Notes under the pieces: model-generated
Told to the model about the DNA's origin: nothing
Database searches by the model: none
What the model saw: only the letters and a program-made list of their open reading frames with translations
Position numbers and translations under genes: made by a program
Source of the DNA: Candidatus Omnitrophota bacterium
Lineage (GTDB): Bacteria; Omnitrophota; Gorgyraeia; DAOVKU01
Reading direction: 5' to 3'
DNA: 37,195 nt
Assembly: GCA_030631665.1 (NCBI GenBank)
Contig: DAOVKU010000002.1
Span: 1-37,195, forward strand
In this document: in pieces, positions 1-37,195 of the stretch
How the letters are laid out: every line of letters begins with the position of its first letter
How positions within the stretch are numbered: the stretch's first letter is position 1

Positions 1-1872
1 CTGGCCAAAAAGACTGCTTTCTGGCGGGATTTAAATATTCAGTCCTTTAAGTATACAGCTTTTTTGGGCAGCAGCCTGCCTCCGGTTGGTTACGCCACCG
101 GCAAAGATATTTTTCTAGGTAAGTTTAATAGTGAAGAGAATCCCCAGACCGTAAAAGAGGGAAAGATAATAAAGAACGGCCTTTGCTCCGGCGAGGACGG
201 TGTGGGTGTTTTAATCCATACACTTAAACTCTTACCCGGAAAATCAAAAGAATTTGCTGTTGTTCTCGGCCAAACAGAAAACAAGCAAAAAGCAAAAAAG
301 CTTCTTTTGAAATATAAAAATCTCTCCACTACCACTAAAGAATTAGAAAGGGTTAAGAAGTTGTGGCGCAACCGCATCTTAAATAATATTATAATTGATA
401 CACCCGACAAAGATTTTAATCTGATGATGAATATTTGGGTTAAGTATCAGCTTTATATTTGTAACCTCTGGTCTCGTTCGCCTTCTTTCTTTCACGAGGG
501 CTCAGGCGGCAGGGGTTATCGTGATTCCTGTCAGGATGCAGACGGCATTATGTCTATTAATACAGATTATGCCCGTCGAAAGATTGAAACCATTGTTTCT
601 CTTATCCGGCGCGATGGTACTACCGCCCCGGGCTGGTCAGATACCACCGGTCCAGGCAAACACCGCCCCAACAAAGACCATCCCGTGTGGCTGACTCACA
701 CCATAGCTTCTTATATTAAGGAGACCGGTGATAAAAAATTTCTTCTTAAGAAGTTTCCTTATCTTAAAGACAGGTGGATAGGAGGTTGGAATATAGATCA
801 GAACTGGAAAGGAGGAACTGTCAAAGATGGCCAGGGGACTCTTTTTGAGCATTTAGAGAGGAATCTGAATTTTACCTTTAAAGATGTAGGTAAACGGGGC
901 CTGCCTTTAATCGGCCACGCCGACTGGAATGACGGCATAGATGCTGCTGGTATAAAATTAAAAGGCGAAAGTGTCTGGTTGGCACAGGCCCTGGTGCGTT
1001 CTTATAAGACACTGGCTGAACTGGCCGGTTTAATAGGAAAAAATAAAAAGGCCGGAGAGTTTCTAAAAAGAGCTGGTATTATGAAAGACAGAATTAACAA
1101 AGTAGGCTGGGATGGAAACTGGTACGTAAGGGGTTTTACCGATTATAACACCATTTATGGTTCAGCTAAGAACGGGGAAGGAAAAATTTTCTTAAATACC
1201 CAAAGTTGGGCTGTTTTAGCAGGCGTAGCGGATAAAGAAAAAGAGAAAAAACTCCTGAAGAACGTGGATAAATATTTAGATGGCAAACATGGTTACGCCC
1301 TTTTTTATCCTGCTTATTCAAACTATGACCATAAATTAGGCCGGATGACCATGTTCTCTGAAGGCACAAAAGAAAATGCGGCTGTCTTCTGTCACGCCGC
1401 CACCTTTATGATTGCCGCTGATTGTGTAGCCGGAAGAGGAAATAAAGCCTATCAAAGCATGAGAAAAATTATGCCCAATGTTCAGGAAAATTATGACCTT
1501 TATAAAACGGAGCCCTATGTTTATGCTGAATATTTAGTGGGACCCGAACATCCTTATCTTTATGGTGAAGGCGCTTTTACCTGGGTAACCGGTACTGCCG
1601 GCTGGACTTTTATGGCTGCTACCGAGTATTTAGTGGGCGTGAAAAGAGATTACGATGGCTTGAGAATCGATCCCTGTATCCCCTCTCACTGGAAAAAAGT
1701 CAGGATTAAGAGGCCTTTTAGAGGCGCAATTTATGATATTGAAATAGATAATCGCAATGGCGTAGAAAAAGGAATCAGGCAGATTTATCTTGATGGCAAG
1801 AAGCTGGAAGGTAATCTTATTAAGCCAAAACCAAAGGGCAAGACCTATCAAGTAAAAGTAATTATGGGTTGA
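1..1872 (+). CDS. GH94 glycoside phosphorylase (cellobiose/chitobiose-phosphorylase family), 5'-truncated by the window edge
   Basis: Frame 1 is open from nt 1, so the TTG at 64 in the ORF track is not the real start. The product aligns colinearly with the C-terminal ~620 aa of the complete 812-aa paralog at 25480..27918. It carries the catalytic-region motif GGRGYRDSCQDADG and the conserved C-terminus (YDGLRIDPCIP...). Confidence 0.9.
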   Translation: MAKKTAFWRDLNIQSFKYTAFLGSSLPPVGYATGKDIFLGKFNSEENPQTVKEGKIIKNGLCSGEDGVGVLIHTLKLLPGKSKEFAVVLGQTENKQKAKKLLLKYKNLSTTTKELERVKKLWRNRILNNIIIDTPDKDFNLMMNIWVKYQLYICNLWSRSPSFFHEGSGGRGYRDSCQDADGIMSINTDYARRKIETIVSLIRRDGTTAPGWSDTTGPGKHRPNKDHPVWLTHTIASYIKETGDKKFLLKKFPYLKDRWIGGWNIDQNWKGGTVKDGQGTLFEHLERNLNFTFKDVGKRGLPLIGHADWNDGIDAAGIKLKGESVWLAQALVRSYKTLAELAGLIGKNKKAGEFLKRAGIMKDRINKVGWDGNWYVRGFTDYNTIYGSAKNGEGKIFLNTQSWAVLAGVADKEKEKKLLKNVDKYLDGKHGYALFYPAYSNYDHKLGRMTMFSEGTKENAAVFCHAATFMIAADCVAGRGNKAYQSMRKIMPNVQENYDLYKTEPYVYAEYLVGPEHPYLYGEGAFTWVTGTAGWTFMAATEYLVGVKRDYDGLRIDPCIPSHWKKVRIKRPFRGAIYDIEIDNRNGVEKGIRQIYLDGKKLEGNLIKPKPKGKTYQVKVIMG

Positions 1873-1909
1873 CAACTCCCCTCATGTCTAATGACATGGA
1901 AGTTGTCAA
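1869..1909 (+). terminator. Possible intrinsic terminator: nested imperfect hairpin overlapping the GH94 stop codon
   Basis: Outer stem TTGACAACT / AGTTGTCAA encloses an inner stem CATGTC-TAAT-GACATG. It is followed by TTTCC, which is only a short T tract, and the stem is AT-rich. Confidence 0.35.
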
Positions 1910-1947
1910 TTTCCGGTATATTTTCTGCGTAAGTTATTCTCAAACCG

Positions 1948-1976
1948 TTGACATGTTCAAACTTATGTGCTAAAGT
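1948..1976 (+). promoter_or_regulatory. Sigma70-like promoter for the pil cassette
   Basis: TTGACA (1948..1953), 17-nt spacer, TAAAGT (1971..1976), about 20 nt upstream of ATG 1997. Confidence 0.4.
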
Positions 1977-1996
1977 AGGATAAAAAGGTTATAAAG

Positions 1997-3706
1997 ATGC
2001 TTGATAATGGACGCATAATCGCTGAGACCCTAAAGAATTTAGGTATTATAAATGACTTACAGGTTAGCGAGGCTCTAAAAGTTCAAGCTGACACCAAGGA
2101 ACGTCTCAGCCAAGTCTTATCAAAGTTAGGTTATATCTCAAATGAGAATTTAGCTAAATCCCTCCTTCCTCAATTCGGAATTATCCCTTTAGAAATTTCA
2201 AAATATGACTTTGAAGCGGACTTGATAGCTAAAATTTCGCCTGAGTTAACAAAATGTCATCGCCTTATTCCTTTAGAGAAAACAGACTCCACGCTTAAAG
2301 TAATTACCGATGACCCCTTTAATTTTTTGGCTCTCAGCAATCTGGAAAAATTTTGTGGAGAGCATTTAGAACTTGAATTAACCACTAAGGAAGAATTTGA
2401 TAAGGCCTTTGAAGGAATTTACGGCAAGAAGAAAGTCAATGAAAGAGATATAGATATAATGGTTGATAAAATCGGCAAACAGACTTTGTCTGTCGGAGAA
2501 GAGGCTATTTTAACGCAAGAAAAAGTGCCCAAAGAAGAAGCACCTATTATAAGACTGGTCAGTCTTTTAATAACGGAAGCTGTTAAAAACAGGGCTTCTG
2601 ATATACACATTGAACCGCTGGAGAAAAAGCTTCGCGTCCGCTATAGAATTGATGGTGTCCTGCACGAAGTGCCGGGTCCACCTCAGAAATTGCGTGGTTC
2701 GGTTATTAGCCGCATCAAACTTATGGCTGGCCTTGATATTGCCGAAAAGAGACTTCCCCAAGATGGCCGAATTAGGATTGGTCTTTTAGGAAAAAAGCTT
2801 GATTTGAGAGTTTCGACCTTGCCTGGTATTTACGGAGAAAGCACTGTCTTGAGAATACTCGATAAATCGTCGCTTTTGATAGATTTAAGTGAGCTTGGTT
2901 TTTCATCGGAAGACCAACAGAAGTTTGAAGAACTTATTGCCATGCCTAATGGTATGATTTTGGTAACCGGCCCAACAGGTAGTGGAAAAACTACCACTCT
3001 TTATGCTGCCTTAAATAAGATAAATCAACCTAATAGAAAGATAATTACCATTGAGGATCCTGTAGAATATCAAATTTCAGGCATAAATCAAGTTCAGATT
3101 AAACCCCAGATAGGACTTACTTTTGCCAGCGGATTGCGGTCGATGTTAAGACAAGCACCTGATGTTATCCTGGTTGGAGAAATAAGGGATTTTGAGACTG
3201 CAACCATAGCTATTCAGGCTTCTTTGACCGGTCATTTGATTTTTTCTACACTTCATACCAACGATGCTGCGGGTGCAGTAACCAGATTGAGTGATATGGG
3301 CGTAAAGCCTTACCTGGTAGCTTCTACTGTACAGGCAGTTTTAGCACAGCGATTGATCAGGACTATATGCCAAGCTTGCAAAAAACCATATCAACCCACA
3401 GAAGATGAATTGGCTGCATTTGACCTCAAAGAAAAGGATGTCAAAAATATTACTTTTTATCACGGGACAGGATGCAGCGAATGCAGTCATACAGGCTATA
3501 AGGGGAGAATGGCTATGTTTGAACTTTTAATAGTAAGTGACCTTTTAAGAGAATTATTTTTTGAAAAGGTCTCCAGCAGTGTTATTAAAGATAAAGCCTG
3601 TGAGGCGGGCATGCGCACTTTAAGAAGAGATGGCATAAAAAAAGTATTTGCAGGTATAACCACTTTTGCCGAGGTAGTAAGAGTTACTCAGAGCGATATA
3701 GAATAA
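1997..3706 (+). CDS. pilB: PilB/GspE-family hexameric assembly ATPase, copy 1
   Basis: 569 aa. N-terminal T2SSE_N/MshEN-like helical domain; Walker A GPTGSGKTTT; Walker B/Asp box DVILVGEIRD; His box TGHLIFSTLHTND; tetracysteine CQAC...CSEC. Confidence 0.9.
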   Translation: MLDNGRIIAETLKNLGIINDLQVSEALKVQADTKERLSQVLSKLGYISNENLAKSLLPQFGIIPLEISKYDFEADLIAKISPELTKCHRLIPLEKTDSTLKVITDDPFNFLALSNLEKFCGEHLELELTTKEEFDKAFEGIYGKKKVNERDIDIMVDKIGKQTLSVGEEAILTQEKVPKEEAPIIRLVSLLITEAVKNRASDIHIEPLEKKLRVRYRIDGVLHEVPGPPQKLRGSVISRIKLMAGLDIAEKRLPQDGRIRIGLLGKKLDLRVSTLPGIYGESTVLRILDKSSLLIDLSELGFSSEDQQKFEELIAMPNGMILVTGPTGSGKTTTLYAALNKINQPNRKIITIEDPVEYQISGINQVQIKPQIGLTFASGLRSMLRQAPDVILVGEIRDFETATIAIQASLTGHLIFSTLHTNDAAGAVTRLSDMGVKPYLVASTVQAVLAQRLIRTICQACKKPYQPTEDELAAFDLKEKDVKNITFYHGTGCSECSHTGYKGRMAMFELLIVSDLLRELFFEKVSSSVIKDKACEAGMRTLRRDGIKKVFAGITTFAEVVRVTQSDIE

Positions 3707-4800
3707 TGACGAATTTAAATAAATTGTTAGAGATTTGTATTGAAGAAAACGCTTCTGACCTCCATTTAACCGTTGGGAAACCGCCGACTTTAAGAGTGGA
3801 TGGCAGGCTTAAATTAATAGAGGAAATTCCCCTTTCGGCAGAAGAAACTGAAGCTCTAGTTAAGGATATTACACCACAGGACCATTTAAAAAAAATAGAG
3901 GAAGTGGGCGGGGATGATTTTGGTTTTACTTTTAAGGAGAAAGTAGCCAGGTTCAGGGCTTCAATTTATAAACAAAAGGGTTTTTACGGACTTGCCCTGC
4001 GTTTAATTCCTTCCGAGCTGTTAACCTTTGAAGAAATTGGCTTGCCGGATATTATTAAAGATTTAATGTTTCGGCCAAGGGGGTTGGTACTTGTTACCGG
4101 GCCTACCGGTTGCGGAAAAACGACTACCCTGGCTTCTATGACTGATTTCATAAATGTAAACAGGGATTGCCATATTATCACCATTGAAGATCCCATTGAG
4201 TATTTTCATGAGCACAAAAAATCCATTATTACCCAGCGTGAAGTTGGCCGGGATGTGTCTTCCTTTACAGAAGCTATTGTCAGGGGCCTTCGTTCAAATC
4301 CGGATGTTATCCTGGTAGGCGAAATGAGAGACCTGGCGACAATGAAGGCCGCCATTATGGCCGCTGAAACCGGGCATCTGGTTTTTGCTACCCTGCATAC
4401 CAACAGTGCCGCCCAGACAGTTGATAGGATAATAAATGTTTTCCCCCCCAGCGAGCAGGAGCAGATTAGAATTCAGCTGTCAACTTCTATCCTGGCTATT
4501 CTTTGCCAGCAACTTTTAATAAAGACTGGTGAAAAGGGAAGGATGGCGGCTTTTGAATTGATGTTTACCACGTCTTCTATTCAGAGCTTGATCAGAGATA
4601 AAAAAAATTTTAGAATTACTTCTGAGATACAAACAGGTGCCAAACTTGGCATGAAAACCTTTGATACTTCTTTATATGAACTTGTCAAAAAAGGCATAAT
4701 TTCAAACCAGACAGCTTTAGAGAAAGCCTTTGACCCGGAAACACTCATAGCCAGATTGGAATCTGAAGAAAAAGGGGACAGACACCTTTTTAAGCATTAA
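3706..4800 (+). CDS. pilT: PilT-type retraction ATPase
   Basis: 364 aa with no N-terminal extension. GPTGCGKTTT, DVILVGEMRD, TGHLVFATLHTNSA, and a PilT-type C-terminal motif SIQSLIRDKK (AIRNLIRE-like). The start overlaps the upstream stop (TAATG). Confidence 0.9.
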   Translation: MTNLNKLLEICIEENASDLHLTVGKPPTLRVDGRLKLIEEIPLSAEETEALVKDITPQDHLKKIEEVGGDDFGFTFKEKVARFRASIYKQKGFYGLALRLIPSELLTFEEIGLPDIIKDLMFRPRGLVLVTGPTGCGKTTTLASMTDFINVNRDCHIITIEDPIEYFHEHKKSIITQREVGRDVSSFTEAIVRGLRSNPDVILVGEMRDLATMKAAIMAAETGHLVFATLHTNSAAQTVDRIINVFPPSEQEQIRIQLSTSILAILCQQLLIKTGEKGRMAAFELMFTTSSIQSLIRDKKNFRITSEIQTGAKLGMKTFDTSLYELVKKGIISNQTALEKAFDPETLIARLESEEKGDRHLFKH

Positions 4801-4805
4801 AAATA

Positions 4806-6515
4806 ATGAAGGAAATAAAACATAAACTCATCGGACAGATTTTAAAAGAACAAGGTTTAATTAGCCAGAAGCAATTAGACCAGGCGCTTGCAGAACAGAA
4901 AGTGGCCGAAAAACCCCTGGGCAGGGTTTTGGTTGATATGGATTTTATTACAGAGCAGGACCTTCTCAAGGTGCTTGGTATACAGACCGGCATGAAAGTA
5001 ATAGATATTAAAAATAAGGATATTCCCAAGGAAGCGGTAGAAAAAGTTTCTGCTTCCATAGCTAAGATTTATAATGTTATGCCTGTTAGTTTTGAAGGCA
5101 ATACTTTGACTGTTGCTGTTTCCGATCCGCTTAATATAAACATACTGGATGATTTGATATTTATGCTTGGGGTTAATGTCAAAGGCGTTATTGCCAGCGA
5201 AAAAGATATTCAGGAAAAAACTAACAAATATTATGCAGGTAAAGGTGACTCTATTGGTGAAATAGTGGACGAAATTGAGACCAAAATACCGCAGATTACC
5301 ACAGCAGTTAAAGGCAAGGACGCTAGCAGTCTCCAGGAATTAGCCAGTCAGGCCCCGGTGGTAAAATTGCTTAACCTGGTGCTCTTGCAGGCCATAAAAG
5401 ATAAGGCCAGTGATATCCACTTTGAACCATTCGAGGATGTCTTTAAGATTAGATACAGGGTGGATGGGATTTTATATGAAATTACTCATCCGCCAAAATC
5501 GTTGAGTCTGGCTGTTAGTTCCAGGATAAAGGTTATGGCAAATCTTGATATTGCTGAAACAAGATTGCCCCAGGATGGTCGCATTATGATGAATATCGCC
5601 GGCCATAGTGTTGATTTGCGTGTTTCGACCTTACCGACTGTTTTTGGAGAAAGCGTGGTTATGAGGGTTCTTGACAGGAGCGTGGTTAGTTTGTCAATTG
5701 ATGAAATTGGTATGCTTGATGATACAAAAAAGAGATTGCTTAGCCTAATTAGTAAACCCAATGGGATTATTCTGTCAACCGGCCCCACCGGATGCGGCAA
5801 AACCACCACCCTTTATTCCTGCCTGAGGATTATTAATAAAATAGATTATACAATTATTACCACCGAAGACCCTGTTGAATATGATATTCCGGGTATTATT
5901 CAGGTGAACATAAAACCGAAGATAAATCTAACCTTTGCTACCTGCCTGCGTCATATCCTGCGACAGGACCCGGACATTATTATGGTGGGCGAAATTAGAG
6001 ACCCGGAGACAGCACAGATAAGTATTCAAGCCTCTTTAACCGGACATCTTGTTTTTTCTACTTTACATACCAATGACGCTCCCGGTTCTATTACCAGGTT
6101 GATAGATATGGGAGTCGAACCTTTTTTAATAACCTCTACCCTGGAAGCTGTAATTGCCCAGAGACTTGTCAGAACCATTTGTCCGGATTGCAAAACAGAA
6201 TACACGCCTGACGAAAAAGAATTATCTCAACTTGACCTGACACCCAGGGACGTAGAGGGTAAGAAATTTTATTACGGTAAAGGTTGTAAGAAATGCAACG
6301 GCATTGGCTGTCGAGGCAGGACCGGAATATTTGAAATCTTGATGATAGACGATAATATAAGACCTATTATTATTGAGCGTTCTTCAACAGCCGCCATAAG
6401 AGAAGCGGCTCGAGAAGGAGGAATGAGAACTTTAAGAGAAGACGGACTTGCTAAAATCTATGATGGGATAACGACTATTGCAGAAGTAATTAGAGAAACA
6501 CAGGGATACGCATAA
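4806..6515 (+). CDS. pilB: PilB/GspE-family hexameric assembly ATPase, copy 2
   Basis: 569 aa. T2SSE_N/MshEN-like N-terminus, GPTGCGKTTT, DIIMVGEIRD, TGHLVFSTLHTND, CPDC...CKKC. It is a clear but divergent paralog of 1997..3706. Confidence 0.9.
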   Translation: MKEIKHKLIGQILKEQGLISQKQLDQALAEQKVAEKPLGRVLVDMDFITEQDLLKVLGIQTGMKVIDIKNKDIPKEAVEKVSASIAKIYNVMPVSFEGNTLTVAVSDPLNINILDDLIFMLGVNVKGVIASEKDIQEKTNKYYAGKGDSIGEIVDEIETKIPQITTAVKGKDASSLQELASQAPVVKLLNLVLLQAIKDKASDIHFEPFEDVFKIRYRVDGILYEITHPPKSLSLAVSSRIKVMANLDIAETRLPQDGRIMMNIAGHSVDLRVSTLPTVFGESVVMRVLDRSVVSLSIDEIGMLDDTKKRLLSLISKPNGIILSTGPTGCGKTTTLYSCLRIINKIDYTIITTEDPVEYDIPGIIQVNIKPKINLTFATCLRHILRQDPDIIMVGEIRDPETAQISIQASLTGHLVFSTLHTNDAPGSITRLIDMGVEPFLITSTLEAVIAQRLVRTICPDCKTEYTPDEKELSQLDLTPRDVEGKKFYYGKGCKKCNGIGCRGRTGIFEILMIDDNIRPIIIERSSTAAIREAAREGGMRTLREDGLAKIYDGITTIAEVIRETQGYA

Positions 6516-6582
6516 GAAATTGTCAGCTAAGGCATGCAGTCAAAGTTGACAGATGAAAATTGAAAGTTAAGAGAGGAATTAA

Positions 6583-7860
6583 ATGTTAGTTTTTCAGTAT
6601 CGGGCAGTGGATAAGACAGGAGGAAAAAAAGAGGGCACGATTGAAGCTAAAGATGCAACTGATGCCGTAAATCGTATCAAGAATCTTGGTTATTATCCTA
6701 CGCATATAACAGAAAGCAAAAAACCGATTAGAAAAGAGCGTGAAGAAAAAAGAACTACTGGTAGAAAGAAAAAATCTGCACTCACAGGTTACCTGAAAAT
6801 TCCTTTTTTAGGAATTGGCACGGTAAAGAGCAAAGAAGTAGTTCTTTTTACCAGACAACTATCTACCTTAATAGATGCAGATTTACCACTTGTTAGAAGT
6901 CTGATTGTGCTTAGAGATCAGTTAAAACCCTGTGCTATGAAGGATGTAATCACTCAGCTGGCAAAGGATGTTGAGTCAGGCAGTACCCTTTCTGAATCCA
7001 TGTCTCGCTTTCCGCGTGTTTTTTCCAAACTTTACTTGAATATGATCAGGGCCGGTGAGGTAGGCGGTGTTTTGGAAGTTGTTCTTGAAAGATTAGCAGA
7101 TTTTAGCGAGAAGTCCCAGCGCCTGGCTAGCCGTATTCGTTCAGCCCTGGCTTATCCCGCCTTCGTGGTATTAATTGCACTTTCGGTTTTGGCGTTTTTG
7201 ATAACTTTTATCGTGCCCCGTTTTATGGAAATATTTACCGAACTTGGAAGCGAGCTGCCGGTTTTAACGATGATGCTTTTGAATTTGAGTTCTTTATTCA
7301 AAAGCAAATGGTATATTGGTATAGGCATAATAGTAGGTTTGGTTTTAGGTTTTAAATTACTTTATCGAAACCAGAAAGCAAAAATTTTTGTAGATAATTT
7401 TAAATTAAAAGTACCTGTTGTCGGCCTCTTGATTCGCAAAGTTTCCGTGGCGCGATTTACCCGCACACTGGGCACTTTAATTTCAAGCGGTGTGCCCATC
7501 TTACAAGCTTTAAACATTACCAGAGATACTGCAGGTAATGAAGTTATCGCCCGGGCCATTATGAGAGTCCACGATTCTATAAAAGAAGGTGAGTCCATTG
7601 CAAAGCCTCTTCAGGCCAGCGGAGTTTTTCCGCTCATGGTTGTTAATATGATAGATGTAGGAGAGGAAACAGGTTCTCTTGATAACATGCTGATTAAAAT
7701 AGCCGATACTTACGATGAAGAAATTGACACCACCGTCAGCGCCTTAACGTCTTTACTTGAACCTCTGTTAATAGTCTTTATGGGTGTTATTGTCGGTTTT
7801 ATTGTGGTGGCTATGTTCCTACCCCTGGTAAGTCTAATGGGCGCCTTAGGCGCAGGTTAA
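6583..7860 (+). CDS. pilC: PilC/GspF-family inner-membrane platform protein
   Basis: 425 aa with two T2SSF-type repeats and three hydrophobic segments. Typical motifs: FTRQLSTLIDADLPLVRSL and FTRTLGTLISSGVPILQAL. RBS GAGAGGA lies upstream. Confidence 0.9.
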   Translation: MLVFQYRAVDKTGGKKEGTIEAKDATDAVNRIKNLGYYPTHITESKKPIRKEREEKRTTGRKKKSALTGYLKIPFLGIGTVKSKEVVLFTRQLSTLIDADLPLVRSLIVLRDQLKPCAMKDVITQLAKDVESGSTLSESMSRFPRVFSKLYLNMIRAGEVGGVLEVVLERLADFSEKSQRLASRIRSALAYPAFVVLIALSVLAFLITFIVPRFMEIFTELGSELPVLTMMLLNLSSLFKSKWYIGIGIIVGLVLGFKLLYRNQKAKIFVDNFKLKVPVVGLLIRKVSVARFTRTLGTLISSGVPILQALNITRDTAGNEVIARAIMRVHDSIKEGESIAKPLQASGVFPLMVVNMIDVGEETGSLDNMLIKIADTYDEEIDTTVSALTSLLEPLLIVFMGVIVGFIVVAMFLPLVSLMGALGAG

Positions 7861-7917
7861 TTATCTAGATTAATTGCCATAGACAAAAAAATGCTTTATT
7901 CTTACTGTTTTTTCCCC

Positions 7918-7961
7918 TTGACAAAAATAGGTACAGCTGGTATATTTGAAGGGCTTCAAAT
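7918..7961 (+). promoter_or_regulatory. Promoter plus operator-like inverted repeat upstream of giant gene 1
   Basis: TTGACA (7918..7923), 17 nt, TATATT (7941..7946). This runs directly into the inverted repeat ATTTGAAG-GG-CTTCAAAT (7944..7961). The same layout recurs at 29731..29773 and 30615..30656. Confidence 0.55.
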
Positions 7962-7987
7962 TTTAAAAGAGAGAAAGGGGTTTTAAA

Positions 7988-10900
7988 TTGAGAAAAAAAA
8001 TTATTTTTTTAATAGTCTTAATTCTCGGCTGTTTGAATATTACAGGCCTCATTGGAGCCCAAGATCAGGAGACTTATCTCTATGTTCTTAACCCACAGGA
8101 ACCCAACTTAAAAACGTGGCCTACCGGTTGGGGCAATGAACCGGATGAAGTTTCTGCCAGGATTTCTGATGGAAATGTGGTTGTTAGAGGCATTCGGGAA
8201 GAGCAGAGTTTCGGGGCGCTTCATAAAAATATATGTGTTGATTTTGAAAAGTACTCCTATCTTGAAATTGAAGTTAGCCGGGCTGCCAACTGTTGGTATA
8301 TAATTTTTAGTGGTCCTGAATTTGAAAATGGTTTTATAAGAATTCAGAAAGACACCGAAAAAACAGGAAAATTTAAATACAACCTCTGGAATTATCCCCA
8401 GCTCAGGAACAAAATGGAATTTGATATTCAAATTGGAGTGAGCGCTCCCGGGAAAAGCGGACAGAAAGATGTGGAAATGGTTTTCGGAAACCTGCGTTTT
8501 GTTGATACAGGGCGCCGGCGTCCTTTAAAAGGACCGAAATTGATTAGGCGCAATTTACCCCAGCCTATACTGAATGCCAATTACGATTTACCCAAGCCGC
8601 AGATTTCCAGAATTGTTTTTCTATCTTCACACAAGCAGGCTCCAGGGAAAGATTTTTATAAACCTAAGAAAAATATTTTTGAGATTTTCGCAAGACGCGA
8701 ATTGCCTGTTGAAACTCCAATTTCCAGACCGGTTTTTAATGATACAGGCAAAGAAACAATAAGCATTGAAAGCGATTGTTATAAGCTTATTTTCAGCAAG
8801 AAAAATGGCGCATTTCTGGGCATTAAAGATAAAGTAAAAAATGAAATTATATCTGTAGGTTCTGTGGATGGAATTTTATGGCGTCTTAATTTTCATAAAA
8901 GAAAAAGCATAAGCAATAAAGATTTTGATTCTGATTCAAAAGAGAGGCCTTTTAAATATAAATGGAAAAAGTCAAAAAAGCAGCTTTTGTTTTCTTATGA
9001 AGATAAAACCACAGATTTTAAGTTTACAATAACTATTTGCGCCTCAAAGGAAAACTATATAGATTTTAAGACAGAGATTAAAAATACCTACGAGCAGCCC
9101 ATTATTTTAGTTAATTTTCCCAAAGGGCTTACTTTTAAACTTGAGAAATTGAAACGTTTTATTTATCCTTTCCGAGGCGGTCTGGCTTTTAAGCCAGGTT
9201 TTTTTTTAGAAAGGCGTTATATATCTGAGTCACAATATCTTTTTAGCGATTATATAGCAGTAGAATTTGAGAATAGCAATTTATCTTTATATACCATACA
9301 AAATCCCAAGTGCTGGACACAGGCTACCATGAGCGCTGGCTATGATTCATATCAGGGAGGAGCGGGGTTTTATACTTATGCCCAGGCGACCTACATTAAA
9401 AGTAGTTCACGCTGGCGCAGCCCTGTCATTAGGATGCGCATTGGAGAGCCAACGGAAGAAAGCATACAGCATTATATAGAAGATAACGCCCTGAATAAAA
9501 TACCCGATCTTAATAAAAGAATTAGTAAGGATTTATTTTATAAATTATCTAAATCGGTTTTATTAAAATTTGACTTTGTCTGGATAGGTCAAAGTTTTAA
9601 AGAGGTGAAAGAGTTTATTGAAAAATTACCTTCGCCTACCCTTATTCACCCGGTAACTTTCTGGGACAAGGGATTCGATAAAAATTATCCTGATTACCTG
9701 CCGCCCAATGAAGATTTTGGAAGCCAGGAAGATTTAAGAGAGTTGGTTGAAGCAGCACGTGAATTGGGTGATTTGGTAATGCCCTATACCAACCCTACCT
9801 GGTGGAATGAAAGCGTAACTTTAGAAAAACTGGGAAAAGAAAATATTGCTGTTATAAAACTCGATGGCCAGATTCACGGTGAGTGCTACTGGGGAGTAAA
9901 CTGGGGCATAATTACCAGCCCCCATCATCCGCAGGTTATCAAGAGAACCCAGCAGACCGTCCGTGAATTTAAATATGACATACCTTGTGATATCCTTTTT
10001 GAAGACCAGCTGGGCTCCAGACCCTGGCAGTATGATTTAAATCCAAGAGCGAGGGGAGTAAATTTTTATAAACAGGGTTTGATAGATTTTGCTCGAAGGG
10101 ATTCGAAGCAAATCCCTGTTATGTGCGAAGGCGGATTTGACGGGTTGATGCCATACGTGATTGCTTTTTCTGATTTATCGGTTAACAATGCTCTTCCGCC
10201 GGATGAGACTTTTAATAGTTGGTATGGCAAAGGTAACTGGGAAGTATTTCCCTATGCTTTATATGTAGCGCATAATAAAAATGGTTTTTATCAGCACAAT
10301 CTTGCACATGAAGTTTTTACTAATTCAAAAGAACAGCTTACCTGGAATATGGCCTATGGGCATAATTTAAATCAGGGTTATTGGCCGGCTGCCTGGGAGA
10401 AAGAGCAGAAAAAATGGTTCTATATTGATGATGCCTTCCAGAAAGCTGTGGCCTGCCGTTTCTTTGGGAAGAAATTAACTGATTTTCAAAGGATGGGCAA
10501 GGAGATTACTTTTAGCCGTTTTGAAGACATAGGTATAGTTGCGAACCATTCCAAAGTCACGCCATATGAGATAGAAGGTTTTCTCTTACCGCCGGGCGGT
10601 TTTCTCGCCAAATCACAAGATGACAGTTTAGTAGCCGGTATATTCGATGTTTTTAATCACGACCTTTTAGCTGATGAGCACTTTATTATTGTAGAGAAAG
10701 AACCGGACAAAATCATAGTCAAGCAACCCGATGCAAAGAAGACTTTAATCAGTCTTAAGCGGCCGGACGCCTGGGATATGGCTGATAGGATTAATGTAAT
10801 TTGTGGGGGCCAACAGGTGCCGACGGCTGTGTCTGAAGACAAAATAACTTTCCTTTATGATTCTGCAGAAATTAATAGTAAGTATATATTAAATTATGAT

Positions 10901-13900
10901 CCTTTAATAGATGATATAGAGCTGATTATTAAGCCTGAAAAAAATTATGTAAGGCCGCAAGAAAAAGTTAAGGTTTCTGTCATTGCTAAAAACCTAAGCA
11001 TTATGCCTATTAAAGAAGGGAAATTGGCTTTGAGCGCCTGGTTGGTTCATTCCGATGGGCCTGTTCCCGGTATGTGGGGAGGATATTCGCAGGACAAAGC
11101 CGACATTACCCAGGTAAGTGAGATTTTTAAAGCCATAGACATAGATTCTCAGGTTTTGGCTGATTTTAATATTGTTATTCCCGAAAAGGCAGGAGAGGGG
11201 GATATAATTTGGCTTAAAGGTGAAATAATATATACCCAGGATTCCATAAGAAAGATGAAGCAGATTCAGAATAAAGTAAACGTAATATCTCAACCAATAA
11301 AAATTCAAATTAGACCAAAAGAAATTATTATCTATCCTGAAGTTAAAGAGCAACTTGAAATCAAAATAAAAAACAATCAGGCTAAAACCCTGAAGGGAAA
11401 TATTGAATTAGATACCGATTTACCTGCAGGTATTCTGGAAAAAGAAAGCATTTCTTTTTATCTTAAGCCATTGGAAGAAAAAACCATTTTTGTAGGCGTG
11501 CGGGTTCCTGCTTCCGAAGTAGATGAAGATTATCAATTAATTGCTAAGGTTAAATTAGATGGGAGAATGTATTCTTCAAGCACATGTTTGATTAAAGTCA
11601 GCTTGGGGATGCCGGAGATAGGCCTTGGGCCGCAAAATGTTTTGTTTTTAAGCAGGAAGCAGCCCCTTAATGTTACCGTCCAAGCTCATGGGGGGCTGCC
11701 GCTTAAAGGGTGGTTGAATATTGAAGTGCCGGAAGGGTGGCAGATAATGCCTGAGAAGCAGGAAGTAAATCTATTGGCCGGCAAACATAAGAAGTTTGAT
11801 TTTACCATAAAGCCCACTTCGAAAATCGATACAAATATAATTGCAAAAATATCGACAGATGAAACTGAGATAAAACGCCAAGAGGCCTTTAAAGTCATAG
11901 GTGAGAGAGGAGAGGCGGTTTTAATTGAAGCAGATATAAATCAGGATGGTTATACAGATTTTGTGCTTGCCAACAAACTAGTGGAAGTTCACGTAACTGA
12001 GGCCATTGGCGGCAGAATTTTATCCTTCTTTCTTAAAGAAGATGCCCATAATCAGCTTTACAATGCCTATTGGCAACTGCCGAAAACTAAAGAGGCAAAG
12101 GCGTGGATTGAATACGGTGGAATAAATGACTGGTTTCCCAAAGAGTGGCCGGGCGAGGTCTGGGCAAATACCTGGGAATATGAAATAAAACAAAAAGGGC
12201 CGAAGGAAGTATCACTAAAGATGTGGACGCAGACACCTGATAAATTATATCTTGAAAGGACCATGACCTTAAAAGCCGGTTCCCCGGTTTTAAATGTAAA
12301 ATATAAAGTTAAAAATAACTCATCCTCAAAGCAGGAGTTTGCGTGGGCCAATCATCCTGATTTGGCGCCGGGCCCCCGCGATGCTACCGAGAAACACCAG
12401 ATTGTAATTCCCACCAGGGACAAAGGTATGATAATTCAGGATTACAAAAGAAGTATTAGTAAAAACGAATATATCCCCTCTGAGAATTGGATTCTTGCCC
12501 ATGATGGAGCCAGTGATGAATATTTCCTGCAGGAATTTGATAGGAAATTGGTTGATAAAATAGGTGTATGGGAGGGTGTTGGGTTTTACACTATGGAATT
12601 AGTTTTTAAACCAAAGACTTTGAACCCTCAGGAAGAATTTACATTTGATATAAAATATAGTGCGGGAAAAGAGAAATTAGAAAATCTCAAATCAGGCCCG
12701 CTCGCAGTCAAAATGCCTTATCCCCCGGTTGAAGAGAAAAAATATGTTTTTGCTCATTATATGACCTGGTTTGGGACGCCGGAAGTGAGCAATAGTTGGT
12801 ATAATTGGGCGTGGCCCCAAAAAGCACACAAGCGCAATCCTGACAGAACATTGCCTGGAGGCCGCAGGGATATAGCTTCTTTGCATTACCCTTTAATTGG
12901 ACCTTATGATTCAACCGATGAAGATGTTTTGGAATATCATATTTTATTGGCAAAAGCGGCCGGGATAAACGGTTTTGTGGTTAATTGGTATAATTTTGAA
13001 GATAAATTCGGCAAAGTCAAACATATTGACAAAGGTTTCAAAAAACTTCTTGAGGTTTCAGAGAGATTAAATTTTAAAGTCTGTGTTGACATAGATGATA
13101 AATGCATGTTTCCTCCTTATACCTACGGTTCCACCAGAGAGCAAGCAATAAATGAGGCAAAGAAAGCAGTTAGAAGGATATTTAGAGAGTATGGCAGGAG
13201 TGAGGCCTATTTTAGAATTAATGGGCGTCTGGTAATTACAAACTTTGGTTGGGGACCGCCTTTGTTCTCAGGCGAAGGAGCCGTCTCTTTTTCACCGCAG
13301 GAATGGAAAGAGATTATGAATTCCGTAAAAGAATTCCAGCCTTTATTTATTGCTGACCATCAGTGGCATTGGGGAAAAGGCATTGGGGAAACAGGTTTTC
13401 TGGAGGTTGCTGATAGTATTTATCCATGGGTTTCAGGTGGCCCCCAGCCCAGAATAGAATTTTATGAGCAGTCAAAGCAAGCATTAGCCGAAGGTCAAAT
13501 TGAGTTTATTAGCGGAGAAGCATGTCCCGGGTTTGATAGTTATGGCACCTGGGGTTGGGGCGGCGGCCGGACTATTATTCCCAGAGATGAAGGAGAGGTC
13601 TACAAGACAACCTGGGATGAATGCCTGAAGTATGATGTTAAATGGATTCAGATTATAACCTGGAACGATTTTGCAGAAGGGTCAACCATAGAGCCGACCC
13701 TTGAATATGGATATAAATACTTAGAAATAACAGCTGATTATGCGTTTGGATTAAATAACAAAAAACCAAACTATTACGCCCTCAAAATTCCTAAAGAAAT
13801 CTATGATATAAAAAGTCAAATAAAAGAGTTAAGTGAAAATGAAAAAATTAACCTTGACCTTCTCAATTTATATAAGAGAGATTGCAAAGAAGCGGTAGCT

Positions 13901-15454
13901 TTATTTGTAAATGGTAATTATAAAAAGGCAAGTCAAATCGTTAATAACTTGAAACAAAAAGTTAAACGAGAGAAAATAAAAATTCCAGAAATTAAAGAAA
14001 CCGAATTATTGCTTAAACCACAAGAAGCAACTATTTTTGCAGGAGAAACGCAGAATTTTTTTGTTCTTATCAGGAATGAGTCTGATGAATTCCTGAAGGG
14101 CAAACTTAATATTGATAGCGATGGCGATATACCCGCAAATTGGTTAAGTAAAAATACAGTGGATATTGATTTAAGAGCTGGCGAAGAAATAAAAATTCCT
14201 TTTCAGATTAATGTTTCACAAAAAGCAAAAAAGAGAAAAGCGATGATAGAAGCGAAATTAGAAACGGGAGAAAAATTAATACGCTCCCATGTTTCGTTAG
14301 TTAAAATAACACCTTCTTTTTTCCATATAGATATAGGGCCGCTGAACATTTTGCGCCTGAAAAAGAAAGAGAAGATCTTGGTTCAAATTACTACCCAGCA
14401 GAAAAATTCTGATTCAGGAAATATTATATTAAATGTGCCTTCCGGATGGATAGTTAAGCCCCGCAAGGCCTCATATACTATAAAAGGCACTGGTAAAAAG
14501 AAAATTGATTTTTTCATAACCCCCACCAATACAAAAGAAGGCACTATCACAGCTATGGTAACCAGTCGCAATAAAGGAGAATTATCCGCGAGTGAGCCCT
14601 TTAAGGTCATAGAGAAGACAGATGCAGCCCTTGCAAAAGGAGATATTAATGCAGATGGCCGGATAGATTTTGTGCTGGGAAATAGTAAGGTTGAAATTCA
14701 GATTACACCGGCACTGGGAGGGCGAATATTAGCCTTTTATTTACGTCAGACAGGGAATAATCAATTATTTCTTGATTATCCCGGAGTAGAGAAGACCATA
14801 GATAGTGCTTTTGAAGGATGGATTGAGTATGGAGGAATTAACGACACTTTTCCCAGGGGCTGGCCGGGCGAGGTCTGGGCAAATACCTGGGAATATGAAA
14901 TAAAACAAAAAGGGCCGAAGGAAGTATCACTAAAGATGTGGACGCAGACACCTGATAAATTATATCTTGAAAGGACTATGACCTTAAAAGCCGGTTGCCC
15001 GGTTTTAAATGTAAAATATAAAGTTAAAAATAACTCATCCTCAAAGCAGGAGTTTGCGTGGGCCAATCATCCTGATTTGGCGCCTGGCTCATCAAAAAAG
15101 GCGCAATTGGAGGATGAAATTATAATTCCCGCCAGAAGCGGTCTTATTAAGGAGTCGTTTAGAGCCATAATGGGCAAGAGTCATCATTCTCCCAGCGAAG
15201 GCTGGTGTGTGGCTCTTAGCTCAAAAACAGGAGAGTATTTTGCGCAACAATTTGATAGAGATTTAGTGAAAAACATAGGTGTCTGGCAAGGAAAAGATTT
15301 TTTTACAGTTGAATTAATATTTAAAGAAATTTTACTTCAACCGAATGAAGAAGTAAGCTTTAACGTAAATTATCTTGCAGGTAAAGATGATTGGATGCAA
15401 GCTATAAAATATAGCGCCGAAGAAGAAAGCTCGCAGGATTTATTAAAAAGATGA
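7988..15454 (+). CDS. Giant (2488 aa) secreted/lipoprotein multi-domain glycan-active protein
   Basis: TTG start 7 nt after AAGGGG. The signal peptide has a possible lipobox (LILGC) or an SPI site (LIGA|QDQ). Domains by eye:
- A-type novel module, aa 28-173
- uncharacterised beta-domain plus TIM-barrel-like core, aa ~255-930
- three NEW3/CARDB-like Ig modules, aa ~975-1305
- mutarotase-like beta-sandwich, aa ~1306-1565
- GH99-like domain, aa ~1583-1925
- helical linker
- two Ig modules, aa ~2003-2208
- second mutarotase-like domain, aa ~2210-2468. Confidence 0.9.
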   Translation: MRKKIIFLIVLILGCLNITGLIGAQDQETYLYVLNPQEPNLKTWPTGWGNEPDEVSARISDGNVVVRGIREEQSFGALHKNICVDFEKYSYLEIEVSRAANCWYIIFSGPEFENGFIRIQKDTEKTGKFKYNLWNYPQLRNKMEFDIQIGVSAPGKSGQKDVEMVFGNLRFVDTGRRRPLKGPKLIRRNLPQPILNANYDLPKPQISRIVFLSSHKQAPGKDFYKPKKNIFEIFARRELPVETPISRPVFNDTGKETISIESDCYKLIFSKKNGAFLGIKDKVKNEIISVGSVDGILWRLNFHKRKSISNKDFDSDSKERPFKYKWKKSKKQLLFSYEDKTTDFKFTITICASKENYIDFKTEIKNTYEQPIILVNFPKGLTFKLEKLKRFIYPFRGGLAFKPGFFLERRYISESQYLFSDYIAVEFENSNLSLYTIQNPKCWTQATMSAGYDSYQGGAGFYTYAQATYIKSSSRWRSPVIRMRIGEPTEESIQHYIEDNALNKIPDLNKRISKDLFYKLSKSVLLKFDFVWIGQSFKEVKEFIEKLPSPTLIHPVTFWDKGFDKNYPDYLPPNEDFGSQEDLRELVEAARELGDLVMPYTNPTWWNESVTLEKLGKENIAVIKLDGQIHGECYWGVNWGIITSPHHPQVIKRTQQTVREFKYDIPCDILFEDQLGSRPWQYDLNPRARGVNFYKQGLIDFARRDSKQIPVMCEGGFDGLMPYVIAFSDLSVNNALPPDETFNSWYGKGNWEVFPYALYVAHNKNGFYQHNLAHEVFTNSKEQLTWNMAYGHNLNQGYWPAAWEKEQKKWFYIDDAFQKAVACRFFGKKLTDFQRMGKEITFSRFEDIGIVANHSKVTPYEIEGFLLPPGGFLAKSQDDSLVAGIFDVFNHDLLADEHFIIVEKEPDKIIVKQPDAKKTLISLKRPDAWDMADRINVICGGQQVPTAVSEDKITFLYDSAEINSKYILNYDPLIDDIELIIKPEKNYVRPQEKVKVSVIAKNLSIMPIKEGKLALSAWLVHSDGPVPGMWGGYSQDKADITQVSEIFKAIDIDSQVLADFNIVIPEKAGEGDIIWLKGEIIYTQDSIRKMKQIQNKVNVISQPIKIQIRPKEIIIYPEVKEQLEIKIKNNQAKTLKGNIELDTDLPAGILEKESISFYLKPLEEKTIFVGVRVPASEVDEDYQLIAKVKLDGRMYSSSTCLIKVSLGMPEIGLGPQNVLFLSRKQPLNVTVQAHGGLPLKGWLNIEVPEGWQIMPEKQEVNLLAGKHKKFDFTIKPTSKIDTNIIAKISTDETEIKRQEAFKVIGERGEAVLIEADINQDGYTDFVLANKLVEVHVTEAIGGRILSFFLKEDAHNQLYNAYWQLPKTKEAKAWIEYGGINDWFPKEWPGEVWANTWEYEIKQKGPKEVSLKMWTQTPDKLYLERTMTLKAGSPVLNVKYKVKNNSSSKQEFAWANHPDLAPGPRDATEKHQIVIPTRDKGMIIQDYKRSISKNEYIPSENWILAHDGASDEYFLQEFDRKLVDKIGVWEGVGFYTMELVFKPKTLNPQEEFTFDIKYSAGKEKLENLKSGPLAVKMPYPPVEEKKYVFAHYMTWFGTPEVSNSWYNWAWPQKAHKRNPDRTLPGGRRDIASLHYPLIGPYDSTDEDVLEYHILLAKAAGINGFVVNWYNFEDKFGKVKHIDKGFKKLLEVSERLNFKVCVDIDDKCMFPPYTYGSTREQAINEAKKAVRRIFREYGRSEAYFRINGRLVITNFGWGPPLFSGEGAVSFSPQEWKEIMNSVKEFQPLFIADHQWHWGKGIGETGFLEVADSIYPWVSGGPQPRIEFYEQSKQALAEGQIEFISGEACPGFDSYGTWGWGGGRTIIPRDEGEVYKTTWDECLKYDVKWIQIITWNDFAEGSTIEPTLEYGYKYLEITADYAFGLNNKKPNYYALKIPKEIYDIKSQIKELSENEKINLDLLNLYKRDCKEAVALFVNGNYKKASQIVNNLKQKVKREKIKIPEIKETELLLKPQEATIFAGETQNFFVLIRNESDEFLKGKLNIDSDGDIPANWLSKNTVDIDLRAGEEIKIPFQINVSQKAKKRKAMIEAKLETGEKLIRSHVSLVKITPSFFHIDIGPLNILRLKKKEKILVQITTQQKNSDSGNIILNVPSGWIVKPRKASYTIKGTGKKKIDFFITPTNTKEGTITAMVTSRNKGELSASEPFKVIEKTDAALAKGDINADGRIDFVLGNSKVEIQITPALGGRILAFYLRQTGNNQLFLDYPGVEKTIDSAFEGWIEYGGINDTFPRGWPGEVWANTWEYEIKQKGPKEVSLKMWTQTPDKLYLERTMTLKAGCPVLNVKYKVKNNSSSKQEFAWANHPDLAPGSSKKAQLEDEIIIPARSGLIKESFRAIMGKSHHSPSEGWCVALSSKTGEYFAQQFDRDLVKNIGVWQGKDFFTVELIFKEILLQPNEEVSFNVNYLAGKDDWMQAIKYSAEEESSQDLLKR
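8069..8506 (+). other. A-type ~145-aa module (N-terminus of giant protein 1)
   Basis: Colinear similarity to the whole mature parts of the small proteins at 27938..28510 and 29136..29687. Shared motifs: SFG.(L/V)HKN, (K/R)Y(S/P).(L/I).I(D/E)V.S...WY(I/L)I, TGK.KY(N/D)L, F(D/I)LQ(I/V)GV, LRF. Confidence 0.7.
8750..10777 (+). other. Uncharacterised catalytic-core-like region (beta-domain plus TIM-barrel-like), copy in giant protein 1
   Basis: Colinear with 22356..24449 and with 32476..34962. Shared blocks: YPDYLPP...DLRELVEAARELG, ITSPHHPQV, DILFEDQLGSRPWQYD, IPVMCEGGFD, FYQHNL. Confidence 0.65.
12146..12369 (+). repeat. 224-bp intragenic direct repeat, copy 1 (2 mismatches to copy 2)
   Basis: tggccgggcgaggtctgggcaaatacctgggaatatgaaataaaacaaaaagggccgaagg...gatttggcgcc recurs at 14861..15084. 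Only c/t (12263 vs 14978) and c/g (12282 vs 14997) differ. Flanking sequence is far more diverged. Confidence 0.95.
12734..13762 (+). other. GH99-like (endo-alpha-mannosidase-like; GH71-like is the alternative) domain inside giant protein 1
   Basis: HYMTWFG, DIASLHYPLIGPYDSTDEDVLEYHILLAKAAGINGFVVNWY, LNFKVCVDID and IITWNDFAEGSTIEP resemble my memory of the GH99 blocks (YYAWYG; YP.LG.YSS.D..V...H......GI....SWY; SFNEWHEGTQIE). Confidence 0.5.
14861..15084 (+). repeat. 224-bp intragenic direct repeat, copy 2
   Basis: See 12146..12369. The offset is 2715 bp, which is in frame (905 codons). Confidence 0.95.
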
Positions 15455-16467
15455 AGCTAAAAAAATATGCTGACAATCCTATTTTAAAACCCACAAAAGA
15501 AGGAAACTGGGAAAGGTATGCGGTGTGCAATCCCGGGGCCTATTACGACAAGGGCAAAGTTTATATGTTGTACAGGGCTTCAGCGGAAACGGACATATAT
15601 CGCATTTATATGGGCCTTGCCATCAGCGAGGACGGTTTTCATTTTAATAGAGTTTCAAATAAACCTATTTATACGCCTACTTATTTGTTTGAAGGCGGGG
15701 GCGTTGAAGACCCCCGTATTGTAAAATTCGGAAGTTATTATTACGTGACATACGCCTGCAGGGCAGTTCCTTTTACGCTGTTTGTTACGGGTAAGGGGCC
15801 TGAGTATTCCGAGAATGTGCCCAAAAGCCTAAAGGAAAACCTGAGTCGCACCGGTCTTCTGCGCACAAAGGATTTCAGAAACTTCGAATGCCTGGGAGTT
15901 ATTTCCCGAGATGATTTAGATGATCGGGATGTGGTCATATTTCCAGAAAAAATCAATGGGAAGTATATAATGCTCCATAGGCCTGCCGAATGGGTGGGAC
16001 CGGAATATGGCTGCAGAAAATCAAGCATCTGGATGACATTTTCCAGTTCATTAACTAGCTGGAAAGAAAAGAGTGTGCTTTTGGCGCAACCGGATTCCGA
16101 AGCTCCCTGGCAGGAGAAGAAAATTGGAGCAAGCACGCCGCCTATTAAGACGAAGTATGGATGGCTTCTTATGTATCACGGCGTCCAGGGTGACAAGCCC
16201 GGGCGGTATTACCGGCAGGGTGTTATGATGTTAGATCTTAATGACCCGCGAAAAATTATTTCCCGCCCAAAGGATTTCATACTGGAACCCACTGAACCCT
16301 TTGAAAAAGATGGAGTGGAAGAAAATGTGGTTATTGCCGTAGGTAATGTTGTTATCGCTGAGGAGTACTTTTGTTATTACGGGGGAGCAGACAAAGTCAG
16401 ATGTGTGGCCACGGCAAAACTGAAAGACTTGATAGATTTCGCGATGTCGGCTTCGGTTAAAAAATAG
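15451..16467 (+). CDS. GH130 family glycoside (beta-mannoside-type) phosphorylase/glycosidase, cytoplasmic
   Basis: 338 aa with no signal peptide. GH130-like blocks: CNPGAYYDKGKVYMLYRA, GGVEDPRIVKFGSYYYVTYA, YIMLHRP, YGWLLMYHGV, YYGGAD. The ATG overlaps the giant-gene stop (ATGA). Confidence 0.8.
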   Translation: MKLKKYADNPILKPTKEGNWERYAVCNPGAYYDKGKVYMLYRASAETDIYRIYMGLAISEDGFHFNRVSNKPIYTPTYLFEGGGVEDPRIVKFGSYYYVTYACRAVPFTLFVTGKGPEYSENVPKSLKENLSRTGLLRTKDFRNFECLGVISRDDLDDRDVVIFPEKINGKYIMLHRPAEWVGPEYGCRKSSIWMTFSSSLTSWKEKSVLLAQPDSEAPWQEKKIGASTPPIKTKYGWLLMYHGVQGDKPGRYYRQGVMMLDLNDPRKIISRPKDFILEPTEPFEKDGVEENVVIAVGNVVIAEEYFCYYGGADKVRCVATAKLKDLIDFAMSASVKK

Positions 16468-16473
16468 AGAATT

Positions 16474-16536
16474 ATGAGCACTAAAAACGTTATTTTCGAT
16501 TTAGGCGCAGTGATTGTCGAAATCGTAAGGAATTGA
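16474..16536 (+). pseudogene. 20-codon micro-ORF resembling the N-terminus of a HAD-family beta-phosphoglucomutase (possible gene relic)
   Basis: It encodes MSTKNVIFDLGAVIVEIVRN. HAD motif I is normally hhhFDLDGV(I/L). Here the nucleophile-type Asp is present, but the second Asp and the Gly are replaced (FDLGAV), and the frame stops after 20 codons. Confidence 0.25.
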
Positions 16537-16553
16537 GAAACTATTTAAAACCT

Positions 16554-18830
16554 ATGTCTAAACAGGATTGGCTAATTAAAGAGAAAAAGTATTTGCCCAA
16601 GAAGGAGTTATACTGGGAAACTATATTTGCTCTTTCCAATGGGTATATGGGATCCAGGGGAACCCTTGAAGAAAACCATTTTTGCCCGGAAGTAAAGTCT
16701 TGCTTTGGCACTTATGTGGCAGGGATTTTCGATAAATATAATAAAGAGTATCAAGCCATTGTCAATCAGCCGGATTTTTTCAACACCGCAGTTTACGTCA
16801 ACAGCGAACTGGTGAATATGAACAAGGGCCGCCTGGAGAATTATATTCGCTATCTGGACATGTATAACGGAGTTCTCGTTCGTAAGTTTGTCTGGATGAG
16901 TCCTAGGAAGGAAAAAACTGAATTTGAGATTACACGCTTTATCAGTAAATTCGACGAGCATCTCGCCGTTTTACATTATAAGATTAAACCTCTGAACTAT
17001 AATGGGGAAATCCGAATTAATAATCTCCTGGACGGGAATGTCACGAATATCGATTTTCATGTCAGCGGCTATCAGATTAGAGACGAAAAATACTTTTTTT
17101 TAGATGACAGGCATGACGTCGGCGGATTAGCGGATGGCGGTTATTTAATCGTCAATACAAAAACGACACGGTTGTCGGTTTGCGAAGCATTCAAGTGCGA
17201 AGTCCGGGAAAACGAAAAGAAGATTTCCGCAAAAATAAACAGTAAGACCCGCATGCTTATTCTTGATAACAATGTTCAATTTAAAGTTAAGAAAGGCAAT
17301 CACTATTCTTTTCTGAAATTAATTACTGTTTATTCATCCAAAGATGGCACCTCAAACTTAAAGAAATCCTGTATCAATAAATTAAAAGAAGCTTCTTTGA
17401 AAAACTACGACCGGCTTTTAACGGAACACACCGGGAGATGGAATGATATCTGGGATGTGAGCAATGTCAGGATCGAAGGTGATAAAAGAGACCAGAGAAA
17501 CGTCAGGTTCAACATCTATCACCTGATTCAGATGGGCAACAAGAACAATCCTTATGTCAATATCGGATCCCGCGGTTTAACTAGCGAAATGCATTATGGC
17601 AATTCTTTCTGGGACACGGAACTTTTCATCATGCCTTTCTTTATTTTTACGGATCCTGATACGGCCAGGGCATTGGTTAGGTATCGTTACCTGACACTGC
17701 CTGCGGCGAGAAAGAAAGCCAGGAGATTATTGTTCAAAGGCGCCATGTATCCTTGGATGAGCTCCTATCCTGGCCACGAGCAAGCCGATTACTGGGAATA
17801 TGCCAATATTGCCGTCCACATTGTTTCCGACGTAATTTTTGGCTTGATGAATTATTATTACGCGACCAACGATACACAATTCATGCTCAATTGTGGCTTG
17901 GAAATGCTCATTGAGACCGCCCGTTTTTGGGCAAGCCGGGTGGATTACAGTCAAATCAGAAAATGTTACGTCATAAATGTAGTAAAAGGTCCCAACGAAT
18001 ATGCGATAGTCAATAATAACACATACACCAACTGGAACGCGCGTTGGAACCTTATTCAGGCAAAAAAGATGATCAAATGGGCAAAGAAAAATCATCCCCA
18101 CAAACTCAGGAAAATTTCACGGGAGATTAAGTTTGATTTCAAAGAGATGAATGAATGGACGAGGATTATCAAGAACATGGACATCAATTATGACAAGAAA
18201 AGGGACTTGTACATTGAGGACGACCAGTTCCTGGAAAAGAGGCCGGTGGATGTCAAGAAAATGAAGCCGGGAAAAGTCATTACGACGGAATTAGGCTATA
18301 CTTGGGATACCTTCCTAAGACACAGAATTGTTAAACAGGCCGATGTTTTGCTTATGATGTATTTGCACAGGGAGAAGTTTACGAAAAAGCAGCTTTTAAA
18401 TGCGTGGAAGCTCTATGAACCAATAACCCTCCACGATTCTTCCTTGAGCTATAATACCCATTCTATCATCGCCAGCGAGTTGGGGGATAAGAAGAAAAGC
18501 GATTTCTACTTTCAGCAAACAGCGCGGCTGGACTTAGAAGACGTGATGGCAAATGTATTCTTGGGTATACATCCAGCCAACGCGGGAGGTGCCTGGCAGT
18601 GTGTGGTTAATGGCTTTTGTGGGATGAGAATGGATGTGGAGCATAGGAAAATTGAGTTTAATCCGAACTTGCCCCAGCGATGGAAGAAAGTCGATTTTAA
18701 GATTTTTTACATGGGCAACTTGTTTAGAATCAGCGCCAAAAAAAAGAAAGTGCAGATTACACATGAGAAGGCATATGAGAATTCTTCTTCCGTTTATATC
18801 AAAGGCAATAAAATTATGGCGGCAGACTGA
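16554..18830 (+). CDS. GH65 family alpha-glucoside phosphorylase (kojibiose/nigerose/maltose/trehalose-phosphorylase family)
   Basis: About 758 aa from ATG 16554; the ORF track's TTG at 16533 is an alternative start. GH65 N-terminal block ETIFALSNGYMGSRG. The catalytic-acid block GPNEYAIVNNNTYTNW matches the GPDEY...NN.YTN consensus, with the Glu codon at 17997..17999. No signal peptide. Confidence 0.85.
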   Translation: MSKQDWLIKEKKYLPKKELYWETIFALSNGYMGSRGTLEENHFCPEVKSCFGTYVAGIFDKYNKEYQAIVNQPDFFNTAVYVNSELVNMNKGRLENYIRYLDMYNGVLVRKFVWMSPRKEKTEFEITRFISKFDEHLAVLHYKIKPLNYNGEIRINNLLDGNVTNIDFHVSGYQIRDEKYFFLDDRHDVGGLADGGYLIVNTKTTRLSVCEAFKCEVRENEKKISAKINSKTRMLILDNNVQFKVKKGNHYSFLKLITVYSSKDGTSNLKKSCINKLKEASLKNYDRLLTEHTGRWNDIWDVSNVRIEGDKRDQRNVRFNIYHLIQMGNKNNPYVNIGSRGLTSEMHYGNSFWDTELFIMPFFIFTDPDTARALVRYRYLTLPAARKKARRLLFKGAMYPWMSSYPGHEQADYWEYANIAVHIVSDVIFGLMNYYYATNDTQFMLNCGLEMLIETARFWASRVDYSQIRKCYVINVVKGPNEYAIVNNNTYTNWNARWNLIQAKKMIKWAKKNHPHKLRKISREIKFDFKEMNEWTRIIKNMDINYDKKRDLYIEDDQFLEKRPVDVKKMKPGKVITTELGYTWDTFLRHRIVKQADVLLMMYLHREKFTKKQLLNAWKLYEPITLHDSSLSYNTHSIIASELGDKKKSDFYFQQTARLDLEDVMANVFLGIHPANAGGAWQCVVNGFCGMRMDVEHRKIEFNPNLPQRWKKVDFKIFYMGNLFRISAKKKKVQITHEKAYENSSSVYIKGNKIMAAD

Positions 18831-18839
18831 TACTTGCCA

Positions 18840-18868
18840 TTGACGAAAATCTAATTTCTTGATAAAAT
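18840..18868 (+). promoter_or_regulatory. Sigma70-like promoter for the ABC transporter operon
   Basis: TTGACG (18840..18845), 17 nt, TAAAAT (18863..18868), 35 nt upstream of the TTG start. RBS AAGGA at 18891..18895. Confidence 0.45.
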
Positions 18869-18902
18869 TAAATTACCACAAAATTAATTTAAGGAAAAGA
18901 GA

Positions 18903-20309
18903 TTGAAAATTAATTTAAAGTTGAAAACAGTAATTTTATTATTTCTTGTCATTTCTATTTGTCATTTTTTAGGTTGTGCCCGGGATAAGGATTTTTCCGA
19001 TGTCGTTAAAGTGACCTATTGGGAAAAATGGACTGGCTTTGAAGGCGATGCCATGCAAGCCGTGGTCGACCTCTTTAATTCTAAAAAAATTACAAACAAA
19101 AATGGCAAAATTATTCAAGTTGACATGCTGGTAACCAGCATGCTTGACAGGCGACTTCTGACAGCCACTGCAGGCGGAAATCCACCGGACGTATCAGGTG
19201 CGTGGACCTGGTTGGTTACTGTTTATGCAGATAAAGGAGCCCTGCTTAGTTTAGATGGCTATTTAAAAGAAGCTGGAATAACTAAAGATAACTATCTGCC
19301 GGTTTTCTGGGAGATATGTAAGTATAAAGGCAAAATGTGGTGCCTGCCTTCCACTCCGGCTTCTGTAGCACTTCACTGGAATAAACGCCTTTTTAGAGAA
19401 GCCGGACTTGACCCCAATGTCCCTCCCAAAACTATACAGGAACTGGACTTAATGGCAGAAAAATTGACCAAGATAAAATTGCCAGGTGAGAAAAAAACAA
19501 TTTCTTTATATGAATTAAAGAAGAGAGAGAACTACCAAGAGCTGCTTAACACAGGCAAGATTGTCCAGATGGGATTTTTGCCTTCTGAGCCGGGTTGGTG
19601 GCCGTGGTTTTGGGGTTATTGGTTTGGAGGCGAGCTCTGGAACAAAAAAGATACAATAACCGCGGGTGATCCGGGAAATATCGAGGCTTATGAATGGGTG
19701 AAGTCTTATTCTCTAAAATACGGGGTAGATAACATAAAGAAATTCTCAAGCAGCTTCGGGCAATTTTCTTCTCCGCAGAACGCTTTTCTTTCATCCAAGG
19801 TGGCTATGGTAGTGCAGGGGGTCTGGATGTATAATTTTATAAATAAATATGCCACAGGCATGAGCTGGGCAGCAGCGCCATTTCCTTCCAATGAAGGGAA
19901 ATTAAAAGATGTTTCGTATATTGAGGCTGATATCCTGATAATACCCAAAGGTGCCAAGCATCCGGATGAGGCCTTTAAATTTATAGCTTTTGTGAATAGC
20001 CAGGAAGGCATGGAGCTTTTATGTAACGGCCAGAGAAAATTTACGCCGCTTAGCAAAGTGAGCGAAGGTTTTTATAAAAACCATAAAAATCCTCATATAC
20101 GCATGTTTAGAAAATTAGCCGAAAGCCCCAATGCTTTTATAACACCCAAAACGGTAATTTGGCAGGAATATCAGCGCGAGATGAATTTTGCCTATGAGAC
20201 CATAAGAGATTTAAAAAGTTTTCCGCAGGAGGCCTTAGAGCAAGTAACCACATCCATGCAAAGAAGACTGAATAGGGAAGAGGAGATGTCAAGGAGGCTT
20301 GAGAAATAA
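18903..20309 (+). CDS. Sugar ABC transporter substrate-binding lipoprotein (CUT1 / SBP family 1)
   Basis: 468 aa. Signal peptide with lipobox FLGC|ARD. Its length and position directly upstream of two MalF/MalG-type permeases fit an SBP_bac_1-type protein. Confidence 0.85.
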   Translation: MKINLKLKTVILLFLVISICHFLGCARDKDFSDVVKVTYWEKWTGFEGDAMQAVVDLFNSKKITNKNGKIIQVDMLVTSMLDRRLLTATAGGNPPDVSGAWTWLVTVYADKGALLSLDGYLKEAGITKDNYLPVFWEICKYKGKMWCLPSTPASVALHWNKRLFREAGLDPNVPPKTIQELDLMAEKLTKIKLPGEKKTISLYELKKRENYQELLNTGKIVQMGFLPSEPGWWPWFWGYWFGGELWNKKDTITAGDPGNIEAYEWVKSYSLKYGVDNIKKFSSSFGQFSSPQNAFLSSKVAMVVQGVWMYNFINKYATGMSWAAAPFPSNEGKLKDVSYIEADILIIPKGAKHPDEAFKFIAFVNSQEGMELLCNGQRKFTPLSKVSEGFYKNHKNPHIRMFRKLAESPNAFITPKTVIWQEYQREMNFAYETIRDLKSFPQEALEQVTTSMQRRLNREEEMSRRLEK

Positions 20310-21194
20310 GTGACAAAAGAAGAAAGAAGAAATTTAATTAAAGGAATTTTATTTACTTCGCCGTGGTTAATAGGATTTTCTGTTTTTGTACTCTATCCTG
20401 TTATTATGTCAATATATTACAGCTTCTGTTATTATTCGGTTCTTCAGTCGCCTCGTTTTGTAGGACTTTTAAATTATAAAGATTTGTTTACTGATTATAT
20501 CTTTTGGAAATCCCTCTGGAATACTTTTTATTATGTGGCCTTTATGATACCCCTGGGACTCATAACTTCTTTAGGCTTAGCTATGCTGTTAAATACAAAG
20601 GCAAGGGGCATGGCTCTTTACAGGTTAATTTTCTTTATTCCTTCTCTGGTCCCGATGGTAGCCGGCTCTATATTATGGATGTGGATTTTTAACGGTGAAT
20701 ACGGATTGCTTAATAATCTTCTTATTAAAATTGGCATAACAAATCCACCAAACTGGCTAATGGATATCAGGTTTGCCAAATCGGCTATTGTTATTATGAG
20801 TCTGTGGGGGCTGGGCCAGATGATTGTTATTTATCTGGCCGGCTTACAGGATGTGCCGGTGAGTCTTGTTGAGTCCGCAGACCTTGATGGAGCAAATTGG
20901 TTCGGTAGATTAAGGCATATCACCATACCTATGATTTCTCCTGTAATTTATTTTAATGTGGTTATAGCTGTTATAGGCAGCTTTCAGGTTTTCGCCCAAC
21001 CTTATATTATGACCGGCGGAGGCCCGCAGCGCTCAACCACTTTTTACAGTCTTTATCTTTTTCAGACAGCCTTTGAGGATTTTCGAATGGGTTATGCCAG
21101 CGCCATGGCCTGGATATTATTCGTTATAATTTTAGTTTTAACCTTATTTATTACGCGTGCTTCCAGAGAAAAAGTTTATTATCGCGGGGGCTAG
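20310..21194 (+). CDS. Sugar ABC transporter permease (MalF/UgpA-like)
   Basis: 294 aa with 6 hydrophobic segments. Typical N-terminus LFTSPWLIGFSVFVLYP and an EAA-loop-like ESADLDGANWFGRLRHITIPM. GTG start directly after the upstream stop. Confidence 0.9.
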   Translation: MTKEERRNLIKGILFTSPWLIGFSVFVLYPVIMSIYYSFCYYSVLQSPRFVGLLNYKDLFTDYIFWKSLWNTFYYVAFMIPLGLITSLGLAMLLNTKARGMALYRLIFFIPSLVPMVAGSILWMWIFNGEYGLLNNLLIKIGITNPPNWLMDIRFAKSAIVIMSLWGLGQMIVIYLAGLQDVPVSLVESADLDGANWFGRLRHITIPMISPVIYFNVVIAVIGSFQVFAQPYIMTGGGPQRSTTFYSLYLFQTAFEDFRMGYASAMAWILFVIILVLTLFITRASREKVYYRGG

Positions 21195-21200
21195 AATTTT

Positions 21201-22352
21201 ATGCCGGAAAAAAAATATGTAAAATTTTACATTCAGCTGGCCTTAATTGGTTGTTCACTGGTTTTTGCTATACCTTTTATCTGGGTTGTGGTTACTTCTC
21301 TGAAACCGGTTGAACAAACTATGACCATTCCTCCTAACTGGATTCCAAAGACTTATTATGTTCAGGTAGAAGGTAAAAAGCTTGAAGTAAAAAAAGGGAT
21401 TGTTACACGGGAACCCGGCGCTATAGTAGTCGTGAAAGACGGACCCAGAAAAGGAGAGCGTCTTTTTATACTTGATTCGCAGTTAAAAGAAGGTAAGGCT
21501 TTTCTTCAGGTTCAAATTGCCGATAATGTTTTCGAAGATTATTATACAATAGAAACAGAGAAAGTGGTTCCTGCCGGCTGGGTACAGGTTATCGAAAAAA
21601 CGCCTGAACAATATGCAAAACAAGCCCTCTACTGGACATTTGTTGCTCCTGGGGAAATTCAGGAAAAGGTAAAGTTGTGGTGGAGTAATTATCCACAGGT
21701 ATTTGCTAAAATTCCGTTTTTCACTTATGCCAAAAATACTTTGATAATTTGTATCTTGGGTGTCATCGGCACCACTTTTACCAGCGCCCTGGTTGCCTAT
21801 GGATTTTCACGCATTCAATGGCCTGGCCGGGATTTTATATTCATGCTTACTCTGGCAACTATGATGATACCCTTTATGGTTACTATGGTTCCTCTTTACG
21901 GGGTTTTTAGAAAATTGGGTTGGATTGGTACCTTGCAGCCCCTGTGGGTGCCATATATGTTTGGAGGTGCCTTTAATATATTTTTGCTGAAGCAATTTTT
22001 TATGAGCATTCCCAAAGATTTAACCGATGCTGCCAGAGTTGACGGGTGCAGTGAGCTTGGTATTTTTTTCAGGATGATATTGCCTCTTTCAAAACCGGTG
22101 CTCACCGTAGTAGCGCTTTTTCATTTTTTATTTGCCTGGAATGATTTTATGGGACCTTTAATTTATTTAACTAATAAAGAAACTTATACTCTTTCTTTAG
22201 GATTGCAGGTTTTTCAAAGCCAGCACGGCGGAACCGAATGGCATCTTTTGATGGCGGCTTCGGCCATGGTTATCATGCCAATTCTAATTATGTTCTTCTT
22301 TGCCCAGAAGACTTTTATCCAGGGCGTAACCCTGACAGGACTAAAGGAATAA
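21201..22352 (+). CDS. Sugar ABC transporter permease (MalG/UgpE-like) with a ~110-aa periplasmic insertion
   Basis: 383 aa with EAA loop DAARVDGCSELGIFFRMILPLSKP. About 110 extra residues (aa ~50-159) lie between TM1 and the conserved W-SNY...FF.Y.KNT block. Confidence 0.9.
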   Translation: MPEKKYVKFYIQLALIGCSLVFAIPFIWVVVTSLKPVEQTMTIPPNWIPKTYYVQVEGKKLEVKKGIVTREPGAIVVVKDGPRKGERLFILDSQLKEGKAFLQVQIADNVFEDYYTIETEKVVPAGWVQVIEKTPEQYAKQALYWTFVAPGEIQEKVKLWWSNYPQVFAKIPFFTYAKNTLIICILGVIGTTFTSALVAYGFSRIQWPGRDFIFMLTLATMMIPFMVTMVPLYGVFRKLGWIGTLQPLWVPYMFGGAFNIFLLKQFFMSIPKDLTDAARVDGCSELGIFFRMILPLSKPVLTVVALFHFLFAWNDFMGPLIYLTNKETYTLSLGLQVFQSQHGGTEWHLLMAASAMVIMPILIMFFFAQKTFIQGVTLTGLKE

Positions 22353-22355
22353 AAA

Positions 22356-24449
22356 GTGAATAACACCCATTTTATAGAGAATTCTTATCTTAAGTTAGGC
22401 ATTGATAATTATGGCTCAATCACCTGCCTTTATAACAAAAAAACAGGCACCCAGTTTATAAAAAAAGATTCTGGCTCTGGCTGGAAATTGATTGTTTCCT
22501 TAAGGGGCTGGACTGAATATCCTGTCTTTGATTATATGAATCCCGGCGAGATAAGAAAGAATAAAAATAAAATTAGTGTTTCTTTCAAACACCTCACCGG
22601 CTTAGAAGGGGATTTTTTAAGTATATCCATGGATTTATATTTTAGGTTAAGGGGAGAAGATGTAATTTTAGAGGCCGGAATAAAAAATAATTCTCCAGAA
22701 GTTGTTCGGGAGGTATGGTTCCCTTTAATTTCCGGATTAACTAAAATATCTTCTTCAGAAAAAGATTCTTTTATTACCATTCCCCTGTGGATTGGTTCCA
22801 AATTTAGGAACCCAGTCAAGACCCTTCCTGAAAATTGGGTGCCCAAAGAGGGTAGTTTTTCCTGGAAGTTTCCGCTTTTGTATCCGGGCATTGCTTCCAT
22901 GAGCTGGATTGATTTCTATAATGAAAAAGAAGGGCTTTATTTTGCTTCTTACGATAAAACTTTCCAGACTACCGGCCTTGGTGCGCGCAGAAGAAAAGAG
23001 AAAGGTGATTTTCAGCTGGGTATAATAAAATATCCTTTTATTGAGCCTGGAGAGACATGGAAGTCAAAAGAATATATAATTTCAGCCCATAGAGGCGATT
23101 GGCACGCCGGTGCTAAAAAATACAGAAGATTTACAGATACCTGGATGGAGAAGATTAAAAGGCCCGACTGGATAAAACAGGCGCCCGGCCTATGTGATTT
23201 ATTTATGAAGCACCAGAATAAAAGGATTTATTTTAATTATGATAGATTGCCTTTAATTCAAAAGGAAAACTTAAAGAAAGGCCTGAATCTGCCTCTGTAT
23301 ATTTTTTCCTGGTATGGCAACGGGCATGACTCCGGCTATCCTGAATATGCGGCAGATAAGGATATGGGAGGAGAGGGGAAATTAAAAGAGGCCATAAGGG
23401 ATGTCAAAGAAAAAAAAGGCAAAGCGATACTTTATACTCAGGGACGTTTAATAGATTTTGCTACAAATTATTACAAGAACAAAGGTCATAAAGTTTGCAT
23501 TAAGAATGAAGACGGCATTTTTTATATTGATGAATACTCCTGGCCCATACAGGGCAGCATTTCGCCGCATAAGGTTTTTGCTATCGCCTGCCCCTCTACT
23601 AAAGAGTGGTCAAGACAGTTGAATAAACAGGTAGACTTGGTTATGTCTCTGGGGGCAGATGGTCTTCTTTTTGACCAGATAGGAGGGGATCATCCTTATC
23701 TTTGTTTTGACAAAACCCACCCCCACAAGAAACCGGCTATGGCCTTCGCCGGCAAAATCAAATTACTTAAAAACTTGCGTAAAAGAACCAAGAGAAAAAA
23801 TAAAAATTTCGCTATTATGGTAGAACTTGTCTGTGATTGTTTCCTGCAGTATGTTGATATGGTTCATGCCCACTGTGAAAATTTTAGGCCGGAAGGCAAT
23901 TTACTTCCCATGCCGGAACTTTACCGTTATACCTTTCCGGAACATATTCTCTCAAGCAGAGATGCTTATGAAGAAGAGGCCATTAATCAATCTTTTGTTT
24001 TGGGCTTGCGCCAGGAATACTGGCGCATGTTTGAGGCCTTTGAACACGTGGATGCCCGTTTTGAGAACGACCCCGAGCAGCTGCGGGTAAAAAATTATGT
24101 GACTAAAATGCTCAAAAGCAAGGCGCATCTAGAAAAAATATTTAAGTTAAAAAAGAAATGCCCTGAGCTTCTTATAGAAGGTATTTTTAAAGATGAAGAG
24201 GGCATAAGAGTTTCAGATAAAAAAGTAGAAGCAAAATTGTTTACTTCTAAACACGAAGAACATAAAGCAGTTGTTCTCTGGAATAAGGCGCTCATGAGAA
24301 AAAATATTAAGTTAGAAGTTAGCAGGAAAGACCATAGATATAAAGTATTGTATCCGGATAAAGAGATAAATAGAAAGACTATAAATCTAAAGCAATCTCT
24401 GAGTTTAAGCTTAGGCGCCGGAGAAATTTGTGCTGTGATAATAAGATGA
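22356..24449 (+). CDS. Cytoplasmic uncharacterised putative glycoside hydrolase/phosphorylase (TIM-barrel-like; possibly the family annotated DUF6259)
   Basis: 697 aa, no signal peptide, GTG start 8 nt after AAGGA. Colinear with the core regions of both giant proteins: YPEYAADKDMGGEGKLKEAIRDVKEKKG, IACPSTKEW, ADGLLFDQIGG, FAIMVELVCD. Confidence 0.8.
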   Translation: MNNTHFIENSYLKLGIDNYGSITCLYNKKTGTQFIKKDSGSGWKLIVSLRGWTEYPVFDYMNPGEIRKNKNKISVSFKHLTGLEGDFLSISMDLYFRLRGEDVILEAGIKNNSPEVVREVWFPLISGLTKISSSEKDSFITIPLWIGSKFRNPVKTLPENWVPKEGSFSWKFPLLYPGIASMSWIDFYNEKEGLYFASYDKTFQTTGLGARRRKEKGDFQLGIIKYPFIEPGETWKSKEYIISAHRGDWHAGAKKYRRFTDTWMEKIKRPDWIKQAPGLCDLFMKHQNKRIYFNYDRLPLIQKENLKKGLNLPLYIFSWYGNGHDSGYPEYAADKDMGGEGKLKEAIRDVKEKKGKAILYTQGRLIDFATNYYKNKGHKVCIKNEDGIFYIDEYSWPIQGSISPHKVFAIACPSTKEWSRQLNKQVDLVMSLGADGLLFDQIGGDHPYLCFDKTHPHKKPAMAFAGKIKLLKNLRKRTKRKNKNFAIMVELVCDCFLQYVDMVHAHCENFRPEGNLLPMPELYRYTFPEHILSSRDAYEEEAINQSFVLGLRQEYWRMFEAFEHVDARFENDPEQLRVKNYVTKMLKSKAHLEKIFKLKKKCPELLIEGIFKDEEGIRVSDKKVEAKLFTSKHEEHKAVVLWNKALMRKNIKLEVSRKDHRYKVLYPDKEINRKTINLKQSLSLSLGAGEICAVIIR

Positions 24450-25483
24450 AAAAGAAGATAAAAAAATTGACCCTCGGAGAACTTGCCAGGAAAGCTGGTT
24501 TTTCAACCGGCACGGTTTCCATGGCCTTGCGCAATGATCCTCTAATTAAAGAAAAAACCAGAAAATACGTGCAGGAGTTAGCGCGCAAGTTAAATTATAT
24601 TCCCAGCGCGCTGGGAAGGGCCCTGGCTACCAGAAGTACGCAGCAGATCGGCCTTACCATAACCGACATTACCAATCCGTTTTTCGCTGCAGTGGTTATG
24701 GGCGCGGAAACAGCGGCTGAAGCCAAAAAATATAATATCATTCTTTCTAATACTACCTACAATGCAGAAAAAGAAAAACAGTCCATAGAAATTTTTATGC
24801 AGGGGATAGTGGACGGGATAATAATTGACCCGGTAGAAAATAATAAAGATTTTTCATTATACAGGCAATTAGAGAAATTTGATATCCCGTTTGTTTTATT
24901 AAGAAAATTAACAGGTTTAAAAGATATTAATTTCGTTATGGATGATGACAGGAAAGCAGCTCGTATGTTGACCGGGCACTTGATAGATGAAGGGGCAAAG
25001 AAAATAGCTTATGTTGGCAGCACCAGATGCGGCGTAACAGATCACGATAGACTCTTGGGATATAAGGAAGAACTTAAAACTCACAATGCCCTTTTTAAAG
25101 AAGATTTTGTGTTTGAGCAGGCAAGCTTTGGTTTAAAAGACGGCATAGAGTGCGGAAGAAAAATTCTTGGCAGTCAGGAAAATTTTGATGCGGTTATAGC
25201 TTTTAATGATTTACTTGCTATCGGTATCATGGAAGCGGCCCGTGAAATGAATTTAAAGATTGGCAAAGATATTAAAATTGTGGGTTTTGATAATATCTTT
25301 TATGCTTCTTTAAAAGAGATTAATTTGACTACAGTAGAACTTGCAAAGTTTGAGTTAGGCAGGAAAGCAGCCGAAGTTCTTTTTGAATTAATGGAAGCTA
25401 AAAAAGAAAATAAAAAAACTAAATTAAAACAGATTCTTTTAGAACCGGAACTTATTGTAAGAAGGAGTAGTACCGGCAGATGA
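24446..25483 (+). CDS. LacI/GalR-family transcriptional regulator
   Basis: About 345 aa from ATG 24446 (ATGA overlap with the upstream stop); the ORF track's TTG at 24428 is unlikely. HTH LTLGELARKAGFSTGTVSMALRN, followed by a periplasmic-binding-protein-like sugar-binding core. Confidence 0.9.
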   Translation: MKKKIKKLTLGELARKAGFSTGTVSMALRNDPLIKEKTRKYVQELARKLNYIPSALGRALATRSTQQIGLTITDITNPFFAAVVMGAETAAEAKKYNIILSNTTYNAEKEKQSIEIFMQGIVDGIIIDPVENNKDFSLYRQLEKFDIPFVLLRKLTGLKDINFVMDDDRKAARMLTGHLIDEGAKKIAYVGSTRCGVTDHDRLLGYKEELKTHNALFKEDFVFEQASFGLKDGIECGRKILGSQENFDAVIAFNDLLAIGIMEAAREMNLKIGKDIKIVGFDNIFYASLKEINLTTVELAKFELGRKAAEVLFELMEAKKENKKTKLKQILLEPELIVRRSSTGR

Positions 25484-27918
25484 AGAACGATTACACAAAA
25501 TACGGACATTTTTCAAAAGACGCTAAAGAATTTATTATAACCAATCCCAATACACCGCGTCCCTGGATAAACTATCTTACCAACGGCACGTATTGTGCCC
25601 TGGTTTCTCAGACCGCAGCGGGTTTTAGTTTTTTCAGAGATTTTAAAACCAATAGAATACTGCGGTGGAACCAGGCCAATGTGCATTTTGACAGGCCCGG
25701 CCGATACATATTTATAAAAGACAAAGATACCCAAAAGGCCTGGAGCGCAAACTGGCAGCCCATAAGGGCTAAATATTCTAAATTTGAATGCCGTCATTCA
25801 TTAGGGTATACGAAAATTTTTCAAAAGAATCACGGCATTGAAAACCGGATAACTTATTTTATTCCGGAGGCAGAATCTTTAGAAGTGTGGCTGGTAAAGA
25901 TAAAAAATACAACAAATAAAAAAAGAAACTTATCTGTTTTTGCCTATTGCGAATGGATGCTCGGTGATTACAGACATGAATTAATCCGTCAGACTATTAT
26001 GGAGTTATATAACCGAGTGTATTTTGATAAAAAAAAGAAAGCTATTATTGCCTATCGAACCGCTGAATGGGAGCCTTTCGCTATAAAAGAGTATAAACAC
26101 AGAAATTTTTTGAGTTGGAGCCTGCCGGTTAAAAGTTTTGATTGTCAGAAAGACGCTTTTGTAGGACGCTACAATACAGAAGAAAACCCCCAGGCGGTCT
26201 TTAAAGGCAAATGCATAAATTCGACCTGTTGCGGCGAGGATGCCATAGGCGCAATGCAGACAGATATTATATTAGGCCCGGGCGAGGAAAAAGAATTCGT
26301 GGTTGTACTTGGCAGGGCGAAGGAAGAGAAATACATAGTCCCCGCGCTTAAAAAATATTTAAAGATATCTATAGCCAAAAAAGTCCTGGCTAAAACAAAA
26401 ACCTTATGGGATAAACGTCTTGGAAATATGTGGGTCCAGACGCCTGATAAAGATTTTAATAATCTGGTAAATATCTGGCTGAAATACCAGCTTTACATGA
26501 CTTGTTTTTGGGGCAGAGACGTATCTTTCTATCACGAAGGCACTTATGGGGGCAGGGGTTACCGGGATAATTGTCAGGACGCAGAGGGCATCCTTTCTTT
26601 AAATAGTAAAATAGCTTTAGATAAAATAAGGACTTTAGCCAGACTTATAAGACGCGACGGCACAAATGCCAGAGGCTGGTCGGATACCTTTGGGCCTTTT
26701 TCTCATAAGGCGGTTAAGGATAATCCAATGTGGCTGACTTCGACTGTGGCTGCTTATATTAAAGAAACAGGAAATATGGAAATTCTAAAAGAGAAAATGC
26801 CCTACTTAAAAGATAAATGGAGAGATGGTTCAACCAGAGAAGACATTAAGTGGAAGAAAGGTGCCATAGAAGACGGCAAGGGTTCGCTTTTCGAACATTT
26901 GTATAAACAATTACAATTTACCTATCATGATACAGGGTCACACGGTTTTCCTTTAATTGACCATTGCGATTGGAATGACGGCCTTGATGCGGTGGGCATA
27001 AAAGGAAAAGGAGAAAGTGTATGGATTGCTATAGGGCTGGTGCGTTCCCTGAAATTATTAAGCGAGATGGCTCTCTTAATTGGCAAAAAGAAAGAGGCCA
27101 AAGAATTAAAGCGGAAAGCTCAGAACTTATCCTGTCACATAAATAAAAAGGGCTGGGATAAGGAGTGGTATATAAGAGGTTTTAAGGATGATGGCTCACC
27201 ATTTGGAACACACAAAGACAAACAAGCCAGAGTCTGGCTTAATTCTCAAGCCTGGGCCATTATGGCAGACTTAGTGCCGGCTAAAAGATTACCTTTGGTT
27301 TTAAAGGCCATGGATAAATATCTTGAGAACGCTCACGGCCGGGACCTTTTCTGGCCTGCTTATACAAAATATGACTCCTCTATAGGCCGGGCAACTATGT
27401 TTTCCCCCGGCACAAAAGAGAATGCGGCTATTTTTAATCATGTGGTGGCTTTTTCTCTGGTAGCGGATTGCATGACAGGAAGGGGAGATAATGCCTATAA
27501 AGTTTTAAGTAAAGTTATGCCCAATAAACAGAGAGATATTGAGTTATACAAGGCAGAACCTTATGTCTTCAGTGAATACCTTATCGGTTCAGGGCATCCC
27601 TATTTATGCGGTGAAGGCAACTTTCACTGGATGACCGGCACAGCAGCCTGGATGTATATTGTGGCTACAGAATGGATTTTAGGCATAAGAAGAGAATATG
27701 ATGGATTATTAATTGACCCTTGCCTGCCTTCAAGCTGGAAAAAGGCCAGGATTATCAGGAAATTCAGAGGTACGAAATATATAATAGAGATAGAGAATAA
27801 AAAGGGGGTGAGCAAAGGCGTTAAGGCCATTTATTTAGACGGCGAGAAGTTAAAGTCTAATCTTATAAAACCAAAGATTGGAAGAAAAGAGTGTAAAGTA
27901 AAAGTTGTTATGGATTAA
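25480..27918 (+). CDS. GH94 glycoside phosphorylase, complete (812 aa)
   Basis: The length matches cellobiose/chitobiose phosphorylases. Catalytic-region motif GGRGYRDNCQDAEG (26551..26592). No signal peptide. ATGA overlap with the LacI stop. Confidence 0.9.
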   Translation: MKNDYTKYGHFSKDAKEFIITNPNTPRPWINYLTNGTYCALVSQTAAGFSFFRDFKTNRILRWNQANVHFDRPGRYIFIKDKDTQKAWSANWQPIRAKYSKFECRHSLGYTKIFQKNHGIENRITYFIPEAESLEVWLVKIKNTTNKKRNLSVFAYCEWMLGDYRHELIRQTIMELYNRVYFDKKKKAIIAYRTAEWEPFAIKEYKHRNFLSWSLPVKSFDCQKDAFVGRYNTEENPQAVFKGKCINSTCCGEDAIGAMQTDIILGPGEEKEFVVVLGRAKEEKYIVPALKKYLKISIAKKVLAKTKTLWDKRLGNMWVQTPDKDFNNLVNIWLKYQLYMTCFWGRDVSFYHEGTYGGRGYRDNCQDAEGILSLNSKIALDKIRTLARLIRRDGTNARGWSDTFGPFSHKAVKDNPMWLTSTVAAYIKETGNMEILKEKMPYLKDKWRDGSTREDIKWKKGAIEDGKGSLFEHLYKQLQFTYHDTGSHGFPLIDHCDWNDGLDAVGIKGKGESVWIAIGLVRSLKLLSEMALLIGKKKEAKELKRKAQNLSCHINKKGWDKEWYIRGFKDDGSPFGTHKDKQARVWLNSQAWAIMADLVPAKRLPLVLKAMDKYLENAHGRDLFWPAYTKYDSSIGRATMFSPGTKENAAIFNHVVAFSLVADCMTGRGDNAYKVLSKVMPNKQRDIELYKAEPYVFSEYLIGSGHPYLCGEGNFHWMTGTAAWMYIVATEWILGIRREYDGLLIDPCLPSSWKKARIIRKFRGTKYIIEIENKKGVSKGVKAIYLDGEKLKSNLIKPKIGRKECKVKVVMD

Positions 27919-27937
27919 GAGGGGAGAGTGATTTAAA

Positions 27938-28510
27938 ATGAATAAGATTTTAAAAATTTCGGCAATATCTATTTTTTTAGTACTTATGTCAATTTCTTCG
28001 TTGAAAGCCGCCGTAGACTATATTTATTTGTTCGACAGCAAAAATCCGAGCATTGAGGACTGGAAGAACGAATTTTATGATAGTTTTTCAAGTAATGCTG
28101 GAATAGAATTAAAACAATATTCAGAGGGCAGCATAGCTGTGATTGAGGGCACTTCTAAGAAAGAGAGTTTTGGTTGTGTATATATGGAGGTAGAGGTTAA
28201 TCTGGACAAATATCCTGTTTTGGAAATTGATGTCGATTCTGTTTCTAAATATTGGTATATAATTATTATCAGTGACCAATTAAAAGGAAAGGAAGAAGAT
28301 GCTCAGGGTAATAAGTTTATTAGAGTTCAACCTGATGTAAATAGAAAAGGCAAGTCCACGTATAATCTTAAGAGTATCACCGGTCTCACCGGCACTCAAT
28401 CTTTTATATTGAAAGTCGGTGTTGCCACAGGCGATGTATATGTGCCCGTCAAGGAACAAACAATGTCTTTTAATTATCTCAGATTAAAAGGAAAGAAAAA
28501 GCGCAATTAA
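27938..28510 (+). CDS. Small secreted protein, A-type module (190 aa)
   Basis: RBS GAGGGGAG. Signal peptide ...SISSLKA|AVDY. The mature part is colinear with giant-1 aa 28-173 and with 29136..29687 (ESFGCVYME, DKYPVLEIDVDSVSKYWYIII, KGKSTYNLKSITGLTG, FILKVGV, LRL). Confidence 0.85.
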   Translation: MNKILKISAISIFLVLMSISSLKAAVDYIYLFDSKNPSIEDWKNEFYDSFSSNAGIELKQYSEGSIAVIEGTSKKESFGCVYMEVEVNLDKYPVLEIDVDSVSKYWYIIIISDQLKGKEEDAQGNKFIRVQPDVNRKGKSTYNLKSITGLTGTQSFILKVGVATGDVYVPVKEQTMSFNYLRLKGKKKRN

Positions 28511-28540
28511 ACTATGTATAAAAATAGAGGGCAAAAGAGT

Positions 28541-29080
28541 ATGAAAAAGATTTTATTTAGTTTGGTTGCGATGATTATGTTTGGGATATTTACTTCAGCT
28601 ATTCAAGCAGAAATTCTTTGGCTGGAGGACTTTTCAGATGTTAATGACTGGATGGTAATATCTGATCCGGGCGAAGGTTCAACTATCACAATTTCCGATA
28701 ATTTAGGAGCGATGTATATTGACAAAGATACTAATGTGGCTGCCTTTACTCCGGTTCAGACCGAGACTAACTTTATTCCATTTGATTTAACAAAAAAATC
28801 CAAATATATTATAGAGTGGAAGGTTGACCACTTAACAGATTCGGTTAGCTGGGATATTGCTATTGACGAATTTGATGCAGATAAACAATATATAAATACC
28901 ATTTGGAACATTTATCCATCAGCAGGAAATATCGCCGAAAAAGGTAAATTTTCAAAAAGCTTAGGCAGTAAAACTTGGAATGTTAAGACCGCTTATATTA
29001 TACCTAAAGTAACTATTCATACAGGAAACGCAAAGCAGACAGTTTACTTTACTTATATAAAGGTAACAAAAAAGCGATAA
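28541..29080 (+). CDS. Small secreted protein, B-type module (179 aa from ATG 28541; alternative ATG 28514)
   Basis: Signal peptide MKKILFSLVAMIMFGIFTSAIQA|EILW. The mature N-terminus LWLEDFSDVNDW mirrors giant-2 TVWTEDFSDVSDW and the AW.E(H/D)F.P.K..W openings of the giant-2 C-terminal repeats. Confidence 0.8.
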   Translation: MKKILFSLVAMIMFGIFTSAIQAEILWLEDFSDVNDWMVISDPGEGSTITISDNLGAMYIDKDTNVAAFTPVQTETNFIPFDLTKKSKYIIEWKVDHLTDSVSWDIAIDEFDADKQYINTIWNIYPSAGNIAEKGKFSKSLGSKTWNVKTAYIIPKVTIHTGNAKQTVYFTYIKVTKKR

Positions 29081-29135
29081 GAGGATAAGCAATACACAAA
29101 GATTTAACTAACTAATTTTAGAAAAAGGAGTTGAG

Positions 29136-29687
29136 ATGTCTAAAATCAACTTAGTAATTTATAGTGTAGTATTAATAATTTCTTTAGTGTTTGCTTATAC
29201 AGTGCATTGCGAGAAAGGTGCTATAGATATTTTTAAAGCTGAGAATGAAAATATAAGTGATTGGCATGAAGGTTGGGCAGGTGAACCCATAGAAGCAACT
29301 ATTGAAATAAAAAAGGATGAAGCTATTATTGAAGGTGCAACACAAGATAAAGCTTTTGGCAGCGTTCATAAGAACATGACCATAGATTTAGATAGATACT
29401 CTGTAATAAAAATTGATGTGAAGTCGGTTAGCTACTATTGGTATTTAATTGTCAGCGGAGAACAATTTCATTTTGACCCCACCAATCCAAGATTAGCTGA
29501 TGGCTATGCTCTCTTACAAGAATCAACTAATAAAACCGGGAAATACAAATATGACCTTAAAAAAATTACCGGTTTATCCGGTAAACAAAATTTTGATTTA
29601 CAAATTGGCGTGGGAAGATTTAGTGGAGACGGTAATATAGGTTGCAAAGCGGTTATTAAAAGTTTAAGGTTTATTCAAATAGATTAA
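29136..29687 (+). CDS. Small secreted protein, A-type module (183 aa)
   Basis: RBS AAGGAG. N-terminal hydrophobic signal. KAFGSVHKNMTIDLDRYSVIKIDVKSVSYYWYLIVSG, NKTGKYKYDLKKITGLSGKQNFDLQIGV, LRF. This is the closest relative of the giant-1 N-terminal module. Confidence 0.85.
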   Translation: MSKINLVIYSVVLIISLVFAYTVHCEKGAIDIFKAENENISDWHEGWAGEPIEATIEIKKDEAIIEGATQDKAFGSVHKNMTIDLDRYSVIKIDVKSVSYYWYLIVSGEQFHFDPTNPRLADGYALLQESTNKTGKYKYDLKKITGLSGKQNFDLQIGVGRFSGDGNIGCKAVIKSLRFIQID

Positions 29688-29730
29688 AGAATTAAACAAA
29701 AAAAGCCTTTAAAAAGACAAAAATTTCTTC

Positions 29731-29773
29731 TTGACAGGTTATTTTTTATCTGTTAATATTGAAGCGCTTCAAT
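29731..29773 (+). promoter_or_regulatory. Promoter plus perfect 16-bp palindromic operator upstream of the PEP-CTERM gene
   Basis: TTGACA (29731..29736), 17 nt, TAATAT (29754..29759), overlapping the palindrome ATTGAAGCGCTTCAAT (29758..29773). The ORF track's TTG 'start' at 29731 is this -35 box. Confidence 0.6.
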
Positions 29774-29823
29774 TAATAATCAAATCGTTTTTCTTTAAAA
29801 AGATAAAGATAAAGAAGAATAAG

Positions 29824-30396
29824 ATGAAAAAGTTAAAAAGTTGGTTGTTGTTGGTGAGTATTTTTATTCTCATCCCTCTTGGTGAGGCAAAGGCCACAAC
29901 GGTTGGGTTTGTGCCTAGTGATGGATCCGCTTCGATCGGTAGTAATTCTTATTTATATGTGGATATCCATGATGTGGAGAATTTGTGGTTTTTCGATATT
30001 GGTTTTAGCTTTGATCCAGATGTACTGCAGATAGCAAAGGGCCCTAAGGGTGATTATATAATTGGTAGTGGGGGATTTTTTGGTGAGAAGGACAGTGGAT
30101 TTAGTAAGAGCGGTAGTAATGTTGATGGGACAGTTGGAGCCGGGGAAAATATATTAGACCCGAATGATCCAGGTCAGTCGGGCAGTGGCACATTATTCAT
30201 AACAAAGTTTAACGCGGTGGGATTAGGAACTACTCCGCTTACTTTCTCCCATGTTACTTTATGGGACCCCGATATGAATGTTATTCCCTGTGAAGTAACG
30301 AACGGCACTTTTACGGTTATCCCCGAATTGACCAGTCTCTTGTTACTTGGTACGGGGTTGGTGTGTTTACTCGGCTTGAAAAGAAAGAGCTGTTAA
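29824..30396 (+). CDS. PEP-CTERM-anchored cohesin-like domain protein (190 aa)
   Basis: ATG 29824. Signal peptide ...PLGEAKA|TTV. Cohesin-like blocks: YLYVDIHDVENLWFFDIGFSFDPDVLQI and GSGTLFITKFNAVGLGTTPLTF. C-terminal sorting signal IPELTSLLLLGTGLVCLLGLKRKSC (PEP-like motif, TM helix, basic tail). Confidence 0.8.
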   Translation: MKKLKSWLLLVSIFILIPLGEAKATTVGFVPSDGSASIGSNSYLYVDIHDVENLWFFDIGFSFDPDVLQIAKGPKGDYIIGSGGFFGEKDSGFSKSGSNVDGTVGAGENILDPNDPGQSGSGTLFITKFNAVGLGTTPLTFSHVTLWDPDMNVIPCEVTNGTFTVIPELTSLLLLGTGLVCLLGLKRKSC

Positions 30397-30614
30397 ATAT
30401 GAGAGCTTGCAATCTTAGGTTCATTTTTGCCGCGTTAATTTTCTCAAAATGTTAAACTTAAATAATTAGTAGAGAAAATTCTTATACCATATTGCAATTT
30501 CTTTCAATTTTTGATATATTTCCTGCTCCGGCCGGGAGAAAGTATAAACTTCAACATAAATTACCTTGTAGGCAAAGATGATTGGGAAAGGGCAGTAAAA
30601 GACAAAATTTTTTC

Positions 30615-30656
30615 TTGAAAGGGTTTATTTTCAAGTTATAATTGAAGCGATTTAAT
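30615..30656 (+). promoter_or_regulatory. Promoter plus degenerate copy of the same operator upstream of giant gene 2
   Basis: TTGAAA (30615..30620), 16 nt, TATAAT (30637..30642), overlapping ATTGAAGCGATTTAAT (30641..30656). The left half-site is identical to that at 29758 and the right half matches 5/7. The upstream A/T tract AAAATTTTTTCTTGA also parallels 29718..29735. Confidence 0.5.
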
Positions 30657-30702
30657 TTTTAGTTATTCATAAATAAAAATTAGTTGAGAAGAAGGAGTAA
30701 AA

Positions 30703-33700
30703 ATGAAAAAATTCCTATTACTTGGTTTAGTGGCTGGTTTTTTTGCGTTGAATCCTTTTTTGGCTCAAGCGACCGTTTGGACAGAGGATTTTAGCGATGT
30801 AAGTGATTGGTCAGCTGCCGAAGGAACCACTTTTACCAGTGATGGTTCCGCAGCTAGATTAGAGGATCTCTCTGATGGTACGGGTTGTACTACCTGGATA
30901 GGTACCAGAGTTTCCTACCAACAAGGGGATTTTGTATCTTTAACTGTAAGCGATATCGATTCTCTTCAAGGCGCCCAGTGGTATTATATAATCCATCAAT
31001 ATAATAATGCTGGGAGTTACATAGGCCAATTAGACGTTTTTCCTCCTTCGACTGATATAGGTATTTTTAATAGTTACTTAACTGCTCACCATCCCGATCT
31101 TGCTAGTTACGACCCGCAACTAAGGATTTATACTCCTGGTGGCAGTACAGGTTACGCTGAGTTTGACGATTTATCTGTTGTTCCGGCCGATGATGTAACT
31201 TTTATCACCTTTGATAATTTTGATTCTCACAAGTGGATTCCTCTTCCAGAACTTGATCCACCAAAACAACCCACCATTTCTTATTCTCCGGCTTATGCCA
31301 GTCAGGGGACGAATGCCTTGAAAGTCGAGTGTCCTGTTTGGGACCCTTTGATAGAAAATAACTTTACCGGCCTTCAAATTTCTCCCCAAATTCCGTCCAA
31401 TCCAGGTGCATCTGTATCTGAAGACTGGAGTAATATTGAAACCTTTAAAATGGAAGCTTGGTTAGAAGAGATTCCGGATGATCCCCCTGGAATGGTTTTG
31501 AGGCTCCGTAATAGTAATGGTGAGCAATGGGACAAATGGCACGTGGTTCAGATTTATAATCGCTGGAACGAACTAAGTTGGAATGTTACCGATTGTCCTT
31601 CACATATTATTAGTGATGTCGCCTACGTAGCTTTAGTGCCGGATTGGTACAACGACCAGACTTTACCTCATTTGACTTTACATTTAGATGATATGAGATT
31701 GTCTAAAAGCGATGGCTCTCAGGAATCATGGGACACTTGTGATGGACCTTCGCATGCCTGGTATGCTGATAGTAATGGCAGTCGAGCCGGATTGACTCAT
31801 AATGATGCCTATTTAACAGAAGCAGGTTCTCTATTCTTGGGATGGTTATATGGGGGCATAGATAATGTGGCTGTGGCTAATTCTGGAAGTATTGACCCGG
31901 CCCTCGATATCTACGGATGTAAGTATGTCAAGGCTAACATTAAATGTTCAAATAAAAATGTTCCTATCAGTCTATCTTTCTACGATGGAAGCGTGGAGAT
32001 TGAAACCACTACCCAGACAGTCAGCGTAGCCAATAATTGGAGCTTACTTGTCTGGGCAATTCCTTTTGATTCTACGTTTAATTATAAAAATATTCAAAGA
32101 GTAAAAGTGATAACTAATGATATTGATGTCTATACCGATGCCTACATCTATATGGATAATTTAAAATTTGGAGCAAACATTACTACACCTACCCAATTTA
32201 CTATTGTATCTGGTGATGAAAAGAATAAATTATACTGGCGCAACCCTGCCAACCCTGACTTGGTTGGCATAGAAGTTATAAGAAATACGGCCCACTATCC
32301 GACCTCAAGAACAGATGGCACCTCAATTTATAATAGCACTCTTGAAGAAAGAGAGGATTACCGTTCTTTTGAAGATGCATTATTAACTAATGGCACCACT
32401 TACTACTATAGTATTTTTGCCTATGATGCCTCTGGGGATAATGACCCAGCCCAAAATTTTGGGCGACCAAATTTCCCCATTATTATCAGTAATGATTATT
32501 ATGAAATAAGCCTATCGGCTCACAATGGCTCTATGGAATATATTAAAGACAAAACCACTCAAGAGAATATTATTATCAATTCTCCTAATAGGGCCTTGTG
32601 GGAAATTCTTTTTGATGAAAACGAAAGGCATGATGCTTCAGAGTTTTCATCTATTTCAAGCGAAAAAAACTTTTCTTATAGTACAGGAGGAAATACGCAT
32701 ACCCTGGTTTATGATTATAACGTGGATGGAGAACAATTTAGTATTGTAATAACCATAGAACAAACCGATAGCAATTACTTTGATGTGATGACTCAAATTA
32801 ATAATCACTTTGGCAAAGGTATCCAGGAGATAAAGACTAAATTTTATTTAGACCGTAGCCAGGTGAAACGCTTTTTTTATCCATACAAAGAAGGCATTTG
32901 TTACCTAAAACAGTTCTTTACGGATAAGATGAAGGCCTGGGTTAATCCTAAAGATAATAAGGCTATCTATCAGCATTTGTTTGCTGATTTTGCTGCCTTA
33001 GAGACTGATTCGGGAAGCAATATCACCTTTTATATGATACAGAGTTCTACTGAGAGATTTCAACCGACCGCCCTTATAATCGATTACGATGAATTATTTG
33101 GAGACGTCAATTATTACTATCAGCATAAGTTTTTCACCTATATTTATAATGATACTTCCTGGACAAGCCCGACTTACCGGATTAGAGTGTCTTCTCCTTT
33201 GGATACTACCGTTTATGACTATGCTGCTGATAACGCATTAGATTCGCCTGTTACTCTGGAAAGCAAAGTCAGAGATACTTATGCTTATGACCCTGACTTA
33301 TACGATAAATTAAAAAACAGTATCTTTGTTAAGACAGGGTTCTACGATATGATTGAACAGCTCAGCATTGACTCACACGATATCTTTAACTATGTTGCTA
33401 ATACCTTAATGCCGATGTTACCCTCTCCATGCATTTTGACCGTAACTCATTACTGGCTACCTTTGGATGATAGCCCTGATGCCGTAATTGAATTTACAGA
33501 AAATAACCAGCCGGATGCTCTGCCTCCGAGCCCATACTATTCTTCCGGCAATACTTACGAAAGCGCAGAACAGGAATTTCAAAATATATTTGATAAAGCT
33601 CATGAAAGAAACATTTTGGTATCACCATTTTCTAATTCTACTGTATGGAACGACTTGGACGAATATACAGATGCACAAAGAGAAGGTGTCGCCAAGCGTT

Positions 33701-36700
33701 ATTTAGACGGAGGATTTACCGTCACTGACTTTGGCCAAAAAGGAGGATATATCTCTAGTCCATGGCACCCGGATGTTAAAGTAGTTAATAGAAGGACGAT
33801 TGAAGGTATCGGCTTTTTTAACGACCCCAGCGACCCAATGTATGACCCTGGCAGTCCATACAATGAAGCAGGTTATAAAGGCTATAGAGAATATGGCGCA
33901 GATGTCTTATTTGAAGACCAGATGGCAGCCAGACCTTGGGATTATGACACAAACGATTCCGTACCTTACCTTGAGGACTATCCAACTTTGAAAGATTACA
34001 CTGCCTACGGCGAAGGAATGTTAAGGATGGCTGAGGAAGACTGCCAGCGGATGCCGATATTTACCGAAGGTTTGTGGGACAGAATGATTGACTTTATGTA
34101 TGGCTTTTGTGGTTCTATTATAGAGAAGCACTGGCACTTAGACAAAAATCACCAGAGAGACAGTAAGTATTCGCACTGGGGCCCTGAGTTTGAAAATTGG
34201 GAAATGTATCCTATGGCAAACCTATTAACACATCATAAAGTTGCTTTTTACCAACATAACCTTACTTACTGGACCTTATTCTGCAATAAAGAACCTGAAG
34301 ACAGCAATAGAAACCTGCTTACCTATGACGCTGTTTATGGATATAATTTAGGATTTGTTGTGGTAGAGCCCGTTACTGAGACCAATTTAGGCTGGTTAAG
34401 AGTTGGCGACGCTTATCAGAAGGCGCTTTTATCCAAGACCTTTGGCAAAAAGATGATTGATTTTCACAACATAAACGGAAACAACAAACACGTCCAGAGC
34501 CAGTTTGAGAGCGATTCAGGCACAATTACCATCATAGGTAACTTCTATGAGGATGTTACTTATGATATGGGAGATTATACACTTTCGCCACTTGGATTTA
34601 TAGCTACCAGTGAAAATGGAGATTTAGTTGCCGGTGTATTTTCTAATGAATTTAATAACGCCCTTCTTTCAAGCGGCGAACATTATCTAATTGTAGAAAA
34701 ATCAGCCGATGGAAACATAATAACTGTCAAGCAACCCAGAGGAACCGATACAGCTTTAATTATTGATAGGCCCAGCGATTGGATAAATGACAATGAGATT
34801 TATTTGCTCAAAGTTCTGTCTAATGGCACAGAGTTGTTAGGTGACTTTACTAATAAAACAGCAACTACACTTGAATTTGATTTTAATGTCACTGACCCTG
34901 TTAGCGGATATAGCGTCAATGGATATAAAATTTATGGCAATCAGTCTTCTTCTATAAAGCCACCTTTCTTTATATCAGTGCCACAAGCAAGAAGTGCAGG
35001 TCCGACTTCGGAGAAGATAACCTGGATGACAGATGAAGCGGCGAATAGCCTTGTAGAATACGGCACAACAATCAGTTATGGTTCAACTGTAAGCGACGCC
35101 AACTATGTAACTGACCACCAAATAATTATAACAGGTTTAACAGAAAGTCAAACTTATCATTATAGAGTTCAGTCTACAGATGTTGATGGGCATACTGCCA
35201 CTAGTGGTGATTATACTTTTGTAGTTGGTGGCACAGCCTGGCAAGAACATTTTGATCCGGCAAAATCTACCTGGGTAGAACAAGGAATTACACTAACGGA
35301 TGAACCAGGTACAACAGCCACCTTGACCGAAAGCGACCCTGTCAATAGTTATGGAAAAGCCGAATCTGAACTGATTACCTTAGATGTTGATACCTATTCT
35401 AAATTATTGGTCACCTCAACCGCTGTAGATACTGACTGTAACTATACCATCCAAATTCAAGAAGAGGGTGGTGCCTATGCTTCCAAGAACGTCATCGAAG
35501 GTATCACTCAACCCGGCACTCAAGTTGTTAATATTGCTACTGTGATGGGATGGAGCGGGGTAATGTCATTTAAGATAGGTGTTTGGGTTGATGGAGAAGG
35601 AAAAAGTGTAGTTCTGGATCTAATTGAAATAAAAGAAGCTGACAGTAATTCTCCTGTCATTACCTCAGGCCCTGGTGTCAGCCCCGGAGATACACAAGCC
35701 ACTATTATTTGGACAACGGATGAAGAAGCCGATAGTGTGGTTGAGTATGGCTTAGATGCTAATTATGGCTCTAGTGTTTCAGATACTGCCATGGTTATAG
35801 ATCACTCTCTGCAATTAACCGGCTTAACAGCCAATATTTTGTATCATTATAGAGTAAAATCCACAGATCCTTTTGGTAATACTGTCACCAGTAGTGATTA
35901 CACTTTTACTACTTTAGCTGGTGGTACAGCCTGGCAAGAACATTTTGATCCAGCAAAATCTACCTGGGCAGAACAAGGGATTACACTAACGGATGAACCA
36001 GGTACAACAGCCACCTTGACCGAAAGCGACCCGGTCAATAGCTATGGAAAATTAGAATCAGAAGTTATTACCTTAAGCTTATCTGCCTACCCTCAATTAA
36101 TTATTACTTCCACAGCTATAGATGAGAACTGTAGTTATCATATAGGCATCCAAGAAGAAGGCGGGGCTTACGCCTATAAGAATGTTCTTGAGGGCATTGC
36201 TCAACCCGGCACCAACGTAGTTGATATTGCTTCTGAAATGGGTTGGAGCGGCACCAAATCCTTTAAGATAATTATCTGGATAAATGGTGAGAGTAAATCC
36301 GCTGTCTTTGATCTTATCAGTATCGGAACTACCACAACAGCTTGGATAGAACATTTTGATCCTATCAAGCCCAGCTGGAACGAAGCAGGAGCCACCTGGA
36401 ATGATATCACCGGCACTACCGCCATACTTACAGAGAATGATCCCGTACTTAGTTATGGCAAGGTTGAGTCCGAAGTTATTACTTTAGATTTATCTACTTA
36501 TCCTCAATTAGTAGTTTCCACAACCTCAATAGATACTAACTGTAGTTATAATATAGGAATCCAGGAAGAAGGCGGGGCTTATGTTTATAAAAATGTATTG
36601 GAAGGCGTTTCTCAGCCTGGCAGTAATGTAGTAGACCTTGCAGCTGAAATGGGTTGGAGCGGACTAAAATCATTTAAGATAGTTGTTTGGGTAAACGGTG

Positions 36701-37195
36701 AAAGCAAGTCTATCACCTTTGATTTTATTAGTGTAGGAACTGAGACTGCAGCTTGGTGTGAAGATTTTAATCCTATAAAACCAAGTTGGAACGAGGTTAG
36801 TGCTACTTGGAACGATATAGTAGGCACCACAGCCATTTTAACCGAAAGCGACCCCGCAGTTAGCTATGGCAAAGTCGAATCAGAAATTATCACCTTAGAT
36901 TTATCTGTATATCCTCAATTAATAGTGACTTCGACAGCTATAGATGAGAACTGTAGTTATCATATAGGCATCCAGGAAGAGGGTGGTGCTTATGCTTATA
37001 AGAATGTGATGGAGGACATTACCAAACTTGGCACCAACGTAGTTGATATTGCAACTGAAATGGGTTGGAGCGGCACCAAATCCTTTAAGATAGTTATCTG
37101 GGTTAATGGAGAAAGTAAATCTGTTACCTTTGACCTTATTAGTGTAGGAACTGAGACTGCAGCTTGGTGTGAAGATTTTAATCCTATAAAACCAA
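30703..37195 (+). CDS. Second giant secreted multi-domain glycan-active protein, 3'-truncated by the window edge (at least 2164 codons); absent from the ORF track
   Basis: ATG 30703 lies 5 nt after GAAGGAG. I translated frame 1 codon by codon to 37194 and found no stop. Signal peptide MKKFLLLGLVAGFFALNPFLAQA|TVW. Domains by eye:
- B-type module
- two jelly-roll CBM-like modules
- FN3
- the same uncharacterised catalytic-like core as giant 1
- two PAP-N-type FN3 domains (W.TDE..S.VEYG...YHYRV.S.D)
- at least 5 copies of a 137-aa module. Confidence 0.9.
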   Translation, partial: MKKFLLLGLVAGFFALNPFLAQATVWTEDFSDVSDWSAAEGTTFTSDGSAARLEDLSDGTGCTTWIGTRVSYQQGDFVSLTVSDIDSLQGAQWYYIIHQYNNAGSYIGQLDVFPPSTDIGIFNSYLTAHHPDLASYDPQLRIYTPGGSTGYAEFDDLSVVPADDVTFITFDNFDSHKWIPLPELDPPKQPTISYSPAYASQGTNALKVECPVWDPLIENNFTGLQISPQIPSNPGASVSEDWSNIETFKMEAWLEEIPDDPPGMVLRLRNSNGEQWDKWHVVQIYNRWNELSWNVTDCPSHIISDVAYVALVPDWYNDQTLPHLTLHLDDMRLSKSDGSQESWDTCDGPSHAWYADSNGSRAGLTHNDAYLTEAGSLFLGWLYGGIDNVAVANSGSIDPALDIYGCKYVKANIKCSNKNVPISLSFYDGSVEIETTTQTVSVANNWSLLVWAIPFDSTFNYKNIQRVKVITNDIDVYTDAYIYMDNLKFGANITTPTQFTIVSGDEKNKLYWRNPANPDLVGIEVIRNTAHYPTSRTDGTSIYNSTLEEREDYRSFEDALLTNGTTYYYSIFAYDASGDNDPAQNFGRPNFPIIISNDYYEISLSAHNGSMEYIKDKTTQENIIINSPNRALWEILFDENERHDASEFSSISSEKNFSYSTGGNTHTLVYDYNVDGEQFSIVITIEQTDSNYFDVMTQINNHFGKGIQEIKTKFYLDRSQVKRFFYPYKEGICYLKQFFTDKMKAWVNPKDNKAIYQHLFADFAALETDSGSNITFYMIQSSTERFQPTALIIDYDELFGDVNYYYQHKFFTYIYNDTSWTSPTYRIRVSSPLDTTVYDYAADNALDSPVTLESKVRDTYAYDPDLYDKLKNSIFVKTGFYDMIEQLSIDSHDIFNYVANTLMPMLPSPCILTVTHYWLPLDDSPDAVIEFTENNQPDALPPSPYYSSGNTYESAEQEFQNIFDKAHERNILVSPFSNSTVWNDLDEYTDAQREGVAKRYLDGGFTVTDFGQKGGYISSPWHPDVKVVNRRTIEGIGFFNDPSDPMYDPGSPYNEAGYKGYREYGADVLFEDQMAARPWDYDTNDSVPYLEDYPTLKDYTAYGEGMLRMAEEDCQRMPIFTEGLWDRMIDFMYGFCGSIIEKHWHLDKNHQRDSKYSHWGPEFENWEMYPMANLLTHHKVAFYQHNLTYWTLFCNKEPEDSNRNLLTYDAVYGYNLGFVVVEPVTETNLGWLRVGDAYQKALLSKTFGKKMIDFHNINGNNKHVQSQFESDSGTITIIGNFYEDVTYDMGDYTLSPLGFIATSENGDLVAGVFSNEFNNALLSSGEHYLIVEKSADGNIITVKQPRGTDTALIIDRPSDWINDNEIYLLKVLSNGTELLGDFTNKTATTLEFDFNVTDPVSGYSVNGYKIYGNQSSSIKPPFFISVPQARSAGPTSEKITWMTDEAANSLVEYGTTISYGSTVSDANYVTDHQIIITGLTESQTYHYRVQSTDVDGHTATSGDYTFVVGGTAWQEHFDPAKSTWVEQGITLTDEPGTTATLTESDPVNSYGKAESELITLDVDTYSKLLVTSTAVDTDCNYTIQIQEEGGAYASKNVIEGITQPGTQVVNIATVMGWSGVMSFKIGVWVDGEGKSVVLDLIEIKEADSNSPVITSGPGVSPGDTQATIIWTTDEEADSVVEYGLDANYGSSVSDTAMVIDHSLQLTGLTANILYHYRVKSTDPFGNTVTSSDYTFTTLAGGTAWQEHFDPAKSTWAEQGITLTDEPGTTATLTESDPVNSYGKLESEVITLSLSAYPQLIITSTAIDENCSYHIGIQEEGGAYAYKNVLEGIAQPGTNVVDIASEMGWSGTKSFKIIIWINGESKSAVFDLISIGTTTTAWIEHFDPIKPSWNEAGATWNDITGTTAILTENDPVLSYGKVESEVITLDLSTYPQLVVSTTSIDTNCSYNIGIQEEGGAYVYKNVLEGVSQPGSNVVDLAAEMGWSGLKSFKIVVWVNGESKSITFDFISVGTETAAWCEDFNPIKPSWNEVSATWNDIVGTTAILTESDPAVSYGKVESEIITLDLSVYPQLIVTSTAIDENCSYHIGIQEEGGAYAYKNVMEDITKLGTNVVDIATEMGWSGTKSFKIVIWVNGESKSVTFDLISVGTETAAWCEDFNPIKP
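32476..34962 (+). other. Uncharacterised catalytic-core-like region, copy in giant protein 2
   Basis: LPSPCILTVTHYW, ISSPWHPDV, DVLFEDQMAARPWDYD, MPIFTEGLWD, FYQHNL and HYLIVEKSADGNIITVKQP match giant-1 blocks in the same order. Confidence 0.65.
35233..37195 (+). repeat. In-frame tandem coding array of the 137-aa B-type module
   Basis: Module starts (GC(C/T) TGG = AW) fall at 35236, 35929, 36340, 36751 and 37162. The first interval is 693 bp (module plus FN3). The others are exactly 411 bp. The array runs off the window end. Confidence 0.9.

Follow-up and report, generated by a model that had tools for sequence, protein, structure and literature searches.

Polysaccharide utilization loci built around an ABC importer (the "Gram-positive-type" loci of Firmicutes, Bifidobacteria, and Thermotogae/Caldicellulosiruptor) keep all their genes on a single strand: those for exported multidomain enzymes with binding modules, for a solute-binding protein and its pair of permeases, for glycosidases and phosphorylases of the cytoplasm, and for a LacI-family repressor, accompanied by a palindromic operator. 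The locus described here has the same features. It lies in a window of 37,195 nt (the whole stretch of DNA that was analyzed) from an uncultivated cold-seep bacterium of the Omnitrophota. Unlike the known loci, it is built on a catalytic family (DUF6259) and a leader/binding module for which we found no characterized member; its host is a diderm, anchoring apparently relies on PEP-CTERM-type tails instead of sortase or S-layer-homology domains, and the operator occurs only at the exoenzyme and anchor promoters.

Published work on the same phylum describes giant genes whose neighbors are T2SS/T4P genes, glycoside hydrolases, and binding-protein transporters (10.1101/2023.11.21.568195; 10.64898/2026.06.07.730766). 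As in the window, GspE/GspF-type genes precede a large exported protein there, and binding-protein transporters and glycoside hydrolases follow it. However, the published giants have at least 30,000 aa, differ in their domains, and come with a secretion locus that has over 10 genes, whereas the window encodes proteins of about 2,500 aa and only four pil/gsp genes, whose adjacency to a giant does not recur in the closest syntenic loci. An earlier reading made from the sequence alone (hereafter, the sequence-only reading) had held that no system of such composition was described. This is too broad with respect to the general layout, which is that of a familiar ABC-importer-type locus, and to the similar published Omnitrophota neighborhoods; the statement is right only in part. 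Bacteroidota SusC/SusD loci and dockerin-cohesin cellulosomes also bind glycan at the surface, cut it outside the cell, and import the products, with expression under regulation. In contrast to both, and as that reading had maintained, domain search of the window found no TonB-dependent transporter, SusD, dockerin, or cohesin.

Gene organization and conservation of the locus

The window contains 19 genes, all on the + strand (Table 1), which bears out the proposed uninterrupted run. An ORF scan of the whole window placed every non-nested ORF of at least 100 aa on this strand, with a widest gap of 306 nt. The ABC importer, the cytoplasmic copy of the core, the three phosphorylase families, and the LacI regulator named in the sequence-only reading were each found by domain search. 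Its remark on frequent TTG/GTG starts holds only in part, as some of them are artifacts of choosing the longest ORF; g08, g13, g16, and g18 have shorter gene calls in L001. The nearest genomic relatives are Candidatus Omnitrophota MAGs, in keeping with the uncultivated diderm lineage that had been tentatively proposed.

Table 1. Features of the window.
Feature	Position	Strand	Description
GH94 gene, 5' cut	1-1872	+	Pfam Glyco_hydro_94, E 1.2e-104
pil cassette promoter	1948-1976	+	Sigma-70-like, TTGACA-17-TAAAGT; without operator
PilB/GspE-like ATPase	1997-3706	+	Pfam T2SSE/MshEN
PilT	3706-4800	+	Pfam
Second PilB/GspE-like ATPase	4806-6515	+	Pfam T2SSE/MshEN
PilC/GspF	6583-7860	+	Pfam T2SSF
giant1 promoter	7918-7959	+	TTGACA-17-TATATT; operator O1 TTGAAGGGCTTCAA at 7946-7959
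giant1	7988-15454	+	2488 aa, exported
GH130	15451-16467	+	Cytoplasmic; nearest solved: beta-1,2-oligomannan and beta-1,2-mannobiose phosphorylases
GH65	16533-18830	+	Cytoplasmic; nearest solved: kojibiose phosphorylase 3wiq (E 1.1e-133)
Solute-binding-protein gene promoter	18840-18868	+	TTGACG-17-TAAAAT; without operator; conserved in L009
ABC importer	18903-22352	+	One solute-binding protein (probable lipoprotein), two permeases
g12, cytoplasmic DUF6259 protein	22356-24449	+	697 aa, without signal peptide
g13, LacI-family repressor	24428-25483	+	Pfam LacI and Peripla_BP
g14, GH94	25480-27918	+	Nearest solved: cellobiose and chitobiose phosphorylases
g15 (type A), g16 (type B), g17 (type A)	27938-29687	+	Three free-standing exported leader-module proteins
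g18 promoter	29731-29772	+	TTGACA-17-TAATAT; perfect operator O2 TTGAAGCGCTTCAA at 29759-29772
g18	29824-30396	+	Exported, ~190 aa; degenerate PEP-CTERM-like tail (IPELTSLLLLGTGLVCLLGLKRKSC)
Relic, 3' end of giant1-type gene	30545-30585	+	In spacer preceding giant2
giant2 promoter	30615-30655	+	TTGAAA-16-TATAAT; operator O3 TTGAAGCGATTTAA at 30642-30655
giant2	30703-37195	+	>2164 aa, exported, 3' cut at window end

The comparison of related genomes that the sequence-only reading had proposed showed that the glycan families do occur together and in synteny. An Omnitrophota MAG locus (L009) holds LacI, leader-module proteins, a PEP-CTERM protein, a DUF6259 giant, GH130, GH65, the ABC importer, and the cytoplasmic DUF6259 protein, with about twelve genes being 54 to 88% identical to the window at the protein level. 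Partial versions of this core were found in L090, in ERZ14268xx contigs (ERZ1426817/32/44), and in L089, which has GH94, LacI, the cytoplasmic DUF6259 protein, and a DUF6259 giant. A co-localized and co-regulated apparatus that harvests an external glycan is thus supported.

A shared candidate operator at the promoters of both giants and g18

The operator sites at 7946, 29759, and 30642 differ from the perfect palindrome by one, zero, and two mismatches, respectively; about 0.13 sites with at most two mismatches are expected in the window by chance. All three begin at the final T of the -10 hexamer. There are four operators in L009 and three in L090, all intergenic, and six of these seven start either at a -10 hexamer or immediately behind it, the remaining one being a second downstream site. 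In each of these two loci, one operator lies upstream of lacI, at the lacI promoter itself, and the helix-turn-helix of g13 is nearly identical to those of both orthologues. The claim that the exported components share one operator applies to giant1, g18, and giant2 but not to the solute-binding protein, nor to g15 to g17, for which there is no separate promoter.

The giants share a predicted glycosidase-like core

As described earlier, the two exported proteins of more than 2,100 aa have a common core. In giant1, a signal peptide is followed by a type-A leader module (aa 25-178), the core (aa 258-929, nt 8759-10774), a beta-sandwich region, a GH99/GH71-like domain (aa 1585-1932), and a duplicated C-terminal domain. 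A type-B leader module (aa 23-164) opens giant2, followed by the core (aa 593-1360), FN3-like units, and, in the C-terminal part, at least four tandem leader-like repeats of 137 aa (nt 35209-37134). The shared core of about 700 aa corresponds to Pfam DUF6259 and is also present in g12 (E 1.8e-31). The cores of the giants are 28% identical (E 1.5e-78), and g12 is their distant homologue (hhalign probability 99.4%, E 2e-21, 566 columns), in agreement with the proposed cytoplasmic copy. Acidic residues are invariant across all three copies (giant1 D668, D673-Q674, and E714; motifs DxLFEDQ and TEGG).

An AlphaFold model of the core (pLDDT 90.7, pTM 0.91) predicts an N-terminal beta-sandwich, a (beta/alpha)8 barrel, and a C-terminal beta-sandwich. 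Its best Foldseek matches are the GH129 entries 5opq (E 5e-32) and 5wzr (E 6e-25), with a TM score of about 0.7 each, followed by GH101, GH36, and GH31. These retaining alpha-glycosidases, which include the GH129 enzymes NagBb (a Bifidobacterium alpha-N-acetylgalactosaminidase) and a Zobellia 3,6-anhydro-D-galactosidase, resemble DUF6259 in the three-part fold and in an invariant Asp and Glu on barrel strands. However, sequence identity is just 9 to 15%, and the DUF6259 sequence matches neither the solved structures nor the Pfam families of these enzymes. Judged by the model, what had been called a catalytic-like core has a credible glycosidase fold; the match would point to a glycosidase-like protein but not to a particular linkage. 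Sequence search found no solved homologue of g12, and distant DUF6259 homologues occur in mixed contexts, with GH97, with GH13 and alpha-1,3-glucanase, with GH94, or without any CAZymes.

Leader modules, importer, and phosphorylases

The free-standing copies of the leader modules were recovered as proposed, with the giant1 N terminus matched by g15 (E 3.5e-16) and g17 (E 7e-28) and that of giant2 by g16 (E 6e-5). The AF2 model of g17 is a beta-sandwich (pLDDT 84), and most of its top Foldseek matches are either carbohydrate-binding modules (CBM70, 8, 86, 4, 29, 11, and 16) or a surface glycan-binding protein from Bacteroides. By this model, the leader modules resemble beta-sandwiches of the carbohydrate-binding kind. 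One fusion protein in L009 joins a leader module to a true PEP-CTERM signal. The tail of g18 scores 13.4 bits against a Pfam cutoff of 20.7; the PEP-CTERM part of the suggested "cohesin-like anchor" is thus retained in degenerate form, while the search gave no support for the cohesin-like part.

The importer genes were examined by Pfam and a hydrophobicity scan, and no gene for an importer ATPase was found in the locus. Both GH130 and GH65 score below the NCBIfam equivalog cutoffs, and the 5'-cut GH94 is 53% identical to g14 by self-BLAST. The three disaccharides to which the nearest characterized phosphorylases point differ in their chemistry, so the set does not suggest any one known polymer.

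Proposed function of the locus

We consider it probable, with moderate confidence, that the window holds a LacI-regulated, ABC-importer-type polysaccharide utilization locus of Candidatus Omnitrophota, built on the uncharacterized DUF6259, with the pil genes as a separate cassette. Judging from the sites and their conservation, g13 would bind the palindrome ATTGAAGCGCTTCAAT. As the operators overlap the -10/+1 region of three promoters, g18, the PEP-CTERM-like surface protein, and the two giant exoenzymes, which are expensive to make, would be kept off. The importer, cytoplasmic DUF6259 protein, LacI, GH94, and small modules would form one operon read from the operator-free promoter, allowing basal sensing, and repression would be lifted by an imported oligosaccharide or a product derived from it. 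The giants, in which signal peptides are visible, would be exported by Sec and held on the substrate by their N-terminal beta-sandwich modules and, in giant2, also by the tandem C-terminal ones. Their DUF6259 domains may cut an alpha-linked glycan, as the fold suggests, with giant1 contributing a putative endo-alpha-mannosidase or alpha-1,3-glucanase-type activity through its GH99/GH71-like domain. Glycan binding at the surface or in secreted form would fall to g15 to g17 and the PEP-CTERM-type protein. The products would be imported via the binding-protein transporter and trimmed by the cytoplasmic DUF6259 protein. From family membership, GH65 (kojibiose-phosphorylase-like), GH130 (beta-1,2-mannoside-phosphorylase-like), and the two GH94 enzymes (cellobiose/chitobiose-phosphorylase-like) would then yield sugar 1-phosphates, a phosphorolysis that would spare ATP. 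A rearrangement in this genome would have placed the pil cassette beside the glycan locus.

The pil cassette and alternative explanations

The sequence-only reading had included the PilB/PilT/PilB/PilC motor in the system, and it could be a dedicated part that secretes, displays, or moves the giants within one glycan-harvesting machine. The pil genes directly adjoin giant1 on the same strand with a gap of 127 nt, and another assembly made from the same sample (L171) shows this junction too. Both in the window and in its closest PilC locus (L091), a GH94 gene lies upstream of the cassette, and some linkage of pil and carbohydrate genes thus exists in this sublineage. Furthermore, both large ATPases score above the NCBIfam cutoff for GspE (T2SS) and below that for PilB, giant exoproteins of diderms require an outer-membrane export route, and T2SS/T4P genes are reported beside Omnitrophota giant genes (10.1101/2023.11.21.568195; 10.64898/2026.06.07.730766). 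However, the four-gene cassette is kept in 36 of 37 related loci, with GspG/H/K-type pseudopilins and PilM as its usual direct continuation and prepilin-type genes after it in at least 46 of 50. Pseudopilin and PilM genes are missing from the window, and the sequence ceases to resemble that of L091 about 10 nt past the pilC stop codon; together, these observations indicate a rearrangement. None of the 79 DUF6259 loci, the syntenic L009 included, has PilB/T/C genes within 10 kb; L090 likewise lacks pil genes, and TldD/PmbA/ATP-grasp genes occupy their place upstream in L009 and L090. Conversely, no giant gene was found at any of 80 PilC loci, 79 of which have no glycan genes, the exception being L091 with GH94 only. 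Given these counts and the separate, operator-free promoter of the cassette, we dropped the motor as a component, regard its dedicated role as improbable, and judge the window pil genes to be the head of a separate, general T2SS/T4P-type cassette rather than a component that is conserved with the glycan system. A T2SS-type machine is the obvious candidate for export of the 240-kDa enzymes over the outer membrane.

It is doubtful that the locus serves to attack prey or a host, with exported enzymes and binding modules that attach to another cell and digest its surface glycans (those of the wall, S-layer, or capsule), and the importer and phosphorylases taking up and using the sugars. Such a role has been proposed for the giant proteins of the phylum, whose genes, together with T2SS/T4P, binding-protein transporters, and glycoside hydrolases, were interpreted as prey cell-wall degradation, and almost all members of the phylum have type-4a pili, which are linked to attachment. 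A PilZ gene adjoins the giant in L014, and glycoprotein-type glycans could be a suitable target for the GH99-like domain together with the GH130/GH94/GH65 set. However, the window proteins have about one-tenth the size of the described giants and show none of their reported hallmark domains, domain search of the window found no peptidoglycan-directed domains, and DUF6259 is common in free-living Chloroflexota, Planctomycetota, Armatimonadota, and Acidobacteriota. The set of LacI, ABC importer, and phosphorylases is typical of an ordinary saccharolytic layout. We consider it very improbable that the cell remodels or synthesizes its own glycan, with exported enzymes trimming its exopolysaccharide or capsule and phosphorylases recycling or building oligosaccharides. 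Phosphorylase reactions are reversible, the locus encodes PEP-CTERM-type proteins, which usually go with EPS systems, and one distant DUF6259 homologue adjoins a Wzy_C/TPR protein; yet glycosyltransferase, flippase, Wzx/Wzy, and exosortase genes are absent from the window and L009, and the importer and sugar-responsive repressor indicate catabolism.

A probable LacI-controlled locus of the ABC-importer type

The window is the complete 37,195-nt contig, recovered from a cold-seep metagenome (SAMN18200499) of Site-F in the South China Sea. Its 19 genes share the + strand and are nowhere separated by more than 306 nt, which bears out the uninterrupted same-strand run noted in the sequence-only reading. 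The 5' part comprises a GH94 gene cut at its 5' end, a PilB/GspE-like ATPase, PilT, a second PilB/GspE-like ATPase, PilC/GspF, and the exported protein giant1 (2488 aa). These are followed by GH130, GH65, a solute-binding protein, two permeases, and g12, a 697-aa DUF6259 protein without a signal peptide. The 3' part consists of LacI, a second GH94, four small exported proteins (g15 to g18), and giant2, truncated by the end of the window (more than 2164 aa). No tRNA genes were found in the window, and an Rfam scan of it detected no riboswitch or other RNA.

The best reading of this content is a LacI-controlled, ABC-importer-type polysaccharide utilization locus. The components expected of this class were all found: exported putative enzymes with a glycosidase-type domain (both giants have signal peptides), a solute-binding protein with permeases (SBP_bac_1 and two BPD_transp_1 proteins in Pfam), a regulator with cytoplasmic enzymes (LacI, GH130, GH65, two GH94, and the cytoplasmic DUF6259), and conserved linkage. 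No ATPase gene for the importer was detected in the locus. On this best reading, a GH129-like family, uncharacterized so far and assigned from predicted structure, would provide the extracellular enzymes and one cytoplasmic enzyme, accompanied by a probable new family of binding modules and a phosphorolytic back end. In contrast to Bacteroidota SusC/D loci, the adjacent TonB-dependent transporter/SusD pair is absent, as neither a TonB-dependent transporter nor a SusD-like lipoprotein was present among all 19 window proteins. Similarly, no window protein matched a cohesin or dockerin in Pfam, even when g18 was scanned up to E 10. The earlier statements that the locus is neither a SusC/D system nor a dockerin-based cellulosome thus hold. 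It follows that a regulated saccharolytic locus of an ordinary kind occurs in at least some Omnitrophota, a phylum discussed mostly for predatory or parasitic lifestyles.

Omnitrophota giant genes with T2SS/T4P genes, binding-protein transporters, and GHs on their flanks have been described before, in published surveys (10.1101/2023.11.21.568195; 10.64898/2026.06.07.730766). Because of this, the broad pattern of the locus is not new, and the earlier remark that no described system of this composition was known is only partly right; novelty lies in the leader modules, the operator, and the DUF6259 enzymes. In the giant loci of West-Roberts et al., proteins of at least 30,000 aa are preceded by a T2SS-like locus that exceeds 10 genes and followed by pilZ, whereas the window giants (2488 and more than 2164 aa) are accompanied by four pil/gsp genes without PilZ. 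In another Omnitrophota locus (L014), a PilZ-domain gene lies just upstream of a small module and a giant, and a large T2SS-T3SS_pil_N domain protein is encoded downstream, an arrangement that echoes the published pilZ-giant gene link.

Coordinates of features in the window and in related Omnitrophota loci
Feature	Locus	Position	Detail
Second PilB/GspE-like ATPase	window	4806-6515	
giant1	window	7988-15454	
giant2	window	30703-37195	runs off window end
Direct repeat in giant1	window	12104-12373 / 14819-15088	270 nt, 94% identical
giant1-type relic and matching giant1 end	window	30545-30585 / 15354-15394	41 nt, 85% identical
C-terminal repeats of giant2	window	35209-37134	at least 4 tandem copies of 411 nt (137 aa)
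Operator TTGAAGCGCTTCAA	window	7946	1 mismatch
Operator TTGAAGCGCTTCAA	window	29759	0 mismatches
Operator TTGAAGCGCTTCAA	window	30642	2 mismatches
Promoter block TTGACGAAAATCnAAATTnCTTGATAAAnTTAAnTT	window	18840-18875	
Promoter block TTGACGAAAATCnAAATTnCTTGATAAAnTTAAnTT	L009	9165 and 17902	
HAD-family gene	L009	14976-15638	
PilZ-domain gene	L014	1567-1968	
T2SS-T3SS_pil_N protein	L014	7288-10275	

Conservation of the glycan core

The nearest genomic relatives are Candidatus Omnitrophota MAGs. The related locus L009 runs from LacI through a g15-like protein, a 189-aa protein, a g16-like protein, a PEP-CTERM protein, and a 1578-aa giant to GH130, a HAD-family protein, GH65, a solute-binding protein, two permeases, and a cytoplasmic DUF6259, with protein identities to the window of 54 to 88%. 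LacI, three small modules, and one giant are linked in L090; GH94, a giant, a small module, the importer, a cytoplasmic DUF6259, and three small proteins are found on three ENA contigs (ERZ14268xx); and a more distant genome (L089) holds GH94, LacI, a cytoplasmic DUF6259, and a DUF6259 giant. Because the linkage is kept in all of these, comparative genomics marks the glycan core as a conserved unit, and the co-occurrence and synteny proposed as a check on the glycan genes are indeed seen.

The non-coding spacer before giant2 contains a short stretch that encodes ESINFNINYLVGKDDWERAVKDK and closely matches the end of giant1, which identifies it, at the sequence level, as a relic of the 3' end of another giant1-type gene. 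Its position fits the L009 order, in which the PEP-CTERM protein is followed by the giant; given this fit, the window appears to carry a permuted version of the ancestral gene order.

DUF6259 enzymes

The core common to both giants corresponds to Pfam DUF6259, and its copies in giant1 (aa 258-929) and giant2 (aa 593-1360) share 28% identity (E 1.5e-78). The cytoplasmic g12 represents a distant DUF6259 branch (hhalign probability 99.4%, E 2e-21, 566 columns), confirming that the two giants and a cytoplasmic protein share one core. The model of the core (pLDDT 90.7, pTM 0.91) comprises an N-terminal β-sandwich, a (β/α)8 barrel, and a C-terminal β-sandwich. Foldseek matched it best to GH129 (5opq, E 5e-32; 5wzr, E 6e-25; TM about 0.7), followed by GH101, GH36, and GH31, all four of which are retaining α-glycosidases. 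Thus, the core previously called catalytic-like has a predicted structure with a glycosidase-like fold. The likeness to these families is one of fold and not of sequence membership, as the core gave no Pfam or PDB sequence match to GH129, GH101, GH36, or GH31; a sequence search against solved structures with g12 and giant2 likewise returned no match. The acidic residues invariant in the three window copies and their homologues are found at D668, D673-Q674, and E714 (giant1 numbering), with D673 and E714, as candidate catalytic residues, placed in predicted β-strands of the barrel.

DUF6259 comprises 2406 representatives, each standing for a cluster at 50% identity (E up to 1e-3). A genome scan with closer sequences placed it in Omnitrophota, Elusimicrobiota, Chloroflexota, Planctomycetota, Armatimonadota, Verrucomicrobiota, Acidobacteriota, and Bacteroidota, and the literature searched contained no mention of DUF6259 or PF19773. 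This sizeable environmental family has no characterized member; the locus now provides it with a glycosidase-like fold predicted at high confidence, with candidate catalytic residues, and with a metabolic setting defined by the importer, the three phosphorylase families, and the repressor plus operator. The soluble cytoplasmic paralogue g12 should be easy to express, and a putative new glycoside hydrolase family and a putative new binding-module family are now directly testable. Several DUF6259 proteins of about 1,550 to 1,650 aa, including P0060, P0061, and P0064, matched the core profile in two separate stretches, which suggests enzymes with two catalytic domains.

Apart from the core, giant1 contains a GH99/GH71-like domain (aa 1585-1932), which scored 66 bits with PF16317 (GH99; cutoff 33) and 52.6 bits with GH71. 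Compared with the catalytic E333/E336 pair that serves as the GH99 reference, the EWHE motif reads DFAE in giant1, so that Asp stands in place of the first Glu, whereas the second Glu is conserved. A duplication (aa 1201-1562 and 2104-2467, 52% identity), of which the direct repeat listed in the table is a part, flanks the domain on both sides, and the L009 orthologue lacks the segment of about 905 aa in which the domain lies. The bracketing repeat and this absence together suggest that the GH99/GH71-like domain was gained recently by insertion and duplication.

Phosphorylases and substrate

In sequence searches against solved structures, the nearest match of GH65 was kojibiose phosphorylase (3wiq, E 1.1e-133), those of GH130 were β-1,2-oligomannan and β-1,2-mannobiose phosphorylases, and those of GH94 were cellobiose and chitobiose phosphorylases. 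The substrate is probably α-linked, judging from the fold of DUF6259, the presence of GH65, and the GH99/GH71-like domain of giant1. Assignment of a single substrate from the neighbors of distant DUF6259 homologues was dropped because their gene contexts were too mixed. In L009, a HAD-family gene, probably a β-phosphoglucomutase, lies between GH130 and GH65; it is missing in the window, where the gap between the two genes is 65 nt and contains the inverted repeat TTTCGA...TCGAAA.

Leader modules and the PEP-CTERM-like protein

The giant1 N terminus was matched by g15 and g17 (type A) and the giant2 N terminus by g16 (type B), so the free-standing copies of the leading modules were also recovered. 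The two types are weakly related to each other, and the C-terminal repeats of giant2, which extend up to the window end, begin with W-x-E-x-F-x-P...W, like the type B module. Searches with the small proteins in Pfam, NCBIfam, and PDB gave nothing significant. The model of g17 is a β-sandwich (pLDDT 84) whose best structural matches, modest at E 1e-3 to 1e-4, were mostly carbohydrate-binding modules or a Bacteroides surface glycan-binding protein.

The last of the small proteins, g18, had been described as a PEP-CTERM cohesin-like anchor. Its tail is hydrophobic and basic and resembles PEP-CTERM, with IPE-L where VPEP is expected and a PF07589 score of 13.4 bits, below the cutoff of 20.7. The cohesin part of the description was not confirmed, as Pfam gave no such signal and the sole PDB scaffoldin match had E 0.52. 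The L009 counterpart passes PF07589 (28.8 bits); in it, a leader module of the giant2 type is joined to a genuine PEP-CTERM signal. We consider it quite improbable that the leader modules are cohesin/dockerin-free assembly elements of a surface-tethered multienzyme complex, exported by the adjacent T2SS/T4P-type machine and used to strip host or prey glycans. If this were the case, the free, PEP-CTERM-fused, and enzyme-borne copies would interact and hold the DUF6259 giants on the cell surface, while the neighboring machine would export the giants with which the cell strips glycans from its host or prey.

Operator and promoters

The palindrome TTGAAGCGCTTCAA, which has a central CG, occurs three times in the window at two or fewer mismatches, with about 0.13 sites expected by chance (about 0.006 at one or fewer). 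At three or fewer mismatches, the count is not above chance (3 observed, 2.7 expected); the significance of the motif therefore rests on the lower-mismatch counts (two or fewer) and on its fixed position. Every window operator starts on the last T of the -10 hexamer, in good σ70-type promoters of giant1, g18, and giant2. The operator is absent from the pil promoter and from the promoter upstream of the solute-binding-protein gene. The proposal that the exported components share one operator applies to giant1, g18, and giant2.

Four operator sites (1 mismatch) were found in L009 and three (2 mismatches) in L090, all intergenic. Six of these seven start on or directly after the -10 hexamer, the exception being a second site further downstream, which brings the count to 9 of 10 with the window included. 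In both relatives, one operator lies upstream of lacI itself and is followed by a second, weaker site, and the LacI helix-turn-helix is nearly identical across the three genomes. Autoregulation in the two relatives ties this repressor family to the operator, and we infer that the LacI repressor g13 would bind the palindrome ATTGAAGCGCTTCAAT. Another promoter block, TTGACGAAAATCnAAATTnCTTGATAAAnTTAAnTT, is conserved between the window and L009 in front of the solute-binding-protein gene, and in L009 it also precedes the giant; a further regulator may have a site in it.

The pil/gsp cassette

The sequence-only reading had included a PilB/PilT/PilB/PilC motor in the glycan system. The machine parts are present, as Pfam detected three T2SSE proteins (one PilT-sized) and one T2SSF, and both large ATPases scored above the GspE and below the PilB cutoff. 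The pilin or pseudopilin, secretin, and alignment genes that would identify a T4P or T2SS locus were not found in the window, which contains no prepilin motif in any frame. We compared the cassette with 80 metagenome loci around PilC relatives. The PilB-PilT-PilB-PilC order was present in 36 of the 37 loci with enough upstream sequence, and prepilin-type genes came directly next in at least 46 of the 50 with enough downstream sequence; in L091 and L092, PilC is followed by GspG-, GspH-, and GspK-like pseudopilins and PilM. None of the 80 loci contained a giant gene, and GH94 preceded the cassette only in L091, the closest of them (83 to 90% identity). DNA homology between the window and L091 stops about 10 nt past the pilC stop codon. 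An assembly chimera was ruled out, as the pilC-giant1 junction recurs on a second scaffold of the sample.

Among 79 genome loci around DUF6259 homologues, none had a PilB/T/C match within 10 kb, and in L009 and L090 the place of the window's pil genes is taken by PmbA/TldD/ATP-grasp genes. Together with the lack of giants in the PilC loci and the operator-free promoter, this argues against the motor being part of the glycan system, and we judged the cassette to be a general machine that happens to adjoin the glycan locus here. It may be the export route of the giants, with nothing tying it specifically to the locus; pilus or secretion genes beside large genes do not by position alone mean a functional link. 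The second PilB/GspE-like ATPase has an N-terminal MshE-type cyclic-di-GMP-binding motif (61.6 bits, cutoff 38), and the first scored just under the cutoff (33 bits); judging from these motifs, the cassette may be under c-di-GMP control.

Follow-up and report, generated by a model that had tools for sequence, protein, structure and literature searches.

The described enzymes that most resemble the domain studied here belong to GH129, to GH101 and GH36, and to the FpGalNase group, families known as retaining glycosidases. Three of them, the GH129 enzyme NagBb, FpGalNase, and GH101, are pocket-type enzymes, and NagBb and FpGalNase are exo-acting. A further relative, DagB (ZgGH129), is exo-lytic (PMC5698469). 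It is made of a beta-sandwich, a TIM barrel, and an Ig-like domain, and its Asp486 and Glu517 are essential, with Asp435 as the counterpart in NagBb (PMC5698469). The acid/base of NagBb is not kept in DagB (PMC5698469), so that catalytic details drift within the fold group. Our literature searches found no papers on DUF6259 (PF19773) or DUF5696, and no assayed member of either of the DUF6259 branches described below.

The window, i.e., the whole stretch of 37,195 nucleotides that we analysed, carries exactly three copies of one such core, as determined by a scan of all its ORFs. The first copy (8750..10792, + strand; residues 255-935) is part of giant-1 (7988..15454, +), a protein of 2488 aa in which a predicted signal peptide is followed by an N-terminal domain of ~150 aa, the GH129-like core, Ig-like and mutarotase-like cassettes, and a GH99/GH71-like domain. 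The second (32467..34797, +; residues 589-1365; 580 bits with the core HMM) lies in giant-2 (30703..37194, +), which has a predicted signal peptide, an open 3' end, and at least 2164 aa; its core has longer loop insertions than that of giant-1. The third is a protein of 697 aa (22356..24449, +) without a signal peptide, for which there is no space because the ORF begins 3 nt past the preceding stop. The predicted topology is that of two exported copies and a cytoplasmic one.

The original prediction placed one core in three copies at these sites and staked itself on pairwise or HMM-HMM similarity between them, which we found. The cores of the giants are clear homologues by sequence comparison (BLASTP 2e-79 between residues 258-929 of giant-1 and 593-1360 of giant-2, with 28% identity over 780 columns), whereas the 697-aa protein is related to them only distantly. 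Its only BLASTP match is with giant-1 (E=0.007, ~190 residues), there is none with giant-2, and hmmsearch on the window ORFs with the HMM of each family gave no match to the ORFs of the other. This near-null outcome implies that pairwise comparison alone would wrongly refute the three-way homology. The comparison of the giant-core family (A2, 44 sequences) with the 697-aa family (A1, 38 sequences) by hhalign gave a Prob of 99.6% and E=3.9e-24 over 626 aligned columns, and an alignment of 75 sequences had the same outcome. It is this profile-profile comparison, together with the broader Pfam model, that links the two families, whose copies in the window are only ~17% identical. The predicted extents were right for giant-1 and for the 697-aa protein; in giant-2, the homology stops near residues 1360-1365, short of the predicted 1420.

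DUF6259 had been put forward as the domain to search for. Its Pfam model, which covers the barrel only (300 positions) and has a gathering threshold of 28.7 bits, matches the 697-aa protein (109.8 bits, E 1.8e-31, profile positions 6-265) and, at profile positions 64-160 only, giant-1 (34.2 bits with the full-length sequence and 36.6 bits with the isolated core). It does not match giant-2 at E<=0.01, i.e., this protein is below the threshold, and its membership is thus indirect, through BLASTP to giant-1 and the family-level hhalign result. The same model matches 39 of the 44 members of the giant-core family. These comparisons class all three copies as diverged members of the DUF6259 superfamily. 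All the motifs listed in the original prediction fall in aligned columns, among them I(T/S/A)(S/C)P, LF(E)DQ, ..E(G/L), and the motif of the N-terminal strand; YP(D/E)Y reads QPDA in giant-2. Clustering at 50% identity divides the public sequences of the secreted branch into at least 586 clusters, and many of its members are stand-alone secreted proteins of ~760-820 aa.

We built AF2 models of the 697-aa protein (pLDDT 91.5) and of the giant-1 core (pLDDT 94.3). Both support the expected succession of an N-terminal beta domain and a barrel, and both have in addition a C-terminal beta-sandwich. In giant-1, the N-terminal beta-sandwich spans residues ~255-485, the (beta/alpha)8 barrel ~489-825, and the C-terminal beta-sandwich ~830-915; the 697-aa protein has the same GH129-like architecture. 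Searches with Foldseek indicate a single fold, since the two models retrieve the same structures: ZgGH129 (5opq/8rzk) and NagBb (5wzn/5wzp) come first, followed by FpGalNase, GH36, and GH101. The match to 5opq has an E-value of 7e-28 for the 697-aa model and 5e-31 for the giant-1 core, with TM-scores of 0.64-0.71 for ZgGH129; those for NagBb are 0.62-0.73 and up to 0.76, respectively. Overall, the alignments to GH129-type structures extend over 650-760 columns with TM-scores of 0.62-0.76 and 12-14% identity. The GH36 and GH101 structures (TM 0.38-0.55, 8-12% identity) always rank beneath them by TM-score, and the identity to solved enzymes in general is just 10-14%.

ZgGH129 (ZGAL_3152), an alpha-1,3-(3,6-anhydro)-D-galactosidase of Zobellia galactanivorans, is the top structural match and shares with our proteins the order of the three domains, a weak collinear profile similarity that includes the N-terminal strand motif, and a nucleophile Asp in a similar LG..AD...D context. 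Yet the identity, ~14%, is beneath any family-level threshold, and DagB acts on carrageenan oligosaccharides in a sulfatase-rich locus that bears no resemblance to the phosphorylase/ABC setting found here. NagBb, the alpha-N-acetylgalactosaminidase of Bifidobacterium bifidum, gives the highest target-normalised TM-scores and shares the GW.(x)G.DNG.PDY...GG block after barrel strand beta2, but it is a mucin Tn-antigen enzyme and is only 12-14% identical. The GH36 alpha-galactosidases, the blood-group galactosaminidase FpGalNase, and the GH101 endo-alpha-N-acetylgalactosaminidases belong to the same retaining fold group and have a barrel Asp nucleophile, whereas their TM-scores are lower (0.4-0.66), their identity is 8-12%, and their domain elaborations differ.

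A phmmer search of the 697-aa protein against the PDB gave no match, and neither did the Pfam and NCBIfam models of GH129 against the proteins of the window. The family profiles match 5opq (E 1e-6 and 1e-4) and NagBb (E 6e-4 to 1e-3) in collinear partial segments, one of which is the GW..G.DNG.PDY..GG block that includes the predicted YP(D/E)Y motif. The module thus has the three domains of GH129 (N-terminal beta-sandwich, (beta/alpha)8 barrel, and C-terminal beta domain) without family-level sequence similarity to the characterised members, which is why we did not class it as GH129 proper. We also set aside GH101 and GH36, to which it is close neither in structure nor in sequence, and the reading as a beta-glycosidase suggested by the GH94 and GH130 neighbours, because alpha (axial) linkages are the target of all the structural relatives. 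The core shares the fold of the retaining alpha-glycosidases of GH129/GH101 and so appears to represent a glycoside hydrolase family not described so far, which would work outside and inside the cell.

The acidic residues at two strand ends had been predicted to form a catalytic pair, which is plausible given that they map to barrel strands beta4 and beta5 and are 96-100% conserved. The candidate nucleophile is D673 in giant-1 (ILFEDQLG; 10004..10006, +), at the end of beta4, D1072 in giant-2 (VLFEDQMA; 33916..33918, +), and D440 in the 697-aa protein (GLLFDQIGG; 23673..23675, +). The candidate acid/base is E714 in giant-1 (PVMCEGG; 10127..10129, +), at the end of beta5, E1122 in giant-2 (PIFTEGL; 34066..34068, +), and E490 in the 697-aa protein (AIMVELV; 23823..23825, +). 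The residues of giant-1 are aligned with D440 and E490, and those of giant-2 were identified from the BLASTP alignment with giant-1 and from family conservation. In the secreted family, D673 is conserved in 72 of 75 sequences, and E714 and D718 in 73 of 75; D440, E490, and D494 are invariant in the cytoplasmic family (38/38 each). In the model of the 697-aa protein, D440 and E490 are the last residues of the strands 436-440 and 486-490, i.e., they are at the C-terminal ends of consecutive barrel strands, a position from which the acidic residues would cluster in a pocket.

The mapping of these residues onto GH129 with the barrel-only profile A3 and the A2 profile aligned only beta2-beta3 and terminal segments, leaving beta4 and beta5 unaligned. 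D440/D673 are nevertheless candidate equivalents of the GH129 nucleophile, judging from the strand position and from the resemblance, assessed by eye, between the context of ZgGH129 D486 (LGLEADITD/ITF) and LGADGLLFD/QIG (8rzg versus 8rzk sequences). The Asp and Glu are 41 residues apart in giant-1 and 50 in giant-2 and the 697-aa protein, compared with 43 in NagBb (Asp435/Glu478) and 31 in DagB. The chemistry would most likely be a hydrolysis by double displacement that acts on an axially (alpha-) linked sugar and retains the anomeric configuration, with the Asp that ends beta4 as the nucleophile and the Glu that ends beta5 as the acid/base.

Between giant-1 and giant-2, all on the + strand, we identified a GH130 phosphorylase (15451..16467) whose best solved relative is a 1,2-beta-oligomannan phosphorylase, a GH65 phosphorylase (16533..18830) whose best solved relative is a kojibiose phosphorylase, a CUT1-type ABC sugar importer (18903..22352) with a solute-binding protein (18903..20309) and two permeases, a LacI-family regulator (24428..25483), and a GH94 phosphorylase of the cellobiose/chitobiose-phosphorylase type (25480..27918). 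GH94 occurs twice in the locus. We used this gene order, and its recurrence in other contigs, to propose a pathway. At the cell surface, the exported giants would trim oligosaccharides from a polymer or release them, giant-1 alongside its GH99/GH71-like domain. The CUT1 system would import the products, the cytoplasmic paralogue would cleave the remaining alpha-linkage, and the GH65, GH130, and GH94 phosphorylases would convert the resulting disaccharides to sugar-1-phosphates. As a whole, this explanation, in which diverged DUF6259 copies carry out retaining alpha-glycoside hydrolysis along a surface-to-cytoplasm pathway, is in our view the likely one.

The original prediction had endo-cleavage by the surface copies and processing of the imported oligosaccharide in the cytoplasm; on this reading, the surface copies would be depolymerases and the cytoplasmic copy alone would be exo-acting. 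Being exported, the giants would encounter a polymeric substrate, and the part of giant-2 that we could see, up to its open 3' end, has no recognisable catalytic domain besides the core. An invariant position near the active site is W606 in the giants and D367 in the cytoplasmic copy, which, together with the ~17% identity, suggests that the secreted and cytoplasmic copies are probably not isofunctional. Still, an endo-acting core seems to us possible but doubtful, because the nearest solved relatives are exo-acting or pocket-type (ZgGH129, exo-lytic, PMC5698469; NagBb; FpGalNase), and surface endo-cleavage by this domain finds no support there. Giant-1 also has a second catalytic-type domain (12695..13750, +) that matches GH99 (Pfam, 4e-18) and GH71 (4e-14), families known as endo-enzymes, and whose matches in the PDB are bacterial GH99 endo-alpha-mannanases (E 2e-14). 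It is a better candidate for endo-cleavage than the GH129-like core.

The abundance of phosphorylases in the locus raises the question of whether the module, especially its cytoplasmic copy, is itself a retaining phosphorylase or a transglycosylase that uses the same Asp nucleophile, with phosphate or a second sugar as the acceptor. Such retaining enzymes exist in the related GH13 fold, e.g., sucrose phosphorylase and amylosucrase. We regard this as unlikely, since the close structural neighbours with a named activity are all hydrolases (galactosidase, galactosaminidase, N-acetylgalactosaminidase), we identified no phosphate-binding signature in the module, and it is hard to see why the exported copies would need phosphorolysis.

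The low identity between the secreted and cytoplasmic copies could also mean that they are mere paralogues in one genomic island, with unrelated substrates and no relay from outside to inside, and some cytoplasmic homologues indeed lack a secreted partner (L001, L004, L009, and L010). However, the pair of a large secreted protein and a cytoplasmic DUF6259 protein recurs in four other contigs (L002, L006, L007, and the P0009 contig), even though the secreted partners in L002 and L006 are just ~25% identical to giant-1. In the stretches seen, three of the four (all except L002) have a CUT1 importer beside the pair. An absence of relay is thus quite improbable, and the coupling of the same fold across the two compartments, as first predicted, gains weight. 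L007, a contig of Ca. Omnitrophota, is syntenic with the window (identities of 88% for GH130, 82% for GH65, 56% for the cytoplasmic copy, and 64% for the secreted one), and a LacI gene is also present in L002, L006, and L007. Finally, degenerate, enzyme-like domains that serve for binding are common in giant surface proteins, and giant-2 scores below the Pfam threshold. Cores that are inactive carbohydrate-binding or scaffold modules, with the 697-aa protein as the sole enzyme, are nevertheless highly improbable: neither giant has lost the candidate Asp or Glu, each of these residues is kept in at least 96% of 75 members of the secreted family, and many such members stand alone and have nothing else to do.

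For the preferred pathway of retaining alpha-glycoside hydrolysis, our best guess of the substrate, a weak one, is an alpha-glucan or alpha-gluco-oligosaccharide of the nigerose/kojibiose type. The hint comes from the GH65, beta-phosphoglucomutase, and GH87 neighbours and from the GH71/99-like domain: genes of GH87 CatAgl alpha-1,3-glucanases adjoin cytoplasmic homologues in L001, L005, and L009, GH65 is accompanied by a HAD (beta-PGM-like) gene in L007 and L009, and GH13 is found in L001 and L005. A pure alpha-glucan fits badly, however, with the neighbouring GH94 and GH130, which act on beta-linkages. More tentatively, DUF6259 might be a large GH family, sister to GH129/GH101, whose pairs of secreted giant and cytoplasmic protein form a two-tier alpha-glucan system of Omnitrophota. 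The surface enzyme would then turn alpha-1,3/alpha-1,2-linked polymers of the nigeran, mutan, or kojio-oligosaccharide type into short alpha-gluco-oligosaccharides, the cytoplasmic paralogue would produce nigerose or kojibiose for phosphorolysis by GH65, and Omnitrophota would harvest the glycans of neighbouring or prey cells via giant cell-surface proteins. Other homologues lie in very different gene contexts (with a TonB receptor, GH3, or four tandem paralogues), so that the family probably spans several specificities.

The giant proteins of Omnitrophota are mostly unexplained, and our results suggest a likely biochemical role for part of two giant surface proteins of an Omnitrophota-like organism. 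The affiliation to the GH129/GH101 fold group and the named Asp/Glu pair make this uncharacterised domain a candidate new GH family that is open to direct testing, and the recurrent secreted/cytoplasmic pairing, mostly with an ABC importer and in some loci with phosphorylases, makes the pathway hypothesis concrete. The 697-aa protein is a soluble target that should be easy to express. A counterpart of giant-1 also exists as a shorter Omnitrophota protein of 1578 aa, 64% identical to its residues 1-1567, and the nearest homologue of giant-1 is already labelled by NCBI as 'DUF6259 domain-containing protein [Candidatus Omnitrophota bacterium]'.

Exactly three DUF6259-type cores were found in a scan of all ORFs of the window: one in each of two giant proteins (giant-1, 2488 aa, 7988-15454; giant-2, at least 2164 aa, 30703-37194, 3' end open) and one in a standalone 697-aa protein (22356-24449). 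The original prediction presented the three regions as colinear. BLASTP aligns giant-1 aa 258-929 with giant-2 aa 593-1360 (E=2e-79, 28% identity, 780 columns). The homologous region of giant-2 is present but ends near aa 1365, not 1420, and giant-2 has QPDA instead of the YPDY block ascribed to each copy. The 697-aa protein matches giant-1 with only E=0.007 over ~190 residues, in an alignment that pairs LLFDQ with LFEDQ and IMVELV with VMCEGG. It has no BLASTP match with giant-2, and the HMM of either family has no match among the other family's window ORFs. Because these searches left the 697-aa protein far more distant, we built two family alignments: A1, with 38 full-length homologues of the 697-aa protein (the cytoplasmic family), and A2 (the secreted family). 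When 1.84 billion representative proteins were searched with phmmer, 586 clusters scored E<=1e-3; 42 representatives from this search, together with the two giant cores, make up A2. Comparing the A2 and A1 profiles gave a Prob of 99.6% (E=3.9e-24); the 626 aligned columns extend from the N-terminal strand motif to the C-terminal beta-sandwich, and a 75-sequence alignment gave the same result. The Pfam DUF6259 profile matches the 697-aa protein (110 bits), giant-1 (34-37 bits), and 39 of the 44 A2 members. The three-way colinearity is therefore real and far beyond chance, and the 697-aa copy is a remote paralogue of the giant cores (~17% identity).

The gene order was established by Pfam, NCBIfam, and PDB searches of the window ORFs, and all long ORFs are on the + strand. 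A GH94 gene with an open 5' end (1-1872) precedes a PilB-type ATPase (1997-3706), a PilT-like ATPase (3706-4800), a second PilB-type ATPase (4806-6515), PilC (6583-7860), and giant-1. Then come GH130 (15451-16467; best solved relative 1,2-beta-oligomannan phosphorylase), GH65 (16533-18830; best solved relative kojibiose phosphorylase, 450 bits), the binding protein and two permeases of a CUT1 ABC importer (18903-22352), the 697-aa protein, LacI (24428-25483), a GH94 of the cellobiose/chitobiose-phosphorylase type (25480-27918), three secreted proteins of ~185 aa each (27938-29687), a protein with what looks by eye like a PEP-CTERM tail at its end (29731-30396), and giant-2. The locus fits a pattern described as general for Omnitrophota, in which giant proteins are flanked by pilus/secretion genes and glycoside hydrolases (bioRxiv 10.64898/2026.06.07.730766). 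Both giants have typical signal peptides at the N-terminus. The 697-aa ORF starts 3 nt past the stop of the preceding gene, and alignment of the protein to its homologues, and to the beginning of the beta-sandwich, sets in at residue 3, which leaves no room for an export signal. This agrees with the predicted two extracellular copies and one cytoplasmic copy.

We used the family alignments to produce AlphaFold2 models of two copies: the 697-aa protein (pLDDT 91.5, pTM 0.92) and giant-1 aa 255-935 (pLDDT 94.3, pTM 0.93). Both models are confident and have a GH129-like fold, with a beta-rich N-terminal domain, an alternating strand/helix barrel, and a C-terminal beta-sandwich. Foldseek searches of the PDB gave the same leading structures for both: the 3,6-anhydro-D-galactosidase ZgGH129/DagB (5opq, 8rzk; E 7e-28 and 5e-31, TM 0.64-0.71) and the GH129 alpha-N-acetylgalactosaminidase NagBb (TM 0.62-0.76), followed by the Flavonifractor plautii galactosaminidase and then by GH36 alpha-galactosidases and GH101 endo-alpha-N-acetylgalactosaminidases. 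The domain order of DagB—distorted beta-sandwich, TIM barrel, Ig-like domain (PMC5698469)—is exactly that of our models. Sequence matches are weak: 5opq is matched in collinear pieces (E 1e-4 with the A1 profile, 1e-6 with A2), and NagBb (E 6e-4 to 1e-3 with the family profiles) over the block GW..G.DNG.PDY..GG, which includes the predicted YP(D/E)Y motif. The DUF6259 family does not reach family-level sequence similarity to GH129, and no solved structure exceeds ~14% identity.

In GH13 and GH101/GH129-type barrels, an Asp nucleophile ends beta4 and a Glu acid/base ends beta5. The candidate nucleophile and acid/base of the 697-aa protein are D440 and E490 (38/38 each), the final residues of strand 436-440 (beta4) and of the next barrel strand, 486-490 (beta5), in its model. 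Their counterparts are D673 and E714 at the same strand ends in giant-1 (72/75 and 73/75 in the secreted family) and, in the same aligned columns, D1072 and E1122 in giant-2. The acidic pair proposed earlier is thus conserved and placed at strand ends. A further conserved Asp lies four residues past the Glu (D718, D1126, D494), and in the cytoplasmic family neither D494 nor D367 varies. From the barrel topology of the models, the acidic residues would cluster in a pocket. Asp486 and Glu517 are essential in DagB, and Asp435 of NagBb is the equivalent of Asp486 (PMC5698469). The Asp-Glu spacing is 43 residues in NagBb and 41-50 in the window copies. Between 8rzg and 8rzk, the D486N mutant, the sequence changes in LGLEADIT(D/N)ITF; the ZgGH129 nucleophile therefore lies in surroundings that, by eye only, look like LGADGLLFD-QIG of the 697-aa protein. 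We infer a retaining alpha-glycosidase chemistry for the DUF6259 cores. Where the giants have Trp606 (73/75), the cytoplasmic family has the invariant Asp367, so the outer and inner enzymes are unlikely to be isofunctional. The 697-aa protein also carries C412, C450, H455, and H457 (23589-23726), in loops after the strand following beta3 and after beta4. The Cys are invariant and the His nearly so in the cytoplasmic family, and in the giants these positions carry Ser or lack a counterpart. They may form a putative Cys2His2 metal site peculiar to the cytoplasmic clade.

The pair of a large secreted and a ~690-aa cytoplasmic DUF6259 protein recurs in four other loci. L002 encodes GH94, LacI, and copies of 681 aa (cytoplasmic) and 1721 aa (secreted); L006 encodes an ABC importer, GH94, LacI, and copies of 702 and 1746 aa, respectively. 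The P0009 contig encodes a secreted copy (1390 aa), a binding protein, two permeases, a cytoplasmic copy (690 aa), and small proteins. L007 (Ca. Omnitrophota, GCA_030695925.1) encodes LacI, three small proteins, a PEP-CTERM protein, and a secreted copy (1578 aa), then GH130, HAD, GH65, a binding protein, two permeases, and a cytoplasmic copy (691 aa). It is syntenic with the window (identity of 88% for GH130, 82% for GH65, 56% for the cytoplasmic copy, and 64% between its secreted copy and giant-1 aa 1-1567).

As to substrate, GH87 (CatAgl) alpha-1,3-glucanase and GH13 genes adjoin cytoplasmic homologues in L001 and L005, L009 encodes an ABC importer, DUF6259, HAD, GH87/CBM4_9, and two successive GH65, and the second catalytic-type domain of giant-1 matches GH99 and GH71 models, GH71 being the mutanase family. 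These GH87, GH65/HAD, GH13, and GH71-like neighbours point weakly to an alpha-glucan theme. However, GH94 and GH130 act on beta-linkages, and the contexts differ in L003 (TonB-dependent receptor), L010 (GH3), and L011 (four tandem DUF6259 paralogues). The family therefore probably has several specificities. The L011 paralogues (702, 679, 688, and 662 aa; 4199-12510 of a JGI metagenome contig) adjoin a CUT1 ABC importer, an aldose epimerase, and a ROK kinase; the tandem suggests diversification in specificity.

The surface enzymes probably feed a relay of ABC import, cytoplasmic enzyme, and phosphorylases. The predicted endo-cleavage at the surface is unsupported because the enzymes most closely related to these cores are exo-acting or of the pocket type. 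DUF6259 membership is in itself not new, since Pfam already catalogues the family and NCBI already labels as DUF6259 the closest homologue of giant-1 (73% identity, annotated Candidatus Omnitrophota). None of the literature searched mentions DUF6259, DUF5696, or PF19773. We place the family inside a known fold group as a candidate new glycoside hydrolase family.

In the spacer between GH130 and GH65 (16468-16540), one frame encodes MSTKNVIFDLGAVIVEIVRN*, which matches the N-terminus (MSVKGAIFDLDGVVVN...) encoded by a HAD (beta-phosphoglucomutase-like) gene that is intact (220 aa) and occupies the corresponding place in L007 (15747-16409). Another frame encodes GIEKLF, resembling the C-terminus of that gene (IAGIEKLFREKGKA). 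From these matches to both ends, the window appears to retain a pgmB with an internal deletion.

The small secreted proteins at 27938-28510 and 29136-29687 share a ~150-aa domain with the N-terminus of giant-1 (aa ~27-180, 8066-8527) and, sometimes duplicated, with those of the secreted DUF6259 proteins of other lineages (L002, L006, and L007; 26-39% identity). The middle small protein (28514-29080) matches an L007 small protein instead (49%), and none of the small secreted proteins (27938-29687) has a Pfam match. The domain may travel with the DUF6259 system as a module for carbohydrate binding or anchoring. Giant-1 corresponds to the L007 1578-aa protein with an added part (aa 1568-2488, ~12689-15454) that comprises the GH99/GH71-like domain and a second Ig/mutarotase-like cassette; aa 1095-1578 of the L007 protein match giant-1 residues 1990-2488 at 39% identity. 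On sequence comparison, its growth is attributed to domain insertion and cassette duplication. Giant-2 aa 1-161 (30703-31185) is 50% identical to the 186-aa PEP-CTERM protein of L007 (9293-9853), and giant-2 may descend from a small surface protein of this kind that became fused to a DUF6259 core and additional modules. From aa ~1500 to 2164 (~35200-37194, the window end), it has at least four repeats of a ~137-aa module starting with (T)AW(Q/I/C)E(H/D)F(D/N)P.K(S/P)(T/S)W. The early ones alternate with FN3-like Pur_ac_phosph_N domains, and by eye only the modules seem akin to the domain family of the small proteins and N-termini.

Follow-up and report, generated by a model that had tools for sequence, protein, structure and literature searches.

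A previously unannotated, putatively glycan-binding CBM-like module common to three small proteins and two giant proteins of an Omnitrophota glycan locus

The window analysed here, that is the whole stretch of 37,195 nucleotides from a Candidatus Omnitrophota bacterium, encodes two GH94 proteins together with GH130, GH65, an SBP with two permeases, LacI, DUF6259 enzymes and a GH99-like domain. Type II secretion/type IV pilus-like machinery occupies positions 1997–7860, with three T2SSE ATPases and a T2SSF platform protein immediately upstream of the gene for a 2488-aa protein (giant-1, 7988–15454). A second large gene, giant-2, begins at 30703 and extends beyond the end of the window. Directly 3′ of the LacI and GH94 genes lie three consecutive ORFs on the plus strand, designated S1, S2 and S3, with intergenic gaps of 19–55 nt, and these are directly followed by a gene for a PEP-CTERM surface protein (29815–30396). 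The three ORFs are as follows:

27938–28510, plus strand: S1, 190 aa; signal-like segment at ~aa 1–24, module at ~aa 25–187; A/core-type, S1 subfamily
28541–29080, plus strand: S2, 179 aa; module at ~aa 24–178; divergent B-type subfamily
29136–29687, plus strand: S3, 183 aa; module at ~aa 26–183; A/core-type, S3 subfamily

As the initial annotation had proposed, each of the three was found to begin with a hydrophobic, signal-like stretch, after which comes one module of ~145 aa, and orthologs of 46–70% identity in other metagenomes indicate that they are real genes. S1 has an ortholog of 54% identity in the related locus L001, eight homologs share 50–62% identity with S2, and the S3 homologs P0002–P0006 are 46–64% identical. 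Alignment of the homologs favoured the ATG at 28541 as the start of S2 over an alternative start at 28514. No conserved lipobox cysteine was present in S1–S3, nor was any surface anchor found on them within the window.

All three subtypes, i.e. S1-, S3- and S2-like genes, are carried by L001, and S3- and S2-like genes were found in two further loci (L002 and L003); on an ENA contig the same position is occupied by three small genes lacking annotation, which are known by position and not by sequence. A locus of an Elusimicrobia MAG comprises LacI, a protein with four modules, a GH99-like enzyme, an SBP, permeases, GH65 and GH130. Its GH99-like enzyme is 65% identical to giant-1 aa 1578–2474; in that MAG the enzyme is encoded next to the module protein, whereas in the window the two are fused in a single polypeptide. 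The GH65 of the window shares 81% identity with a GH65 of an Omnitrophota MAG, and within 10 kb of the GH65 genes scanned the module was encountered only in L007, where a giant fn3/LamG protein contains a B-type copy.

Further copies of the module were located in both giant proteins:

8060–8512, plus strand: giant-1 N-terminal module, aa 25–175, directly after the signal peptide; A/core-type, found by blastp and profile
30769–31197, plus strand: giant-2 N-terminal module, aa 23–165; divergent family member with the WxEDFSDVxDW motif
35233–35640, plus strand: giant-2 repeat R1, aa 1511–1646; core-family, found as blastp self-repeats; 67.0 bits
35926–36330, plus strand: giant-2 repeat R2, aa 1742–1876; 74% identical to R1; 67.2 bits
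36337–36741, plus strand: giant-2 repeat R3, aa 1879–2013; 73.0 bits
36751–37152, plus strand: giant-2 repeat R4, aa 2017–2150; 70.1 bits
37162–37195, plus strand: start only of a fifth giant-2 repeat (AWCEDFNPIKP...), interrupted by the window end

The match of S1 and S3 to the giant-1 N-terminus, claimed on inspection of the sequence, was confirmed by blastp (E=2e-17 for S1 and E=5e-29 for S3 against giant-1 aa 5–172), as was the relationship of S1 to S3 (E=1e-27, 33% identity). Against the family profile S1 scored 157.7 bits and the giant-1 module 144.9 bits over aa 25–176, and the N-terminal architecture of giant-1 was also found in P0030 and P0031. S1, S3 and the giant-1 module each represent an old subfamily that has been conserved separately. 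The giant-2 repeats, which have a tandem period of 411 nt and in which R1 is followed by an fn3/purple-acid-phosphatase-N-like domain according to Pfam, likewise group with the A/core family (hhalign 98.9%, E=1e-17; 67–73 bits per repeat). The initial annotation had instead likened these 137-aa repeats to the B-type, which did not hold, as the B-type gave no significant match to them (hhalign E=0.08, last strand only).

The giant-2 N-terminus was less straightforward. As a single sequence it aligned in full length with the family profile (hhalign 94.8%, E=5e-8, 130 columns) and scored 16.9 bits in hmmsearch. Its proposed match to S2 was retained in part: blastp including the signal peptides gave E=5e-5, but a B-type profile built without giant-2 matched giant-2 only at aa 24–45, corresponding to the VWTEDFSDVSDW motif. 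This motif match reached 14.7 bits, compared with a maximum of 8.5 in ~2,700 scored shuffles. The WxEDFSDVxDW-type motif is, however, common across the whole family and is the main basis of the match between S2 and the giant-2 N-terminus. Judged from its sequence, the latter is a divergent member with the family-wide N-terminal motif and not a specific B-type paralog. Furthermore, the giant-2 ortholog in L001 aligns from aa 167 on with 39% identity and differs at its N-terminus, where no copy of the module is detectable, even though all three small genes adjoin it. The suggestion that the leading module of each giant protein is accompanied by a free-standing paralog encoded nearby thus describes an arrangement that is not conserved.

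Structure prediction with AF2 yielded all-beta models for S3 (pLDDT 82.7, pTM 0.74) and S2 (pLDDT 89.1, pTM 0.81), both with 10–11 strands in the same order. Foldseek matched the two predicted models to the galactose-binding-domain-like/CBM beta-jelly-roll fold class with a probability of 1.0, but at TM ~0.45–0.6 and 9–18% identity; CBM86 (6sgf) was the top PDB match common to both, and the top matches further included CBM29, CBM4, CBM22, CBM16, CBM11, CBM15, CBM61 and CBM30. The module is hence a predicted beta-sandwich/jelly-roll of the CBM type, the likeness being at the level of the fold only, and in this respect the models are in line with the initial annotation. Phage tailspike receptor-binding domains, Eph ligand-binding domains, CIA30 and Cry toxin domains were also among the matches, and it may be noted that the jelly-roll fold as seen in the last three serves protein–protein recognition as well.

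In searches by sequence or profile no named family was found to fit, again as anticipated. Pfam hmmscan of S1–S3 and of the giant N-termini returned nothing over the modules at E≤1, and neither Pfam-A (2025) nor NCBIfam (2026) gave a score over the modules above the curated gathering cut-off. When 46 diverse members were scanned individually against Pfam at E≤1, only single marginal matches below the curated cut-offs were obtained (e.g. one CBM30 at E=0.006 and one CBM96 at E=0.06). PDB searches by phmmer and hmmsearch with the A, B and enriched profiles detected no CBM and no usable match, and no significant sequence or HMM similarity to CBM86, CBM29, CBM4_9, CBM22, CBM16, CBM11, CBM30 or CBM6 was seen with the Pfam models and the PDB. 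As no family named in Pfam, NCBIfam or the PDB was found to cover the modules, these searches did not assign them to a well-characterised CBM or lectin family. A literature search for DUF6259, DUF5696 or the TGWSG motif found none, and sequence searches with the DUF6259 core gave no relative of solved structure.

Exhaustive scanning of 1.84 billion proteins with HMMER retrieved 151 cluster representatives at E≤1e-3, of which 75 passed E≤1e-10, with ~300 domain copies among the matches. A word-indexed search with the enriched alignment contributed almost no further members, and a scan of GTDB species genomes using A-type peptide patterns revealed no relative. The members carry the name ‘hypothetical protein’ in their sources, except for one that is called ‘discoidin domain-containing protein’ on account of its other domains. 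The module is extracytoplasmic, measures ~135–150 residues and is characterized by x(E/D)xFxxxxxW in an N-terminal strand, a turn formed by an aromatic residue and Gly (Y/F-G), DxDxxPxLxIxV, a W-x-L strand and TG-xx-Y-(D/N)-L...TG(W/L)SG...F. Only one W and three G are conserved in ≥88% of the family; no acidic or histidine column attains this level, the best being two Asp of the DxDxxP motif (65–70%). A viral origin, considered because one standalone homolog is located on a phage-like contig, was rejected; the BFVD matches were fold-level tail-fibre/CBM-like domains only.

The module occurs alone or in tandem, with two to four copies and in some arrays up to five or six. There were 29 single-domain proteins of ≤260 aa, some of which are fragments of larger proteins, e.g. 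P0031. Module-only tandems were observed in 20 proteins, while in larger proteins the module was N-terminal in 21, C-terminal in 25 and internal or mixed in 58. Enzymatic partner domains comprise DUF6259, GH99-like, GH5 cellulase, a GxGYxYP putative GH, rhamnosidase-like six-hairpin and CE2/GDSL esterase domains; CBM6, F5/8-type-C and PA14 were found in addition, and the anchors include SLH, T9SS tails and, on P0015, PEP-CTERM. Given these fusions and the discrete folds predicted by AF2, the module corresponds to what is meant in the CAZy sense by a contiguous, independently folding domain within carbohydrate-active enzymes.

It is likely, though by no means certain, that S1–S3, both giant N-termini and the giant-2 C-terminal array share one previously unannotated domain which represents a new family of CBM-like accessory modules, for which glycan binding is predicted. 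The initial annotation had offered substrate binding, docking and an export or assembly tag as functions, and among these the domain architectures across the family suggest substrate binding. The module would then be a non-catalytic glycan-binding unit keeping large secreted enzymes with a DUF6259-like core and a GH99-like domain on their polysaccharide substrate, whereas S1, S2 and S3 would be soluble or surface-associated glycan-binding proteins of a presumably diderm, Omnitrophota/Elusimicrobiota-like host. They may be co-transcribed with the LacI regulator and the GH94 phosphorylase, and could act with the phosphorylases of the locus (GH94, GH130 and GH65) and the ABC importer. Other genomes keep the three standalone subtypes together, which makes it probable that each has its own specificity or that they function jointly.

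Alternatively, the module might be a protein–protein docking or assembly unit in the manner of a cellulosome, tethering the giant proteins to each other, to S1–S3 or to a scaffold such as the PEP-CTERM protein, and not to a glycan. Several observations fit such a role: the protein-recognition domains of the same fold among the Foldseek matches (Eph ligand-binding, CIA30 and Cry), the joint recurrence of the subtypes in L001, L002 and L003 as for partners, the PEP-CTERM protein encoded immediately 3′, and the PEP-CTERM anchors on some module homologs themselves. However, tandems of up to five or six copies and promiscuous fusion to unrelated carbohydrate-active domains across phyla, including in Paenibacillus, are the pattern of a CBM. 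Moreover, Pfam detected no cohesin or dockerin in S1–S3, the PEP-CTERM protein, giant-1 or the in-window part of giant-2, and the small genes are retained next to the L001 giant-2 ortholog despite its lack of a detectable N-terminal module. We therefore regard docking as unlikely and glycan binding as the preferred function.

Glycan binding could in principle serve another end. In a speculative and distinctly unlikely scenario, the module would provide glycan recognition for attack or foraging coupled to secretion in ultra-small or predatory Omnitrophota/Elusimicrobiota-like bacteria, in which giant enzymes secreted by a type II-like route would be aimed at a specific cell-surface glycan of another organism, an alpha-mannan-type polymer being a conceivable example of the target because of the GH99-like domain. 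The conserved trio of free S1/S2/S3-type modules would form a dedicated set, soluble or at the surface and perhaps hetero-oligomeric, by which the target is recognised and marked or captured, and the new CBM family would have a new class of ligand and a role between cells rather than in nutrient scavenging.

It is quite improbable that the A-type and B-type modules are non-homologous, i.e. two unrelated families of small beta-sandwiches with a similar look. A first comparison of the A and B profiles (E=0.0019) was discarded because the signal peptides had inflated the score, and with mature-only profiles the result was not significant (E=0.25). The B-type lacks the Y/F-G and TG(W/L)SG motifs, S2 obtained only 8.5 bits against the family profile in the HMMER search, and the B-type did not match the giant-2 repeats, as described above. 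On the other hand, the enriched family profile aligned with the B-type over ~138 collinear columns (hhalign 94.1–96.6%, E=1e-7 to 6.5e-10), and still at 87.8% when the giant-2 N-terminus was left out. A bridge between both types is provided by Paenibacillus P0113/P0165, which opens with IEDFTDVSDW and continues with core-family motifs. In addition, the predicted models of S2 and S3 agree in strand order and in their top match, and B-type genes always adjoined A-type genes in the L001–L003 comparisons. The A-type and B-type are thus, on profile evidence, members of one superfamily as initially supposed; since the direct comparison was not significant, the support is transitive and at the profile level only (hhalign 88–97%).

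A very improbable function is that of an export or assembly tag, or intramolecular chaperone, read by the type II secretion/type IV pilus-like machinery encoded upstream, the small proteins being co-secreted substrates or competitors. This would be in keeping with the position of the module directly after the signal peptide in both giants, with the T2SSE and T2SSF genes immediately preceding giant-1, and with the type II secretion-like loci that are reported ahead of Omnitrophota giant genes near carbohydrate import (bioRxiv 10.1101/2023.11.21.568195). A general export tag is nevertheless disfavoured because copies also occur internally and in C-terminal arrays: most are not N-terminal (they lie in the C-terminal half of 25 proteins and at internal or mixed positions in 58) and giant-2 has at least four C-terminal copies. 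Besides, SLH-anchored Firmicutes members exist for which no such machinery is implied, and the N-terminal copy is not detectable in the L001 giant-2 ortholog.

That S1–S3 are enzymes, e.g. small jelly-roll glycanases or lyases, is scarcely credible: catalytic jelly-rolls of the GH16, GH11 and GH12 type exist and a NopAA xyloglucanase domain was among the Foldseek matches, but a catalytic function was rejected because neither acidic residues nor histidines are conserved at ≥88%, binding modules are typically the ones found in tandem repeats, and at ~140 aa the module is smaller than the jelly-roll glycanases known to us.

If glycan binding is confirmed, the module would constitute a new CBM family of ~150 sequence clusters that at present receive no annotation from Pfam, NCBIfam or the PDB, and would offer a handle on the substrates of the uncharacterised DUF6259 enzymes and the GH99-like enzymes of Omnitrophota and Elusimicrobiota. 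Biochemical tests are practical, as members are present in the cultivable Paenibacillus odorifer (WP_076305328.1). It is unusual for three free-standing subtypes to be conserved together, and this arrangement could show how polymers are captured by phosphorylase-based glycan loci in diderm candidate phyla.

Among known systems, CBM86, the xylan-binding module of Roseburia intestinalis (6sgf), and other jelly-roll CBMs resemble the module in its predicted fold, a beta-sandwich/jelly-roll of ~130–160 residues, and as with these CBMs one or several copies are attached to glycoside hydrolases, esterases and surface anchors. It differs from them in having only 9–18% identity at TM ~0.45–0.6, its own set of motifs and no significant match to a Pfam CBM.

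Polysaccharide utilisation loci encode non-catalytic surface glycan-binding proteins, e.g. the SGBPs of Bacteroidota, and CBM-only proteins. In common with S1–S3, these are of small size, are secreted or exposed at the surface, and have a binding-type fold and no catalytic domain; their genes belong to a regulated glycan locus and stand beside those of enzymes and importers. The present locus is devoid of SusC/D and features ABC import and phosphorylase degradation (GH94, GH130 and GH65), and S1–S3 belong to a different fold family and have no conserved lipobox cysteine, while some of their homologs are PEP-CTERM anchored.

A related genomic setting is that of the Omnitrophota giant genes, for which type II secretion-like loci upstream and carbohydrate import systems nearby have been reported, together with unannotated CBM-like beta domains revealed only by structure prediction (bioRxiv 10.1101/2023.11.21.568195). 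The accessible part of that preprint describes CBM35-like repeats of ~200 aa with dockerin-like helices, and does not mention the present module or its standalone copies (bioRxiv 10.1101/2023.11.21.568195). The order of T2SSE/T2SSF, a very large secreted multidomain protein and SBP-dependent sugar import is common to those loci and the window, although the giants described there have at least 30,000 aa and the proteins studied here ~2,200–2,500 aa.

Every large ORF of the window lies on the + strand, in the following order:

64-1872, +, GH94 phosphorylase
1997-6515, +, three T2SSE-type ATPases (569, 364 and 569 aa)
6583-7860, +, T2SSF platform protein
7988-15454, +, giant-1 (2488 aa)
15451-16467, +, GH130
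16533-18830, +, GH65
18903-22352, +, ABC solute-binding protein (SBP) and two permeases
22356-24449, +, DUF6259 protein (697 aa)
24428-25483, +, LacI regulator
25480-27918, +, second GH94
27938-29687, +, small genes S1, S2 and S3
29815-30396, +, PEP-CTERM protein (193 aa)
30703 to window end, +, giant-2 (more than 2164 aa)

The three small ORFs at 27938-29687 were present as the initial annotation described, and S1, S2 and S3 each consist of a basic and hydrophobic signal-like N-terminal segment followed by one ∼140 aa module, of A-type in S1, S3 and the giant-1 N-terminus and of B-type in S2 and its relatives. The gene spacing around S1-S3 is short (19, 30 and 55 nt) and a sigma-70-like site was found only after S3, at 29731-29759, which fits our inference that S1-S3 are co-transcribed with LacI and GH94 upstream. 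This site is the PEP-CTERM gene's own; the product (29815-30396) ends in a PEP-CTERM-like segment (Pfam E=0.09) and weakly resembles PepA, a flocculation protein of NCBIfam (E=8e-4), while no cohesin HMM match was found to sustain its earlier label 'cohesin-like'. Across the small-gene cluster (28001-30000) GC content falls to 33%, the rest of the window being at 38-42%.

In word-indexed searches of 5.8 billion clusters, no more than 5 relatives were returned for S3 and 8 for S2. Exhaustive HMMER searching of 1.84 billion proteins clustered at 50% identity, using the mature A-type profile, yielded 151 representatives at E<=1e-3 (75 at E<=1e-10 and 27 at E<=1e-30), and re-scanning of these hits gave ∼300 domain copies, in the following architectures:

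29, proteins of at most 260 aa with one domain (truncated fragments among them, e.g. P0031)
20, tandems of the module alone (2x, 3x, one 4x)
21, larger proteins, module N-terminal
25, larger proteins, module in the C-terminal half
58, module internal or in mixed positions

DUF6259 was fused to the module in at least 11 of ∼60 proteins scanned; other carbohydrate-active and glycan-binding partners were GH99-like, GH5, GxGYxYP, rhamnosidase-like six-hairpin, CE2/GDSL esterase, CBM6, F5/8-type-C, PA14 and LamG domains, and the surface anchors SLH, T9SS and PEP-CTERM also occurred. This architecture distribution is that of a CBM. In an Elusimicrobiota MAG (JBDRNC010000004.1, L007 3-7862), an internal B-type module (aa 460-603, 35.4 bits) is found within a protein of over 2620 aa that has many fn3, LamG and purple-acid-phosphatase-N-like domains, so that the rare B subtype is also a domain of giant surface proteins. 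The 156 aa standalone member P0049 (GCA_024449705.1, JAANSU014010697.1, L006 5336-5806) belongs to a region of phage-like content, where RusA, a P22 Y8K6-like gene, an HTH repressor-like gene and numerous very small ORFs occur, and the module may also be carried by phages or prophages.

The family is located in LacI-linked glycan-utilisation loci, and its small genes were found again in other metagenomes. In L001, LacI is followed by S1-like, S3-like and S2-like genes and a giant-2 ortholog (7371-12413), which is 39% identical from aa 167 onward and carries a core-family repeat at aa 1540-1672. Its different N-terminus (∼220 aa) showed no module copy by A, B, repeat or enriched family profiles, suggesting that the N-terminal domain was swapped between giant-2 orthologs. 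An S3-like gene adjoins an S2-like gene in L003, and in L002 an S3-like gene, a PEP-CTERM protein and an S2-like gene bearing its own PEP-CTERM anchor follow one another. The intervening 213 aa protein (L002 624-1265), whose anchor is its sole Pfam domain, is possibly another divergent module; family and B-type profiles run over six-frame ORFs of the loci did not detect it. ENA contigs revealed an A-type gene after a 1390 aa DUF6259 enzyme and, after a 690 aa DUF6259 protein, three small genes without annotation (199, 184 and 182 aa) that are candidate module genes only.

The module would bind glycan, targeting the giant enzymes to their polymer, and S1-S3, as free proteins, would serve to capture or mark substrate. 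A mannose- or glucose-containing polymer is hinted at, speculatively, by the context of GH99-like, GH130 and GH65 genes. This CBM-like function is putative, and one rival is a docking or assembly role. The N-terminal copies on both giants could instead be export tags, but most family copies are not N-terminal, and the L001 giant-2 ortholog has no detectable N-terminal module.

Whether the A- and B-type modules are related at all was judged at pairwise and profile level. The A-type similarities proved strong (S1 versus S3, E=1e-27; S3 versus giant-1 aa 5-172, E=5e-29; S1 versus giant-1, E=2e-17). The claimed likeness of S2 to the giant-2 N-terminus held in part: its motif matches and E=5e-5 was obtained, but with signal peptides counted in, and a B-type profile built without giant-2 matched giant-2 only at the VWTEDFSDVSDW stretch, aa 24-45 (14.7 bits; best of ∼2,700 scored shuffles, 8.5). 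Direct comparison of mature A-type with mature B-type was not significant (E=0.25), and neither was the proposed B-type kinship of the giant-2 C-terminal repeats (E=0.08). An A/B match at E=0.0019 was discarded as a signal-peptide artefact. When the window modules were re-tested with a family profile built from 158 domains among the HMMER hits, the four complete giant-2 repeats scored 67-73 bits each (hhalign 98.9%, E=1e-17), and full-length alignments were obtained with the giant-2 N-terminal module (94.8%, E=5e-8) and with the B-type alignment (94.1-96.6%; 87.8% once the giant-2 N-terminus was taken out). Furthermore, a bridge between the types is provided by P0113/P0165 (WP_076305328.1) of Paenibacillus odorifer, whose module opens with IEDFTDVSDW, as B and giant-2 do, before the motifs of the core follow: YGSV...YDLEEYPTLTVDV...KWALKV...TGKQTYNLKALTGWSGKKTF. 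These profile alignments and the bridge argue against unrelated types and for a single superfamily, as initially proposed, with a different internal grouping: the core comprises S1, S3, the giant-1 N-terminus and the giant-2 repeats, and the giant-2 N-terminus and S2 form two divergent branches. The initial annotation was largely right, its A/B typing excepted.

No match covering the module was found in Pfam-A, NCBIfam or PDB, by sequence or profile, in any member tested, and public names are 'hypothetical protein' or taken from other domains of the same protein. AF2 models of S3 (pLDDT 82.7, pTM 0.74) and S2 (pLDDT 89.1, pTM 0.81) were confident and both all-beta with the same strand order, the signal-like segment forming a low-confidence helix or coil. 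For both, Foldseek against PDB returned carbohydrate-binding modules, with CBM86 (6sgf) at or near the top, followed by CBM29, 4, 22, 16, 11, 15, 61, 30 and 6 and phage tailspike receptor-binding domains, a likeness at fold level only (TM 0.45-0.6, 9-18% identity); a BFVD search had a similar outcome. The reading as CBM-like and unnamed holds. Family-wide, conservation of 88% or more is reached by one Trp and three Gly columns only, several aromatic positions also being conserved; catalysis by the module is argued against by the absence of any acidic or histidine column at this level. The modules make up a real, conserved family of secreted domains with a predicted beta-sandwich fold. It is unannotated and belongs to a familiar kind of domain, the accessory or binding modules of beta-jelly-roll type that carbohydrate-active enzymes carry.

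Giant-1 combines a DUF6259-like core with a GH99-like domain (PDB 4ad1, E=8e-15), and its aa 258-929 are 28% identical to giant-2 aa 593-1360 (E=3e-79); therefore both giants have the same catalytic core. The Elusimicrobia MAG locus L004 is syntenic with the window, in the order LacI, 4x-module protein (P0016), GH99-like enzyme, SBP and permeases, HAD, GH65 (57% identical) and GH130 (59% identical). There the GH99-like enzyme is a separate 932 aa gene (12022-14820) neighbouring the module protein, whereas in the window both belong to one polypeptide, and giant-1 seems to have arisen by fusion of two enzymes, one of module-plus-DUF6259 type and the other GH99-like. The L004 enzyme is matched twice by giant-1, at aa 1123-1565 (39%) and aa 1578-2474 (65% identity). 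A 270 nt direct repeat in giant-1 (12104-12373 and 14819-15088, 94% identical, 2715 nt apart) is part of this larger duplicated region of ∼440 aa, and could reflect gene conversion between duplicated domains or assembly collapse. The window GH65 is 81% identical to an Omnitrophota MAG copy and 71% to an Elusimicrobiota MAG copy.

Four glycoside phosphorylase-family genes (two GH94, GH130 and GH65) and an ABC sugar importer within 37 kb point to energy-saving, phosphorolytic glycan catabolism. The three T2SSE-type ATPases and the T2SSF gene (1997-7860) lie directly upstream of giant-1. In Omnitrophota giant-gene loci, as described in a bioRxiv report (10.1101/2023.11.21.568195), type II secretion-like genes are followed by a giant gene and then by genes for sugar import, and the window follows the same order.

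Follow-up and report, generated by a model that had tools for sequence, protein, structure and literature searches.

Introduction

Retaining alpha-glycosidases of families GH129 and GH101 carry an Asp nucleophile and a Glu acid/base in comparable positions. GH129 includes the alpha-N-acetylgalactosaminidase NagBb (5WZN) and the 3,6-anhydro-D-galactosidase ZgGH129 (5OPQ), and GH101 includes the endo-alpha-N-acetylgalactosaminidases EngBF (2ZXQ) and SpGH101, large multi-domain secreted enzymes whose GH13-like barrel is similar to that of GH129 (PMC8106489). The Pfam family PF19773 (DUF6259), whose model spans ~300 barrel residues, has no function attached to it, and our literature search on DUF6259 and DUF5696 found no papers. 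Giant proteins of the Archaeovorin and dockerin types, 10-147 kaa in length, rich in transmembrane segments and containing SecA, C39 or dockerin/TSP3 elements, have been described from Omnitrophota (West-Roberts et al. 2023 bioRxiv 10.1101/2023.11.21.568195; Nielsen & Lui 2026 bioRxiv 10.64898/2026.06.07.730766). We have investigated a gene at the 3' end of the 37,195-nt stretch of DNA analysed here (the window), extending an earlier note which described it as a large modular protein hidden from the ORF track.

Results

An open frame interrupted by assembly breaks

Translation of frame 1 from ATG 30703 to 37194 gives 2164 codons without a stop, as the earlier note had read it, and the remaining five frames contain 96-248 stops each over the same interval. 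Because ~141 stops are expected in this frame from base composition, the probability of a stop-free frame arising by chance is ~1e-63. The closest in-frame stop upstream is TGA 30685, no start codon comes between it and ATG 30703, and the ribosome-binding site and promoter noted previously were both found upstream of it (Table 1). The stop-bounded ORF list for the last 6.5 kb holds just 8 ORFs of 60-85 aa, and the gene is therefore truly absent from such a track. Region 30703-37195 is the front portion of one real gene.

Two other assemblies agree with the window, L001 being 99.96% identical to the window across 19136-35286 without indels and L002 100% identical across 28430-32300; the tail, 35287-37195, is supported by this one assembly only. 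The final 60 nt of the window are an exact copy of the stretch 411 nt upstream, an intragenic repeat, and the end of L001 coincides with the onset of a 53-nt exact repeat at 35287. Thus, both truncations are breaks in assembly at repeats and not natural gene ends. The genomes closest to the window are Omnitrophota MAGs, and near-identical DNA is found in a South China Sea cold seep.

Table 1. Features of the target gene and related genes in the window
Feature	Residues	Coordinates	Strand	Basis or detail
Promoter-like site, TTGAAA-16 nt-TATAAT		30615..30642	+	11/12 consensus positions, consensus match only
Operator-like palindrome, TTGAAGCGATTTAA		30642..30655	+	abuts -10 hexamer; motif matches in window
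Shine-Dalgarno-like GAAGGAG		30691..30697	+	5 nt 5' of ATG
Partial CDS, 3' end missing	at least 2164 codons	30703..37195	+	translation, stop counts, assembly comparison
Predicted Sec-type signal peptide (MKK..., hydrophobic core, AQA/TVW)	1-23	30703..30771	+	hydropathy
N-terminal module, motif VWTEDFSDVSDW	24-165	30772..31197	+	homology to stand-alone small secreted proteins
Module A, conserved	165-335	31195..31707	+	colinear matches in homologues
Module B', conserved	335-490	31705..32172	+	colinear matches in homologues
FN3-like module	491-592	32173..32478	+	hhalign motif, conservation
Catalytic-type core (~770 aa)	593-1361	32479..34785	+	homology, AF2, Foldseek, profile search
Asp1072, candidate nucleophile	LFEDQ	33916..33918	+	conservation, predicted strand end
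Glu1122 and Asp1126, candidate acid/base and helper	FTEGLWD	34066..34080	+	conservation
FN3 domain 1	~1424-1508	34972..35226	+	weak fn3/PhoD_N matches at 1429-1501
B module 1	1508-1644	35224..35634	+	
FN3 domain 2	1653-1737	35659..35913	+	Pur_ac_phosph_N; 56% identity to FN3 domain 1
B modules 2-4	1738-1875, 1876-2012, 2013-2149	35914..37149	+	137 aa (411 nt) each
B module 5, start		37150..37195	+	cut by window end inside 60-nt exact repeat
Giant 1, paralogue	2488 aa	7988..15454	+	common core at residues 258-929
DUF6259 protein, remote core paralogue	697 aa	22356..24449	+	PF19773, E 1.8e-31
Small secreted proteins s1, s2, s3		27938-28510, 28514-29080, 29136-29687	+	related to modules of the giants

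Modules flanking the core

The sole Kyte-Doolittle peak above 1.6 in the 2164 residues covers residues 3-23 and precedes A-Q-A, an A-x-A cleavage site read by eye, a profile that predicts the cleavable signal peptide proposed earlier. The module that follows is 50-51% identical (E 9e-53) to a 186-aa ORF of a related Omnitrophota locus, L003 (L003:8522-9082), and is also related to s2 (E 7e-6). The earlier assignment of this module to the B type holds in part: the B-module HMM picks out the module in the equivalent place in three of four complete homologues (P0087, P0099 and P0105), but the target's own module shows no more than a weak link to the B family (hhalign E 2e-3). The next two modules, likewise distinguished in the earlier note and labelled there as jelly-roll CBM-like, are genuine units conserved colinearly in homologues, A at the same position in P0091, P0101, P0105 and P0141, and B' in P0151, P0141, P0099, P0087, P0105 and P0101; like the N-terminal module, neither has a database match, Pfam, NCBIfam and the PDB yielding none for A or B'. 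The FN3 noted ahead of the core is supported only at the level of an F-G strand motif (21 columns of the FN3 profile, hhalign E 9.5e-5) and by its conservation immediately N-terminal of the core in P0101, P0105, P0087 and P0141.

C-terminal of the core the order is FN3-B-FN3-B-B-B-B, the last being cut, so that the further modules which the earlier note placed after an FN3-module-FN3-module series are B modules. Pur_ac_phosph_N matches the protein at E 2.2e-14 (54 bits, cut-off 30) in two stretches, the best being 1663-1737. TRF reports the B array at a period of 411 with 2.9 copies and 76% matches. No Pfam or PDB relative of the B modules was found; in Phycisphaerae, B-repeat proteins adjoin GH99-like and GH130 genes.

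Family and predicted fold of the core

The core is common to giant 1, as previously noted, the two aligning over 780 columns at 28% identity (E 7e-78). Its proposed relationship to ORF 22356 is remote yet real: BLASTP gave no significant match, and profile alignment with hhalign recovers 435 colinear columns at E 1.4e-5, retaining an FDQ motif and a Glu...Asp pair, and ORF 22356 itself, like nearly all aligned core relatives, matches DUF6259. An exhaustive search with the core returned 831 cluster representatives, 441 of them at E <= 1e-30, and most family members begin with signal-peptide-like N-termini. PF19773 is matched by giant 1, ORF 22356, P0001 and 35 of 36 aligned core relatives, the target being the sole miss; its core reached no Pfam model even at E <= 1, and it carries lineage-specific insertions. 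Judged from these alignments, the core is related to the DUF6259 superfamily but divergent, and the conserved unit here is ~680-770 residues.

The AF2 model of the core (pLDDT 86.7, pTM 0.90) predicts an N-terminal beta-sandwich, a (beta/alpha)8 barrel and a C-terminal beta-sandwich. Foldseek ranks GH129 best, with ZgGH129 at E 7.9e-27 and NagBb at a TM of 0.73 on the target, followed by GH101, GH36 and GH31; identity in the structural alignments with GH129 and GH101 is only 9-13%. Searched against the PDB, the core sequence profile has significant matches to GH129 alone, 5opq at E 6.8e-6 and 5wzn at E 2.7e-3, over short stretches only. Combined, the model and the profile matches suggest that the core looks like the retaining alpha-glycosidases GH129/GH101 in fold. 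The earlier note had termed the core uncharacterised, a description which stands in that no family member has been characterised so far; the alpha-glycosidase fold had been overlooked.

Candidate catalytic residues were chosen by conservation and by where predicted strands end, rather than by superposing the model on a solved active site. The Asp1072 position holds Asp in 149 of the 154 family sequences and directly follows a predicted strand at core residues 477-479; another predicted strand, core residues 527-530, ends with Glu1122, whose position is Glu in 147/153. The Asp1126 position is Asp in 146/153, and Asp1067 is likewise near-invariant in the family and kept in the target. We infer that Asp1072 may act as the nucleophile and Glu1122 as the acid/base.

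Locus and regulation

The locus encodes two copies of GH94, a GH130, a GH65, a solute-binding protein, two permeases and a LacI-family regulator. GH130 and GH65 fall below every NCBIfam equivalog cut-off, and the neighbours give no substrate specificity. Giant 1 also carries a GH99/GH71-like domain at residues 1585-1906. The N-terminus of ORF 22356, MNNTHFIENSYLKLGIDNYG, reads by eye as lacking a signal peptide, and the product is therefore probably cytoplasmic. The small proteins and N-termini form two subfamilies, s1 and s3 with the N-terminus of giant 1, and s2 with that of the target; the s1/s3 type is related to the B family with a probability of 96.5% (E 7.6e-10).

The palindrome abutting the -10 hexamer occurs three times in the window against 0.17 expected, always within promoter regions, the other copies lying at 7946-7959 and 29759-29772; the promoters carrying it are those of giant 1, s4 and the target. 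Four more copies are intergenic in L003, one of which precedes a LacI gene. The LacI-family regulator, whose gene lies at 24428-25483, is a candidate to bind this palindrome.

Discussion

The extent of the gene can be gauged from complete, unannotated proteins of 3268-4789 aa with colinear module order in Verrucomicrobiota, Kiritimatiellae and Spartobacteria (MFH0953089.1, 3273 aa; MBN1268916.1, 3268 aa; NCC50959.1, 4147 aa; and a JGI protein of 4789 aa). Since these share its architecture, the full target is probably ~3-5 kaa, the visible part being its 5' two-thirds or less, in line with the earlier suggestion that it could be much larger. That the 2164 residues are the mere tip of an Omnitrophota giant of at least 10,000 aa, with its main functions downstream, would fit the nearest genomes, the abundance of such proteins in this phylum, often cut at repeats and near T2SS-like and sugar-import genes, and a window that stops within a repeat array. 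We consider this improbable, as the complete colinear proteins are far shorter, as are the paralogue giant 1 and its L003 orthologue (1578 aa), and the visible part has neither the transmembrane segments nor the SecA-type domain described for the giants. A misassembled tail, in which repeat copies were collapsed or joined as a chimera so that the B modules are artefactual in number and order, is suggested by its coverage in a single assembly, by the break of another exactly at the first exact repeat and by the exact repeats themselves. It is very improbable: DNA identity between the copies is down to 63-84%, a divergence that short reads normally resolve, the frame is open through all repeat junctions, and the FN3-B and B-B pattern agrees with the complete homologues.

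We favour, as the somewhat more probable reading, that the target is a Sec-exported, multi-module extracellular glycan-degrading enzyme with a GH129/GH101-like core, feeding the sugar import of the locus. In an Omnitrophota-like bacterium, the exported core would cleave or trim an extracellular or cell-surface glycan while the N-terminal module, A, B', the FN3 spacers and, most conjecturally, the B array might hold it on the polymer or surface. Freed oligosaccharides would enter by the ABC importer and could be handled inside the cell by the probably cytoplasmic DUF6259 paralogue with GH65, GH94 and GH130, and a LacI-family repressor might control expression through the common palindromic operator TTGAAGCGCTTCAA. 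The Actinomycetota family members, which are without carbohydrate context, count against glycan degradation; lying amid housekeeping genes, beside an ECF-type sigma factor and outside catabolic loci, they are consistent with another mechanistic type in place of a degradative hydrolase, such as a transglycosylase or an enzyme that remodels glycans, working on the envelope polymer or exopolysaccharide of the cell itself. Transglycosidases do occur among retaining TIM-barrel folds, for instance in GH13 and GH31, and the PEP-CTERM-like tail of the neighbour s4 is a feature tied to exopolysaccharide-producing bacteria. Such remodelling is nevertheless unlikely, given the importers, phosphorylases and LacI that neighbour the gene in the window, L003 and the Kiritimatiellae locus, and a window in which the search turned up neither glycosyltransferase nor polysaccharide-export genes. 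Non-catalytic modules constituting >60% of the visible protein, the adhesion role proposed for large Omnitrophota proteins, and a core that alone among the 36 misses DUF6259 and has its own insertions would suit a surface adhesin or scaffold attached by its modules to a host or prey cell, the core being a glycan-binding pseudo-enzyme. The retention of D1067, D1072, E1122 and D1126 and a locus equipped for sugar import and phosphorolysis make this rather less likely still than remodelling. The glycan-degrading enzyme we propose is useful to annotate and does not represent a new kind of biology.

Comparison with known systems

The target resembles the Omnitrophota giants in its phylum-level neighbourhood, repeat-rich sequence and truncation by assembly, and its locus likewise holds T2SS/T4P-type ATPases, a PilC-like protein, solute-binding proteins, ABC permeases and glycoside hydrolases; the visible 2164 residues contain no transmembrane segments, SecA, C39 or dockerin/TSP3. 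The complete homologues share its design, having the N-terminal module, A, B', FN3-like module, a core at ~580-1380 and then FN3 and B arrays, and the Kiritimatiellae gene has a LacI gene and a small secreted protein of type beta as neighbours. They differ in that core identity is only ~25%, their B modules occur mostly as B-B-FN3 units, and they end in C-terminal tails of 170-570 aa, a point before which the target is cut. GH101 enzymes are large and secreted like the target and match the core in Foldseek at E ~1e-16, but with a lower TM (0.24-0.38), different accessory domains and no detectable sequence similarity. GH129 gives the best Foldseek matches (E 8e-27, TM 0.65-0.73 on the target) and has the same three-domain layout as the core, in whose family the almost invariant acidic residues follow successive predicted barrel strands. 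Identity is 11-13%, the core is ~100-150 residues longer with its own insertions, and the protein around it exceeds 2 kaa and carries module arrays absent from GH129 enzymes.

Reading frame and truncation of the target gene

Translation of 30703-37194 in frame 1 yields 2164 codons with zero stops, in agreement with the earlier note, in which an uninterrupted frame from ATG 30703 was proposed; an in-frame stop was looked for and none was found. Local base composition predicts ∼141 stops by chance, the probability of none being ∼1e-63, and the remaining five frames of the region contain 96–248 stops. ATG 30703 is the first start codon past the nearest in-frame upstream stop, TGA 30685. The ribosome binding site and promoter assigned to this start were both located, GAAGGAG at 30691-30697 and a promoter-like TTGAAA-16-TATAAT sequence at 30615-30642. 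The absence of the gene from the stop-bounded ORF track was also correctly described, with only eight ORFs of 60–85 aa listed across the stretch.

Two independent public assemblies, L001 and L002, agree with the window, with identities of 99.96% across 19136-35286 without gaps and 100% across 28430-32300, respectively. Their source (SAMN18200499 / SRR13892601) is the Site-F cold seep, South China Sea (PMC9357000). The final 60 nt of the window match exactly a copy located 411 nt upstream, and L001 ends at 35286, precisely where a 53-nt exact repeat starts (35287-35339 = 35980-36032). As both ends fall at exact repeats, it is assembly breaks at repeats of the gene itself that truncate the target. 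The "invisible gene" is thus explained by the ORF-listing method together with these breaks. In the form proposed, the finding is chiefly an annotation point and the underlying gene is of moderate value, the general lesson being that partial genes at contig ends are hidden by stop-bounded ORF lists and that intragenic repeats break assemblies there.

Modular architecture of the target product

The domain map proposed previously for the target, signal peptide, modules and FN3/module order, is largely right. The jelly-roll CBM-like label given there to modules A and B' (residues 165-335 and 335-490) is tentative. Residues 1-23 read as a predicted Sec signal peptide. The alternation of FN3 and further modules proposed downstream of the core takes the form FN3-B1-FN3-B2-B3-B4-B5, the last being cut. 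FN3 membership is indicated by Pur_ac_phosph_N (PF16656), which matches two stretches of the whole target with 54.2 bits against a gathering cut-off of 30. Each B module spans 137 aa (411 nt), and the copies share 62–76% identity in protein and 63–84% in DNA. Nothing credible was detected when the N-terminal, A, B', FN3-like and B modules were compared with Pfam, NCBIfam and PDB, and modules A and B' have no detectable kinship with each other or with the B modules. The N-terminal module is related to s2, one of the small secreted proteins encoded upstream.

The module order recurs in complete proteins, namely P0087 from JGI (4789 aa), Spartobacteria NCC50959.1 (4147 aa), Verrucomicrobiota MFH0953089.1 (3273 aa) and Kiritimatiellae MBN1268916.1 (3268 aa). 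The B-module HMM detects the N-terminal module in three of these four proteins. It is followed by colinear matches to A, B' and the FN3-like module, a core at ∼580-1380, and post-core arrays of B and FN3 modules with a closing tail of 170–570 aa. Pfam searches of P0087 and P0105, two of these four proteins, found nothing. No close relatives of target residues 165-592 were found in JGI metagenome contigs and consequently a full-length target orthologue was not recovered.

Features of the target, its locus and related loci (positions are nucleotides of the window unless stated otherwise)
Feature	Position	Description
Signal peptide (predicted)	residues 1-23	sole hydrophobic segment of the visible protein, then AQA-TVW
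N-terminal module	residues 24-165	50–51% identity to stand-alone 186-aa ORF L003:8522-9082
Module A	residues 165-335	no Pfam, NCBIfam or PDB match
Module B'	residues 335-490	no Pfam, NCBIfam or PDB match
FN3-like module	residues 491-592	identified by its F-G strand motif alone
Core	residues 593-1361
First post-core FN3	residues ∼1424-1508	PF16656 second stretch ∼1429-1501; weak fn3 and PhoD_N matches
B1	residues 1508-1644
Second post-core FN3	residues 1653-1737	PF16656 best stretch 1663-1737
B2, B3, B4	residues 1738-2149
B5		first 15 residues only, cut by window end
PilB, PilT, PilB, PilC homologues	1997-7860	directly upstream of giant 1
Giant 1	7988-15454	2488 aa, TTG start; DUF6259-like core 258-929, GH99/GH71/WbsX-like domain 1585-1906
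Solute-binding protein, two permeases	18903-22352
LacI-family regulator	24428-25483
s1, s2, s3	27938-28510, 28514-29080, 29136-29687	∼185 aa, secreted, no Pfam match
s4	29731-30396
Palindrome sites, window	7946-7959; 29759-29772; 30642-30655	before giant 1; before s4; abutting the target -10 box
Palindrome sites, L003	5431-5444, 7730-7743, 8421-8434, 8473-8486
B-only Phycisphaerae-type proteins	L042 10001-11905; L044 10001-12751	tail motif DYNxDCxVxFxDL...NWL

The core belongs to an unstudied family

A core common to the target, its paralogue giant 1 and the 697-aa DUF6259 protein encoded at 22356-24449 (ORF 22356) had been noted and is borne out. The target core aligns with residues 258-929 of giant 1 at 28% identity over 780 columns (E 7e-78). 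In hhalign, the core family profile is colinear with ORF 22356 (probability 80%, E 1.4e-5, 435 columns); comparing the target with ORF 22356 directly by BLASTP showed no significant match, and the relation emerges at the profile level only. A word-index homologue search with the core returned one relative, the family becoming visible only by exhaustive profile search, which detected 831 cluster representatives, 441 of them at E <= 1e-30. Many are stand-alone proteins of ∼780 aa with signal-peptide-like N-termini and some are far larger; the nearest relative of the target core has merely 33% identity.

PF19773 (DUF6259) is matched by 35 of the 36 aligned family members, the sole exception being the target, for which neither the whole protein nor the core alone produced a match at E <= 1 (gathering threshold 28.7 bits). 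Giant 1 scores 34.2 bits and ORF 22356 109.8 bits (E 1.8e-31). In the wider sense of colinear profile-level similarity, the target does belong to the DUF6259 superfamily. The family itself is not new, though unstudied; the target diverges from its other members, and its predicted fold can be recognised as that of a glycosidase. Literature searches found no papers mentioning DUF6259 or DUF5696.

Two insertions set the target core apart from giant 1 and the core relative P0001: one of 24 residues, FNDPSDPMYDPGSPYNEAGYKGYR (33823-33894; core residues 449-472), immediately ahead of the candidate nucleophile strand, and one of 9 residues shortly after it (∼33976-34002; core ∼500-508). In the AF2 model, pLDDT is < 50 for residues 462-468, and the averages of the 10-residue blocks around them are 48–54.

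Predicted fold and candidate active site

Confident modelling of the core by AlphaFold depended on alignment depth, a 3-sequence alignment giving a pLDDT of 41 and a 36-sequence alignment a model with pLDDT 86.7 and pTM 0.90. Foldseek against PDB places this predicted structure with the retaining α-glycosidases. The best E value, 7.9e-27, is to GH129 ZgGH129 (5OPQ), and GH129 NagBb (5WZN) has a TM score of 0.73 on the target, followed by GH101 (E about 1e-16), a GH36-like galactosaminidase, GH36 and GH31. The model has the predicted layout of the GH129/GH101 fold class, an N-terminal β-sandwich, a (β/α)8 barrel and a C-terminal β-sandwich. Catalytic domains of GH129 and GH101 resemble each other and GH13 barrels (PMC8106489).

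At the sequence level, the family profile matches 5OPQ (E 6.8e-6) and 5WZN (E 2.7e-3) over stretches of 45–110 residues only, and identity of GH129 to the core in the structural alignments is 11–13%. A single-sequence core search of PDB returned noise only and no GH129 entry, and the target lacks the similarity across the catalytic module that defines GH129 as a CAZy family. Asp1072 (LFEDQ) and Glu1122 and Asp1126 (FTEGLWD) are kept in 146–149 of 154 family sequences. Asp1072 and Glu1122 are positioned at the ends of predicted barrel strands in the AF2 model, and we infer that they are the candidate nucleophile and candidate acid/base, respectively. The gene thereby ties the widespread, unstudied DUF6259 proteins and their divergent relatives to a GH129/GH101-like α-glycosidase fold with candidate catalytic residues.

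B modules and small secreted relatives

The target exposes an unannotated 137-aa repeat module, found both in large enzymes and as small secreted proteins, for which Pfam and PDB searches gave no relative. Secreted proteins with lengths of 490, 635 and 916 aa are also built of B modules; those named are from Phycisphaerae, and each consists of a signal peptide, 3–6 B modules and a conserved C-terminal tail of ∼45 aa; from its D-x-N-x-D...DL motif, this tail looks dockerin-like. Genes for these B-only proteins in the two Phycisphaerae-type loci sit between a ∼265-aa protein of no known kind and a prepilin-type (N_methyl) protein, in a neighbourhood with an AraC-type regulator, GH99/GH71-like genes, a sodium:solute symporter and GH130. 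Since a GH99/GH71-like domain is present in giant 1 and the next gene is GH130, the B-module/GH99-like/GH130 partnership recurs in the window.

Homology to the B modules was established for s1, s3 and the N-terminus of giant 1 (hhalign probability 96.5%, E 7.6e-10), while the type represented by s2 and the target N-terminal module has a weak link to them (E 2e-3). Homologues of s1-s3 are found upstream of the giant 1 orthologue in L003, a related Omnitrophota locus, and one lies downstream of the Kiritimatiellae homologue in L045. The possibility that the four ∼190-aa upstream ORFs are pseudopilins of the PilB/PilT/PilC system was rejected, as their signal peptides are of the ordinary Sec type, not prepilin leaders, and three of the four are homologues of the giants' modules. 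The end of s4 has a hydrophobic stretch and a basic tail resembling a PEP-CTERM / VPDSG-CTERM signal, a weak match (E 0.035–0.11).

Gene neighbourhood and regulation

Every gene of the window is on the + strand. The series opens with GH94, the homologues of PilB, PilT, PilB and PilC, and giant 1; next come GH130, GH65, the solute-binding protein and two permeases, and then the DUF6259 protein, LacI, another GH94, s1-s4 and the target. The first GH94 ORF (64-1872) covers no more of the N-terminal supersandwich domain than its final ∼60 positions; this gene too is probably partial and continues beyond the 5' limit of the window. Among genomes, Candidatus Omnitrophota MAGs are closest. L003 shows synteny with that half of the window in which giant 1 lies, with amino acid identities of 88% for GH130, 82% for GH65, 64% for giant 1, 76% for the solute-binding protein and 76–79% for the permeases. 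Its giant 1 orthologue has only 1578 aa with a tail matching giant 1 residues 2011-2488, and therefore seemingly lacks the GH99/GH71-like segment.

NCBIfam subtyping left GH94, GH65 and GH130 all below equivalog cut-offs; GH130 is nearest to β-1,2-mannobiose phosphorylase and GH65 is generic, both under curated cut-offs. Actinomycetota members of the core family have housekeeping neighbours only, with no substrate clue from their context. None of these comparisons points to a particular target substrate.

A 14-bp palindrome with central CG, TTGAAGCGCTTCAA, occurs at three sites in the window with <= 2 mismatches, all in promoter DNA of secreted-protein genes, compared with 0.17 expected; the DNA upstream of s4 holds a perfect copy. 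L003 has four sites, all intergenic, compared with 0.08 expected, one before the LacI gene, one before the s2 homologue and two before the stand-alone homologue of the target N-terminal module. At the sequence level, this is the shared promoter palindrome, conserved in relatives, of a putative LacI-family regulon, and the palindrome looks like a candidate operator of the LacI-family regulator. The Kiritimatiellae homologue is also flanked by a LacI gene and by a type-β small secreted protein (HMM E 1e-21). The LacI gene and palindrome constitute a testable regulon in Omnitrophota, to our knowledge a phylum with almost no experimental biochemistry.

Proposed function and comparison with known systems

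In the most likely reading of sequence and model, the target gene product is an exported enzyme of the retaining glycosidase type with multiple modules. Its substrate would be a glycan outside the cell or on a cell surface, and its products would be imported through the ABC system of the locus and broken down intracellularly by the probably cytoplasmic DUF6259 paralogue with GH65, GH94 and GH130. Much less likely, the protein is a non-catalytic adhesin, a reading to be set beside its non-catalytic modules on one side and the conserved candidate catalytic residues on the other, or the core is a transglycosylase or glycan-remodelling enzyme. That the tail is a repeat mis-assembly is improbable; one assembly only stands behind 35287-37195, and B and FN3 arrays follow the core in the complete homologues as well.

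Beyond the predicted retaining glycosidase, a joint proposal is possible, if on balance doubtful. The ∼770-aa core, with >800 sequence clusters and no characterised member, would be a new glycoside hydrolase family, and the B module with s1-s3 a new glycan-binding or surface-attachment family. Together with an operator of LacI type, they would make up a conserved PVC glycan-harvesting system (Omnitrophota, Kiritimatiellae, Verrucomicrobiota, Phycisphaerae). If the Omnitrophota bacterium is an episymbiont or predator, the adjacent T2SS/T4P-like machinery would assist export of the system, which would serve to strip host or prey surface glycan. Interest centres on the catalytic family, which is uncharacterised, on the B module, which lacks annotation, and on the conserved association of both with small secreted proteins and a LacI operator in PVC bacteria. 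Characterising one core-family member could found a new CAZy family and could also show what these host-dependent bacteria digest.

With low probability, the visible protein is the tip of a true giant. Omnitrophota giants of the Archaeovorin or dockerin type (West-Roberts et al. 2023, 10.1101/2023.11.21.568195; Nielsen & Lui 2026, 10.64898/2026.06.07.730766) reach lengths of 10–30 kaa and above and contain many transmembrane segments as well as SecA DEAD, C39 or dockerin/TSP3 domains. In contrast, the visible 2164 residues contain no transmembrane segment beyond the signal peptide and no SecA DEAD, C39 or dockerin/TSP3 Pfam domain, and in length, transmembrane and domain content the visible target does not resemble these giants. 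Because complete proteins of the same architecture have 3.3–4.8 kaa, a full length of 3–5 kaa is most likely, against a giant of 10 kaa or more. The two PilB/GspE-type and PilT-like ATPases and the PilC/GspF-like membrane protein echo the T2SS-like clusters beside large Omnitrophota genes. What the target does share with those large genes is its neighbourhood, of T2SS/T4P-like and carbohydrate-import genes.
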